From NCBI RefSeq assembly GCF_028641065.1, contig NC_073416.1:7750001-7814000 (forward strand): DNA of 64,000 bases, given 5' to 3'. The notes beneath the pieces were generated by a model, which was given only the letters and a program-made list of their open reading frames with translations, did not search any database and was not told the origin of the DNA. Position numbers and translations under genes: made by a program. The DNA is from Leucoraja erinacea (Eukaryota). Below, piece by piece: positions 1 to 64,000 of this stretch. Position 1 is the first letter of the stretch. Each line of letters begins with the position of its first letter.

Positions 1-1421
1 ATGAAATTTATGTATATTCTGTACTGAATTACCTGTGGGAATCAACAATTATCTATACAGAACAATCCCTCACAAGATTATAAGGCTAGTGAGATCTCAT
101 GCTAAAGCAGAATGCTTCCTGGGATGTGGAATTTGGTATTCTAGCGCCATTATGTTCTTAAATTGTGTACAAACCATATTAACTCAAAATAAATTATTTA
201 AGCTCCGTACAAGGTATATAGTTTGCAATGGCAAAACAATTCTTGCAATAGGCTTCAAAGTAAGTGTTCCTGTCCCAGAGGGGCATGTTAAATGTCTCTA
301 TAGCATTGATTCCTATCATTTGTATTTTTATTTGTTGAATAATGTGCAAGCCAAAGTGGATTACATGGTAACCTCACGCAAGTCCACTGAACAATTGATT
401 TAGTGCACTGTCATCTTAAATGTTCCCTCGTATCATAAACAGTTCTGAAAAACCATTGGCACTTGCATCCTGCAGGCACCAAAATCACAAACACTCATTG
501 TTAAAGGACTATTGTCATTGCCACAGAGCAGTCGCACGTCATGTAAAATCATTACTCTCCGCTCCATCCAGTGCATCAGTTGCTCCACATCAACTGTCCA
601 AATATACTTTCAATTAATTGTAAGCACACTATGATATCTTTTTACATATTTACTTAGAAAATAAAGCTTCTTTGTGCCATATGTGGTTGCTAATAGATGA
701 TAACAGTTCCAGATGCAATATATTGACTTAGTATAAGCTAATACATCAATTAATTTGATTTTTGTGATCATTTGAACTCAATAAGTAAAAGTCCCACTTG
801 ACGCTATTTTTATGATGTATTTTGTAGATATTGGATTAGGATGCTCTGGTGGGCAGGATAGATGCTATAAAACAGCACATCAACTTGACTATATTAGCTG
901 AAGAGTTAATACATCTTGTTAAATTCATAGCAAGGAAACAACACTTTCATGAGCATTCATAATTACAAATCTTTGAAAATAAAGGTGCGCTTTAGTTTGG
1001 CCTAATCTCATATTATGTTTTATGAAAATATCGGATTGGAATGGACTGAATTTTCTATAGCAAGTTACTTTATGTTAAATTCCTTTCTGTTTTAAGGTGC
1101 CCAAACTTGCCAAGTGTTTGACTCCGAATATCACAAAAGTGCCTGCCCTCCACTTGGCACCTCCCCACAGTAACACTGTTAAAATTCAGAATATACTCTA
1201 CGTTTGGTCAAAGGGGATCACCAATCTGAGGTTTATCTGCTGGTTAAAAGGCACTTGACTGTGCATCTCTTTCTAATTTATACAGGAAAATGCACAATGG
1301 ACTCAACAGACATCTTAATTTGAAGCTCAACCACTGACAGAATGAGCCTTCCTTTAAACATATGAATATGCCCCTGCATAACTGGCGCCTGATGGCTATT
1401 GTTCCTCAACTCACAGACATC
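1..1421 (-). other. Probable STAT6 3'UTR; candidate AATAAA at 327-332 (minus strand)
   Basis: AT-rich stretch with no recognisable repeats downstream of the stop; true 3' end unknown. Confidence 0.55.
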
Positions 1422-1503
1422 TCAAAACTCAGTTGAATCTTCTATATCCATGTTCAGAAAAGCATTCAGGTCCAATTCAGAGGGCACATGAAGATTTTCA
1501 GTG
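1422..1503 (-). CDS. stat6: STAT6 terminal coding exon ([26 protein letters not shown])
   Basis: Strong polypyrimidine tract and cag acceptor; TGA at 1422-1424; [10 protein letters not shown] resembles STAT6 PTEQDLTKLL. Confidence 0.8.
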
Positions 1504-4500
1504 CTGAAGGGAGAACAAAAATAGGATGTGACATTAATGTTCTCAAAGAATAATACAACCCTCATGTAGGTATGTATTTTTGAGTGGCACTGCATAATCT
1601 ACTACAGAATAGATCAGGTAGATGCACAGAGTCTCTTGCCCAGAGTAGGGGAATTGTCAACTAGAGGATATAGGTTGAAGGTGAAGAGGGAAAGGTTTAA
1701 TAGGAATCTACCTTTTCCACACAAAGGGTGGTGGTGGGTGTATGGAACGAGCTGCCGGAGGAGGTAGCTGAGGCTGGTACCTTCTGAACCTTCTGAATTT
1801 TATAGTCAGCAGGGCACTATTCTGCATATCGCCGACTTGGACAATTTTTACATTTTTATCAAGCCAATTAATCAATCCAATTAACCTACAAACTGCACGT
1901 CTTTGGAGTGTGGGAAGAAACCGAAGATTTCAGAGAAAACCCACGCAGATCACTGGGAGAACGTACAAACTATACAGATAGCACCCGTAGTCGGGATCGA
2001 ACCCGGATCTCTGGCGCTGCATTTTGCTGTAAGGCAGCAACTCTACCGCTGTGCCACCGTGACTGCCCCAACGATTATGAAACAATTAGACAGGCACATG
2101 GATAGGACAGGTTTGGAGGGTTATGGGCCAAACGCAGGCAGGTGGGACAAGTGTAGATGGGACATGTTTGTCGGTGTGGGCAAGTTAGGTCGAAGGGCCT
2201 GTTTCAACGCTGTATCACTCTATGACTACATAGCAACACGAATGTTTTTAGCTGAAGTCTCAGCTTGATGTTGAGTTACAGTAAGTTGTTTGCTGCTGGG
2301 TGTTAACAACAGATGCCTGCATTGCGCAGGCGAGTGATGAGTTCATTCATTTCTTTGCACAGGAATGGCTCTTGTTAGACAGTCCTATATTTGGGGCTCG
2401 GAAGGATGGGGAAAAGATAAAGTAAATCTTAACCCCCCCCCCAGCAAAAGGATGTAAATATCTTTATCTTGCTTACCCACTCACAAACTGATGATCTCCT
2501 TCATAATAGTTGTTCACCTCCAAGTCATTCCCACTTTGAAACGGAGCAAGAAGATGACTTCTTGAAAGGAAGAAGATTATTAGTGAGGCAGTGTAACAAT
2601 GTAAGTATATCACATGGAAGTGAGCACTAAGATTGTAAGACGTCAACACAAAGCTTTAAAGGTAGGAAGTAAAAACCCTGGTTAATGTACAAAAATGGCA
2701 ATATGTTATAGCCTTGAACAATCAGAACTGTATGCCAGAAATACAAGGATGAGAAAAATTGCGAGGCGATTTTCAGAATATCATGAGCACATTAATGAGA
2801 GGAACATCGCACTCAAATTGAATTTTTCGTGACATTTGAACTTTTCCCAGTGTGTATGATTGCCGGCCATTGGAAGAGCTTTACTGGGACGGGCCCTCTT
2901 GCCACTGCACACTAATTAGTTTAGTTACAGCATGGAAACAGGCCCGAAAGCCCATGGCGACCATTGATCACCCATTCACCCACTTTCCCATCCTCTGGGT
3001 CGCCTGGGCGAGGGTGTCTGATGTTGTGAGACCCGAAACACCCGATGGCCCCAGGTCACATCACTGAGGATGCGTCCCAGCGCATCTAGAAGATGGATAT
3101 ATTTCACACTGAAATAAAAAGTGTTCTTAAATTTGCAAGTAGTCAATGGAAATGGATTTTAAAATTTTAATATAATGGTAAACTGGAAATAATGAGATGC
3201 AAAGAGCACCGAGGGAGGCAGAGATGCAAGGGGGGGAATCAAGTTCCACATTTAAGGCCAATTTGTAAAACGAGGCAAACTACAATTAGAACACGGTTCA
3301 CCGCAGAGAGTGTTCAGAAGCTGTTTCAACTTTAAGAAATTATGTTTCATTAAATTAATTTGATGGTTTGGCATGAGAATCTGCACAAGGCCGCTAGAAC
3401 GCCTGATGCTTTTCACTTTGTTCACAGCCTACCAGCACAAATTGGCATGGTAATTCCTGAGGTGACAAACCCAAAGCCCAGTTAAACCAGAGCCTTTGTC
3501 ACAACGTTCTCAGTCGTGCCCGATTCAAGCAGCTTGCCAGCAACGCACATCACAGTTTAGGCCACCAGAGGAGCAGTGAAGTGGGAATGGGATGAGGCTG
3601 TGGAGGTGTCAAGTGGGAGTTGGTCAGGAGTGTTGTGGAGTTGACCCACTCACAGATTCACACTGAAATAGGAATTTCACGCAAGATTGCGTGGGGCATG
3701 CAGTCCAATTTGTTACAGTACAATTACAAACAAACATCATAGTCCACTATAGACTTCTTAATTGTTAAGGGTTTGGACACGCTAGAGGCAGGAAACATGT
3801 TCCCGATGTTGGGGGAGTCCAGATCCAGGGGCCACAGTTTAAGAATAAGGAGTAAAACCATTTAGAATGGAGACGAGGAAACACTTTTTCTCACAGAGAG
3901 TGGTGCGTCTGTGGAATTCTCTGTCTGTGGAGGCCGGTTCTCTGAATGCTTTCAAATAGTGGAGTCAGGGGATATGGGGAGAAGGCAGAAGAGGGATACT
4001 GATTGTGGATGATCAGTCATGATCACATTGAATGGCTCGAAGGGCTGAATGGCCTACTCCTGCACCTATTGTCTATTGTCTATTGACTGCTAAAAGAACC
4101 ATGCTTAAATCAGGTAATTGATCAATGCTAACATTTTAGAAACCAAACTGACCCTTGAATTGTATTTGGAAATTCTTCATCCTGGTTCATGGGAATCATT
4201 ATGTGCGGAGACAATGCGATGGATGGGGTGACTGAGGCGTCTGCCCTGCAGGAAAGTAAGACCATTTGATGTTAAATATCTTCATTCAGACACTAATTTG
4301 TAATCAAAGGCTGCTGCTAAATATCGGAGTCACAAGAAACTGCAGATGGGTCAGACAGCATCTCTGGAGGGAAGGGACAAATTATGTTTTGGGTCAGGAC
4401 CCTTCTTCATCCTGATGGAGGGGAGATGAAACATTGTCGCATTTCCCTTCACTCCATCACAGATGCTGCCTGACCCGCTGAGTTCCCCCAGCAGTCTGTT

Positions 4501-7500
4501 TTTTGCTGTTAAATCTTTTTTTTGCTGAACTGTCATAAGGGATTATACATTGTACGAGGAGATATCTGCACACATACACCAGTCACTTTCTGACATTACA
4601 CTTCAAAAGTATTGTATTGGCTTCAATATGCCTTGGGATGCCTTCAAAGATATACTAAAAGGCATTACATAAATGCAAGCCACTTTTCTATCACAGATGA
4701 ATTAAACTGCTTCCACCAAAACTGATATAACTGCAATCTATTGTGTTTGGAACCTGACACATTGCTGACAAAAACTGCTCAAGTGCAATATTTCTATGGA
4801 CAAAAACAATTTTAAAACAGCTCGTCACATTATTCCTAGAAATTCTATTTGGGTGTGTTAGAATGGAACAGAAGACAAAATACAGCAAGCTGCGGGAAAA
4901 ACTACATTGGTGTGGTTGTGGTGTTGTGGGGGGGGGGGAAATATGGTTGAGAGATCATAAGGAGGGAGTTGGGAAGAAATCGCAGCGGCAAGGGTCCATC
5001 TGGAGATCAATGGTTGTTGGAGGAGCTTTTAGTTTAGTTTAGAGATACAGCGTGGAAACAGGCCCTTCGCACTGACCAGCGATCCACGCACATTAACACT
5101 ATCCTACGCACACTCGGGACAATTTTACATTTATACCAAGCCAATTAACCCACAAATCCACACAGAGTGTGGGAGGAAACAAAAGATCTCGAAGAAAACC
5201 CACGTGGTCACGGGGAGAACGTATAAACTCTGTACTGACGGCACCCGTAGTTGGGATCGAACCTGGATCTCTGGCGCTGTGAGGCAGCAACTCTACCGCT
5301 GTGTCACTGTGCAGCCCGTCTGATGTGAGAAAATGCCTGAGAATTTTTGTAAGCTTTCAAGTTTCTGTACCTTCTGCCGGACGGGAGTGGGGAGAAGAAG
5401 GAATGACCGGGGTGGGACAGGGACAAGTCTCTGATTGTGTTTGCTGCTTTTCTGAGGCAGCGTGAAGTGAAGATGGAGTCAATGGTGGGGAGTGTGGCGT
5501 GTGTGGTGGACTGGGCTACATCTACAATGGTGGGGAGTGTGGCGTGTGTGGTGGACTGGGCTACATCTACAATGGTGGGGAGTGTGGTGTGTGTGGTGGA
5601 CTGGGCTACATCTACAATGGTGGGGAGTGTGGTGTGTGGTGGACTGGGCTACATCTACAATGGTGGGGAGTGTGGTGTGTGTGATGGACTGGGCTACATC
5701 TACAATGGTGGGGGTGTGTGGTGTGTGTGATGGACTGGGCTACATCTACAATGGTGGGGAGTGTGGCGTGTGTGATGGACTGGGCTACATCTACAATGGT
5801 GGGGAGTGTGGCATGTGTGATGGACTGGGCTACATCTACAATGGTGGGGAGTGTGGCATGTGTGATGGACTGGGCTACATCTACAATGGTGGGGAGTGTG
5901 GCGTGTGTGGTGACTGGGCTACATCTACAATGGTGGGGAGTGTGGTGTGTGTGATGGACTGGGCTACATCTACAATGGTGGGGAGTGTGGTGTGTGTGAT
6001 GGACTGGGCTTCATCTACAATGGTGGGGAGTCTGGTCCGTGTGGTGGACTGGGCTACATCTACAATGGTGGGGAGTGTGGTGTGTGTGGGACTGGGCTAC
6101 ATCTACAATGGTGGGGAGTGTGGTGTGTGAGGGACTGGGCTACATCTACAATGGTGGGGAGTGTGGTGTGTGTGATCTGTGTGCTAACTCTCTGTCTTGC
6201 AAAAGTTCTCAAACTACTTCACTACCTTCTATCACCACTCTGCCGTTCCTGCTCGAGTCTAACTCATAGCTGTGAACCACAGTGGACAGTAAGACACGGC
6301 AGGTTTGTGGAAATGTGACCAGGAAGAAGACACTTCAGAGAGAGGGAGGGGATGACGATATTGTACGAGTAGGGTTTTAGAGAAGAAGAACGATCACTTA
6401 GTCCAAAAGGGGAAAATTACAATTGGGAAAGTTAACGTGTTCGTTCAAACATAATGTTGCAAAGTCAGTTGTAACAACGGCTGCACTTACTTCTCATAGT
6501 TGATGCCGCTTGGGATCTGTTGCCATCTTGGGACATCAGATGTAGTACACAGAATAGGAGGCTGGGCCACTGGTGACGGGACCATGCTTGGCACCACCAT
6601 TTGCGTTTGTTCACTGAAATAAAGCAGGTGAGTGAACGATATTTCTTCTATGAGCACGGACGTTCTTGGAGATAAGGACAGAGGGGCGAAGGCGAGGAGC
6701 TGAAGAGGGACTGATGCAGAGCAAAGAGGATAGTGTTATCTTTGCTCCCTGGGGTGATTCGGCAGTGATGAACAACTGTGGCAAAGGAGCCCGAGTCTTC
6801 CATCAAAGTTGGATTCAACACCAGATTGAATTACTGGAGATAGGTACAAAGTGCTGGAGTAGTAACTCAGTGGGTCAGGCAGCATCTCTGGAGAGAAGGA
6901 ATGGGTGACATTTCGGGCCGAGACCTTTCTGAATTGCTGGGCTGGCTTACATTTGGCAGGGTCATCAAAAGTGAAAGGGAAGGAATGGTTTAACAACTCA
7001 ACAACAATATAATTAATGACAAATTGAGGCCCAAAGGTTGTGAATTGGTGGAAGAGTTTATTCTGGGCAGAAACAGGAGTGGGATTGTCAGCCAGTGGAG
7101 GAATGTGTGTGGTGGAGACCAGGGACGTACGTGATTGGAAAAGATCTCGTCTGTGACTGAGACCACAGACAGTCTAGAGGATGAACAAGCTGGGTGTACA
7201 TATAGGGGAATCTAATGAGGGAGGTGGCAAGTTGAAAAGGTTCCCAGACCTCAGATGAATGTAACAATTAAATATTTTGGAAAGTGCAGTCACCATTTTC
7301 CAACAAATCCTTTTAGAAGGATGAGAGGGTCTCTCATTGAAACATATAAGATTGTTAAGGGTTTGGACACACTAGAGGCAGGAAACATGTTCCCGATGTT
7401 GGGGGAGTCCAGAACCAGGGGCCACACACAGTTTAAGAATAAGGGGTTGGCCATTTAGAACGGAGACGAGGAAACACTTTTTCTCACAGAGAGTGGTGAG

Positions 7501-10500
7501 TGTGTGGAATTTTCCGCCTCAGAGGGCGGTGGAGGCCGGTTCTCTGGATGCTTCAAGAGAGAGCTAGATAGGGCTCTTAAAGATAGCAGAGTCAGGGGAT
7601 ATGGGGAGAAGGCAGGAACGGGGTACTGATTGGGGATGATCAGCCATGATCACATTGAATGGTAGTGCTGGCTGGAAGGGCCAAATGGCCTCCTCCTGCA
7701 CCTATTGTCTATTGTCTAACAGTCCCATTGAAGAGGGAAGGTTCCCTGCAGGAGTGTAGAATTACGGTCTGCTCGCACTTTTACAGCTGGCAAACTCTGT
7801 TTACAAAATTTAGCAAAAACAAAAATGAGGACCAGTGTATCCGTGCTCTTACCCATTCACCGTGGTCTTTACGCCAGCGTGGAGGTAGCCATCTTTGCCC
7901 TTTGCTTCCTCTGCCGAGACAAAGAGACAAACAAGGTTGCTTGCTTATCGGGGAGACAAGGAACTGCAGATGCCGGAATCTTGAGCAAAACTCAAAGTGC
8001 TGGAGGAACTCAGCAGGTCAGACAGCATCTCTGGAGGGAATGGACAGACGATGCTTCTGGTTGGGGCCTGTTGGTCTGAAAAAAGGTCCCGGCCAACAAC
8101 ATTGTCTGGCCATCTGGCTCCACAGATGACCCGCTGAGTTCCTCCAACACTTTGTAGGCTGTTTGCTTATCGTTCTCACAATCATTTTTCAAAAATTAAA
8201 ACAAAACATGATGGGAGGGAGAACATTTACATAGACTACTTTGAATATATTTAGAAACATAGACAATAGGTGCAGGAGGAGGCCATTCGGCCCTTCGAAC
8301 CTGCACCGCCATTCAATATGATCATGGCTGATCATCCAACTCAGTATCCTGTACCTGCTTTCTCTCCATACCCCCTGATCCCTTTAGCTACAAGGGCCAC
8401 ATCTAACTCCCACTTAAATATAGCCAATGAACTGGCCTCAACTACCTTCTGTGGCAGAGAATTCCACAAATCCACCACTATGTGTGAAAAATGTTTTTCT
8501 CATCTAGGTCCTAAAAGACTTCTCCCTTATCCTTAAACAAACTGTGACCCCTTGTTCTGGACTTCCTCATAATCGGGAACAATCTTCCTGCATCTAGCCT
8601 GTCCAACCCTTTAAGAATTTTGTAAGTTTCTATAAGTTCCCCCCTCAATCTTCTAAATTCTAGCGAGTACAAGCCGAGTCTATCCAGTCTTTCTTCATAT
8701 GAAAGTCCTGACATCCCAGGAATCAGTCTGGTGAACCTTCTCTGCACTCCCTCTATGGCAAGAATGTCTTTCCTCAGATTAGGAGACCAAAACTGCACGC
8801 AATACTCCAGGTGTGGTCTCACCAAGATCCTGTATAACTGCAGTAGAACCTCCCTGCTCTTATACTCAAATCCTTTTGCTATTTAATTTGTACTAGGAAG
8901 AGAGTAAAAGCTCTTCAAATTAAATCTGAATCAAAAGAACAGGAGCAGCTGTATCATCAGTATTGTGCTGCAATTCAATCAGGCTATGACACTGTCAGAA
9001 ATAATTTTTTTGTCCATGACTGGCAGGTTTTTTGATACGTACTTGTGTAGTACTTTTTGAAAGTTTCATCTTTGCATCTCTCGGGAAACAGATAAAGCAG
9101 GCGTTCAATATCTCGGACACGATCTCCCAGCGACCGAATGGTTAAATCCTTTGTAGTGAAAGGCTGGACATTGAAGACCTGTCTGCCACCTGCAGCATGA
9201 AAAAGAGAGTCAGAACAAGGCACTCGAGAGAATTGTTGGCATTTACAGCATGGAAGATGGCCATTTGGCCCGCTGGGGAGAGAGGGAAATAGCTAATATC
9301 TCAAGATTTCATCACAACTGGCCAGTCTGACATGGACGGGAAATGCAGTTGTCAAAAATAATGGCTCGAATGTCATTTCACACCTCATGAATTCTTGGTA
9401 CATTATTTAGTTTAGTTTGGAGATAGAGATTAATTTAGAGATTTTAAATCAATTTGTTATTGAAATTCCTGCGGTTTTAATTGAATTAGAAATGTGTGCC
9501 TTAGAAGAACCAAATTAAATCAAATCACAGTGAGCTCAATGTAGTTAGTTTGGAAATATCTCTCCATGAAGGACTCAATATTACGCTTTTGGATATGTAT
9601 ATGTAAATTCTCCAATTCTAAAATATTTATTTAGTTCAGTTTAGTTTATTGTTACGTGTACCGAGGTACCGTGAAAAGCTTTTGTTGCGTGCTATCCAGT
9701 CAGCGGAAAGACAATACACGATTACAATCTGAGAGGAATTTAAGATCATCATAGTTAAAGTAAGTATTGTTGCTGTAGGAGTTGAGATTTAAGAGTGTGG
9801 AACGATTGTAATATGAGTTTGTAGATCTGCTTCTGTGACTAACACGCTAATAGCCACCTAGGTTGGACGCCATCTTGGAAGCAGGGCTTGTAGAGGATGG
9901 GTTAGATACATCGTAAAGCGCTCAAAAAAGAAAGAGAAATAATGGGTAGATATTGTGCTAGATCTCGGTCAGGGGCAGCATAAACCACCCTGGAGAGGGT
10001 ATCTGATGGCTGGTTGGGGGCTTTCCAGAACCAGTGGGCATAGCCACTGCCTCAAAAAGGCTGGCAGCATCATCAAGGACCCACAGCATCCTGGCCACAC
10101 ACTCATCTCCCCGCTACCTTCAGGTAGAAGGTACAGGAGCCTGAAGACTGCAACGATCAGGTTCAGGAATAGCTACTTCCCCACAGCCATCAGGCTATTG
10201 AACTCAACTCGGACAAAACTCTGAACACTAATAGACCATTATCTGTTTATTTGCACTTGATCAGTTTATTTATTCATGTGTGTATATATTTATACAATGG
10301 TATATGGACACACTGATCTGTTCTGTAGTCATGACTACTATATTCTGTTGTGCTGAAGCAAAGCAAGAATTTCATTGTCCTATCTGGGACTCATGACAAT
10401 AAACTCTCTTGAATCTTGAATAGCAGGGGCTGGAATACACCCTATAAAGAAGGATAATATCTCAAGGGTTTGATATTCTAAAGTTAGATGTCTGCCCTAC

Positions 10501-13500
10501 ACAAATAGTCGCCTGGGTTGGGCGCACACACTAAAAGAAACATAGTCAAAGAAAGCCTCGAAGCTTTGCAAGAGAGAACAGGGTTACCCTTCTCAGAGTC
10601 GTCAATCCATGCTATCGTAATCCCACCAATCTCAGAGTCGCTGAAGCGAAGGAGAAAGGTCCCATTCATCCGTAGGTTCAGTAGTCTGTTGGCGTACTGC
10701 TTGCTGACAAAACCAATGATCAACCTGAAAACAGAGGGTCAACACTCTTCAGCGACATTCCTTCTTCTGGGGATTAGTGTAGTAGCAAAAACCTCCTTTC
10801 CATAACAGTTTGCAACTTTGCACGTAGGTGACAACAAGAAAACATGGCCCCATGATGTCACTACTAATGATGTTACTATCTAAATGGCGTCAAGTTGGGA
10901 AAGGAAGAAGTACAATGGGATCTGGGGGTCCTGGATAGAGTGGATGTGAAGAGGATGTTTCCACTAGCGGGAGAGTTCAGGACTAGAGATCACAGACTCA
11001 GAATTAAAGGACGTTCCTTTAGGAAGGAGATGAGGAGGAATTTCTCTAGTCTGAGGGTGGTGAATCTGTGGAATTCATTGCCACACAAGGCTTTGGAAGC
11101 CGTCAATTGATATTTTGAAGGAAGAGAGATAGATTGATTGTTGATTAGTACGGGTATCAGAGGGTTATGGGGAGAAGGCAGGAGAATGGGGTTAGGAGGG
11201 AGGCCTTGATTGAATGGCAACGTAGACTGGATGGGCCGAATCTACTATCACTTATAAATTTCTTCATAATTAATTAATACATTATTTGATAATATTCACC
11301 AATATATCTGAAGGATACTTGGACATTTTTGATAAAAGGTGACTTGAAATCAATGGAAATGACTGTGCATAGGGCATCAATCAGTGAATGCGGATTAGTT
11401 TGGCAAGGAACTAAAATTCTTACCCATTATACCAGTATTCCTTCAAGTGCTTTTTCGTGAGCTCCATCACGCCATCAAACCATTGCCAGAAAGTAAAGGT
11501 TCGTCCAGGTAGGTTTTCCTGAAAAAATGTGGAAATGATTCGGTAATGCCTTGCTTGCACTAAGATTACCCGACAAATCTAAATCACCAGATACAAGATG
11601 ATTATAGATGGATGGCTGCCTGTCATTTATTGTGATCACTGCTTGTGCTTCTAGACTTCACAGTGCTGTTGGAAGAAACCACAGATGCTGGTTTAAACCA
11701 TGGATCAACTGTGCATTCACCCTATCTAGTCCCCTCATCAAGATCTGTGATCACATCGAAGATAGACACACAATGCTGGAGTAACTCAGCGGGACAGGCA
11801 GCGTCTCTGGAGAGAAGGAATGGGTGACGTTTCAGGTTGAGACCTTCTTCAGACTGGTCAGGAGAGAGGGAAACGACAAATATAGACAGTGATGTAGAGA
11901 GATATGGAATAAATGAATGAAAGATGTGCAAAAAAGTAACGATGATAAAGGAAACAGGCCATTGTTAGCCGTTTGCGAGGTGAGAACAAGAACCTGGTGC
12001 AATGGGTGGGGAAGGGATGGAGAGGGGGAATGCAGGGGTTACTTGAAGTATGCTGCTGTTTGGGAACAGATCACCTACCTGACCTCACGACAACAGAGTA
12101 CTTTTCGCATCGAGAGCGCCAAAGGGGCCGATTACACCGCGGAGTGGGAGTTTGGGCACCATTAAAGTCAATTCTCAAAGTCAGTTAGCCAAGCTAGAAA
12201 ACTTTTCCCTCGGCAGATTTTCCAACGGACCAGAAATTGCGCGGACTGTTGCTGGGCTTGTAGCTTAAATGTTTAAATGGCACAGCCACGTGACCCTGAA
12301 ATTTAAATGTAACCTCACTTCTGGGTTTAGTCAATCTTCCCATGGCTAAAGATAGGCAAGTAAAAACCTTCCTCATGGAAGGTTGGTTAAGAAGGTTCAA
12401 TGGTTGGGTATTAATGGTGGAGTAGCAAGATGGATTCAACAGTGGCTGAATGGGAGATGCCAGAGAGTAATGGTGGATGGTTGTTTGTCAGGTTGGAGGC
12501 CAGTGACGAGTGGGGTGCCACAGGGATCTGTGTTGGGTCCACTGTTGTTTGTCATGTACATCAATGATCTGGATGATGGTGTGGTAAATTGGATTAGTAA
12601 GTATGCAGATGATACTAAGATAGGTGGGGTTGCGGGTAATGAAGTAGAGTTTCAAAGTCTACAGAGAGATTTATGCCAGTTGGAAGAGTGGGCTGAAAGA
12701 TGGCAGATGGAGTTTAATGCTGATAAGTGTGAGGTGCTACATCTTGGCAGGACAAATCAAAATAGGACGTACATGGTAAATGGTAGGGAATTGAAGAATG
12801 TAGGTGAACAGAGGGATCTGGGAATAACTGTGCACAGTTCCCTGAAAGTGGAATCTCGTGTAGATAGGGTGGTAAAGAAAGCTTTTGGTGTGCTGGCCTT
12901 TATAAATCAGAGCATTGAGTATAGAAGTTGGGATGTAATGTTAAAATTGTACAAGGCATTGGTGAGGCCAATTCTGGAGTATGGTGTACAATTTTGGTCG
13001 CCTAATTATAGGAAGGATGTCAACAAAATAGAGAGAGTACAGAGGAGATTTACTAGAATGTTGTCTGGGTTTCAGCAACTAAGTTACAGAGAAAGGTTGA
13101 ACAAGTTAGGGCTTTATTCTTTGGAGCGCAGAAGGTTAAGGGGGGACTTGATAGAGGTTTTTAAAATGATGAGAGGGATAGACAGAGTTGACGTGGAAAA
13201 GCTTTTCCCACTGAGAGTAGGGAAGATTCAAACAAGGGGACATGACATGAGAATTAAGGGACTGAAGTTTAGGGGTAACATGAGGGGGAACGTCTTTACT
13301 CAGAGAGTGGTAGCTGTGTGGAATGAGCTTCCAGTGAAGGTGGTGGAGGCAGGTTCGTTTTTATCATTTAAAAATAAATTGGATAGTTATATGGACGGGA
13401 AGGGAATGGAGGGTTATGGTCTGAGCGCAGGTATATGGGACTAGGGGAGATTATGTGTTCGGCACGGACTAGAAGGGTCGAGATGGCCTGTTTCCGTGCT

Positions 13501-16500
13501 GTAATTGTTATATGGTTATATGGTTATATGACAGGGGCAGGGGACATGGGGGTCGGAGGTAAAAGTGAAACTGTGTGAGTGTGGCAGTACATTAACCAAG
13601 TCTAATCTTCACAAGAAAGAGAACGAACAATTCATTCATGCAGCAACCCACGTCATCTTCCCGGCAGCTGCTGTGCAATATATCAAGTGCACAGGCAGGC
13701 AAGCTGTTGGAATGATTATATGTAAAGTTTACCTTGTTAAACTGAGACCAAGAAACCATCCTGTTTGTGAAGTCGTCCAAGATGTAACTCTGCTCATCAA
13801 ATATCTTCTGGGCCAGGAAAACAAAGTGCTCTTTACACAAGCCCCGAGTTGATTGGACTTCTGCCATGAATTTCATGTTGAGGGTCTCACACATTTGAGA
13901 CCATGACACTCTGTCTGGGACATGGAAGGGTAATCGTTCCTGCACAAAGAGGAAAAGCAACGATGGATTTTACACAGTGTTTAAGAAGGAACTGCAGATG
14001 CTGGAGAATCGAAGGTACACAAAAAAGCTGGATAAACTCAGCGGGTGCAGCAGCATCTATGGAACGAAGGAAATAGGCAACGTTTCGGGCCGAAACCCTT
14101 CGCTCCATAGATGCTGCTGCACCCGCTGAGTTTATCCAGCTTTTTTGTGTACGATGGATTTTACATCCTTATTGGTATTTGAAGCACAGCGGGACCATAT
14201 CCAAGCTGGCACACGGACACCAAATATCGAAGCAATGGCCAGGAAAACACATCAGCAACTCGACTTCTTTAGAAGGCACAGGAGGTTTGGCATGTCCCCA
14301 ACAACTCTTACCAACTTCTGCAGATGTGTCATAGAAAGCATGGTTCGGAAACAGCAAGAAATTGCAGAGTCGTGGACACAGCCCAGACCTTCATCCAATC
14401 CAACCTCCCTTCTATCGGCTCCATCTAAACTTCACGCTGCCTTGGCAAGGCCAGCAGCATAGTCAAGGACGAGTCTCACCCCCGGTCATTCTCTCTTCTC
14501 CCCTCTCCCATCGGGCAAGAGGTACAGAAGTGTGAAAAGGCACACCTCCAGATTCAGGGACAGTTTCTTCCCGGCTGCTATCAGGCAACTGAATCATCCT
14601 CTCACCAACTAAAGAGCAGTCCTGACCTCCCATCTACCTCATTGGAGACCGTCAGACTATCTTTAAACAGACTTTACTGTACTTGACTTGCACTAAACAT
14701 TATTCCCTTTATCCTATATCTGTACACAGTGAACGGCTTGATGGTAATCATGTACAGTCTTTTCACTGACACACAGCAAAATAGTTTTTCACTGTACCTC
14801 AGTACACGTAACAATAAGAAACCTCCAGACAGGATTATACTGGATTGCAATGTGCAATAGTGTAATGATGCATGACATTGAACCAGCAATACTATTAATG
14901 TCCCAGCTTTGAATGGGACAATGTTATCAGTGCGGTACTAAATGCCTCAGATTCCTTGGCTGCGGTCATGTAATAAAGCTTAGATTTTCTTTGGAATAAC
15001 TGAGTGGCATCTCTCATAATACTCCTAATAACTATTAAAAAGGAACTTAAAACTAAAACTAAAAACTAAAGTACTGCTGAAACCAAACTCCAATCATTCC
15101 CCTTGTGCAGAATCTCGAAATAAAAGCATTCCAAGTTAAAGTAACTTACAATCTCAGAGAATGCATTGTCCCACAAGATTGTTGCAGTAGCGTTGTTGTC
15201 CTGACTACCATGGACAATCACCACGATTGGCAGCGACAAGGCCTGCAACAAAAAGAATAAGAGTGTTTGCATCATCAATATTTCACTATTGAATGATAAA
15301 CAGGTTGATGAAGAAGTGATAAAGTTCATTAAAACAAGACTAGGAGTGTGGGAGATTGTGCGGGGACTGGGACTGGGATATTTTGCACCAATTGAGTCGA
15401 GGGGGGGGTGGGGTGGGGGGAGGAGATCCTTAGTTTAATGCAGAGGTGGGGAACCTGCGGCCTTCTAGGCCATTAGGTGCGGCCTTTTGAATGAATCCGA
15501 ATTTTGTAGAACAAGTCCTTTTATTTTATTTTTATTAATATGTTTTTGTTCGCCTTTTATTATGTTAATTTTAATCTTAAAATGAACGTATTTAAAATAT
15601 GTATTTAAAAGAGTAAAAGTAGATTCAACGAAATAATCCTCCCCGACTGACGGCCACAATTAAAACATTAGTAAGTCATGAGGGCTATTTTAACACCTGT
15701 TATGCTGATGATTTAGTTCTAATGCGACTCTAGAATGTACGTCAACCTCCCACAAAAGCAGTCCCAACAAGTCATTAAAAGGCTAGTTAACTTTAGAATT
15801 AACAATTTTTAAAAATGTTCCTGAAGTTAGTACATAGTAGTTAGATTTTTACTAAATAATGTACAGTTCGAAGTATATCTAATTGAAGTATCTTGGATGC
15901 GGCCTTATTAGTTTACAGCTAACTTAATGCAGCCTCCCAACATGAAAAGGTTCCCACCCCTGGTTTAATGTATCTTTTGAAAGATGGAACCATCTGCAGT
16001 GCAGGACCCTCTCAGTACTCCACAGACATGGTCCGCGGGATTGGCTGTACCATCACTGTTCTATGACTCCTCCATGGGTAAAGGGAACTAGTTAGATGGG
16101 ATATCCTGGACAGCATGGACGAGTTGGGCCAAAGAGCCTCTTTCCATGCGGTATGACTCAATCGCTGCATTTGCTGGGCACAACAGTGTGTGATGTTGAA
16201 TTACTGTTCAGATTAAATGGCGTTGCCGTTGGGACGGAGATCTTTATTGACACAAAACAGTGTTAACAGTCCACAGACAGTCTTCAAATTTCAGTTGGGT
16301 TTAGAGGAGGGAAACAAAAACTATCCAGTTTGACACCAAAGCAAACGGTGTCACAGTAACATACGTAAGTAACTATAAAGCAGTTAGGCCAGTATTTTCA
16401 CAGTCTCAAGGTTGATCAGTTTATATGCTGGTTTATAAGAGTGCCTACAAGGACATTAAAATACCAAGAAGCTATTTAAAGATTGCCTATGTTAAAAATG

Positions 16501-19500
16501 TCTTTGAAAAGCCTTTTGATCAATTGTAAACTGGTATTGATAACAAAGGTTCAGATACCTGAACATGGAATTTCATTTCACTGCCTGCGATGCAGAGCTC
16601 TGAAGAAAACAGGACGGCAAACTTTTCTTCAGTCACTGACTCAGTTCCTCTGCGGTCTGAGCGCTTTATTTTCTTTAAGGACTTGAATTTGTGGGAGAAA
16701 CAAAAGAGTTAAGTCTATGCTTTCAATCAAGAAACTGTCAAATAGCAAAGCACATTCGTGACTAGAAAGATAAACAGAGATAGCGCAACCATTTTAGAAC
16801 TTCAAAGCCGAGGTGATTTACAACGTTTGACTTTTGTCTCAAGGATATCACATCCTCACAATCACAATCACACTTTATTAGCCAAGTATGTTTTGCAACA
16901 TACAAGGAATTTCATTTGCCAAGTCAGTCATACAAATAAAAAGCAACAGAACACACAAAACACATTTTAACATAAACATCCACCACAGTGACTCCTCCAC
17001 ATTCCTCACTGTGATGGAAGGCAAAAAGGTAAATATTCTCCATTTTAACTATTTTTTAAAATTCTGGCAGGTTTCCTTTCTTCAAGGAAGGACACTTGTA
17101 AACCATTTTGGTTTTTATACCAATTCAACACCCTCTGGTTACTTTTACCATTTAATTCCACTTAATGTAAATTCTCAAACGACAGTTTGAACTTGTATTC
17201 TCTGTATTACTATTCTAGGCTCCTAAATTACTATTCAAATAACATAAGTACCACACTACACATAATTATAGCCACAGTAGAGTCATTGAGGTGAGTTTAA
17301 TTGAGCAGCAGGGACTTCCACACATACATAAGCATTCAGCTCTCTTCGGGATTACAATATTTGTCTTTTAACGTAATACCTACCATATTCCTGAAGCTGG
17401 CACTGGTGGTTTTTGTGGCATTACTAAATTCCAACAAACTGCTACTGTTCGTGATCTCGCCTGTGTTTTCACTGGAGTAAAAGATACGATGATTTCAGGT
17501 TTAAGACAAACTATTTCAATCCTATTATTGAAGCTATTAAATCCAGATTTTACCCAGAGGATACAACTTAAAATACCACAAAGCACAAAGAGTAGTAACC
17601 TACTCAATCTATTAAAAAAACCCACATGAATGGTTCTTGGACTGGTCTGTGCAAAACCTATTTGGGATTAGCTATGGGCTGATAGGTAGACAAAGTGTCG
17701 CACTGTAACATCAAATAACCTGCCAGCAATCTCTATTTTTTGGTTCACACCTGAATAATATTAATGCTCTCTTGGGTCAGATGGTGCAGCGATAGCTGGC
17801 ATCTGCAGAACGGGTTTGACTCAACAATCTAATCCATTGTTGGAGGATAAGGGGGAAATCTTTTAGGACCGAGATGAGAAAAACATTTTTCACACAGAGA
17901 GTGGTGAATCTCTGGAATTCTCTGCCACAGAAGGTAGTTGAGGCCACAGTTCATTGTCTATATTTAAGAGGGAGTTAGATGTGGCCCTTGTGGCTAAAGG
18001 GATCAGGGGGTATGGAGAGAAGGCAGGGACGGATACTGAGTTGGATGATCAGCCATGATCACATTGAATGGCGGTGCAGGCTCGAAGGGCCGAATGGCCT
18101 CTACTCCTGCACCTATTGTCTATGTTTCTATTGTTATATTCCACTTTTATTCAGCCATTATTCTGATGACATTTGAGAAACGTGAAAACAGATGTGGCAT
18201 TTCGGAAATGTTTGCGTCTGTCTCTGTTTTGCGTGGAGTACTTGACGTCAAGATGTGCTGCTCTATTATAATCTCCAATTATATCAAGCGTTTGTATATT
18301 CTCACCATCCGTAGAGAACACACACACTCTTTTCCCCCCCACAGATGGTTAAACGAGAAATAAGGGGCATAGGTTTAAAGAGAGGGGCAAGATGTACTAG
18401 GAACTGGAAGGGTAATTCCCCCCCCCCGCTCTGTGAGGGTGGTACATATATGGACTGAGCTACTAGAGGAAGTATTTGAGGCAGGTACACACTTAGTCAA
18501 GTACATGGACAGGAAAGCCAATCTGCAAATGATCATGAGGCAAGGACGTAGACAACAATGCTGGAGAAACTCAGCGGGTGAGGCAGCATCTATGGAGCGA
18601 AGGAATAGGTGACGTTTCGGGTCGAGACCCTTCTGGAAACTCAGCGGGTGAGGCAGCATCTATGGAGCGAAGGAATAGGTGACGTTTCGGGTCGAGACCC
18701 TTCTGGAAACTCAGCGGGTGAGGCAGCATCTATGGAGCGAAGGAATAGGTGACGTCACCTTATTCCTTCGCTCCATAGATGCTGCCTCACCCGCTGAGTT
18801 TCACCTGCATTTTTGTCTACCTTCGATTTTTTTCAGCATCTTTCTTAAACACGAGGTGAGAATAGGAGAGTTGAGATCCCATGGTGGTTCTGCCGCTGCA
18901 GGAAGTTCGAGAGACAGTCACGGGGAATTGAAAACTCGAGGATGCGAATGTGCAAACGATTTTTCCAGCCCTGCACTGTTGGATTTTTCTTACCTCTGCA
19001 TATTCTCATGCTGTCTCATAACTCTGGCCTGTTGCTCTGTAATAATGATGGCTTTCACAATGGGAGGTTTTGTTTGTGCATTCAGCTTCACGCCAAACAG
19101 AAATCGAACAGTCGAGGAGAACTTGCTTTGGGTCTTTAGCACCTGTGGGGGCTGTTTTTCCACAAGGAATGCACTGTAGAAACATGGAACAAAATGTGTG
19201 TTAACTAGTGGTTTTGACAGCTTTTTCCCCCAAACCAACTTTAGAAATCACATTCATAATTTCTTTGCTTCAACTAATTCGCACACCCTGGCTTTAGGTA
19301 ATGTCTGACCACAGCTAAGCTCAATTTTCTCCTTGGTCTCTATGGGGAGTTACATTTTCCCCAACTCGATGCCAAAATCAAGAGCAGAGAAGAGTGGAAG
19401 TGAGCTATCTCCCCCCTCCCCCCCCACCCTCCTTTCTGCCGTTGTTGCATGCAGGTGCCAAAGCATTCATCCTGGAAAATATAGCAACTTCTACTAACAT

Positions 19501-22500
19501 TAGTATGATCAGAAATGGCAAGCTATATCTGTTTTTACTTTATTATTTTTGCCTCATCCAATGTTACTAACGCACACAAGAGATACAAACATGCCGATAC
19601 ACGTGTAGACTAACCGGCAGAAGCAATTTAGCGGCCACAGTTTCAAACCTTGCCATTTTCTCCTGACATTCAGACTTGGTGAATTTCAACGTTCAAACCC
19701 ATGAGGCAAAATTCTGCTTCACTCCTCGATTCACACGTTCTCAGTGGAGGTAACTTGTATGGTTTAAATAAGTTGTGATTTGCGCAAAGAGAACTCGGTG
19801 GCTGCTGTGTGCACTTGCCGGATTGCAGCGGGAGTGGCGAAGAGGAGTTACTTGTGGCACAGCATAGTTTTGGGTGCATTATCTCGAAATTAAGTTGATC
19901 ATAAATCCTATGCCACACGTCGGGCTTACTTTACACCAGAACACGTTCAGAAAATCATGTTGTTTGCGCTTGCAGCTTGAGATTGATTTTGGATACGAGT
20001 GTATTTGGTTGGCAACCTCCGTTTGCTAGTATAATCAAGTGGTAATAAAGGAGTTACCTTCTAACCAAGTTACTGAGTAAGGAGGAGAGCTTCTCGGGCA
20101 CTCCTGATATCTGGTCAACAGCAACATCTTCCTGTGTGCTAATCAGCGCAAGTTCTTTCTGAATCTGACAGTTCATTTCCGCAAGTTTATCACACCTGGA
20201 ATAAGAGCAGACTTTAACATCGACACTTAACCCTAATTCAAAAGAACACACCAAGAATTTGGTCAACCAGAACTCTAGAAAGCTCAGACTATTCACTATA
20301 AGACCCAAACTGCAATTACAATGGATGGTGACATTCTAAAATGTTCTGCGCAAGTCTCCTTATTGTATACTGTAACTCAATGCGATTGTATTGTGGGTGT
20401 ACCTACACTAGAAGGAATGCCATGGGTCAAGGTGTGGCTCTTATGGGAAATTAAGGAGAGGCAAGAAGGCTGGCCTTCCCAGCAATATCCACTGACTGAG
20501 AATCAACAATACCAAGAAATAAATGGCTGTAACTAACTGGCATCTTGACACCGGAGTGAAGTGCCAGCAACGTGAGCAATTTAAAGAACAGGACCTAAAA
20601 TGATTGGAGGTAGGAACAACACACTAAGGGCCCTAATACCCTCAAGTAAGCGTGTGGCCATTTATTCACAATGCTTCCAATCTCCGCTCATATATAGACC
20701 TGACAACTTAGTCCCCTTACACTGATTCTGAGCACTAGTCAATTGCTAGTGCTGGACTAACTCAGCAGGTCAGCCAGCATCTCTGGAGAACATGGAGAGG
20801 CAATGTTTTGAGTTGCCATCATTCTTTAGACTGACTGTCTGAAGAAGGGACCCGACCCAAAATGTTACCTCTCCACGTTCTCCAGAGGTGCTGGCTGACC
20901 TGCTGAGTTACTCCAGCACTCTGTGTCTTTTTGTGTATAAACCAGCATCTGCAGGCTATTTCCTACTAGTCGAAGGCAGATACTCAAGCCTGCCCCACCT
21001 TTCAGCTGATCTCAACTGGTCAGCCCAGTTCATCCACCTCCTCTTCTGTACTTAAATGTCAAACCTTTTGAAAATGTGTATGCCTCTAGCTCGTGATTAA
21101 TTTGTTGAAGTGGTATACCATTGACTGTAGCTCATTACAGCCAAGGCAATGGTTAGTGCATTAAAATTGATTTCCGTCTCCTTGGGCAGGGGGCGGGGGG
21201 GGGATTCTCTCACTTTGGATTCCAAGGTGACCTAGTGCTTGTAAATTCACAAACCACAGTAACAAACAGAAAATACAATGGTCTAAATATACCAATGTGC
21301 CCAGCAAATCAGATCTGGAAGAAATGCTCCTGGCTCAGTATCATTTGTAGCCTCCAGTACCAGTGCCCCACTTCACAGAGTTGCCTGCATGTAGCATCAG
21401 TAGGTCACCTGTAGCATTAGACTTGCCTGACAACAATATCACAACTCCAGCATTCATTTGCTATTTTCCTTTCTCTGGTTCTCATTGAGTGAGTGGTGTT
21501 TGAACAATCAACCCTATTCCAGTGCCGTATTGCCTATATTCCATGCTGGGACACCCTCAAGTAGAGCAATTGTTCCTTGTTTCAAGCCGATTGCTCAAGC
21601 TCTGACTGGTAATGGTAAGAGGGAGGGCAGCAGAGCGGCAAATGTCACCAGCAACAGGTCGGAGGAACAAATTGACTGAAGGAAGCTAATCGAAGGTGAC
21701 AACAACACTGATGTTGACCAGCTCAAAGGTGGGGAGTCTGAAAGAAATCAGTGGAACAGAAGCAAATGCTATGTGCAAGACTGCCCCACATTCAATTTCT
21801 TATCTTAAAAGCGAATTGCAATGCAGTTAAATGCTTGCAATCTAAAAGATCAAAAACTCAACAATGCAAGATATTCCATGAGCATTGACATTTTATTTTG
21901 GGTGTTAACCTTTCTACCTGTTTTGCAATCACAGTGACATCTTCAGCTAACTTCCCCCCCCACACAAAATATAAAATGAATAACTAACCGGTCATTCAAC
22001 AGAAAGGTGATTAGTTTGTATATGCATCATATCACTGGATAGGTGGTTACAAGATTATAATAATTGATATATTAGGTTTTAATTTCAGATCTTTATTTAA
22101 CAAACTAAGTATAAATTGCGCAGAAGTAATGGTGGAATTTTAAACTCGTGGCTCTGGGTAACTGGTTCAGGCTTCTGGATTACTAGGCCAGGAATATAAA
22201 CACTCTCCCAATCTGAAGTTTAGCGCCTACGTGCCAATTTATTGGTAAATGACTGCACGGCAAATGGACTGAATCTCATTCCTCACCATTCCTGAAGTGA
22301 CCCCAGGTTGTCCTCAAAGTAGGCACCATTTCCTGACAGCTGAAGTCGTCGCTTCCAGTTGAGAATCATATTCAGCACCAGGCCCTGGACCTGCTCCAGA
22401 GATCTCACCGCTTCCAAGATGCTGTAATTTCTCTTCTGTTAAAAAGCCATTCAAAAACCCAAAAGATGCATTGTTAGCCTTAAAGCAGGTTTACCCTGCT

Positions 22501-25500
22501 GACTGGATCCAAGGTAGCAACATAATTCAATATCCACTTGCCCCAATACACTTTGTACTTAATCCCATCAGAAGCACAGCACAAGAGAGACCAGTTTACC
22601 AATTTGGGCACAGATCAGAGCGTCATTGTGCATGTCACAAGTACAGTTTAGTAAATGCAATACGTCTTCAGGTTGTTGATACATGTTTGGGTGGTGCTTA
22701 TACACCAGGCATTATGGCTATTGGAGAATTGCAAAGCAAAGCTAAAATAAGAAAACAGACCAAGTCATGGATACGATCATTTGGGGAGCACAGTCTATGA
22801 TGCTACAAATTAGTTTGAGATTTCCTTCTATATACAAACTCTACTCTGTTTGTGTGGCTCCCCCTTTACAGTAAGCCTAGCTGACTAAATAATTTGTCCC
22901 TCGTTTAATCCCCAATGTCTTCCACCTGTGAACATTTATATAGTAAACATTTCTATTCATTTTCTGTACAATTTTGTAAAAATGTCCATATCATTGTAAG
23001 GAAGGAATATTGAATTATAACCTCAGACTTCAGAGTTTTGGCAATCCAAAATACTGCCCCGTCAACATTGCTCTAAACGTCTGATGCCCAAGCACACTCA
23101 GTTCAAAACAGAAATCTAATAGTCCCTTCCTGCAGTCCTCACCTAAACAAAGAATGCAGCTGGTAAACCTCAACTTGCCATGCACTGCTCTCAGAGTAAT
23201 ATAGAATATTGAGCCTTGTTGATTGAGGTGTAACCAAGTGTGTAATATATATTAATGTGCAATCACTACTGAATATCCTCTTTGGCCCTGAAGGACTAAT
23301 TTTGTGTGTACGGAATCCATTTCCCTCAAAATCATTATTTTAAAATCCCATGGATTTTGTAACTATAGGAATAAAAATGTATTATTATTTTAGGTCATTC
23401 TGCTTGTACCTTAATCTATACAGTGCCCTCCATAATGTTTGGGACAAAGACCCATCATTTATTTATTTGCCTGTACTCCACAATTTGAGATTTGTAGTAG
23501 AAAAAAAAAATCACATGTGGTTAAAAATCACATTGTCAGATTTTAATAAAGGCCATTTTTACACATTTTGGTTTCACCGTGTAGAAATGACATCATCGGT
23601 GTTGCATTGCTCAGATCCCCAGTAAAAGATGCCTTGTCGCAAATGATGTCAGGAAAAATGAAATTCACACCACAGAACAGTCACAAATGCTGCCCCCATG
23701 CCACTGACTGGGAAATCAAGGCCATTTATGTAGTTGCGTGTCTTGTTGCTTTTTTGGTATGACAAATCAAATTACTTGTGTGTTTTTCCATACTTGGCTA
23801 CTAAATTATTTACAATGAATCACAATTAACTCCGAGTCTCCAGTGTAATAAAGTTAATCGCCCTTTTCCCTCTCGGTCAATCTACAATCATGAATTGCTT
23901 TTTAGTTGTAATATTAGACAATTACTTTATGATCTGATCTTTTGGTCTCCTTTCTAACCACTTCACTGATGTTTTGAAATGCCAGTCCCTCATTTGAAAC
24001 GTAGCTAAACTGAAAAGCCCTTATTGGATTCTACACTGAGCAATTTCTCGATTGAAATTTCATCCTCAAAACATTTATGAAAGTAAGTTGCATCCTCTTC
24101 CTCGACAGTATCCAAATTTATTCTCCCAAACATTCAGTCCAGGATAAGATACAGTGCTGAATCACACCCACATATTACCCTTGCTTCTGGGAGATCCTTA
24201 CACATTTCAAAAATCTCATCCTTAAGGACACTTCCCACAGACTCATCTCTTCCTACCTTTGTAAACAGCCACTTGTCCAGCTGGGTACACTGTGAGACAA
24301 TGTGTGCCATTGACAAAATGCCCTATAGTTATTCTCTTCAGTTATTCTACTATACAGAACCTTCCAGGTAGCAACCTCTACGAAAAAGGGCAAAGGCAGC
24401 AAATGCTTGGGAATGCCATTCTCAGCAGGTTCCTCCTTTATAGGGTGGCACAGCGGTAGAGTTGCTGCCTCACAGCGCCAGAGACCTGGGTTTGATCCTG
24501 ACTACGGGTGCTGTCTGTACGGAGTTTGTACGTTCTCCCCGTGACCTGCGTGGGTTTTCTCCAAGACCTTCGGTTTCCTCCCACACTCCAAAGACGTACA
24601 GATTTGTAGGTTAATTGGCTTGGTGTATGTATAAATTGTCCCTAGTGCGTGTAGAATAGTGTTAGTGTGCGGGGATCGCTGGTCGGCATGGACTCGGTGG
24701 GCCGAAGGGCCTGTTTCCGCGCTGTATCTCTGAACTAAACTAAGTCACACATTATCCTGACTTAGAAATGTCTCACTGTTCCCTCATTGTTGCCTTCCTC
24801 CAATACACAGTGGGAGCACCTTCTTCGACTTCTCTTGGGGCCGAGGATGCCTCGTTTCCCCACTGGTTCTGTGGATTCGAGTTGGTCCACAAGTCCTACA
24901 TGATACCCACAGGTGGGGCAGGTGATGATGGACAGGGCAGGGGAGGGAGAATTGTCACCAGAAGGAAATCTAAATTGGTAGCTTTTTCTATCTTCTCAAG
25001 GGAATTAGTGTGAAATAATAAAACCTGGTAATGGCAACCTCCTTAAAATCAAATAAATAAAATAACTGCAATATTATGTCCCTCCGACACTTTTGGTCCT
25101 TTTACCTCTAGTCTTCCATATCCTTCCATGAGCAAACTCTTAAGACATTACATACTGCAGCCTGGAATTATCTCCCCGACCCCCTCCATTTCACTATAAT
25201 CTCAATCTACAAAATCAAAACATCTCTTTTTCACTCTGACTTCCCCTATTCTATTCCTGAATCCAGCTTAGTGCTTGCTGATTCTTCCGTTACCGCCTTG
25301 GCACATTGTGTTGCATTTGGTGCTGTATAAAAGCAAGTTAATGTCTGCTGTACATTATTACTGTGTTGTAAGTAAAGAGGTTGTTTAGTCAATTCAGTTT
25401 AAAACCAGTGTTTTAATATCCTCTTGTGAATTGAGCTGCAATTTAAAGAAAATGGTAATAAGATGGAGGGGNNNNNNNNNNNNNNNNNNNNNNNNNNNNN

Positions 25501-28500
25501 NNNNNNNNNNNNNNNNNNNNNNNNNNNNNNNNNNNNNNNNNNNNNNNNNNNNNNNNNNNNNNNNNNNNNNNNNNNNNNNNNNNNNNNNNNNNNNNNNNNN
25601 NNNNNNNNNNNNNNNNNNNNNNNNNNNNNNNNNNNNNNNNNNNNNNNNNNNNNNNNNNNNNNNNNNNNNNNNNNNNNNNNNNNNNNNNNNNNNNNNNNNN
25701 NNNNNNNNNNNNNNNNNNNNNNNNNNNNNNNNNNNNNNNNNNNNNNNNNNNNNNNNNNNNNNNNNNNNNNNNNNNNNNNNNNNNNNNNNNNNNNNNNNNN
25801 NNNNNNNNNNNNNNNNNNNNNNNNNNNNNNNNNNNNNNNNNNNNNNNNNNNNNNNNNNNNNNNNNNNNNNNNNNNNNNNNNNNNNNNNNNNNNNNNNNNN
25901 NNNNNNNNNNTTTTTACATTAGAAAGCTGGTTTATGACTGGTAGATGATAAGGAAGCCATTATATTTAAAGAATAGAAAAAAGATAAACATCTTTCAAGA
26001 ATAACTGTTACATTATTAAAGATGAAAGATGCAGTTTAAAAAATCTAAATCAATATTAGATCAAAGATAGTGAGCAGAGGTGGCCAGTTACCTGTGCAAT
26101 GCTAGACTGTACATACATGTAAAGGCAGGTGCCCAACAAGGGTGGGCAGATCCAAAGTCATTTCATGGATCAACCAAGCACTAATGCTGCAGCGTTCATT
26201 TGCGCTTGTTGTGACTGGCGTGGGTGAAAAGGCAGCCATCACTGAAAGCTTTTCCCTGAAGACACCTCTCTAACAAAACTTGTGTTGGTATAAACTTCAC
26301 AAAGGAATACTCTTACTTTGTGATCACAAATTCACAGAACAGCTCTCAAAATCATTTCCTCCATTCAACACACAACTTCTCTTTCTCAAATGCTTGTGAG
26401 GGTGTAAATCGTTAATTCAAGCACTGTAACTTCTCAATTTATTGGCAAAAGCATCACATAGATTTTTTAAAATGATAGCTCCATCAATCTTCTATTAGCA
26501 CATGCTGTTCCTCTTCAAAACAAAGTAACTAGCTGTAGGCCTGGCAAAATTGGCCTCTTGACTTTCCAAAGACATAAAAAAAGCTTTTGGCAGATCAGGT
26601 TCCGGAGAAGTTTTGAGTATTTATTGAAGTTGACACCGAGGCAAAGGGAATACTTGCATGCTTTATTGGTGCTTAATGTCTTTCAAAAATTCAAGATGCT
26701 TCACATTTAATATATTGCTTTGAAGTGCAGTTATTGTTATTAAAGCAAATGCAGCAGCCATTTTGCGCAGAGCGGGATTCATTTCTAGAATGACTCATGA
26801 ATCCGATTGTGGAAAGAAGGTTGACCCAGGACACCAGAAGAACTGCTCATAACTACAAATAGAAAAGAGCCTTAAACTTTCATCTGAAGAATAACTAGCA
26901 GCATCCCCCCCCCCCCACCCCCCCCCCCCCCGTTATCAGCCCACGATTGTGAACTCGACTCCTTGTACAAAAACCTTCAGAGTCAGAAGAGTGAGCTGTC
27001 AATTGAGCCAAGTCAAACACATTGATTCGGGATGAAGTTACAGATTATAACTGGTATCTTGGTCATACAGTTTTGGGATGTTTCATCTTCAGTGGAAGTC
27101 CGTTGTAATCCATTTGCAAAGATGTGCACAGCTCCTTTCAAGCAGAGTAATGCAACAAATTTGGTCCACAGTTGTGCCAAATAATCCTCAACCTGAGGCA
27201 TTGCATATCAGCTTCAGTCCAACAGCTGAAGCCATCTACCTCATTGGAGACCTTCAAACTATCTTCAATTGGACTTTACCTTGCAGTAAATCCTTTATCC
27301 TGTATACTGTGGACGGCTTGATTGTAATCTTTCCACTGTACCTCATACCATCATCAGTAATGAACTAAACTACACTAAAGCCAATGTTATAAGCTGAATG
27401 TTCTGGGTTATGTCCGACTATACATCCAGCATGCCGAGTTTCATTAAAAATTGAGGCTTATTGCGAGTAACACTGTGGATCTTGTAGCAGATAAAGTTAT
27501 TTAATGTCATTTTTGTTCCCATTTATTAAGGCATTTCTATTCAGTTAAATCGTAGCATTTCCAGAAAACAAACATCTGATATGTGACAATTTTAGAAGGC
27601 TTCAGAGGAAATGTTTGCAAATTCTAGGACATTTGAATACAGTACCTCTGAACACAAGACGGTTACACAGTTGTTCATGGATATGCCCAACAGGTACCAC
27701 CGAATTTAAGGCCTGTTGCACAATAAAGGCAGTCTTACTGGAGGTAAGCGCATGGTAGTGAAGAGATAAAAGGAGCACAGTTTCAATGGGTTAACTTGGA
27801 TCAAACTCCAACATAACACATCAGATAATGAAAGAATGGAACAGGTGAACCATGTACAACCACAGACTTTGTACAACACCTAATCCCTGCAGATCCATAA
27901 TAGTCCAGCTGGGTGTTGATCCATAGCCTTGACCATTGATCTAGTGACACAGGATACAAAGCAGGACAAATTCACCGTGGCTAATTACCACGTCAGTGGT
28001 CTAATCTAAATAAGTGGAAAGATGGAAAATGTCCTCAAACAGCAAAAAACAAAAACTTCTCACTCATGCTTATTTTGAGTTTTTACAAGTCCATGCCTTT
28101 TCAGCCTTGATCCAAGCATGAAGAAGAGAGCTGAATTCCAAAAGGACAGTGAGAAGCAAGTGGCTGCCCTTGACATCAGTGGAACACAAGACATTCCCTT
28201 CCATTTTTATCAGGGCGCCTTAATGAAAAGATAAAGGGAGCACAGTTTCAATGGGTTAAATTGGATCAAACTCCAACATAACACATATAACATAACGCAT
28301 ATAGTGGGAATTCTCTTACTTGCTGGAGTCAAACCATGCACCAAGGGAGATGGTTGTGATCATTGATGTTAATCTTCACAGCTCCCAAGAATTCCTCCAA
28401 GCACCGTTTTTGACCCAACCAAATTCAAATAGTTTCTTCAATGACCTTCCTTCCAAGGTCAGAAGTGGAGACATTTCCTGACGACTGTAGGATTTGCAAC

Positions 28501-31500
28501 ACCTTGGATAGGGAGGGAGAAAGCCCTTGCCCGTGTGAAGATAGACCCAAGCAACGTTCAGCCTTGGCAGTCAGTGGCAGTAACATCTGGGTCACTCATT
28601 CTTCAATAAATGAGACTATCTCACCAACTCGTCTTGACAGTCATCAGCAGAATAATAGTGACAAAAGCAAGCGGGAAGCTGGTCACACTGCAAAATACGA
28701 CTCAAATCCTGAGTCCAGCAGCTACAAGGCACAGCTGGAATGCGATGGAATACTCTCCATTCATATGGATGAGGTCAGTGCCAACGTCCAAGTCATCCAG
28801 GACAACATGGCTGGCTTAAACCCCTGCCATAAACATTTACTCCCTCCACTACTGCTGCAGTCTTCTGCCTAGGACCATCTGCAAGATCCTCTTCTCTGAC
28901 TTGCCAACGCTTCTTTGGCAAGACCTCCGATTTGGGAAACCACGGCAACAGATGCAGGCGATCAGTATCCCGTGCACGTTACCTCTGGACCGCATGCCTT
29001 TCTGACTACAAAATAGATTGCGGTTTCTTCATTGCTCTCTGATCAAAACCCTGGAGTTATCTCCTCAACATCATTGTGGGAGTAACCTCACCTCAAAACC
29101 ACAGCAGGCTCAAGGGGGTAACTCAACTCAACTCCACCTTGAGCTAATTAAGGACAGACAATAAATACTGTGATGCTCACATTGTATTAAATACATTTTA
29201 AAAATGCTGGCAACATTTAGTAATCTTGTCATCCAACATTCAAACTGTGCTTTGGGCAGGGAGCAAGTGGTGCACATCCTTAGGAAGATATCAAGACAAA
29301 TGCAAATTCTACTCTTACAGATTTCTGGAGCATGGCGTTTAGCTACCTAAACACGTCAATGGAGTGCATGCTTCCTCAGACTCACCCAGCGAACCAAAAC
29401 ATTTCTGACATTGGGTGGAGCCACTTCAAAATGGGAACAACTACCTTGATGATTGACAAAGGAAGTTACTTCCAGGAGAGTCCTTAAATCCATTCACACT
29501 GTCATGAAGGTACTCTATAAACATTCCCTGTGCTTGGCCAACTGCTTTGAACTCCAAACAGAAGTAAGCTCACCCTTCTATGATCGTCCCGTGTGCTCTT
29601 CTGCTGGTTTAGGCTCTCCTCCTGCTTGAACTCTGGCAGTGGGCTATTTGCTTGCTGCAGGTGCTGCTGAGCTAAAATAAAAACAATTGCGCAATGAACC
29701 TCAGATCTAGGAAGACTTTGCTAAGCACACAAACAATTGTTTGTCCTCCTAACCCAAGGGAGAATGCTCCGTCTCTCTGTCGCCAGCCGGCAGTAAACCT
29801 TCAGCCAAAGCTCTGCCCCCAGCACTTTCATCTCTGCTAGGAAACAGCACAGGCTTGGTTTCACAGTTGCCCCTTTAACGTGGCTCTTATGAGGATTTAA
29901 CAAGTGTGCATAGCCCACCTCCATGCCATGCAATGTGCCAATGCAATACAAGCAAATGATGGAAGCAAATCTCATGGAAAATCTTGGATGCGGGAATGCA
30001 AACTTTCTGTGCGGAATAAAAATGATGCATTAAATATTTTGTCTCATCCTAAATAACCTTGTGATAGGAATGCTATCTCTGTTCAATGCCAGCTGATCTA
30101 CTGTGTATTTCCAGCATTGTCTATGTTTACCTGACATTCTGATGGAAATACAAGATGTTTTAGTAAACTTATTATTTAATGGAGACATTATAAAGTTATA
30201 TAATAATAAAGTATAAAGATTGAGAAATTGTCCAGATATGAAATACTGTAATGAGTTTCCAAATCGATGTTGTATTTGCCTCCTGGCTCCAGGGACACAG
30301 TTTGATCCTGATCCCAGGTACTGGTGTGTAGTCTGCAACTTCTGAGTTGTTTTGTGTCCTCCCACATCCCAAGACGTGCTGATTGATTAACTGGTTTCTG
30401 TAATTTGCCTCTTTGTATAAATTAATGGTGAAAAGAATCAAACGCAAATTGATCGCCACGTATGAAGGAGAATAATTTGCAGGGAACAGAGACATAATGA
30501 GGGAGAATTGCTCTCCTCTGAACCGCCATGGACACAACGGATCAAACGTCCTTCTGTGCAAGTGGAACATAAAATACTTCAGCATATTGAGCGTTCAACT
30601 TTGACATTTGCTTCGTACTCACACTGGTAACACTGCGCAAGTTGTTGCTGCTCATGTTCAAGAGCCTCATTGATTTGTTGAAAAGCACTGTGGTACATCT
30701 GAATGGTCTTGATCTTGTTGTTCAGTTGAGTTAGCTGCTGTAACACATTTGCATCTTCTTGCTTCAACCTCTCACTGTTGGTGGTTACAAACATTTGGGC
30801 TGGTACGGGGTTAGCGAGCCCAACAGTCACCTAGAGTAAAGCACGGGAGAATATATGCAATATACTTTCTTGGAAGTTTGTACAATATATGCCCTCCACA
30901 AAAAAATAACATTTACTTGGTAAATACACACCCATTTGTAAATTCCATCCATCAATATATATCTATTCTATTTTACAGAAGTCTCTTATTTGAAAAGCAA
31001 AAAAAACTGCTTTCAGGAATTCTAAAAGAAAAGCAGACACTGCTAGATATACTTGAAACGTTGCCTATTTCCTTCACTCCATAGATGCTGCTGCACCCGC
31101 TGAGTTTCTCCAGCACTTTTGTCTACCTTCGATTTTCCAGCATCTGCAGTTCCTTCTTAAACACTTTGTCTACTCCACTGCAAAATCTCCTCAAGGTATG
31201 CCTACTTTGAAGAAGTTCTCCTCCTCCCTCCGAAGAAACGTTGCCTATCTCCTTCGCCCCATAGATGCCGCTGCACCCGCTGAGTTTCTCCAGCACTTTT
31301 GTCTACACTGGATATACTCAGCAAGCCAGGCAGCATGGGGGAGAGAAGCAAAGCTGACTCCAGTGGTGTTAAAGGGAGTGCAGGAACCAACACCTCATGA
31401 GCCAAATGCTGAACGATTAGGACTTCAAAATCGTTGGATATGGGATCTGGCCAATTATGGGAGTTTTGCTGCATCTTCAATGTGACACAGAAAGTTTGAA

Positions 31501-34500
31501 ATAGTTTGACGGATGCTTTTGTGGTGTTCATTAAAAGTTAAAATCTAAATGTCAGAATTTAGTGTGAGTTTTGACAGGTGTATCTTGAGTGGAATCATAA
31601 AATTGACTACTTTTACAAGCAGGTAAAAATGGTACCGGTACGCAAACCTTGCTGTTAGTGTCTATGGTAGATGTAGGTATGTTGCAAAACTTACCTTCAG
31701 CGGCGCTGCAGTTCTGCCGCTGCCCGTGTGCACGACTTTGGCGCCTTTGAGAGGGGGGCGGGTTTAAAACGCGATTTTCTCTAGGCTGTTGAAATCGATG
31801 TTGTTCAGCCTACTTAGTTGCTGACGAAAAATCGCTGCGAAATTCGTTCGCTGCAGCTATTTTTAAACTAAATTGGGTTATTTAATTGTTATAGTAGATT
31901 AAAAATCATCCTCTAAAACCGCGAACCCCGACAACGGGACGGATCTCATGTAGGGGACAAGGCAAGGTAGGTTGTTTATTTTTACATTAAAAAGGACTTC
32001 TTAAGATCCCTTTATTCAAAATTTTAAGTTGCGAATACGCGACTTGGGGGCCCATTCAATCCCACAGTATCTTTCTGGGCATATGGGCTACAAATCCACT
32101 GCAATGGCAACGTTCCAAACCAGCGCATTCGAGAAAAACCCACTGGCAAGCTGATTTAAATGGCCATTAATTTACAGCAATTGAACACTAAATCCCTTCC
32201 ATTTGGCCTATAAATTAATGTCAATGAGATTTAAAAATCATGTTTTATTGTGAATTCTTGTGTGAATGTTCTTTGGACACTTAGGCTATTTAAAAATGTT
32301 AATCTTTCCTTAAGAAATGGATAGATGTTTAGATCTAGTAATTGAATTTTGTAATTAGCTACAATTGGGTAACTAACTAATTATATGCTTTAATTTCAAG
32401 TCATCCAAGTAAGATTGTTTAATATTTGTTTCAGAATGCTTCAATCTATAATAACTGAAAATTTATTTCAGTTCTCTTAATTTTTAATAAAGTTATGGGG
32501 TTTAGACTGTTCTCGATCACCGCTTTTGTGTTAAGTCAATGGAAAATCAATAGGGAACAAGATGCTAATTTCCGAGTATGAAAATGGCCATAACCTTTTT
32601 AATACTGAAGACATGAAAGTGAATTAGGTGTCAAATTAAACTTCTCTTTATGCTTTATCCGATGGGATAAATTACAGACTTGATTTTTTAAATCTCAAAA
32701 TGTTGTAACATTGCCAGTAGATGGCCACCTGAAACGGTGTTGAAGCCGTTAAAGGGCCCGACTGCCTTATCTAATTCATAAATATTATTTTTTTTAATTT
32801 GGTAATATTTTAACAATATTAAAAATTATAAAAATGTGAAAATCTACCTTTAAAACGTTTAAAAGTGGTGCTGGTTCGCCACAATAAAAAGCATCAACAA
32901 TAAGACAATTAAGGGCAGCACAGAGGTGCAGTGGTGGAGCCGCCACCTCACAGCGCCAGAGACCCGGGTTCAATCCTGACCTCGGGTGTAGTCTGGGTGG
33001 TGTTTGCATGTTCTCCCTGTGGCCGTGTGGGTTTTCTCTGGGTGCTCCGGTTTCTTCCCACATTCCACAGAAGTCCAGGTTTGTAGGTTAATTGGCTTCT
33101 GTAAATTACCCCTAGTGTGTACGATGTGAGAATGGGGTAACATACAACGTATGAAAGGGTGATCAATGGTCGGCATGGACTCGATGGGCCGAAGGGCCTG
33201 TTTCCATGCTGCATTTCTAAGCTAAGCTAAACAAAATTGTTTGTCCATAGTTTGGTGCAAATTAACTCATAGAAAACTCTTGGTGGACTGCTAGAAATGC
33301 CTCTGCAAATTAATCTAAACTGATGGGTTAAGATCAATAAAATAGACAGTTCTTTTGCTCTCCGATGTTTGTCTCCTGGACAAGAATCAACCTTTTGTTT
33401 AGGAAGGAACTGCAGGTTCTGGTTTAAACCGAAGATAGACACAAAAAGCTAGAGTAACTCCGTGGGTCTGATAGCATCAATGGAGAAAAGGAATTGGTGA
33501 CGTCTGAAGGAGGGTCTCGACCCAAAACATCACCTGTTCCTTCTCTCCAGAGATGCTGTCTGACCCGCTGAATTACTCCAGCTTCTTGTGTCTATCTTCA
33601 ACCTTTTGCTTGTTCTCTGGGGAGATTGGGCAGGAAGGAGATATTCTATACACACCATGCCTGGGCCATGTGTGCAGCAGGATCTCAAGACCCTTCAACA
33701 GATCAATCCAAGACTTGTTAGAAAGCTACATTTGGCCTGCAGACTGATACAAGGTGCAATACTTACACTGGTCTGCTGAAGCTCCTGGAATAACTGGTTT
33801 TCTCGCAACAAGAGACAGTTCATCGTATTCACCAGTTCTAAAGGTTGCTGATCAAACATGGTCTGTAACACAAGTCAAGTATTCATTAAAATATGACTTT
33901 AGGGCCATTTCTAGCCAAACAAATGCAGGTGATACAAGTAGTTGATAAACATCAGAACAAAATGAAAGCTATCAGGATTTTGGATTCCTCGGTATAAGGT
34001 GGCTGCAGTCATATGTTCTCAATGCACAGTGGCTTTCATGTGGAAACTAGAAAAGATTTTCGACAGACAACTTCCCCTCGATCTTACACATTGGGAGCCA
34101 AGGTCAAGTGCAATATTCAGATTAAGTAGCATTCAAGAGTGGTGAAATCTGGGATCTAGGCGAGGTGGATTGTAGACAGATGACCTTCAGGTGATCACCA
34201 AGGCATAATTGCTCTGCAGGTAAATGTTGTCAGCGCATGACATTAGAATATCAAATCTATCTTGAAGTAGAACCTTGTAGTTTAGTTTAGAGATACAGCG
34301 TGGAAACAGGCCCTTCGGCCCACCGAGTCCACGCCGACCAGCGATCCCCGCACACTAATACTATCTTACACACACTAGGGACAATTTACATTTACACCGA
34401 GCCAATCAACCTACAAACCTGTATCAGTCTAGTTTATTGTCACGTGTACCAAGGTACAATGAAAAGCTTGTTGCATGCTAACCAGTCAGCAGAAAGACAA

Positions 34501-37500
34501 TACATGATTACAATCGAGCCATTTACAGTGTATAGATACATGATAAGGGAATAATATTTAGTGCAAGGTAAAGCCAGCACAGTCCGTTCAAGGATAGTCC
34601 GAGGGTCACCAAAGAGGTGGATAATAGTTCAACACTGCTCTCTGGTTGTGGTAGGATGCATAGTTGTGTGGTTGGTTGGCACAACTCTAATGCATGGCTG
34701 GCACAGACTCGGTGGGGCAAAGGGCCTGTTTCCGTGCAGTACGACTTCAGCAAGACGCTAAACACATTTAGAGTATTCAAATCTACCAGATGATAATTAG
34801 CAACGATCAGTTATTGTTCATATCTTGGCCAAAAGTAACCAGCAACCATTGGGCAGTGATATAAAGTGGAAAAGCAAAGATCCATATTGAGCTGCCAACC
34901 TAAGCACTGCACAATGGAGAATAACGAGCCGGAATCTCCGCCCATGCTTCCTCGTGGGAATGCAGAAACACAAATGTACGGTACCTATGCAACCGTAAAA
35001 AAAAGGCTCCTCTAAGCAGCTTGGTAATTAAGTACCAAGTGTCAGAGGTTATGGGGAGAAGGAAGGAGAATGGGGCTAGGAAGGAGAGATGGATCAGCCA
35101 TGATTGAATGGCGGAGTAGACTAGATGGGCCGAATTCTACTCCTATTCCTTATGATCTTATGACTTTATGAACCAGTATTGGCATCAATCCTTTACTTGT
35201 CAATGATGTTCACATACAGACCGAGCAAGCATCCTTCTATTTGTAGCCTGCACCATACCTTTAGGAGAGCAGCATATTCATTCAGCTGGCAATTGACTGG
35301 ATAGGACATACGAGTTGACACTTTCTGTAATTCAGATATCATTGTGTCCAATAGATTTCGAGCAAGGTTTTCATGGGTAGGGTTTATGTTAATGGAGCTC
35401 CTAAAATAAAAGAGACAAAATGAAACATTTGCCACGTACATGCGTCCCCTTCCCCGCATCCCCTTCCCCGCACCTTTGGCTGCACAGGGAGTCTTACTTC
35501 CTGTTATACCCCATTGCCAGTCTGTTCCCTGCATTTGAATCTTTTGTGAGGGACTGTGATGATAGTCATTTCAATCCTAGCCATGGACATATCCCATTGC
35601 CATCCTCTCTCAAAATGTCTTTTTGTCTTTTACACATTTTGAGAGGAACCCGCTCCTGGACTCATCAACATTAACACCCATTCAGTGCTCGTGGGTGAGA
35701 TTTTTCAAATTTATTTTACTTCAAATTTATTATTGAATTCCTATTTTAAGTCGCATTAAGTCTGGCGAGCACTTGGACCAAAGCCCATATTGAAACAAAC
35801 TCTGCCTAGACCACAGAACAGTATAAAATATACCAGGTGCATTATTGTATTCATTTTTAAAAGTTCGACCACAGATCCACAGGGTATACTGAACATACAA
35901 CAGACCAAGGCTTATTTCAAATCTGTAATTCACTAAGCTTTATCCTCCTCCCATTCCCAATCCGACCTCTCTGTCCTGGGCCTCCTCCATTGCCAGAGCG
36001 AGCACCACCGGAAACTGGAGGAGCAGCACCCCGGCGGCTTGAACATTGACATCTCCAATTTCCGGTAACCCTTGCTGTCTCCTCCCCTTCTCAGCTCTCC
36101 CTAGCCCTCTGGCTCCTCCTCTTCCTTTCTTCTTCCTTGCGATGCCTTGTCATGACAAAACAGTTTATAGATGCTGCCCATGTTTACACCCCTGTCTGCC
36201 ACACACGAGGGCAGTCAGTGCTTGTAGGCAGAGAACAAGAACTTGCTCAAGGAGGAAGCTCAAGGAGAAATTGGAAAATCTCAACTCTACTGTCACTTTC
36301 AAGATGAACAGATGACCTTCTGCTCTGGGACATTTGGGGGGGGGGGGGGGGGGGGGTGGGGGTGGGGTCAAGGTGTGGTGGACACACCCCTCAAACAAGG
36401 GAAGGGATATCAACCCAGGGGGGCACATGAGTGGCAACGGTGCTTGTGGTAAGGATAGTTTGTGAACACTACTGAATATGGACACATATGAGTGTTTAAA
36501 CGCTGAGAATGTCGGAAGAGTTTTTGCGCTGTTCTTGTTTTTGTTTGTATTCTGAATAAAGTTTATTTTTGGAAAAAAAAAAAAAAATTTGTTGTGGGAA
36601 CTTAAAGCGAATAGAGTTGCGGAATGAACAAACTCCCTCCACAATCCCATTATCCCTATATAGACACAAACAGCTGGAGTAACTCATCGGGACTGGCAGC
36701 ATTCCTGAAGAGAAGGAATGGGTGACATTTTGTGTCGAGACTCTTCTTCAGACCCTATCCCTCATCTTGATAATAAAGCAGACACAATGAGGTGCCCTGA
36801 AATTCTAAGTAATTCTGAGTAAGCTTGTGTTTGTACATATTCATCATCTTATCGTACACATTTTACCCATACTGTTTATTCGCGTATGCAATCTCAGTTT
36901 CCTCAAATGACTGTTGAACAAATCATCTTGTGCATTGGAAAATTCTTGAGGTTTGCCAAGCCCAATAGAAAAAGATCAAAATAACCATTTCATCAGCTTA
37001 GCTGAATCATCTAAGCGGCTGCTACTAATCATCAGGGGAGGAGAGTTTTATTTCAAAATGGGCGTATAGGCAGATAGTCTCTTAGATTAGGAAATATGCA
37101 TATCTATTTATCCATCTGCAACAATTCATACAGTATTCAATCACCCATTCAGAACAGCAATTAACCGCTTCAGAAATCCCAGAATACAAGCGGTTGTTCG
37201 AATGCTGTGATTTAGTGTATTCGAGTAAACAATCTGACAAGAGATCTGGGCACAAACTACCAGTATATAGCCCTGTCCCACTGTACGAGTTCATTCAAGA
37301 GTTCTCCCGAGTTTCCCCCGATTCGAACTCGGAGAATTACGGTAATAGCCGCTCGTAGGTACTCGGGGCTCTCGTGGACATTTTTCCCCGAGTCTTCCCG
37401 AGCTTACCACGTTTCCCCGAGTACCTGCCGTTAGCGTTACGCGCCGCTAAGAGACGTCCCCGAGCTCCGACGTACCCGCTACGTTCATTCTACGTGCTTA

Positions 37501-37787
37501 CCACGAGTTTTATTTTATTTTTTTAACTCGGGAGAGCTCTTGAATGAACTCGTACAGTGGGACAGGGCTTTAAAAGGGAGAAGATATAAATGCTGGAAAC
37601 TTGGGAGGAATTACTCCAGATAAAGCTAGAAATACAAAAATGGCAAGTTAGCCCAGACTGACCATGGCTGTTTCTCTATCCATTCAGCGAGATAGTGCCT
37701 GACTTCAATGGGGAAATGTTTTCCATATAATTCCTGCAACTGAGGAAGGAACTGCTGTTGTTTCATTACTTCACCCCAGAAAGCCAT
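1422..37787 (-). CDS. stat6: STAT6-like signal transducer and activator of transcription; full spliced model, 20 coding exons, 2466 nt, 821 aa
   Basis: Exons joined manually with GT-AG sites and matching phases give an uninterrupted ORF: N-domain, coiled coil, DNA-binding domain, linker, SH2 ([12 protein letters not shown]), pTyr tail and TAD. Linker/SH2 sequence ([24 protein letters not shown]; [10 protein letters not shown]; [10 protein letters not shown]) and the 149/137/147-nt exons resemble human STAT6 more than STAT5 (comparison from recall). Confidence 0.88.
1607..2228 (+). mobile_element. CR1-type LINE 3' fragment interrupted by an antisense HE1-like SINE (~1838-2062)
   Basis: CR1 C-terminal coding remnant on both sides of a tRNA-headed SINE; matches the copy at 51375-51920. 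Confidence 0.8.
2477..2560 (-). CDS. stat6: STAT6 coding exon 19, TAD ([28 protein letters not shown])
   Basis: ttcaag/gtaagc; 84 nt, phase 2-2, open frame; support is splice signals and frame only. Confidence 0.7.
3752..4085 (+). mobile_element. CR1/HER1-type LINE 3' end
   Basis: [18 protein letters not shown].. remnant plus (ctattgt)n tail; same family at 7314-7717, 44978-45297, 58103-58417 (+) and 39768-40120 (-). Confidence 0.85.
4153..4245 (-). CDS. stat6: STAT6 coding exon 18, TAD ([31 protein letters not shown])
   Basis: ctgcag/gtcagt; 93 nt, phase 2-2, open frame; support is splice signals and frame only. Confidence 0.72.
5029..5317 (-). mobile_element. HE1-like tRNA-derived SINE
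   Basis: A/B-box tRNA-like head, conserved core, (aaact)n tail on the minus strand. Confidence 0.85.
5345..5480 (-). mobile_element. Rex1/Babar-like LINE C-terminal fragment
   Basis: Minus frame reads [39 protein letters not shown]; related copies at 10043-10420 and 14222-14815 (+). Confidence 0.7.
5481..6175. repeat. 45-bp minisatellite, about 15 copies (aatggtggggagtgtggtgtgtgtgatggactgggctacatctac)
   Basis: Directly visible tandem array with small indels in the (gt)n part. Confidence 0.97.
6491..6613 (-). CDS. stat6: STAT6 coding exon 17, Pro-rich transactivation domain
   Basis: tttcag/gtaagt; 123 nt, phase 2-2, open frame. Confidence 0.82.
7853..7910 (-). CDS. stat6: STAT6 coding exon 16 with the activating tyrosine ([20 protein letters not shown]; Tyr codon 7885-7887, Tyr684 of the model)
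   Basis: cggcag/gtaaga; 58 nt, phase 1-2; DGY motif equivalent to STAT6 Y641 / STAT5A Y694. Confidence 0.92.
8253..8882 (-). mobile_element. CR1-type LINE 3' fragment
   Basis: ORF 8511-8825 ([14 protein letters not shown]...RRLRG) plus 3'UTR and tail. Confidence 0.9.
9043..9189 (-). CDS. stat6: STAT6 coding exon 15, SH2 C-half ([26 protein letters not shown]...KKYYT)
   Basis: ctgcag/gtacgt; 147 nt, phase 1-1. Confidence 0.96.
10043..10420 (+). mobile_element. Rex1/Babar-like LINE 3' end
   Basis: [41 protein letters not shown], then 3'UTR and (tcttgaa)n tail. Confidence 0.78.
10588..10724 (-). CDS. stat6: STAT6 coding exon 14, SH2 (LIIGFVSKQ...[19 protein letters not shown])
   Basis: SH2 FLLRFS motif; tttcag/gtaacc; 137 nt. 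Confidence 0.97.
10880..11255 (+). mobile_element. CR1-type LINE fragment with internal deletion
   Basis: DLGVL joined to [21 protein letters not shown]. Confidence 0.8.
11424..11518 (-). CDS. stat6: STAT6 coding exon 13 ([32 protein letters not shown])
   Basis: TFWQWFDGV motif; tttcag/gtaaga; 95 nt. Confidence 0.97.
11757..12049 (-). mobile_element. Penelope-like element 3' end (ORF end NFK*, pyrimidine-rich UTR, hammerhead motif, terminal arm)
   Basis: Minus strand: acttcaagtaa, CT-rich tract, ctgaagaaggtctcaacctgaaacgtc, then the family arm sequence. Confidence 0.72.
11826..11852 (-). ncRNA. Minimal type-I hammerhead ribozyme core (CUGAAGA-AGGU cuca ACCU-GAAACGUC)
   Basis: All conserved core nucleotides present; 4-bp stem II; self-complementary ACGU stem III; stem I only about 2 bp. 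Confidence 0.6.
12370..13530 (+). mobile_element. 5'-truncated young CR1-type LINE with an uninterrupted 353-codon RT C-terminal frame (12383-13444)
   Basis: [10 protein letters not shown] and YADD RT motifs, CR1 C-terminus, (ggttatat)n tail. Confidence 0.95.
13733..13939 (-). CDS. stat6: STAT6 coding exon 12, linker domain ([11 protein letters not shown]...VSWSQFNK)
   Basis: gtgcag/gtaaac; 207 nt; strongly STAT6-like residues. Confidence 0.97.
13975..14150. mobile_element. Fold-back PLE-derived element with 15-bp TSD (acgatggattttaca)
   Basis: Inverted arms; direct repeats at 13960-13974 and 14151-14165. Confidence 0.85.
14222..14815 (+). mobile_element. Rex1/Babar-like LINE 3' fragment
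   Basis: Degenerate C-terminal coding remnant plus shared 3'UTR (also at ~50108-50430 and ~27235-27370). Confidence 0.72.
15150..15242 (-). CDS. stat6: STAT6 coding exon 11 ([31 protein letters not shown])
   Basis: DNA-contact segment VHGxQD; ttgcag/gtaagt; 93 nt. Confidence 0.97.
15441..15962. mobile_element. Non-autonomous hAT (Charlie-like) DNA transposon
   Basis: TIRs cagaggtggggaacct / aggttccc(c)acccctg; perfect 8-bp TSD gtttaatg (15433-15440, 15963-15970). Confidence 0.9.
16559..16681 (-). CDS. stat6: STAT6 coding exon 10 ([25 protein letters not shown]...)
   Basis: ESVTEEKF motif; ttcaag/gtatct; 123 nt. Confidence 0.97.
17384..17471 (-). CDS. stat6: STAT6 coding exon 9 ([29 protein letters not shown])
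   Basis: ctccag/gtaggt; 88 nt, the conserved STAT5/6 exon size. Confidence 0.95.
17845..18131 (+). mobile_element. CR1-type LINE 3' end
   Basis: Same 3'UTR as the copy at 54178-54792. Confidence 0.85.
18548..18850. repeat. PLE-derived element with a 70-bp tandem triplication and a fold-back arm
   Basis: Units start at 18566, 18636 and 18706; symmetry centre gacgtc at 18751-18756. Confidence 0.88.
18994..19173 (-). CDS. stat6: STAT6 coding exon 8 ([19 protein letters not shown]...)
   Basis: [11 protein letters not shown] signature of the STAT5/6 DNA-binding domain; ctacag/gtaaga; 180 nt. Confidence 0.97.
20058..20195 (-). CDS. stat6: STAT6 coding exon 7 ([15 protein letters not shown]...LLSNLVR)
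   Basis: ttccag/gtaact; 138 nt, phase 2-2. Confidence 0.92.
20750..20955. mobile_element. Fold-back PLE-derived element with decayed hammerhead cores
   Basis: Inverted arms; ctgaagaagggacccgacccaaaatgtt has GAAA>AAAA. Confidence 0.75.
22287..22435 (-). CDS. stat6: STAT6 coding exon 6 (…[26 protein letters not shown])
   Basis: WKRxQQLxGNG-type coiled-coil motif; taacag/gtgagg; 149 nt. Confidence 0.95.
24443..24743 (+). mobile_element. HE1-like tRNA-derived SINE
   Basis: A box ggtggcacagcgg, B box ggtttgatcc, (aaact)n tail; further copies at 32912-33232, 43590-43882, 49222-49515 (+) and 38940-39239, 46388-46590 (-). Confidence 0.88.
25472..25910. other. Assembly gap (439 N) in the intron between coding exons 5 and 6
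   Basis: Run of N. Confidence 1.
29574..29671 (-). CDS. stat6: STAT6 coding exon 5 ([33 protein letters not shown])
   Basis: ttttag/gtgagc; 98 nt, phase 1-0, restores the frame between exons 4 and 6. Confidence 0.8.
30623..30830 (-). CDS. stat6: STAT6 coding exon 4 ([12 protein letters not shown]...[10 protein letters not shown])
   Basis: ctctag/gtgagt; 208 nt, phase 0-1; helical Gln-rich start of the coiled coil. Confidence 0.82.
31674..32716. mobile_element. ~1.04-kb non-autonomous DNA transposon, hAT-like
   Basis: Imperfect 16-bp TIRs (TAGGTATGTTGCAAAA vs TGGCAATGTTACAACA, 11/16); flanking direct repeat gtagatg (31667-31673, 32717-32723). Confidence 0.65.
33767..33862 (-). CDS. stat6: STAT6 coding exon 3 ([32 protein letters not shown])
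   Basis: ttacag/gtaagt; 96 nt, phase 0-0; PLELV motif of the STAT5/6 N-domain end. Confidence 0.9.
35259..35400 (-). CDS. stat6: STAT6 coding exon 2 ([26 protein letters not shown]...LLK)
   Basis: ttttag acceptor, gtatgg donor; 142 nt; completes the split Trp codon. Confidence 0.9.
35943..36137 (+). mobile_element. Penelope-like element GIY-YIG endonuclease C-terminal remnant plus CT-rich 3'UTR
   Basis: 35943-36068 reads [29 protein letters not shown][deletion][12 protein letters not shown], matching the PLE C-terminal RxxxE...PxGLN motif. Confidence 0.8.
37269..37569. mobile_element. PIF/Harbinger-like MITE
   Basis: Long TIRs gccctgtcccactgtacgagttcattcaagag / ctcttgaatgaactcgtacagtgggacagggc; TA-rich flanks; CpG-rich. 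Confidence 0.85.
37663..37787 (-). CDS. stat6: STAT6 coding exon 1 ([42 protein letters not shown]); exon starts at acceptor 37804 with 17 nt of 5'UTR
   Basis: STAT N-domain motif [14 protein letters not shown]; tttcag acceptor, gtcagt donor; 125 nt CDS, ends phase 2. Confidence 0.93.
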
Positions 37788-38120
37788 TCTTTGTTTTCGA
37801 GTACCTGAAACAAATAATGCATGTTCAATATTTGATTTTACATTTATACTTTAGTAATGTGCTCATAACACATACGATTGTTATCAATAACTGAATTTAC
37901 CAATCAATTCATGATGGTGTGTGAATGAGTCACAATCCAGGATTGATCCCCAAGCCTTGCAGAATGTGCTGATTGGAACTAGAATTGGCCTCAGTAACCT
38001 TTCTTACCCTTACATTAAAAAGAGAAAAACATTTGCAATGGTTAATATTAATTTTCCAATAAGTCTGTTGTCATGCTGACATGGAGACTGAGAAAGAACA
38101 GGACTGGAATAACATGTGGA

Positions 38121-38555
38121 CACAGAGTGCTGGAGTAACTCAGCGGGTCAGGCAGCATCTGTGGAGAACATGGATAGGTGACGTTTCACAGAGTGCTGGA
38201 GTAACTCAGCGGGTCAGGCAGCATCTGTGGAGAACATGGATAGGTGACGTTTCACAGAGTGCTGGAGTAACTCACAGATCTGTGGAGAACATGGATAGGT
38301 GACGTTTCACAGAGTGCTGGAGTAACTCAGCGGGTCAGGCAGCATCTGTGGAGAACATGGATAGGTGACGTTTCACAGAGTGCTGGAGTAACTCAGCGGG
38401 TCAGGCAGCATCTGTGGAGAACATGGATAGGTGACGTTTCAGGCCGGGACCCTTCTTCTCCCATGTTCTCTAGTGACGGTGCCTGACCCGCTGAATTACT
38501 CCAGTACTTTGTGTCCCTTTGTGTAAACCAGCATCTGTAGTTCCTCGTTTCTACT
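38121..38555. repeat. 66-bp tandem array (5 units, third internally deleted) of the PLE-derived arm, followed by an inverted arm
   Basis: Units start at 38121, 38187, 38253, 38308 and 38374. Confidence 0.92.
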
Positions 38556-39669
38556 GGAATCTATTTTGCTGTTTCTTATGTTGATCAGGCTGCTTATCAA
38601 ATTCCACAAAAAGTCACCTTACTCTACCATGGGCCAAACACTTCAGGAGAGAGGAAAGAACTGCCTGCGAAATAGACTATTTTGGATCCCTCTGAACAAA
38701 GTGATTACCAAAAAAAAGTAAACCAAAACTGCTCTGATGGATCCTTGGATTCTTTCCAATACTTTTACCAGGGTGTAGGTGGAACCCACAAAGTTCAAGT
38801 AGTTGACATCATGATCTATAATCACAATGCAAGAATCAATAGGATATATCTAATACTCACAATGAGGTTAATGGCGAGTGTCTTATTCAATATTCTCTGA
38901 CAAAGATTAAATGTACAAGAAAGTTGCACCTAAAAATTTAGTGATACAGCACGGAAACAGGCCCTTTAGTCCAACGAGTCCCCCCCGACCAGCGACCCCC
39001 CCTCCCCCCGCACATTGACACCATCCTACACACACTAGGGACAATTTACACTTATATCAATTCAAACCAATCAACCTGTGCGTCTTTGGAGTGTGGGAGG
39101 AAACCAAACGCACATGGTCACGGGGAAAATGTACAAACTCTGTACAGACAGCACCCGCACGTAGTTGGGATGGAACCCGTGTCTCTGGCACTAAGCGCTG
39201 TACGGCAGCAACTCTACCGCTGCGCCACCGTGCCGCCCACAGTGAAGTGATAAAGTTTCATAATAAAAGTGTCAACTATTAGGCGACAAGAACAGAAACT
39301 GCTGGAAATACTCAGTGGGTCAAGCAGCATCCGTAGCATCATTGGTTTTAATGAAGGTTCATGACCTGAAACATTAACTCGGTTCCTCGCTCCATTGAAG
39401 CTATCTAACCTGTTGGATAATTCCTGTTTATATTTCAGCACATTTCAGTAAATGGTGTACAGCAGATTAGTATGTTTATGTACTAGGTGCAAGTGTGCTG
39501 CACCAGAACAAGCGAGATTGGTATGTATAAAATGCACATGGACTTCTATATGTGGAGGCATAAGAATGCAATATTAAAGCTTCCACAATTACTTTTCAAT
39601 TTCCACTCGTAGTACATACACAAGTATGTTAACATCTAATGTACTTTCAAAACTGAATATTTGTTGAGA

Positions 39670-40135
39670 CACTGTTTAAGAAGGAACTGCAGATCTTGGA
39701 AAATCGAAGGTAGACAAATGTGCTGGAGAAACTCAGAGGGTGAGGCAACATCTATGGAGCGAAGGAAATAGACAATAGGTGCAGGAGTAGGCCATTCGAC
39801 CCTTCGAGACAGCGCCACCATTCAATGTGATCATGGCTGATCATCCCCAATCAGTACCCCGTTCCTGCCTTCTCCCCATATCCCCCGACTCCACTATTTT
39901 TAAGAGCCCTAGCTAGCTCACTCTTGAAAGCATTCAGAGAACCGGCCTCCACCGCCCTCTGAGGCAGAGAATTCCACAGACTCACCACTCTCTGTGAGAA
40001 AAAGTGTTTCCTCGTCTCCGTTCTAAATGGCTTACTCCTTATTCTTAAACTGTGTGTGTGGCCCCTGGTTCTGGACTCCCCCAACATCGGGAACATGTTT
40101 CCTGCCTCTAGCGTGTCCAAGGCCTTCTTCAGACC
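39670..40135 (-). mobile_element. PLE-derived arm interrupted by a CR1 3' fragment (39768-40120)
   Basis: Arm sequence resumes as ccttcttcagacc after the CR1 piece. Confidence 0.75.
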
Positions 40136-40639
40136 CTTTTGTTGAGACACATTCAGATTTTAACCAAATTTATCAGGTAGGAAATCGAAGAGTTTCACGC
40201 CAGTCCACCCATCATTCATCGTCTAATTTTATTCTCCACTGACTTCAAACGCACGGGTGTGCAGGAGGCAAAGAAATCTTGGTTGATTTGATCATGGTGT
40301 ATTCTTTACAAAAAAACAGTGATCTCAAAAGGCAGTGTTTTTGTGACAATATTATCTACAATATTGGAGCCGATCAAGAGCAAATAATAACCCAGTAAGT
40401 AGTAGCTAACATTGGCTGAAATGGGGAAATTCAGCAAACTTCTGATTTTTTTTTTTAAAGAGGAAGTGAGATCCCAAGAGCGTGGTACATTTGCACACAC
40501 ACACATGGCAAAGATTCAAGATAAATAACACATACAAATTGCTAGATACTGACGAGAGAATGGCTCAATAGTATGTCACATGTATTTGTTTTGAGGATGT
40601 GTGATGTTGAGGACCTTACTATTACAAATTCACTGAGGC

Positions 40640-40920
40640 ATTTCCCTCTCCCCCATTCCCTTCCATCCACTATCTCTTCCTCCGGCTTGACAATTCTCTC
40701 CTCCCTTCCTTATCTAACTTACTCCACCCATCTGCCAATCAACCCCCCTTCGCCTGCATCCACCACTTACTCTCACCTCTCGTTACCAGCTTTCTCCCCT
40801 CTACCCCATCAGTCTGAAGAAGGGTCCTGATCCAAAATGTCATCTGTCCATTTCACTCCACAGATGCTGAGTTCCCCCAGCACTGTCTTGCTTCCAGCAT
40901 ATGCAATCTCTTGTGTCTCC
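40640..40920 (+). mobile_element. Older PLE 3' end with a decayed hammerhead core
   Basis: CT-rich UTR followed by cagtctgaagaagggtcctgatccaaaatgtc. Confidence 0.65.
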
Positions 40921-41990
40921 TAGAGTTGAATTTCATTTTAAAAACTCAAGAGAATTTGTTCTATAGCTCAGAGAGTCCAGTGGCATAACTACCGTGCCAA
41001 CATTACTGTCCCCCCGATATTAAAAATATCCCATGCCACTGTAGAAGAGAGCAGAAAATTATTCTATCATTTAATTAACACTCTCAAAGCAGATTAACCC
41101 TGTTCTTAGGGCATTAGTGTGTGAAAATTGTAAAACAAAAATGACTTGACCCATTTGCCATGAAAAGCCTCACCATGCTCTGAGGTCAAGAATAATACAT
41201 AAATCTTATTTATCGATATGAGTGTATTAAAGCATGAAATGCACATTGTGTATCTCATGACATTCAAATTACAAGTCTTTGAACAAAGGAAATAGTCATT
41301 GAATTACAAGTCATTGAATCTACAAAACTTTCGAGAACGTCACAATTGCGTCACACAGGCACCAAGTACAATCTAATATTTTCTGAATAAAACCCAACTG
41401 AATAAAGTTGTCGACAAAATCAATTTAATTCTTGAAAGTGCACAGCCTGATAACCATCATAGTTCCTGTTTACTTACATCAAGTAAAGACTGATCTGCTG
41501 GTGACAACATATGAAACTGATACCTGGCCCATAATTGTGTGTAGTGGGTTAAATCAGATCAAATTAACTGTGCTTTGCTGAAATAAATGTCACTGTTTTC
41601 GGAAAATTTGGAGCAGATTACTTTCTGAAAATAACAGAAAGAACTTTCTCCCAAAATTATTTCAAGTAATCGCTCTAGAAATTCTATTGTACAGCAATCA
41701 AGTACACGATACATTCTTGACAGTCAATGGAAAATAGCTTCAGGCTCTCTGTGCATGCAGCATGGAGACAGCCAGAGATGTTTGTCTGTCATCTCTCTGA
41801 CGTTCAGTTGCTTGTCCATGACGTGGGCCATTCGTGCAGAATGAGTTTTTCACAGCAAATGCAACACCTGCTTCAATATGAGGTCAAAGAGGCATACCTA
41901 AGCAGGCCGAGGCTGCCAATCCAGTCTGTGCAATTGCTGACAGTTGGGCCTTGCCTCGGACTTCATACATTAAACCTGTATCAGTCGGTG

Positions 41991-42195
41991 TAGGAAGCAA
42001 CCTCAGATGCTGCTTTACACTGAAGATAGACAGAAAATGCTGGAGTAACTCAGTGGGCCAGGCAGCATTTCTGGAGAGAAGAAATGGGTGACATTTTGGG
42101 TTGAGATCCTCCGACCTGAAACGTCACCCATTCCTTCTCTCCAGAGATGCTGCCTGTCCCACTGAGTTACTCCAGCATTTTATCCAGTCTATCCT
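41991..42195. mobile_element. Fold-back PLE-derived element with 15-bp TSD (ctgtatcagtcggtg)
   Basis: Direct repeats at 41976-41990 and 42196-42210; inverted arms. Confidence 0.85.
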
Positions 42196-42333
42196 CTGTA
42201 TCAGTCGGTGGTGAGCAAGGATCATCTTGCATGCCCTGTTGTAGAAGGCATCGATGGGATCCTATGTAGACTATCAGCAACATTTGGCAGAATGCCTCCT
42301 TGCCAGAACTCACCAATGAGTACCAAGACATTG

Positions 42334-42538
42334 AAGGTAGACACAATTGCTGGAGAATCTCAGCGGGTGAGGCAGCATTTATGGAGCGAAGGAGATAGGC
42401 ATCGTTTCGGGCCAAAACCCTTCTTCAGACTCAAACTTCAGGTCTGAAGAAGGGTTTCGGCCCGAAATGTTGCTTATCTCCTTTGCTCCATAAATGCTGC
42501 CGCACCAGCTGAGTTTCTCCAGCAATTTTGTCTACCTC
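42334..42538. mobile_element. Fold-back PLE-derived element with two back-to-back hammerhead motifs
   Basis: About 95-bp inverted arms around an 11-nt spacer; a CTGAAGA..GAAA core on each strand. Confidence 0.85.
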
Positions 42539-45500
42539 CTCATAAATCTTCTCTGTATCCTTTCCAGATTGACCCCCCCCCCGTACTCATACAAAGGGGG
42601 ATATGCTGGCACCAACGTGCACAGAATGAAAGAGCTTTTCACACCAAAGCTTTTCACTGTACCTCAGTACACGTGACAACAAAACTCAACCATAGAGAGG
42701 TGCCACACACAGAATAGCCTGAATGCACATTAGACAAGTACAGGAGTGTCATGCAAATGTGACATCATTATATTAAAGTATAATTGTGCCTATGAATAGT
42801 AAGATTTTTACCGACCTGTAAGCAAAATAGGAATTTTACTGTACCTAGGTACATGTGAATTTTATTCCCTATCTCAAATTTTTGGGTGGTGAATTGTGCA
42901 ATCTGTAAGGGTGGATTGCTGTAGTTTCAAAATGTACTTCTTTGAATTTTACTGAAAATCTGCTAAACGAGTTCTTCACTGTGTACTGCATACCAGACAA
43001 TCTTTTTTCGAGTTCAGACATGACATGTTGGGTTACCTTTCCCCCTGTGAATATAATTTCATTCTTAGCATCTAAACAGAGATCCTGAATTCTATCCCCT
43101 CAAACGTTAGTGCTTATAAAAGTCATTTCATGATTGCAGCAGCCTTGTCAAAGCTAAATGTTTCAAGTTAAAAGGCACAATGTGCACACTGAACTTTGGC
43201 GAGGTCTAAAACATAAAGCAGTGCAACACAGGCACGGGCCCTTCACTCCACAATGGTCTCATCAAACATGATGCCAAGTTAAACCGGTCTCATCTGCCCG
43301 TACATAATCCCTGCACATCTGTGTGCCGTTCCAAAAGCTTCTTAAATGCCACTACTGTATCTGCTAGGGTGGCTTTATTCATTTGATCCGAGGGTCACTG
43401 ACTGAAGAGAGCGCTTGAGCTATTTTCACTTCGATGTTTTATTAAATTATTTTGTGTTATTTTTAAATTATTTAAATCTGTGTGAATAGTTTTAAATGGA
43501 GCAGAGTTATTCAATAACGATTTAAATTCATTGCCAGCCAGTGAGCTATCAAAGGCTTCCAGGACTTCTAGCCTTCGACCCAAAGAGGGGCAGGCACAGT
43601 GGCGCAGATGTACAGTTGCTGCCTTACAGCAGTAGAGCTCCAGGTTCGATCCCGACTACGGGTGCTGTCTGTACGGAGTTTGTACGTTCTCCCCATGAGT
43701 TTTCTCAGAGAACTTCGGTTTCCTCTCATACTCCAAAGACGTACAGGTTTGCAGGTTAACTGGCTTGGTGTAAATGTAAATTGTTCCTAGTGTGTGTGTA
43801 GGGTAGTGTTAATGTGCGGGGATCACTGGTCGGTGCAGACTCGGTGGGTCGAAGGGCCTGTTTCCACGCTGTATCTCTAAACTGAAAAAAACTATAAGCT
43901 TACATAGAAACATAGAAAATAGGTGTAGGAGTAGGCCATTCGGCCCTTCGAGCCTGCACCACCATTCAATATGATCATGGCTGATCAGAGCACCATCTGC
44001 ATTGCTGCATTTCTGCTGTGTCATCTCACTCATCCCCATGCATTCAGAAAAAAAAGCTAAATACAGGCAATTAGGCAGGAACTGCAGGGGTCCACATCAG
44101 GTTGTGCTGTTTTTCCGATCTGACTGCATGATGGGACAGTCTACATCTCGGGAGGCACTGGTAATGCTTGCAGCTCATCCAAGAGGAAACTATTTTTTTG
44201 TTTTACAAACTACATTAAGAAACACTTTTTTGATGCAAAACAGGAAAGAGTTATCAATTCATTTTAACACATCCTTATCTTACTTTAAAAACAGTCTGCA
44301 TAATTCAGAGGGCTGCAGGCTTGTTTCCACAAGTTTAACCAGTGTCACTTTGAAATCCACCTCCATTCCTCCATGCTCCTGCTTCAACACAAGAACCCAA
44401 TAGCAGGAGGCCATTCAGCCTCTCCTGCCTGCCCCCTCATTCAACGTGATTTTCTACCTTGATGCCATTTGCCTGCACTACCCCTCAGTTCCATTCATAT
44501 TCAAAAATCTATCAAGTTCTGTCTCTCATATACATAGCAAGTGAGTCTCTGCAGCACCTGGGTAAAACATGTAAAAGTCCTACTGCCCTTTGGAGAAGAG
44601 ATTTCATCTCATCTCAGTGATGAATGACTAATTCCTTTGTACATTTCAATGCGAATGTCTCATTCTTCCAAACTCTAGACAGTACAGGGCCAGTCAGCTT
44701 AATCGTCACCTTGTGCAGCAAAGCTGCCATCTTAGGAATCAACCTGGTGGTCCTTATTTGTCTCTGTCAAACTCTTTCTTAGATAGTGCAACCAGATCTG
44801 TACACTATGTTGAAGACATTCAGATCAGATCAGACATCTCTACTCCTGTGGTCAAATCTTCTTGCAATAAGAGCAAAATATTTACATTCCTAAATATTTG
44901 CTGAACATTCACTGATCATTGTGGCCCACCCAGGCCCTTTTTCACCACCAAACACCTTTCAATCTTTCTCGGGGGGGGGTGATCTCATTGAAACATATAA
45001 GATTGTTAAGGGCTTGGACACGCTAGAGGCAGGAAACATGTTCCTGATGTTGGGGGAGCCCAGAACCAGGGGCCACAGTTTAAGAATAAGGGGTCGGCCA
45101 TTTAGAACGGAGACGAGGAAACACTTTTTCTCACAGAGAGTTGTGAGTCTGTGGAATTCTCTGTCTGTGGAGGCCGGTTCTCTGGATGCTTTCAAGAGAG
45201 AGCTAGATAGGGCTCTTAAAGATAACGGAGTCATGGGGATATGGGGAGAAGGCAGGAACGGGGTACTGATTGGGGATGATCAGCCATGATCACATTGATC
45301 ACATGATCACATCCAGCAGTGCAAGGAATGAGACCTCCCCAATCCCTATCCTAACCCAGCACAATCCATCCAGCAAACTCATCAAGCATAAACTTACCAC
45401 GGAGATAGACAAAAAATGCTCTAGCATTTCGGGTCTGAAGGGTCTCGATCCTAAACGTCACCCATTCCTTCTCTCCAGAGATGCTGCCTGGCCCGCTGAG

Positions 45501-46760
45501 TTACTCCAGCTTTTTGTGTCTATCTTCCGTTTAAACCCGCATCTGCAGTTCCTTCGTACATAAAACTTACCACTTTAAGAGCTCTTGCGTTTTATACCTT
45601 CTTAACACAAAGAGCTGATAAACAGATGACTTATTTTACAGTGTAGGAAGGAACTGCAGATGCTGGTTTAAACCAAAGATGGACACAAAATGCTGGAGTA
45701 ACTCAGCGGGACAGGCAGCATCTCTGGAGAGAATTAATGGGTGACATTTCTGGTCGAGACCCTTCTTCAGATGCTTTTACAGCTTGCCCTCACTAGATTG
45801 GACACGGAATTATCTGACATTGTCATGCAACATTGTTTTTAACAGTGCCGTTGCCAAACCTTTGAAGCGCAGAAATGTATATCAGTTGGTTGCCTGGCAT
45901 TGCAGTCCAGTCCAGTAACTTGAATTTAAGTATGCCACACTGTCTGTTGGGGATTGTGTATGCATTAACCTTTGAAGTTCCTCATCATATCTCTCAGCAA
46001 ATAGGTTATTGCAATAGCAAAATGCGTGATAGCAACAGGAAGTCCTCAAACTAAATTAGTTACAAAAACACACATCACTTGCTATAAGCATAATATGCCA
46101 GATGGTTTAAATTAGACGTTTTGGGCAACGTGAAGTGCAATAATAGCAGAAAAATCTAATATTGATGAAATAGTCCAAGATAAATATTAATTAAATCCAG
46201 AACAGAAAAATAATATTAACTTTCCTAGTTTAAAACATGTTGATATTAATTAATCTTAGAGCATATATGATATTTGAAAACAAACATTACGAACCCTTGT
46301 ATTTCATTATTGCTTCATTTTTGTCTTGGGAATCTGTTTGATCAGAAGAGAGGAGAAAGCTTCGCTCTTACAAACAATATCCACACTACAGCGTGGAAAC
46401 AGGCCCTTCGGCTCACCGAGTCCGCATAGACCAGCAATCCCTGTATATTAACACTATCCTACACATACTAGGGACTATCTACCAAACCAATTCAACTACA
46501 AACCTGTATGTCTTTGTAGAGTGGGAGGAAAAGCGAAGATCTCGGAGGAAACCCACGTGGTCACGGGGAGAAGGTACAAACTCCGTGCCGGATCGCTGAA
46601 GAATCAAGACCACCCCAAAACAGTTAATCAACAGCAATTCAGATGCTGCTTGTGATGGTGAGCTCCAAACCATTGTTAACTCCAGCACTGAAGCAAAGGA
46701 CTGACTCAAACTAAACACCCAGAATTCACATGGTAAGCTTCTGGCAAGAAAACTAGACTT

Positions 46761-47450
46761 AGGGCCTGTACGAGGTAATTCAAGAGTTCTCCCGAGTTTC
46801 CCCTGATTCGAACTCGGAGAATTACGGTAATGGCCGTTTGTAGGTACTCGGGGCTCTCGTGGACATTTTTCACACTGTTGAAAAATCTTCACGAGCTTAC
46901 CGCGTTTCCCCGAGTACCTGTCGTTAAGGTCCTGTCCCACGAGCATGCGACTCCATGCGGCAAGCGCGACCTAAAGGGCCTGTCCCACGAGCATGCGACT
47001 GCATGCGGCGAGCGCGACCAAACCAGAAGCGGGGGCCGCGCGGAGGTCGAGTGCGCGACATGAAGTTCGAGCGAAGTCCGCGGGAAGTTCGCGCGTGACG
47101 TACGCGTGAGGCGCTGCGTACGGCGTCGAGGCGGCTGCGGGCCGGCAGGCCGTTGCCGCGCGGATTTTTTGAACACGGTCAGTTTTTCGGAGCCCCCCGC
47201 GCACGATGTCGGGACCAGCTCCGCACAACTCCATACGGCTCCGGCGATCAAAGTGGGACCGGCCCCGCGAGGCCGTACGGCTCAAACGACCACGTTAGGT
47301 CGCACTTGCCGCATGGAGTCGCATGCTCGTGGTACAGGCCCTTCAGCGTTACGAGCCGCTAAGAGACTTCCCGAGCTCTGACGTACATTCTACGTACTTA
47401 CTGCGAATTTGATTTTTTTTCAAACTCGGGAGAGCTCTTGGGTAAACTCG
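46761..47450. mobile_element. Harbinger-like MITE (same family as 37269-37569) containing a nested MITE at 46927-47342
   Basis: Outer sequence is colinear with the 37.3-kb copy; inner element has 48-bp TIRs and a tta/tca TSD. Confidence 0.88.
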
Positions 47451-50400
47451 TGGGCGGCTCGATTGTAATCACGTATTGTCTGGTTAGCATACAATTAAGC
47501 TTTTCACTCTACATCGGTACGTGCGACAATAAACAAAACTGAACGTCATCTGGGCCAACTTTGTACTAACCATTTATTTTGGGCGACTGAATCCAGGTAT
47601 ACACTTTATTGCTGTTTGCATGCAATTGATGCTGCTGTCTATACTGCTCCCTCTCACAAGTCGTGCAAAACCTCTGGCCCCCAGGAAGGCTGGGGCACTG
47701 GCATTTCAAAAAAAAGTTCTTAGAAACTTTCTGAAATGAGAGTAATTGAAAGAGAAACTTGAGAGCTCCAGTTTAAAGCAACAACACCCTTGTCTCACTC
47801 TCTAATCAGGCAGTTTCAGCAGTGGCACTTCCAGTAAAACTCTACGCAAGAAACCTCAGAAAGTAAAGCACAACAGTACCTTAGACACAAAATGCTGGAG
47901 TAACTCAGCATTGTAAAACATTGTATATCTGCCCCAAAAGCATAAAGGTAATAATACAGAGACAGTGGAAGCAGCAACAGATAGTGCAAGAATGCATACA
48001 AATTGCAGAACCCAAACAAAATTCCTGAAAAGCTCATCATACAAAACTCAAATGAGACTCAAAAGAAATACTTCCTTCATGACAACTTTTCCTCAAGGGT
48101 CTGTCCCACATACGCGACCTTTTCGGCAACTGCCGGGACAGGCAGCATCAGTGGAGAGAATGGGTGACGTTTTGGGACCTTTCTTCAGACTGAAGGGTCT
48201 TGACCCGAAACATCACCCATTCCTTCTCTCCAGAGATGCTGCCTGTCCCACCCGCTGAGTTACTCCAGCATCTTAGGTTTAAACCAGCATCTGAAGCTCC
48301 TTCCTACACAACAGCACTTTCTTCTTTTAGCAAATTATCCAGCTAATTAAATAGAGTAAAACTTGAGTGGAAGCAGAACATGTTTAAACCTTCAGGTTCA
48401 GCACAGGTTGTAAAACTGCATTCACTTTTCAACCTCAGATCCTCCTGCACAGGGCCAGTTTTGAACGTGGGTGGAGTGCATCCTGGACAGAAAGGTTTGC
48501 ATTTCAATCTGAAATTATTGTGTGCACGAAAAGTAAATAAACGTATTTTCTTAAAACAGGAACTGCAGACGTTCTGTGGGGAAGGGTCGCATTTAAGGAC
48601 CTCCTGTCACGGCACATACACTATAAAATATGACCATGCATTGCCCCAAAAGGGACAAAGCAGGAGAAACATAAAAGAAACAAGTCATTCATACTCAAGG
48701 GAGTAAAACATTGTATATCTGCCCCAAAAGCATAAAGTTACATAATACAGAGACAGTGGAAGCAGCAACAGATAGTGCAAGAATGCATACAAATTGCAGA
48801 ACCCAAACAAAATTCCTGAAAAGCTCATCATACAAAACTCAAATGAGACTCAAAAGAAATACTTCCTTCATGACAACTTTTCCTCGAGGGCCTGTCCCAC
48901 ATACATGACCTTTTGGGCGATTGCTGGCATCCGTCATAGGTTGCCGAAAAATTTCAACATGTTGAAAATTCAGCGGCGACCAGAAAGACACCACGCCTCT
49001 TTGGGTGACTAGACCTCTCACGACATGTCACGGGGTGTCACTCACCAGGGAGCTTGTCGCCAGGGGGTCACCTGTATGGTTGTGAGAGGTCACCAGGGGT
49101 CGCCTGCATGGTCGTGAGGGGACACTTTAATCCAGTGTAGTACCACTGACAACCTTCTAAAATGTCAAAGAGTCCAAAAGGCCTTTTGTTGCAAATTCTT
49201 TTTTAAAACTCTTATGCACATGGGGCAGCACGGTGGCGCAGCGGTAGAGTTGCTGCCTCACAGCGCCAGAGATCCGGGTTCCATCCTGACTACGGGTGCT
49301 GTCTGTACAGAGTTTGTACATTCTCCCCGTGACCTGCGTGGGCTTTCTCGGAGATCTTCGGTTTATTCCACACTGCAAAGACGTACAGGGTTGTAGGTTA
49401 ATTGGCTTGGTATAAATGTAAATTGTCCCTAGTGTGTATTGGACAGTGTAAGTGTGCAGGGATCACTAGCCCTGTGGGCTGAAGGGCCTGTTTCCGTGCT
49501 GTATCTCGAAACTAAACACACAAGAGTTTTTAAAATGGGCTTTTCCTGGAGATTTTGTCAAAATATTTTCTTTGAGCACCAGGCAAAAAGAGATTCAAAA
49601 GAGACTCTGGCAAGCATGTGAATATTATAACATTTGTTGCTTTCCTTGTGGGCCTGAAGAATGACGTAGTAGGCTCTTCTGGGCTCCAGGTAGGCACCTT
49701 ACTTTCTTGCTGCATGCACCCACAACATGGTCCTTCCAATTCCATCCCTTCCAAACATTCACCCAAGTATCAGCATTTGTTCCTTCATATCTCCATGTTC
49801 CAATCCTGTGGCTCAACAATCTGAACTGGCCAGTTAATGCTTCTCACCGGGTTCAGGCGAGAGGCAACATTCTCTGCCACAGAAGGCAGTGGAGGCCAAT
49901 TCACTGGATGTTTTCAATTCAAGTTAGATTTAGCTCTTTGGGCTAAGGGAATCAAGGGATATGGGGAGAAGGCAGGAACGGGGTACTGATTTTGGATGGT
50001 CAGCTATGATCATAATGGCGGTGCTGGCTCGAAGGGTTGAATGGCCTACTCTTGCACCTATTTTCTACGTTTCTAAAATGCTGAAAATGTATCAATGCCA
50101 CAAGGTCAAAAGGTACAGAAATGTGGGAACGCACACCTCCAGATTCAGAGACAGTTTATTCCCAGCTGTTATCAGGCAACTGAACCATCCTACCACAACT
50201 AGAGAGCAGTGCTGAACTACTATCTACCTCATTGGAGATCCTCAGCCTATCTTTGATCAGACTTTACTGGCTTTATCTTGCACTAAACATTATTCACATT
50301 GTTCCCAGTATCCTGTATCCGTACACTGTGAACGGCTCGATTGTAATCGTGTATTGTCTTTCCACTGACTGGTTAGCACGCAACAAATGCTCTTCACTGT

Positions 50401-51374
50401 ACCTCGGTATACGTGACAATAAACTGAACTCAAACACAAAACTAAGGAGCAGGATGAACGAGAAGAACTATAAAAGCCTGTAGAAAGAAAGACAATAATG
50501 GGAACAAACAACCTGATGTAATTTAAGGTACAAATGTAGTTTGATTCAGCTGTACAAGGGTCAATAATTTGGTTTGCAGAAAATACAGTACAAGGAACAA
50601 ATACATTTTTGTTATAGAAGGAATATTTGAAGCCAAAAAAGAGCCATCGAGGTTACCAAAGATGTCAAACTAGTTATGAGGATAGATTTGAGACAATGAG
50701 ACTGTTCCCACTTGAGTAGAGAAGATTGAGAGGAAATTTAACAGAGGCTTTTAAAATAATTAAACATTTCAATAGAGTGACTAAGGAAAAAAACTGCTTC
50801 CTGTGGTTAAGGACAGTGACAAAGGAATTTTTACTTGACATTTTATATTAAGTAACAAGAAGAAATGAGTTTGTTCAGAATTGTAAGGGCATCCGATAAT
50901 TTGGCATGGGGGTGTTTGAAACAGAAACTATGGCTTTGTTTAAGGAAATATTATTTCAAACACAAAAGAGGGCTATTGTGCAGTGGGATTACTTTTAAAT
51001 TGTTCCATCGAAGACCTAGCATGGACACACACAATAACCAAATTGCTGTCTCCGATGTTCTAGACCAATATTTCAGATATTTAAAAAGGGGTATACCACA
51101 AATACATTTTTTAAATCTTAATTTGGGGCCAGTATTATTTCTAAAAACATTAAAACTTGTGTACATAAACACTGTGTGAGTGAAGAGATTATAGTTCATT
51201 GCTTCCTGTATTTTGCACTGTGTTTGATCTCTGCAATGGCACTCATGGCTTCCTGTTGCAAAAGTACAGTTAACAAATCTGTTGCCATCCCCAGCGCACA
51301 GAACCAGGCATTTGACTGTTATGCAATGCCTTGAGATGATCCAGCAGCTTCACAATAACATTTACAGGATCTAT

Positions 51375-51920
51375 GGAAACGAGAGTATTGTGTTCAATTC
51401 TGGACACTGTGTTATAGGAAAGATATTGTCAAGCTGGAAAGGGTACAGAGAAGATTTACGAGGATGTCGATAGGACTCGAGGGGCCTGAGCTCCAGGGAG
51501 AGGTTGGGGCAGGGCTGGGACTCTATTCCTTGGAGCGCAGGAGGATGAGGGGAGATGTTATAGAGGTGTACAAAATCATGAGGGGAATAGATCGGGTAGA
51601 TGCACAGAGTCTCTTGCCCAGAGTAGGGGAATCGAGGACCAGAGGACATAGGTTCAAGGTGAAGGGGAAAAGATTCAATAGGAATCTGAGGGGTAACTTT
51701 TTCACACAAAGGGTGGCGGGTGTATGGAACAAGCTGCCAGAGGAGGTAGTTGAGGCTGAGACTATCCCATTGTTTAAGAAGCAGTTAGACAGGTACATGG
51801 ATAGGACAGGTTTGGAGGGAAATGGGCAGGTGGGACTAGTGTAGCTGGGACAGGTTGGCCGGTGTGGGCAAGTTGGGCCGAAGGGCCTGTTTGCAAACCT
51901 GTTTGCTCTATGACCATGAC
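51375..51920 (+). mobile_element. CR1-type LINE 3' fragment
   Basis: ORF 51464-51844 ([14 protein letters not shown]...WNKLPEEVVEA) plus 3'UTR. Confidence 0.9.
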
Positions 51921-52942
51921 CCTATGCGCCAATGAAAATAAAATGGAATTTGCAGACATTTTCCTCCCACAGACCAACAGCTTGCCCTTTAAACAAGTTT
52001 CACCACGACTCACTTTAATATCAAATGGGTGTACATGGTCAAGGCTTTACTTAAAGAATAGCATTAAAATATGCAGTGACTTGTTCTTGAATCAGCTAAT
52101 CCATGCGTTACTGTAGAGAATATAGTATTGGTTCTGACTGGAGTTATGTTGACAAATTCACTTTTCAATTTCCCCCTTTTGAAGGGTCTCGACCTGAAAC
52201 ATCACCATTCCTTCTCTCCAGAGATGCTGCCTGTCCTACTGAGTTACTCCAGCACTTTCTGTCCATCTTCGGTGTAAACCAGCATCTGCAGTTCCTTCCT
52301 ACCCAAGGGTTTGGTTTTGTTTGATCTCTTTAGATGGATTTCTTTTTGGCAAAGTCGAGTACTGCACAGTGTACCAGTTACAGAGCCCCTCCAAGCCCAC
52401 GTTTCTCATTTGCTTTGTTGTGAAGAAGACAAAATATGAAGAGTAGGTAAATGAATTGCCCTTATACACACCACCCTGCTAAAAGCTACAATTCTATACT
52501 GGCAATTTGTCAAAATAGTCCTTCTTGGCCCAGCAATGTTATATGGAATCAAACCACAAATATGGCTGGAATTCATATGTGGAAAGCCTTTGTGGAGTAC
52601 GTGGAGAATTAGATCACACAAGCATGTACACAATGAAGCAAGACATGTGCATTTCCGTTTCCTCCATTTTGAAGATTTCTCAAAATCCAAGTCCTGATTT
52701 TTCAGAGGCGCTTCACATTAATTGGATGGATTCATCTTCAATCGATTCCAAATCATCTCCAGAATGCAAATCACCTTTAACCAAAGGGCTCAAAAGAAAG
52801 CGATGCACAAATTTGCTAACTAGCTGCAGTTTTTCCAGAATTCCTTGTTTTACTCCACAGTGATATGATATTTGATTAAATACAGTCAGACAGGTTATTC
52901 AAAAAGGATACATCAAACCTACAAAAATAAATTACTTTCCAA

Positions 52943-53541
52943 CAGGCACGGAAATCGCTATCAAAATATGGAGGGACCGGGGGACAGGAGGGACACACTT
53001 TCTTGGCGGCCGCGTGCGCATGCGCACATTCACACACACACACGTGCGAGGCTTCAGAGGCTCAATCCAGCACTAAATGCAGCTCAACTCTGCCTGTCTC
53101 ACCGGGTTAACCTACAGCCCTGCCTGGACTGACGGGACACCAGCGCTGCTTCTCTGCGCTGGCTGTAAACCTGGGCCATATTTCCCACAAGCCCAGGCAG
53201 GGCTGTAGGTTAACCTGGCGGGACAGGCAGAGTTGAGCTTTAATTTGCGCCGCTTCTCTGCGCTGGCTGTGGGCCTGGGGGCACCGCACCCGCCTAACTC
53301 CCGACGTCTCTGGCCACCCGTGGGGGGGGGGGGGGGGGGCACTCGGGTGGGGACGGGACAGCGCCGGAGAGACTGGCGTCTCTCTCGTCCAATCGGCGCC
53401 CTCTATCAGCAGTTCCACCCCCACTGTCTCGCGGAAAGCGGAAATTTCACCGGGTTTTAAAATCCGGATTACAAAAACTTGGGGGGGGGGGGTAATGTCC
53501 CCCCTGCCCCCCCCCCCCCCCCCCCCGGATTTCTGCCCCTA
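52943..53541. mobile_element. hAT-like non-autonomous transposon with an internal inverted repeat and G/C tracts
   Basis: TIR-like ends caggcacggaaatc / gatttctgcccct; 8-bp TSD ctttccaa (52935-52942, 53542-53549). Confidence 0.8.
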
Positions 53542-54092
53542 CTTTCCAAGACAGGCAATTTGACAAATACTTCAAGGTATAAATCAGGAAAATAATTCCT
53601 GAACACTATGTAACATATCCAAATCTATCATTAATTCCTTGTCAGTTAGTTTACGTAATCAGATAGAGTTACAGCAAGTAATTACCATGTTCCAGGATTA
53701 GGACTGAAGAAAATTGGCCAAGAATTACACTCCTATTTGCTGTGAAATTTCTGCAAAGCAAAGGCAGGCAAATTTGGATGTGGTGATGAATCCTTTAAAT
53801 TAAAATAGATGTGGTGATCCTAAATAAATTTGGATGTGGTGATAATTCCTACAGATTAAAAATCACTGTCTAATCACACCTATGAAAAGTGTTTACTTGG
53901 TTGTTATTCTCGCTTGAAGGTGTCCGAGTATAATTAACAACATTAGCAATTATAACCCGTTATACTGGGTGCTCCTGCTAGAGTCAGAAGTCACGCTGGA
54001 TTCTCTTCGACATGTCACAACAGCAACTGGCAGAAACTGACAATGAATCATGCGATGCTATAGCTCCTTCATTGCTGCCTTGATGCAAATGT

Positions 54093-54898
54093 GTGGTAGA
54101 CAAAAGTGCTGGAGAAACTCAGCGGGTGCAGCAGCATCTATGGAGCGAGGGAAATAGGCAATGTTTCGAGCCGAAACGAGTATAGGAGCAGGGAGGTTCT
54201 ACTGCAGTTGTACAGGGTCTTGGTGAGACCACACCTGGAGTATTGAGTACAGTTTTGGTCTCCTAATCGGAGGAAGGACATCCTTGCCATAGAGGGAGTG
54301 CAGAGAAGGTTCACCAGACTGATTCCTGGGATGTCAGGGCTTTCATATGAAGAAAGACTGGATAGACTCGGCTTGTACCCGCTAGAATTTAGGAAATTGA
54401 GGGGGGATCTTATAGAAACTTACAAAATTCTTAAGGGGTTGGACAGGCTAGATGCAGGAAGATTGTTCCCAATGTTGGGGAAGTCCAGAACAAGGGGTCA
54501 CAGTTTAAGGATAAGGGGGAAATCTTTTAGGGCAGAGATGAGGAAAAAACATTTCAGACAGAGAGTGGGGAATCTGTGGAATTCTCTGCCACAGAAGGTA
54601 GTTGAGGCCAGTTAATTGGCTATATTTAAGAGCGAGTTAGATGTGGCCCTTGTGGCTAAGGGGATCAGGGGGTATGGAGAGAAGGCAGGGACGGGATCCC
54701 GAGTTGGATGATCAGCCATGATCATATTGAATGGCGGTGCAGGCTCGAAGGGCCGAATGGCCTACTCCTGCACCTAATTTCTATGTATCTATGTTGCCTA
54801 TTTCCTTCGCTCCATAGATGCTGCTGCACCCGCTGAGTTTCTCCAGCACTTTTGTCTACCTTCGATTTTCCAGCATCTGCAGTTCCTTCTTAAACACT
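54093..54898. mobile_element. Fold-back PLE-derived element split by a CR1 insertion (54178-54792, + strand)
   Basis: 13-bp TSD ttgat(g/a)caaatgt at 54080-54092 and 54899-54911; CR1 ORF 54298-54615. Confidence 0.85.
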
Positions 54899-54989
54899 TT
54901 GATACAAATGTATTAGTGAGGCCAGGGATCGTCTGATCTGGAAAGATCAGGAAGGCATTTTCATACCATCACCAGGGAAACCGAAGACT

Positions 54990-55340
54990 TAAGGAAATGC
55001 AGATGCTGGTTTACAAAAAAAAAGACACAGAGTGAAAGTGCTGCAGTAACTCAGTGGCTCAGGCAGCGTCTCTGGAGAGCATGGCGAGGAGATATTTCGG
55101 GTAGTAATGTTTCGTCAGACTGATTGTGTGGGGCGGCGGACGAAAGCTGGAAGAGAGGAGGGATGGGACAAACCCGGGCAGGTAATAGGCGAGGAGGGGC
55201 TTCATAGGCAGACAGTTGACAAAATGCCAGAGATGAACAGACTAAAGGTGTGTAGTAAGGATAGAGGCGGTGTGAATTGTGAAGCCAAAGGAAGGAGTAT
55301 ATGTGGAAGGGGTGGGAGGAAAAACAAGCTTCGAATCCAG
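54990..55340 (-). mobile_element. Degenerate PLE 3' end
   Basis: Family arm, ctgacga..gaaa remnant and CT-rich UTR on the minus strand. Confidence 0.6.
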
Positions 55341-55643
55341 GGAATCGGATAATCCTTGAGCACACAATTACAGCGAGCAATGTCAAGACGTAGCATTTTC
55401 AAGGAGTGCCGTTTTTCACACGAGACCTTAAAATACCATGTCGCTATGTGAGTAGCAGGGGCACAAGTCACTAAAACAGATTTCCTGTTAATTACTCCTA
55501 TGGAAGTGGAAGCTTACACAAGTTGGAAATTGCTGATTCCACCTCTGTTGGCACTTTGGTCTCTGCAGAATGCTGTAATATCCTGAGGTTGTGAAAGAGA
55601 GCACACCCATGCAAGTCTTTTTATTATTTTCAATTTGTTTGCA

Positions 55644-56385
55644 CCACATGGGGAGCCACGACGAAGACACTGCGCATGTCCACAGTGGCCCTGGTGTTCT
55701 CAGCCACCGAGTACTGCGCTCTGAGTCTGGTGCCGTAGCCCTCACGCCAAGAAGCTGGATGCTGCCCTCAACAGCGCCCTGCAGACTGTCTCTGGATGCC
55801 TACGAGCCACCCCCGTAAACCAACTGCCCATCCTCGCTGGCATTGCCCCAGCTAACATCAGACGAGAAGCAGCCACGTTGGCCCTCTCTTGATAGGCACA
55901 GACCAGTGAATCCCACCTCCTCCATCAGATGGTCACAGAGACACCACGACATGTGCTTCTCAAGTCACGGTGCCCCTTTGCCACACAAGCCTAAGAGCTG
56001 CTCTGCACAACACTGGCTGACGCTTCCAGGGCTGCCTGGGTCAAGACGAGATGGAGAGACCAGTGAAAGTCAGCTGAACCATCTAGGCTACACCATTACA
56101 TCGATGACCCCATGGACGTCCCTTGGCCAGGACCTACCCCGAAAGCAGTGGACAACCCTCAACCGCTTGAGGACAGGCGTCGGATGCTATGGAGTAGCGA
56201 TGAAGAGGTGGGGCCTCGTGGACATGGCCTCCTGCGAGTGTGGGGACCCAACACAGACAGTGAGCACATAGTCACCAGTTGCCCCAAACACCGGTTGAAT
56301 GAGATCGGATTGACCTGGACGATGGCACGTTGGCCTGGCTGGCTTCAACTGAGCTGCAGGTCTAAAAGACATACTACAGAAGCAG
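55644..56385 (+). mobile_element. 5'-truncated Ingi/Vingi-like (I-group) LINE
   Basis: Remnants WGA.TKTLR, LPILAGIAPANIRR, WTTLNRLRTGVG and CECG..HIV..CP zinc knuckle; 13-bp TSD caatttgtttgca (55631-55643, 56386-56398). Confidence 0.78.
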
Positions 56386-57391
56386 CAATTTGTTTGCAGT
56401 TTGGTTACGTAATTTTCCAACCAGGGGTTGGGTTTCAAATCTAATTTCCCATAGTCCATATCGGCAACGTCCCTCAGCACTGCCCTATCTATCATGCTAC
56501 TCACTTCCAAGGACGTCCAATGTATCATACAGAATGCAACCATGACACATCTATTCTGACTTATTTCAACGGATGTGAACAATAAACATTAAATGAGAAT
56601 GCAATCACTCAGTGGAAAGTCTCACTTGGCTTTCACTGGCCCTGTATGAATTTTCTTAAGATATTAAGACATTTTATTCATTGTTGCTCATTGATCATAT
56701 AGTAACGTTCAAAAGAAACCAATGGCACAATATTGGCTTTCAAGTTATTTGCTCCAGGTGCGTTATTATTTTCTAAGTGCTCGTCTCCTTCAAAGCAGGC
56801 TCCCAGTATCTGTTGACAGACTGGAGTAACTCAGCGGGTCAGACATGCAGCATCTCTGGAGAGAAGGGTATTCCCAGTATCCCAGCAACACACACAGCAT
56901 GGAGCAGCAGAACAAATTCCCAGGGAGTGCTGTTTCAACTGAGCCACAAGTGAAGACCAGATACACCCTGAGCTGAAACGTCACCTATCCAAGTTCTCCA
57001 GAGATAGACACAAAAAGCTGGAGTAACTCAGGGGGACGGGCAGCATCTCTGGAGAGAAGGAACGGGTGATGTTTTGGGTTGAGACCCTTCTTCTGACTTC
57101 AGAGATGCAGCCCGAGCCATTGAGTTACTCCAGCACTTTGTGTCTTTTTGGATAAACCAAAATTATGGTATTGACAAAGCCTCAGGGCAGCCAGGGAGGG
57201 ACTGGACCAAACTGAGGAATGAAAATTGAGGAAAAGATTATATGTAAAAAAACGTCAGCATTCAAATTAATCTATTCCACTCAGTACTCATCTGGTCATG
57301 CCATTGTGGTTTGCAGTCAATTAAACAAAACATCTGTGTGCATTGGAAACAGCAAATGAACCAGTACTACAATGTCAATCAAACAATCAAA

Positions 57392-57489
57392 GTCTGAAGA
57401 AGGGTTTCGGGCCCGAAACGTTGCCCATTTCCTTCACTCCATAGATGCTGCTGCACCCGCTGTGTTTCTCCAGCACTTTTGTCTACCTT
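57392..57489 (+). mobile_element. 98-bp PLE-derived insertion beginning at a hammerhead core; 8-bp flanking repeat caatcaaa
   Basis: Direct repeats at 57384-57391 and 57490-57497. Confidence 0.78.
57394..57422 (+). ncRNA. Minimal type-I hammerhead ribozyme core (CUGAAGA-A-GGGUU ucg GGCCC-GAAACGUU)
   Basis: Conserved core intact; 5-bp stem II with G-U pairs; ACGU palindromic stem III; GUU cleavage triplet. Confidence 0.62.
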
Positions 57490-59063
57490 CAATCAAATTA
57501 TGACTTGCTGCTGGTAACTATGACAGTATCTTCTCACTTCTGGGAGATCATGTGACTCATTCGTGCTTACCTTCACACACAGACGCACTCACTACAAAAA
57601 AAAAAAAAAAAAAAAATAGGTTTGTTGCCGACAGCTTTCTGCAGTCAAGCTGGATCTTGCACTTTTATCAACCCAGTATTCACTTCACCCGATACCTACT
57701 CCCAGCATCGAGCATGAACAAAATGGACCAGGCAAAGAATAAAATCAGTCTATTATACAGCACTTCATCACAGGTCAGCTCATGTCTTGTACTTAAGGCC
57801 ATCTTTGCTCACTGGAGAAGACAATTTCAGCCCACTGTATTTGCACACTCAATCTAGAAATTATCCCTCTGCTGTGATCTCCTCACATAGTCACAAACTA
57901 ACATTGTTTTCTCTCTCTCTCTCCCCTCATTGCTCAGGTATGGAGTGGTACAGTACAGCATGAGAACTGGCCCTTTGGCCCACAATGCCAAGACCAACTC
58001 TTATCTGCCCGTATACAATCTGGAGCAGAGAGGGTTTTTTCCCCCAAACGCCCCTCAGGGGGTTGCGTGATGCCAGGAGAGAATTTCCACTCTGGAAATT
58101 GAGTTCCCGATGTTGGGGGGGGAGTCGAGAACCAGGGGCCACAGTTTAAGAATAAGGAGTACGCCATTTAGAATGGAGACGAGGAGACACTTTTTCTCAC
58201 CGAGAGTGGTGAGTCTGTGGAATTCTCTGCCTCTCGGAGGCAGATTCTCTGGATGCTTTCAAGAGAGAGCTAGATAGGGCTCTTAAAGATAGCGGAGTCA
58301 GGGGATATGGGGAGAAGGCAGGAACGGGGTACTGATTGAGGATGATCAGCCATGATCACATTGAATGGCGGTGCTGGCTCAAAGGGCCAAATGGTCTACT
58401 CCTGCACCTATTGTCTAATGAGAGTCAGTGGTTGATGGATCGACCCATCAGGTCAGCCCATGCCCGTCTTGGGAGTCTCGACTTGATGGGCTGCAAGGCC
58501 CTTTAAATACCTTATCTATTAGCTACCATTATCTATTATGCATGTACAGACTCCATTTAAACATCAATATTTCCCAGTTAAGAAAATATTCATTTTTACC
58601 AAATGTTATACCAAAATAGATAACCTCATATATTTCTCCATCTGCAATGATGTTACCCACTCACTTATTTTGGCTATATCCCCTTGAAACCTCTTTATAT
58701 CCTTGTCACACCTCAAACTCCCTCTTAGTTTTATGTCATGGGAAAACTTCAGCACTGATCCCTAAAATACTCCGATATTCACAGCCTGTCAACCCGAGAA
58801 GGACTCGTTTATTCCTATTCTTTATTTTCTATCTGTTAACTAGCTCTCAGTCCATGCTAATGCGTTATATCCAAATCTACACCATACAACTTCCTTAACC
58901 TCCTTAGTGAGACCTTATCACAAGTCCTAATGTACCACATCCACTGGTTCTCCTTCATCTACTCCACCTGATCCACCATTAAAGGATGCCTATAGATTCA
59001 TCAAATGTTCTTTCCCTTTAATAAATCCATATTGTCTCTGCTTAATCTTTACAGTATGTGTTC

Positions 59064-59400
59064 ATAAGTTCATGTGATAGGAGCAAGATTTGACCATTCG
59101 GCCCATCAAGTCTACTCCACCATTCAATCATGGCGAATCTCTATCTCTCTCTCCTAACCCCATCTCCTGCCTTCTCCCCATAACCTCTGACACCTGTACT
59201 AATAAATCAAGAATCTATCCATCTCTGCCTTCAAAATATCCACTGACTTGTGGCCTCCATGGCCGTCTGTGGCAAAGAATCCCACAGATTCACCACCCTC
59301 TGGCTAAAGAAATTTCTCCTCATCTCCTTCCTAAAGGAACGTCCTTTAATTCTGAGGCTGTGACCTCTGGTCCGAGACTCTCCCACTAGTGGAAACATCC
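59064..59400 (-). mobile_element. CR1-type LINE 3' end
   Basis: Reverse complement of the family at 10930-11255. Confidence 0.8.
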
Positions 59401-59831
59401 TAATATGCTTGCATTTGCGATGGCAGGCTAACAGGTCATTTGTTGTCCCTTCCTTTCTTTATAAAGCTGCATTACAATCTCCTAATGACGTGGATATTGA
59501 CATTATAAGTGTGGCTTATCTTTGATTCACTTTAGGAAAAATTGTCCCTTCCCAAAGACTGTTCTTGAAAGGTCAAAGTCTTTTTGTTACCAAGGAAAAT
59601 GGTAATATTTAACAGATGCCATTACATTTTACGACTGATAACTATGCCAACAAAAGATATTCGAAGTTAATAATAAATCTTTGTAACTGATATTTGAAAA
59701 GAGATAGGTCAATCATTTTTCTTACTATTACTAGTAGCTGGGCTGCAGCAAGATAGAAAGAAGGTGCCCTGTTAAACTACAAGATAGGAAAAGCATTATG
59801 AAAGGTCAAAATGGAGTGTGTATGCGAGTAA

Positions 59832-60033
59832 TGCCTGTCCCACTTAGGAAACCTGAACGGAAACCTCTGGAGACTTTGCACCCCACCCAAGGTTTCCGTG
59901 CGGTTCCCGGAGGTTGCAGGTGGTGGAAGCTGGTAGGGAGACTGACAAAAACCTCCAGGAACCGCACGGAAACCTTGGGTGGGGCGCAAAGTCTCCAGAG
60001 GTTTCCGTTCAGGTTTCCTAAGTGGGACGGGCA
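59832..60033. mobile_element. Near-perfect palindromic Harbinger-like MITE
   Basis: About 85-bp inverted arms starting tgcctgtcccact; TAA on both flanks. Confidence 0.9.
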
Positions 60034-60247
60034 TAACAGACCCTTACAGCAACTAACCCTTGATTCCTATTTGTCAAAGGGGACAAACGGTTGCAGATGA
60101 ATCTAAGTAGGGCTGCCCTATTTGGCATTTAGCAGAATATCGTATCTGATGGAAGAAGTCAATGACCTGTCTATTGGTGAATCAGCCCAGAAGATTCCAG
60201 AACATTTGGTTCTGTGCCAAATATTTTTGAGACAGACATCCTAATAA

Positions 60248-60660
60248 ACCTTTGCCCTCTAGTTCTTGATTACCCGCCCCTGGGTAAAAGACTGCGAATG
60301 TTATACACCTCTGTAAGATCATCTCTCAGCCTCCTACACTGCATGGAATAAGGTCCCAGTCTGCCCAACCTCTCCGTATAACTCAATCGCCTGCGTTGTG
60401 GCAACATCGTTGTAAATCGGCTCTGCACACTTTCCAGCCGAATGGCATCTTTCCCACAGCAGGGTGACCAAAACTGAACACAATACTCCAAATGCAGCCT
60501 CACCAACATCTTGTACAATGGTAACATAAAGCCTCAACCTGTATATTCGCTGCCCTTACTGATGAAGGCCAGCATGGCAAACAAATCATCACACAAAGCA
60601 TCTGTGACACCACTTTCAGGGAATTGTGTACTTGTGCTCCTGGGCCCCTCTGATTCACAA
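60248..60660 (-). mobile_element. Older CR1-type LINE fragment
   Basis: ORF 60270-60527 ([15 protein letters not shown]). Confidence 0.82.
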
Positions 60661-62245
60661 CACTCTTTTCACATCTCCAATCCTTTCTACTCACCACTTT
60701 AATTTCACGTTTCATGTATCTTGTGAATTTATGAATTTATGACGGTTGGCAGATCATTTTCCCTCCTGGGATACATAAATAACAAATAAATTGAATCTAA
60801 TCTAATTTTCCCTCCTGGGTACCTCTTCAAAAAACTCATACATCCCAGGCTCAGTTATATTGATCATCCCGAGTTAATCCCCGTCTTTCCAAACGCATGT
60901 ATACCTTTTCCCTCAGAATCCCCCTCATAACTTGCCTACCACAGATGTCAGGCTCACTAGTCTATAATTCCTAGGTTTTGCTTGCACATCTTCTTAGATA
61001 CATTATTAAAGCTTATACCTTCCTGTGACTACAAGCCTAGGAATCTTGTCTTCTCCCTTAGTCTTCTCATAACCTAATCAGTTTTTACAACCAAAAATGT
61101 GCAGCAAATAACACTGTTTTTCTTGTTTTCAAACGAATGCAAGTTCTTAGCCCTTTAACTCGATTTTTCAACAAAAGAACTGTAGTTGTTGAAAAATGCT
61201 TCCTCTTCCAGTGTAGACTCTATGTTAGGTCACCTGTTCAAAAATATTTGCCCCAAATGCCTGAATGTGGTTTATATACTAACGTTGTATAATCACACAA
61301 AGTGCAAGAGGAAGTCAGACTGCTTACAGTAATTATTTGCTCCCAAACACAACTTGTTTTGTGAAGTGGCCCGTCGTTTTGTCAGTCTTTGTTTTATTAA
61401 AACAGGCAAAATAATGGTATTGGTGGAGTTGTAATTTAAAAATGAAACCCCAGGGTTGGCAACAACAGAATCATACTCTGTAATCCCCGACAGACATCCA
61501 AATAACTCAATTTTAATCAAGATATCAAAGTCAGATAATATTCCCGTTTATATAGCTGTGTGTATTTTACAAGGAACTGATAAATCTTGGAAATGCAACA
61601 ATAAAACAAGGATCAGGTTTCTGTTTGCATTAATCATGGGCTTTTTCTAGTTTGCCATGACACACCGCACAACAAGTTGGGAAATTCCAGTTAGTTATTG
61701 ATTTTTTTAGGGTGTCACCAAACATTTTGAATATAAGACTAGTCCAAATGTCACAAGGGTGAAGTCAATGTTTTTCCCACTTTGGGCTGGAAGACACCCA
61801 TTATGTCTGAATGAGCAAGCACATTGACATTCTCTCCACCATTGGCATCGGGGTACAGTCAGGAACCAGCTGGGTAATGCCATCCATCAGCTCTCACTTT
61901 CCTACATCCGGTGGTACGTACATCCCTTTAATTCTATGAGAATGTTTCCTTTCACTGGCTTTACCAAATCCCCCTTATCTCCCAACTTTTCCTGTGTGGA
62001 AGGTGTCTGATCCTTGTTAAAGGAACAAGCTCCAGTGGCACTAGTTGGTAAACCACACCACATCAGACTTTTCCCACAATGCAGCCGGCCTTAACCTTGC
62101 CCTCTTCCACTGTGCCAACTTTCCAGAAGGAATCAATGGATCAGGAGGAATAATGAAGCAAAGAGGGAATTTGAAACGCCACTGACTGGTCTGGTGTTTG
62201 TTAATCACATCCTAGTCCATTTGACAATCACATCCTAGTCCATTT

Positions 62246-62605
62246 TTAAGATTAAGAAGGTTAAAGGTTATTTATCGGTCACATACACCATAGTGAAATG
62301 CTTCTTGCCAATGCAGCACATTAAAAAAAATACAGACATAACAATAATAAAGAGATTTAAACATAAAAAAACATCCCCCACAATGGTTCCCATTATGAGG
62401 GAAGGAACAATGTCCAGTCCCCATCCCATGTCCACCCATAGTCGGGCCTATTGAGGCCTCCGCAGTCGCCGCTACGGAGGCCCGATGTTCCAGGCCGTTC
62501 TCGCCGGGTGATGGTGCTCCGGCATCGGGAGAATCCTCACAGTGGCATGGGACACCTGGAACGGCCGCTTCCTTACCGGAGACGGCTCCCGAAGCCGACA
62601 GGCCG
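62246..62605 (-). mobile_element. Retroposon 3' end (SINE or LINE, family unassigned) with a CpG-rich 5' part; related 3' end at ~16855-17025
   Basis: aataaa plus short tandem tail on the minus strand; similarity between the two loci. Confidence 0.5.
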
Positions 62606-63360
62606 ATAGATTATACTTCTATGAACCACACTTGCACTTTTATTTTAATCTACAATACATGGGCTATATAACGTGTAGGTTGTAATCCATATCCACATTA
62701 GACAAATGTGGCTTGACTATGGTAGAACTGTCTTACATACAGGCAAGCGGGTAGGCTCACATTTTCCCCATAGCATGAAGCTGCATCATCTGCACATGTT
62801 GAAAATAAATAATTTAGTGTCGGTTTATTTACTTTTCTTTTTCCAGACAAATTCTACAACAGCAAATTTGATTCCAGATCTTAAATCTTTGGGTAGGGAT
62901 TTGTGAATTCCACAAGGGTGAATGTCTGAAACCCAAACGCCTGTAACACAGGGGTTGCCTGCTCTGCGTTGGATAATAGAAACATAGTCAACACTTCCAA
63001 CCACAAACCAGACAAATGAAAAGTTACATCTTTTGCAAAGTTATGTGGTTTGCTGAATGCTACTTGTCATAACTTGCAGGTACCCATCCACCAGTAGTCA
63101 GAGTATGAAGCCATGTTTAAAACAGAATCCAGGTACCTAATTACAGAGCAAATTTCCCAAAGGGACTGAATAACAATGTCACATTCACAAACAAGCAGGT
63201 TAAAAACTCTGTCGTTTCCTGCAAACAGCAGTTGAAGAGTTTCTCGAGTGCATTTGCTCACACACTTTCTAACAGGGGCATGCACTCAAACGCATGCTTT
63301 ACCTTTGAAGGGGCACATGAAAGAGAAGTCTTAGAACTAAAATGACAACCATGTCATCTT

Positions 63361-63530
63361 AGATAGACACAAAATGCTGGAGTACCTCAGTGGGACAAGC
63401 AGCAGCTCTGGAGAGAAGGGATGGTAGACCGAAGGGTCTCGACCCGAAACGTCACCCGTTCCTTCTCTCCAGAGATGCTGCCTGTCCTGCTGAGTTACTC
63501 CAGTCTTTTGTGTGCAGTTCCTTCCTACAC
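63361..63530. mobile_element. Fold-back PLE-derived element
   Basis: Family arms; gggtctcgacccgaaacgtc ribozyme 3' half; imperfect TSD acaacca(t/a)gtc. Confidence 0.78.
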
Positions 63531-64000
63531 AACCAAGTCGCCATGTTGGTTTCACTTTCCTCCACCCCGCTCTTCAAAACTCTCCACTCTCCTAATAGTT
63601 TTTTTGGTTTTGTCTATTTATTTCATTACACTTTTGGGAAGCTCCTGGTGAGATCAGGGATGTTGAACAATTGCAAGTTGTTGAGTTTTGCGGGTATTTT
63701 GAGCTAAGCTGTGAAACACAAAGAAATTAAATTCCTGCCACAGTCACTTCCTCATTAAGGTCAACATCATGCTTAATCAGGTGGAACTTTTCTCCCACCT
63801 CATATACTTTGAAATTCCTTGAATGCTGGGGATACACTACATACTACTAAATAAAACTCTTCAAGGAAAACCCAACTAACTCTTGTTTTTGCTCATGATT
63901 TAAGAAGGAAAGACATCACTCGATAAGCAACTCCCAATTTATTGCGCTCAAAATGTCACTTACTAAATTCTTATTCAAGGCTGCAGAACCAGACTTTCCA

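Follow-up and report, generated by a model that had tools for sequence, protein, structure and literature searches.

The short repeats scattered through a 64,000-nt stretch of the genome of the skate Leucoraja erinacea (NC_073416.1, positions 7,750,001 to 7,814,000; hereafter the window) are probably short cDNAs copied from the terminal ribozyme and tail of Penelope-like elements (PLEs) of the Poseidon type, written into nicked DNA by the PLE enzyme, and in nearly all of them the hammerhead ribozyme motif is lost or broken. A search with the hammerhead-consensus repeat (nhmmer, E < 0.01) identified 50 arms in 29 clusters (Table 1), covering 4,392 of the 64,000 bases (6.9%), and returned no match in five block shuffles or in the reversed window, which upholds the first-pass annotation of more than 20 copies of one short, high-copy family in a cartilaginous fish. 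The family was very abundant in public reads, mostly without the upstream pLTR sequence, and accounted for 0.2–0.3% of RNA-seq reads. Scans for relatives yielded none in viral contigs or metagenome contigs and one match, taken as chance, in a bacterial collection.

Table 1. Repeat copies and associated features in the window.
Position	Strand	Feature	Details
4312..4507	.	old head-to-head foldback	left arm includes 20 nt of the pyrimidine tract upstream
6829..6932	-	solo arm	short 3' end; begins past CUGA box
7951..8167	.	foldback, one long and one short arm	TSD 7941/8163, 10 bp exact
11667..12053	-	pLTR-length copy	putative last ORF codons and stop; ~200 nt pyrimidine-rich upstream part; insert of ~56 bp splits the tail
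11823-11854	-	hammerhead of 11667..12053 copy	lacks one base of stem II
13975..14150	.	B-type foldback	15-bp TSD 13960/14151; no CUGA box
18522..18852	.	70-bp tandem units + inverted arm	units without CUGA box
20747..20966	.	foldback	ribozyme start reached by each arm; neither retains G12
31053..31322	+	two B-type solo arms	begin at GAAA box
33398..33601	.	foldback	TSD 33387/33598, 11 bp exact, 14 with 1 mismatch
35940..36068	+	PLE GIY-YIG endonuclease C-terminal remnant	9-codon in-frame deletion; no hammerhead after
36659..36755	-	solo arm	begins 2 nt ahead of ribozyme; G12 lost
38112..38553	.	66-bp tandem units + inverted arm	units without ribozyme 5' half; 8-bp match 38103/38553
39289..39416	.	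old degenerate foldback	–
39673..40137	-	composite in one 13-bp TSD 39660/40138	ribozyme 5' half, ~350 bp CR1 LINE 3' end, B-type tail beginning roughly at the predicted cut site
40635..40918	+	older pLTR-length copy	~175 nt upstream part
41991..42195	.	A-type foldback	15-bp TSD 41976/42196
42328..42540	.	B-type foldback	both arms short; intact hammerhead in right arm at 42440-42477
45401..45563	.	foldback, left arm deleted	10-bp TSD 45391/45564
45642..45774	-	solo long arm	core complete, C11.1 mutated; TSD of 8 bp
47881..48310	.	foldback	~225 bp interrupts left arm
52180..52303	+	solo long arm	no CUGA box
54093..54898	.	composite in one 13-bp TSD 54080/54899	left arm short; then 615 bp of CR1 LINE 3' end; right arm long, its junction at the predicted cut site
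54990..55325	-	older pLTR-length copy	upstream part of ~205 nt, homologous to the one in the 40635 copy
56820..57159	.	tail fragment + three-piece foldback	fragment in 10-bp TSD 56801/56872
57390..57493	+	B-type solo arm	begins at ribozyme; intact core and stem II 57392-57426; 9-bp TSD
63355..63528	.	foldback	11-bp TSD, 1 mismatch, 63345/63529

Anatomy of the insertions

A single insertion measures about 100–130 bp and has one of two alternative 3' ends, at model positions 85–101 (21 of 50 arms) or at 117 or beyond (17 of 50). The long and short ends lie 30–35 nt apart, and this interval (the tail) together with the two end groups matches the 30–40 bp tail and the two reverse transcription (RT) start sites described for PLEs (PMC11167929; PMC8557442), which we count in favour of the PLE cDNA reading. 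Among the 15 foldbacks, all head-to-head, 12 paired a long with a short arm, three paired two short arms and none paired two long arms (p ~0.012, with two arm assignments changed by eye in opposite directions and the total unaltered). Target site duplications (TSDs) varied in length between about 8 and 15 bp; exact duplications of at least 10 bp bordered six of the 29 clusters as well as the composite insertion at 39660/40138. The three TSDs reported in the first-pass annotation were recovered, those at 13960/14151 and 41976/42196 being exact over 15 bp and that at 54080/54899 having one mismatch in 13 bp. The family thus shows the 30–40 bp tail, inverted 5'-truncated copies, partial tandems and variable TSDs that are traits of EN+ PLEs of the Poseidon type.

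The hammerhead motif in the consensus and in individual copies

In its majority sequence the repeat is a minimal hammerhead of type I, with the catalytic core (CUGANGA, GAAA and NUH), an extra A, a 4-bp stem II and an ACGU palindrome, followed by about 100 nt, in agreement with the minimal hammerhead originally proposed. The extra A, which lies between core positions 9 and 10.1, was present in 25 of 25 copies, and the 10.1–11.1 pair was G-C in 15 of 23, with another standard pair in three. Stem III is absent; the palindromic 15.2–16.2 pair read C-G in eight copies, U-G in seven and U-A in one and was unpaired in seven (n = 23), and the palindrome duplex contributes just -1.7 kcal/mol. Non-CpG core positions were more conserved than the tail (227/238 versus 1810/2074, a contrast inflated by related copies and local-alignment edges), and the majority letters of public reads restored an intact stem II. 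The full core was nevertheless retained in five of 17 ribozyme-spanning arms, and the core with a full 4-bp stem II in two (2/50 of all arms). The designation "ribozyme-bearing" thus holds for the ancestral sequence and fails for most copies. Neither exact version of the CTGAAGA...GAAACGT(C/T) motif said to be contained in many copies occurs in the window, the best matches being one to two edits away.

The monomer minimum free energy structure of the intact copy at 42440–42477 is the hammerhead fold, z-scores from thermodynamic folding of eight sequences were near zero (-0.7 to 1.3), and cofolding of two copies produced other duplexes and not the hammerhead dimer. The covariation of stem II claimed for two subfamilies was not borne out: pairs changed on both sides numbered three against a shuffled mean of 4.0, and the score was 0.152 against 0.177 (23 window copies, giving little power), while the differences between the A and B subfamilies are one-sided (U-A to U-G and C-G to U-G). 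An Rfam covariance scan of the window, run without a positive control, gave no match at the gathering threshold and no hammerhead among 27 matches at E <= 10; the weak miRNA matches in the Rfam scans merely reflect foldbacks. Dimeric cleavage of PLE hammerheads was reportedly described by Lunse et al. in 2017. For cleavage as a cis dimer, a head-to-tail pair of intact ribozymes was sought in the window and none was found.

Relationship to Penelope-like elements

A PLE origin of the family is supported, although one of the two ties first put forward has loosened: the GIY-YIG remnant at 35943 is real and the copy at 11757–12052 does carry about 200 nt of pyrimidine-rich upstream sequence, but the remnant is not joined to the repeat in the window. 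The remnant shares 65% identity with a Leucoraja erinacea protein and weakly matches PLE proteins of sharks and rays by tblastn (E 1e-3 to 2e-4). The repeat does not follow downstream of it, and the DNA 3' of the remnant resembled the upstream part of hammerhead copies no better than shuffled sequence (53–150 of 300 shuffles scored as high). In an ENA protein (P0022), a single gene prediction and the sole record linking tail and GIY-YIG end, the tail peptide of the A type precedes a GIY-YIG 3' end that is off frame and resembles the remnant (E 1e-16 and 2e-10). A Stegostoma PLE protein (P0004) appears by eye to end in a hammerhead-frame peptide, which blastp-short did not report. No copy in the window is attached to a full PLE ORF. 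The tail was also considered as a conserved ORF start and rejected, as no frame is open in all subfamilies and 0 of 24 tail-peptide matches were in frame to six PLE proteins.

Insertion model and alternative explanations

In the insertion process that we envisage, the GIY-YIG domain would nick both target strands about 8–15 bp apart, and RT would begin within the RNA at one of two sites, giving the long or the short end. Priming of a single strand would leave a solo arm, and priming of both a head-to-head foldback joined by microhomology. Synthesis would mostly halt within or just before the ribozyme, so that most copies would never have had a whole one, and CpG decay at G12 and in the ACGU palindrome would have disabled most of the remainder. 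In favour of this process, 45 of 50 arms begin at model position 33 or upstream. The ribozyme would act in the source RNA, not in inserted copies.

The 5' ends bear on a somewhat unlikely reading, in which a dedicated non-autonomous, SINE-like PLE parasite with a short RNA starting at the ribozyme comes from ORF-less masters and is mobilised in trans. Seventeen copies reach the ribozyme start, and 13 of them end within about 12 nt upstream (by eye), a pile-up expected of such an RNA; the upstream part is absent from every B-type arm in the window, two TSD-bounded solo copies start with GG before the motif where long copies have upstream CA, and putatively non-autonomous PLEs are known (PMC8557442). 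Upstream sequence was also 60–240 fold thinner in RNA reads and, in DNA contigs, 20–330 fold thinner than the tail; subfamily divergence and an indel in the copy used as reference confound these ratios. The pile-up and the thin upstream RNA depth fit a short master RNA equally well. Against such a parasite, the 5' ends are clustered but ragged, and there is no single 5' end because 24 of 50 arms begin inside or after the ribozyme. Four of the 17 copies run on into pLTR-like pyrimidine-rich sequence, three of them for 175–205 nt, the dominant loose ends in reads continue into TCAG-type upstream sequence, and no RNA start pile-up was seen among the matches listed. Insertion of ordinary PLE RNA as short products explains the same anatomy, and the earlier designation of a non-autonomous system goes beyond what the copies show.

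The remaining alternatives concern the tandem and hairpin forms. Two short arrays of 70-bp and 66-bp units, "goes back 66" joints in RNA reads and the report of retrozymes in one chondrichthyan (bioRxiv 10.64898/2026.07.22.740005) would be in line with a non-LTR retrozyme, whose self-cleaving tandem hammerhead units are circularised and copied by rolling-circle reverse transcription. We consider this very improbable: the CUGA box is missing in every unit of both arrays, which therefore fail the retrozyme definition of two consecutive complete ribozymes, and where a locus has two arms that span the ribozyme, they lie in inverted and not in tandem orientation. An origin as MITE-like DNA foldbacks, or as a SINE unrelated to PLEs that resembles a hammerhead by chance, is scarcely credible either; many loci are hairpins, and the missing Rfam match, absent covariation and near-zero z-scores would suit it, but the arms are unequal and head-to-head, TSD lengths vary, the 5' ends are uneven, and copies also occur singly and in tandem. 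The repeat moreover has every core base together with the extra A and the palindrome, and there is a link to GIY-YIG.

Further candidates concerned the ribozyme itself. Three copies with a 4-bp stem I hinted at a splice-gated ribozyme, in which an exon would complete stem I; neither a joint of this kind nor a spliced loose end was present among the matches listed, and this candidate was rejected. Four copies have a pyrimidine tract and CAG directly 5' of the ribozyme, with 2–4 AG in 176–209 nt, as examined for a D. virilis-like 5'-UTR intron ending at helix I, and no splice joint was present in the best 15 of 330 joints in RNA reads. The cleavage site was likewise dismissed as the main stop of 5' ends (just four of 50 at positions 28–33), and so were the CR1 chimeras as proof of cleavage, since B-type copies agree with the CR1 tail repeat at 8 of 10 bases around the cut site, a resemblance that by itself can account for the position of the junction.

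Comparison with known elements

Minimal hammerheads in metazoan PLE pLTRs have as their hallmark an extra nucleotide between 9 and 10.1, and dispersed single copies were ascribed by the authors to truncated PLEs (Cervera and De la Pena 2014, PMC4209133). The skate repeats resemble these in their type I core, G10.1–C11.1 pair, palindromic 15.2–16.2, short helix I and mostly dispersed single copies; they differ in a helix II of 4–5 bp, against 7–8 bp in the Schistosoma families, and in the GUU triplet of B-type copies instead of GUC. The main text of that paper names no shark or skate. In PAc, the Poseidon element of Anolis carolinensis, the hammerhead lies about 100 nt upstream of two tail-defining RT start sites, both target strands are cut and extended, and RNA-seq gave no RNA ends at the cut site (Frangieh et al. 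2024, PMC11167929). The skate family likewise has its hammerhead about 100 nt ahead of two 3' ends, appears to have both target strands cut and extended, and showed no cut-site RNA ends among the matches listed, in libraries of a type not built to show a pile-up of RNA ends. Unlike PAc, which has an ATG at the start of stem II where the skate repeat reads AAG, it has no frame open through the tail in all subfamilies and no ORF-bearing copy in the window.

Inverted pLTRs with the tail on a single arm have been described (PMC3846280), and the skate foldbacks share with the Penelope elements of Adineta vaga and with EN+ PLE insertions in general (PMC3846280, PMC8557442) the head-to-head pLTRs, one-arm tail, 8–10 bp TSDs and unrelated sequence caught between pLTRs inside one TSD, whereas the skate insertion has shrunk to two arms of about 100 bp, in 29 clusters within 64 kb. 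Like animal non-LTR retrozymes (bioRxiv 10.64898/2026.07.22.740005), the repeats are short, non-coding, pLTR-related and hammerhead-derived, but solo arms and inverted pairs dominate in place of tandem complete ribozymes.

Implications

A bolder and distinctly unlikely interpretation holds that the family is a skate PLE-dependent SINE with an RNA of about 130 nt starting at the hammerhead and hundreds of thousands of loci, that in each foldback a dimeric enzyme on the two target strands primed a single RNA twice, at the long and at the short start, and that CR1 chimeras are template jumps at the ribozyme-cut end. If the SINE reading were true, the repeats would preserve, as fossils, traces of cleavage in vivo and of the second-strand step in PLE insertion, which is still unsolved. 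Minimal hammerheads of PLEs, and single copies of them in dispersed places, are already known; added here is a lineage, the skates and rays, with unusually dense copies (6.9% of the window, 0.2–0.3% of RNA-seq reads). The many short TSD-bounded copies would allow genome-only tests of where RT stops relative to the ribozyme and of whether inverted pairs arise from one RNA primed at two sites, and the intronic foldbacks are likely sources of dsRNA in host transcripts.

The hammerhead repeat family and its host locus

A profile search of the window, with a profile built on 20 stretches from the window itself, recovered 50 arms (single copies of the hammerhead-bearing repeat) at E<0.01, and the same search gave zero arms in five block shuffles and the reversed window. 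The arms group in 29 clusters accounting for 6.9% of the window. The repeat unit is approximately 100 or 130 bp long and contains, in order, at least two stem I bases, the CUGAAGA box, an extra A, stem II, GAAA and the ACGU palindrome. These are followed by the cut triplet, which is GUC in type A and GUU in type B, then by the stem I partner and a tail. By eye, four or more sequence types can be told apart. The first-pass annotation had drawn stem II with 5 bp and a two-base loop; it consists of 4 bp and a four-base loop, and neither of the two hammerhead motifs quoted there occurs exactly in the window. The target-site duplications (TSDs) it reported were borne out, those at 13960/14151 and 41976/42196 being 15 bp and exact and that at 54080/54899 being 13 bp with one mismatch. 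Exact flanking matches of at least 10 bp were present at 6 of the 29 clusters, compared with 48 among 1,969 random pairs, of which many likewise lay within repeats.

A domain scan covering 131 of the 237 non-repeat ORFs identified exons of a STAT-family gene across 10487-37850 on the minus strand, with a linker sequence that we take to resemble STAT6, and many repeat copies sit inside the introns of this gene.

Features of the window (window coordinates)
Feature	Position	Strand	Remarks
Tandem array	5480-6176		45-bp unit, 15.6 copies, 94% matches; no relation to the hammerhead repeat
SH2	10487-10738	-	domain match
Insert	11701-11756		~56 bp, at a short 3' end, parting tail from body
CR1-type LINE, 3' part	12356-13503		open RT frame of 362 aa (Pfam RVT_1)
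STAT_linker	13595-13969	-	domain match
STAT_bind	18993-19247	-	domain match
Assembly gap	~25470-25910		439 N
GIY-YIG remnant	35940-36068		codes for the terminal part of the PLE GIY-YIG domain
STAT_int	37629-37850	-	domain match
CR1 composite	39673-40137		CR1 LINE 3' piece inside one 13-bp TSD
Spacer	42431-42441		11 nt between two ribozyme starts
Intact hammerhead	42440-42477		all core bases and four stem II pairs
CR1 composite	54093-54898		CR1 LINE 3' piece inside one 13-bp TSD
Intact hammerhead	57392-57426		all core bases and four stem II pairs

Conservation and folding of the ribozyme

The alignment covered the whole ribozyme in 17 arms (2 of these alignments span the junction of a foldback, i.e. 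two arms head-to-head), of which five kept all core bases and two also kept the four stem II pairs. G12 belongs to a CpG and was kept by 20 arms out of 32; the palindrome, too, is a CpG. The non-CpG core was more conserved than the tail (227/238 versus 1810/2074), in a count that omits 7 of the 50 arms (six tandem units and one artefact) and a contrast inflated by kinship among copies and alignment edges. The proposed stem II covariation was not upheld: in 23 aligned copies, with one row off by a base in stem I, both-side pair changes numbered 3 versus 4.0 after shuffling (score 0.152 versus 0.177), and the differences between types A and B were one-sided, with pairing preserved. The hammerhead structure was 78% paired versus 18-41% for slid versions, an expected outcome, since the consensus had served to draw it. 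The Rfam check suggested earlier, run without a positive control, gave zero hammerhead matches, even with the threshold relaxed to E=10. Folding energies were not below those of shuffles, and the minimum-energy fold took the hammerhead shape only for the short 42440 piece. No head-to-tail pair of intact ribozymes was found at any window locus; the CUGA box is absent from both tandem arrays, and loci with two ribozymes carry them in inverted orientation.

Probable origin from Penelope-like elements

The 3' ends fall into two groups, one with 21 and the other with 17 of the 50 arms, separated by approximately 30-35 nt, and the 15 head-to-head foldbacks comprise 12 long+short, 3 short+short and no long+long combinations. 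Insertions of EN+ Penelope-like elements (PLEs) are described in PMC3846280 and PMC8557442 as having a 30-40 bp tail at one end and a partner copy that is inverted and 5'-truncated, together with partial tandems and TSDs of 8-10 bp. According to PMC11167929, the enzyme of the Anolis Poseidon element acts in vitro on both strands, cutting and extending them, and uses two internal start sites that bound the tail. The extra base, G10.1-C11.1, the palindrome and single-copy dispersal are shared with the min-HHR of Cervera and De la Pena (PMC4209133).

The GIY-YIG piece that had been placed at 35943 is a genuine PLE endonuclease end. Related proteins from whale shark, zebra shark, bamboo shark and devil ray are of PLE type, and most of them have a GIY-YIG match. 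The repeat does not follow this end in the window, and the DNA downstream of the remnant showed no match to the upstream part of long copies. The link between repeat and GIY-YIG would be supplied by P0022, a lone unnamed ENA protein prediction outside the window, in which an A-type tail peptide precedes an off-frame endonuclease end. From the two 3' ends, the foldback anatomy, the min-HHR features and this outside protein link, we conclude that the repeats are most likely PLE-derived. Leucoraja erinacea gene models were the top named matches for the remnant and the B tail, which makes a skate the most likely host. Translated PLE pieces are included in the skate gene models P0008, P0009, P0012 and P0013 (NMUR1, myocardin, NmrA-like, PLC-beta), reflecting exonisation or annotation error.

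In both CR1 composites, 2 of the 13 CR1-type 3'-end matches listed, the CR1 piece meets a B-type tail at, or at most ~7 nt from, the predicted cut site. They may be template jumps, a reading tempered by the agreement of the CR1 tail repeat with the cut-site sequence at 8 of 10 bases; capture of sequence between PLE terminal repeats is already described in PMC3846280. Many shorter CR1-like 3' ends are spread over the window.

Public reads and 5' ends

At 85% likeness to the query stretch 11481-12200, matches numbered 37,838 among 12.9 million bulk RNA reads, 36,550 among 17.6 million single-cell reads and 169,309 among 26.4 million DNA contigs. In each RNA run, fewer than 100 reads reached 99% likeness and 93-98% of the matching reads continued into unlike sequence, so the signal stems from other copies that lie within host transcripts. 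The consensus stem II was restored by the majority letters in the reads. Bulk RNA depth was ~30,000 on the tail core versus 130-490 immediately upstream of the ribozyme, where DNA contigs decreased 20-330 fold, these depths being distinct from copy numbers and skewed by subfamily divergence and an indel in the reference copy. In the single-cell RNA run X22, the upstream part (11865-11960) was 6-74 fold deeper on one strand and far above bulk RNA depth; this strand is A-rich and contains AATAAA, which makes oligo-dT priming on antisense copies the likely cause of the bias.

Among the read joints and loose ends listed for 11481-12200 there was no RNA-end pile-up, and among the 15 joints listed no splice joint; loose ends at the ribozyme led into TCAG-type upstream sequence or fold-back. 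Of the 50 5' ends in the window, 45 map to model position 33 or further upstream and only 4 close to the predicted cut (positions 28-33), position 1 including copies that extend further upstream since the model begins at the ribozyme. By eye, 13 of the 17 copies reaching the ribozyme start end within ~12 nt, and the remaining four extend upstream, three of them for 175-205 nt. The bases before the ribozyme can be read as a putative 3' splice site and also as an initiator-like motif. A 3' splice site at a comparable place in a D. virilis PLE is described in PMC4209133. The spacer at 42431-42441 could represent the final PLE endonuclease codons (a spliced junction) or a small fold-back. Part of the 11701-11756 insert is repeated elsewhere in the genome and appears CR1-like by eye.

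Proposed mechanism and relation to known elements

From the anatomy observed in the window we infer steps of nicking, priming, joining and stopping, in which a Poseidon-type enzyme would nick both target strands and cDNA synthesis would begin at either of the two sites, long or short. A single primed strand would yield a solo arm, and two would yield a foldback joined via short microhomology. Synthesis would mostly halt in the ribozyme region, either because the RNA starts there, or because of structure, or because palindromes are available for joining; the ribozyme would be active in the source RNA, weakly or protein-aided, rather than in the window copies. Priming of one RNA at both sites by a dimer would produce the long+short foldback bias, and the window data fit equally the alternative published in PMC3846280, self-priming on an antisense template.

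Full-text literature searches, judged from listings, returned no skate paper on this repeat family. A 2026 retrozyme preprint (bioRxiv 10.64898/2026.07.22.740005) covers one chondrichthyan, species unnamed, and its supplements may contain the present family. Judged against the main-text literature, the family belongs to a known class and has a known ribozyme form and a known insertion anatomy; what it adds to known PLE hammerheads is the lineage and the density.
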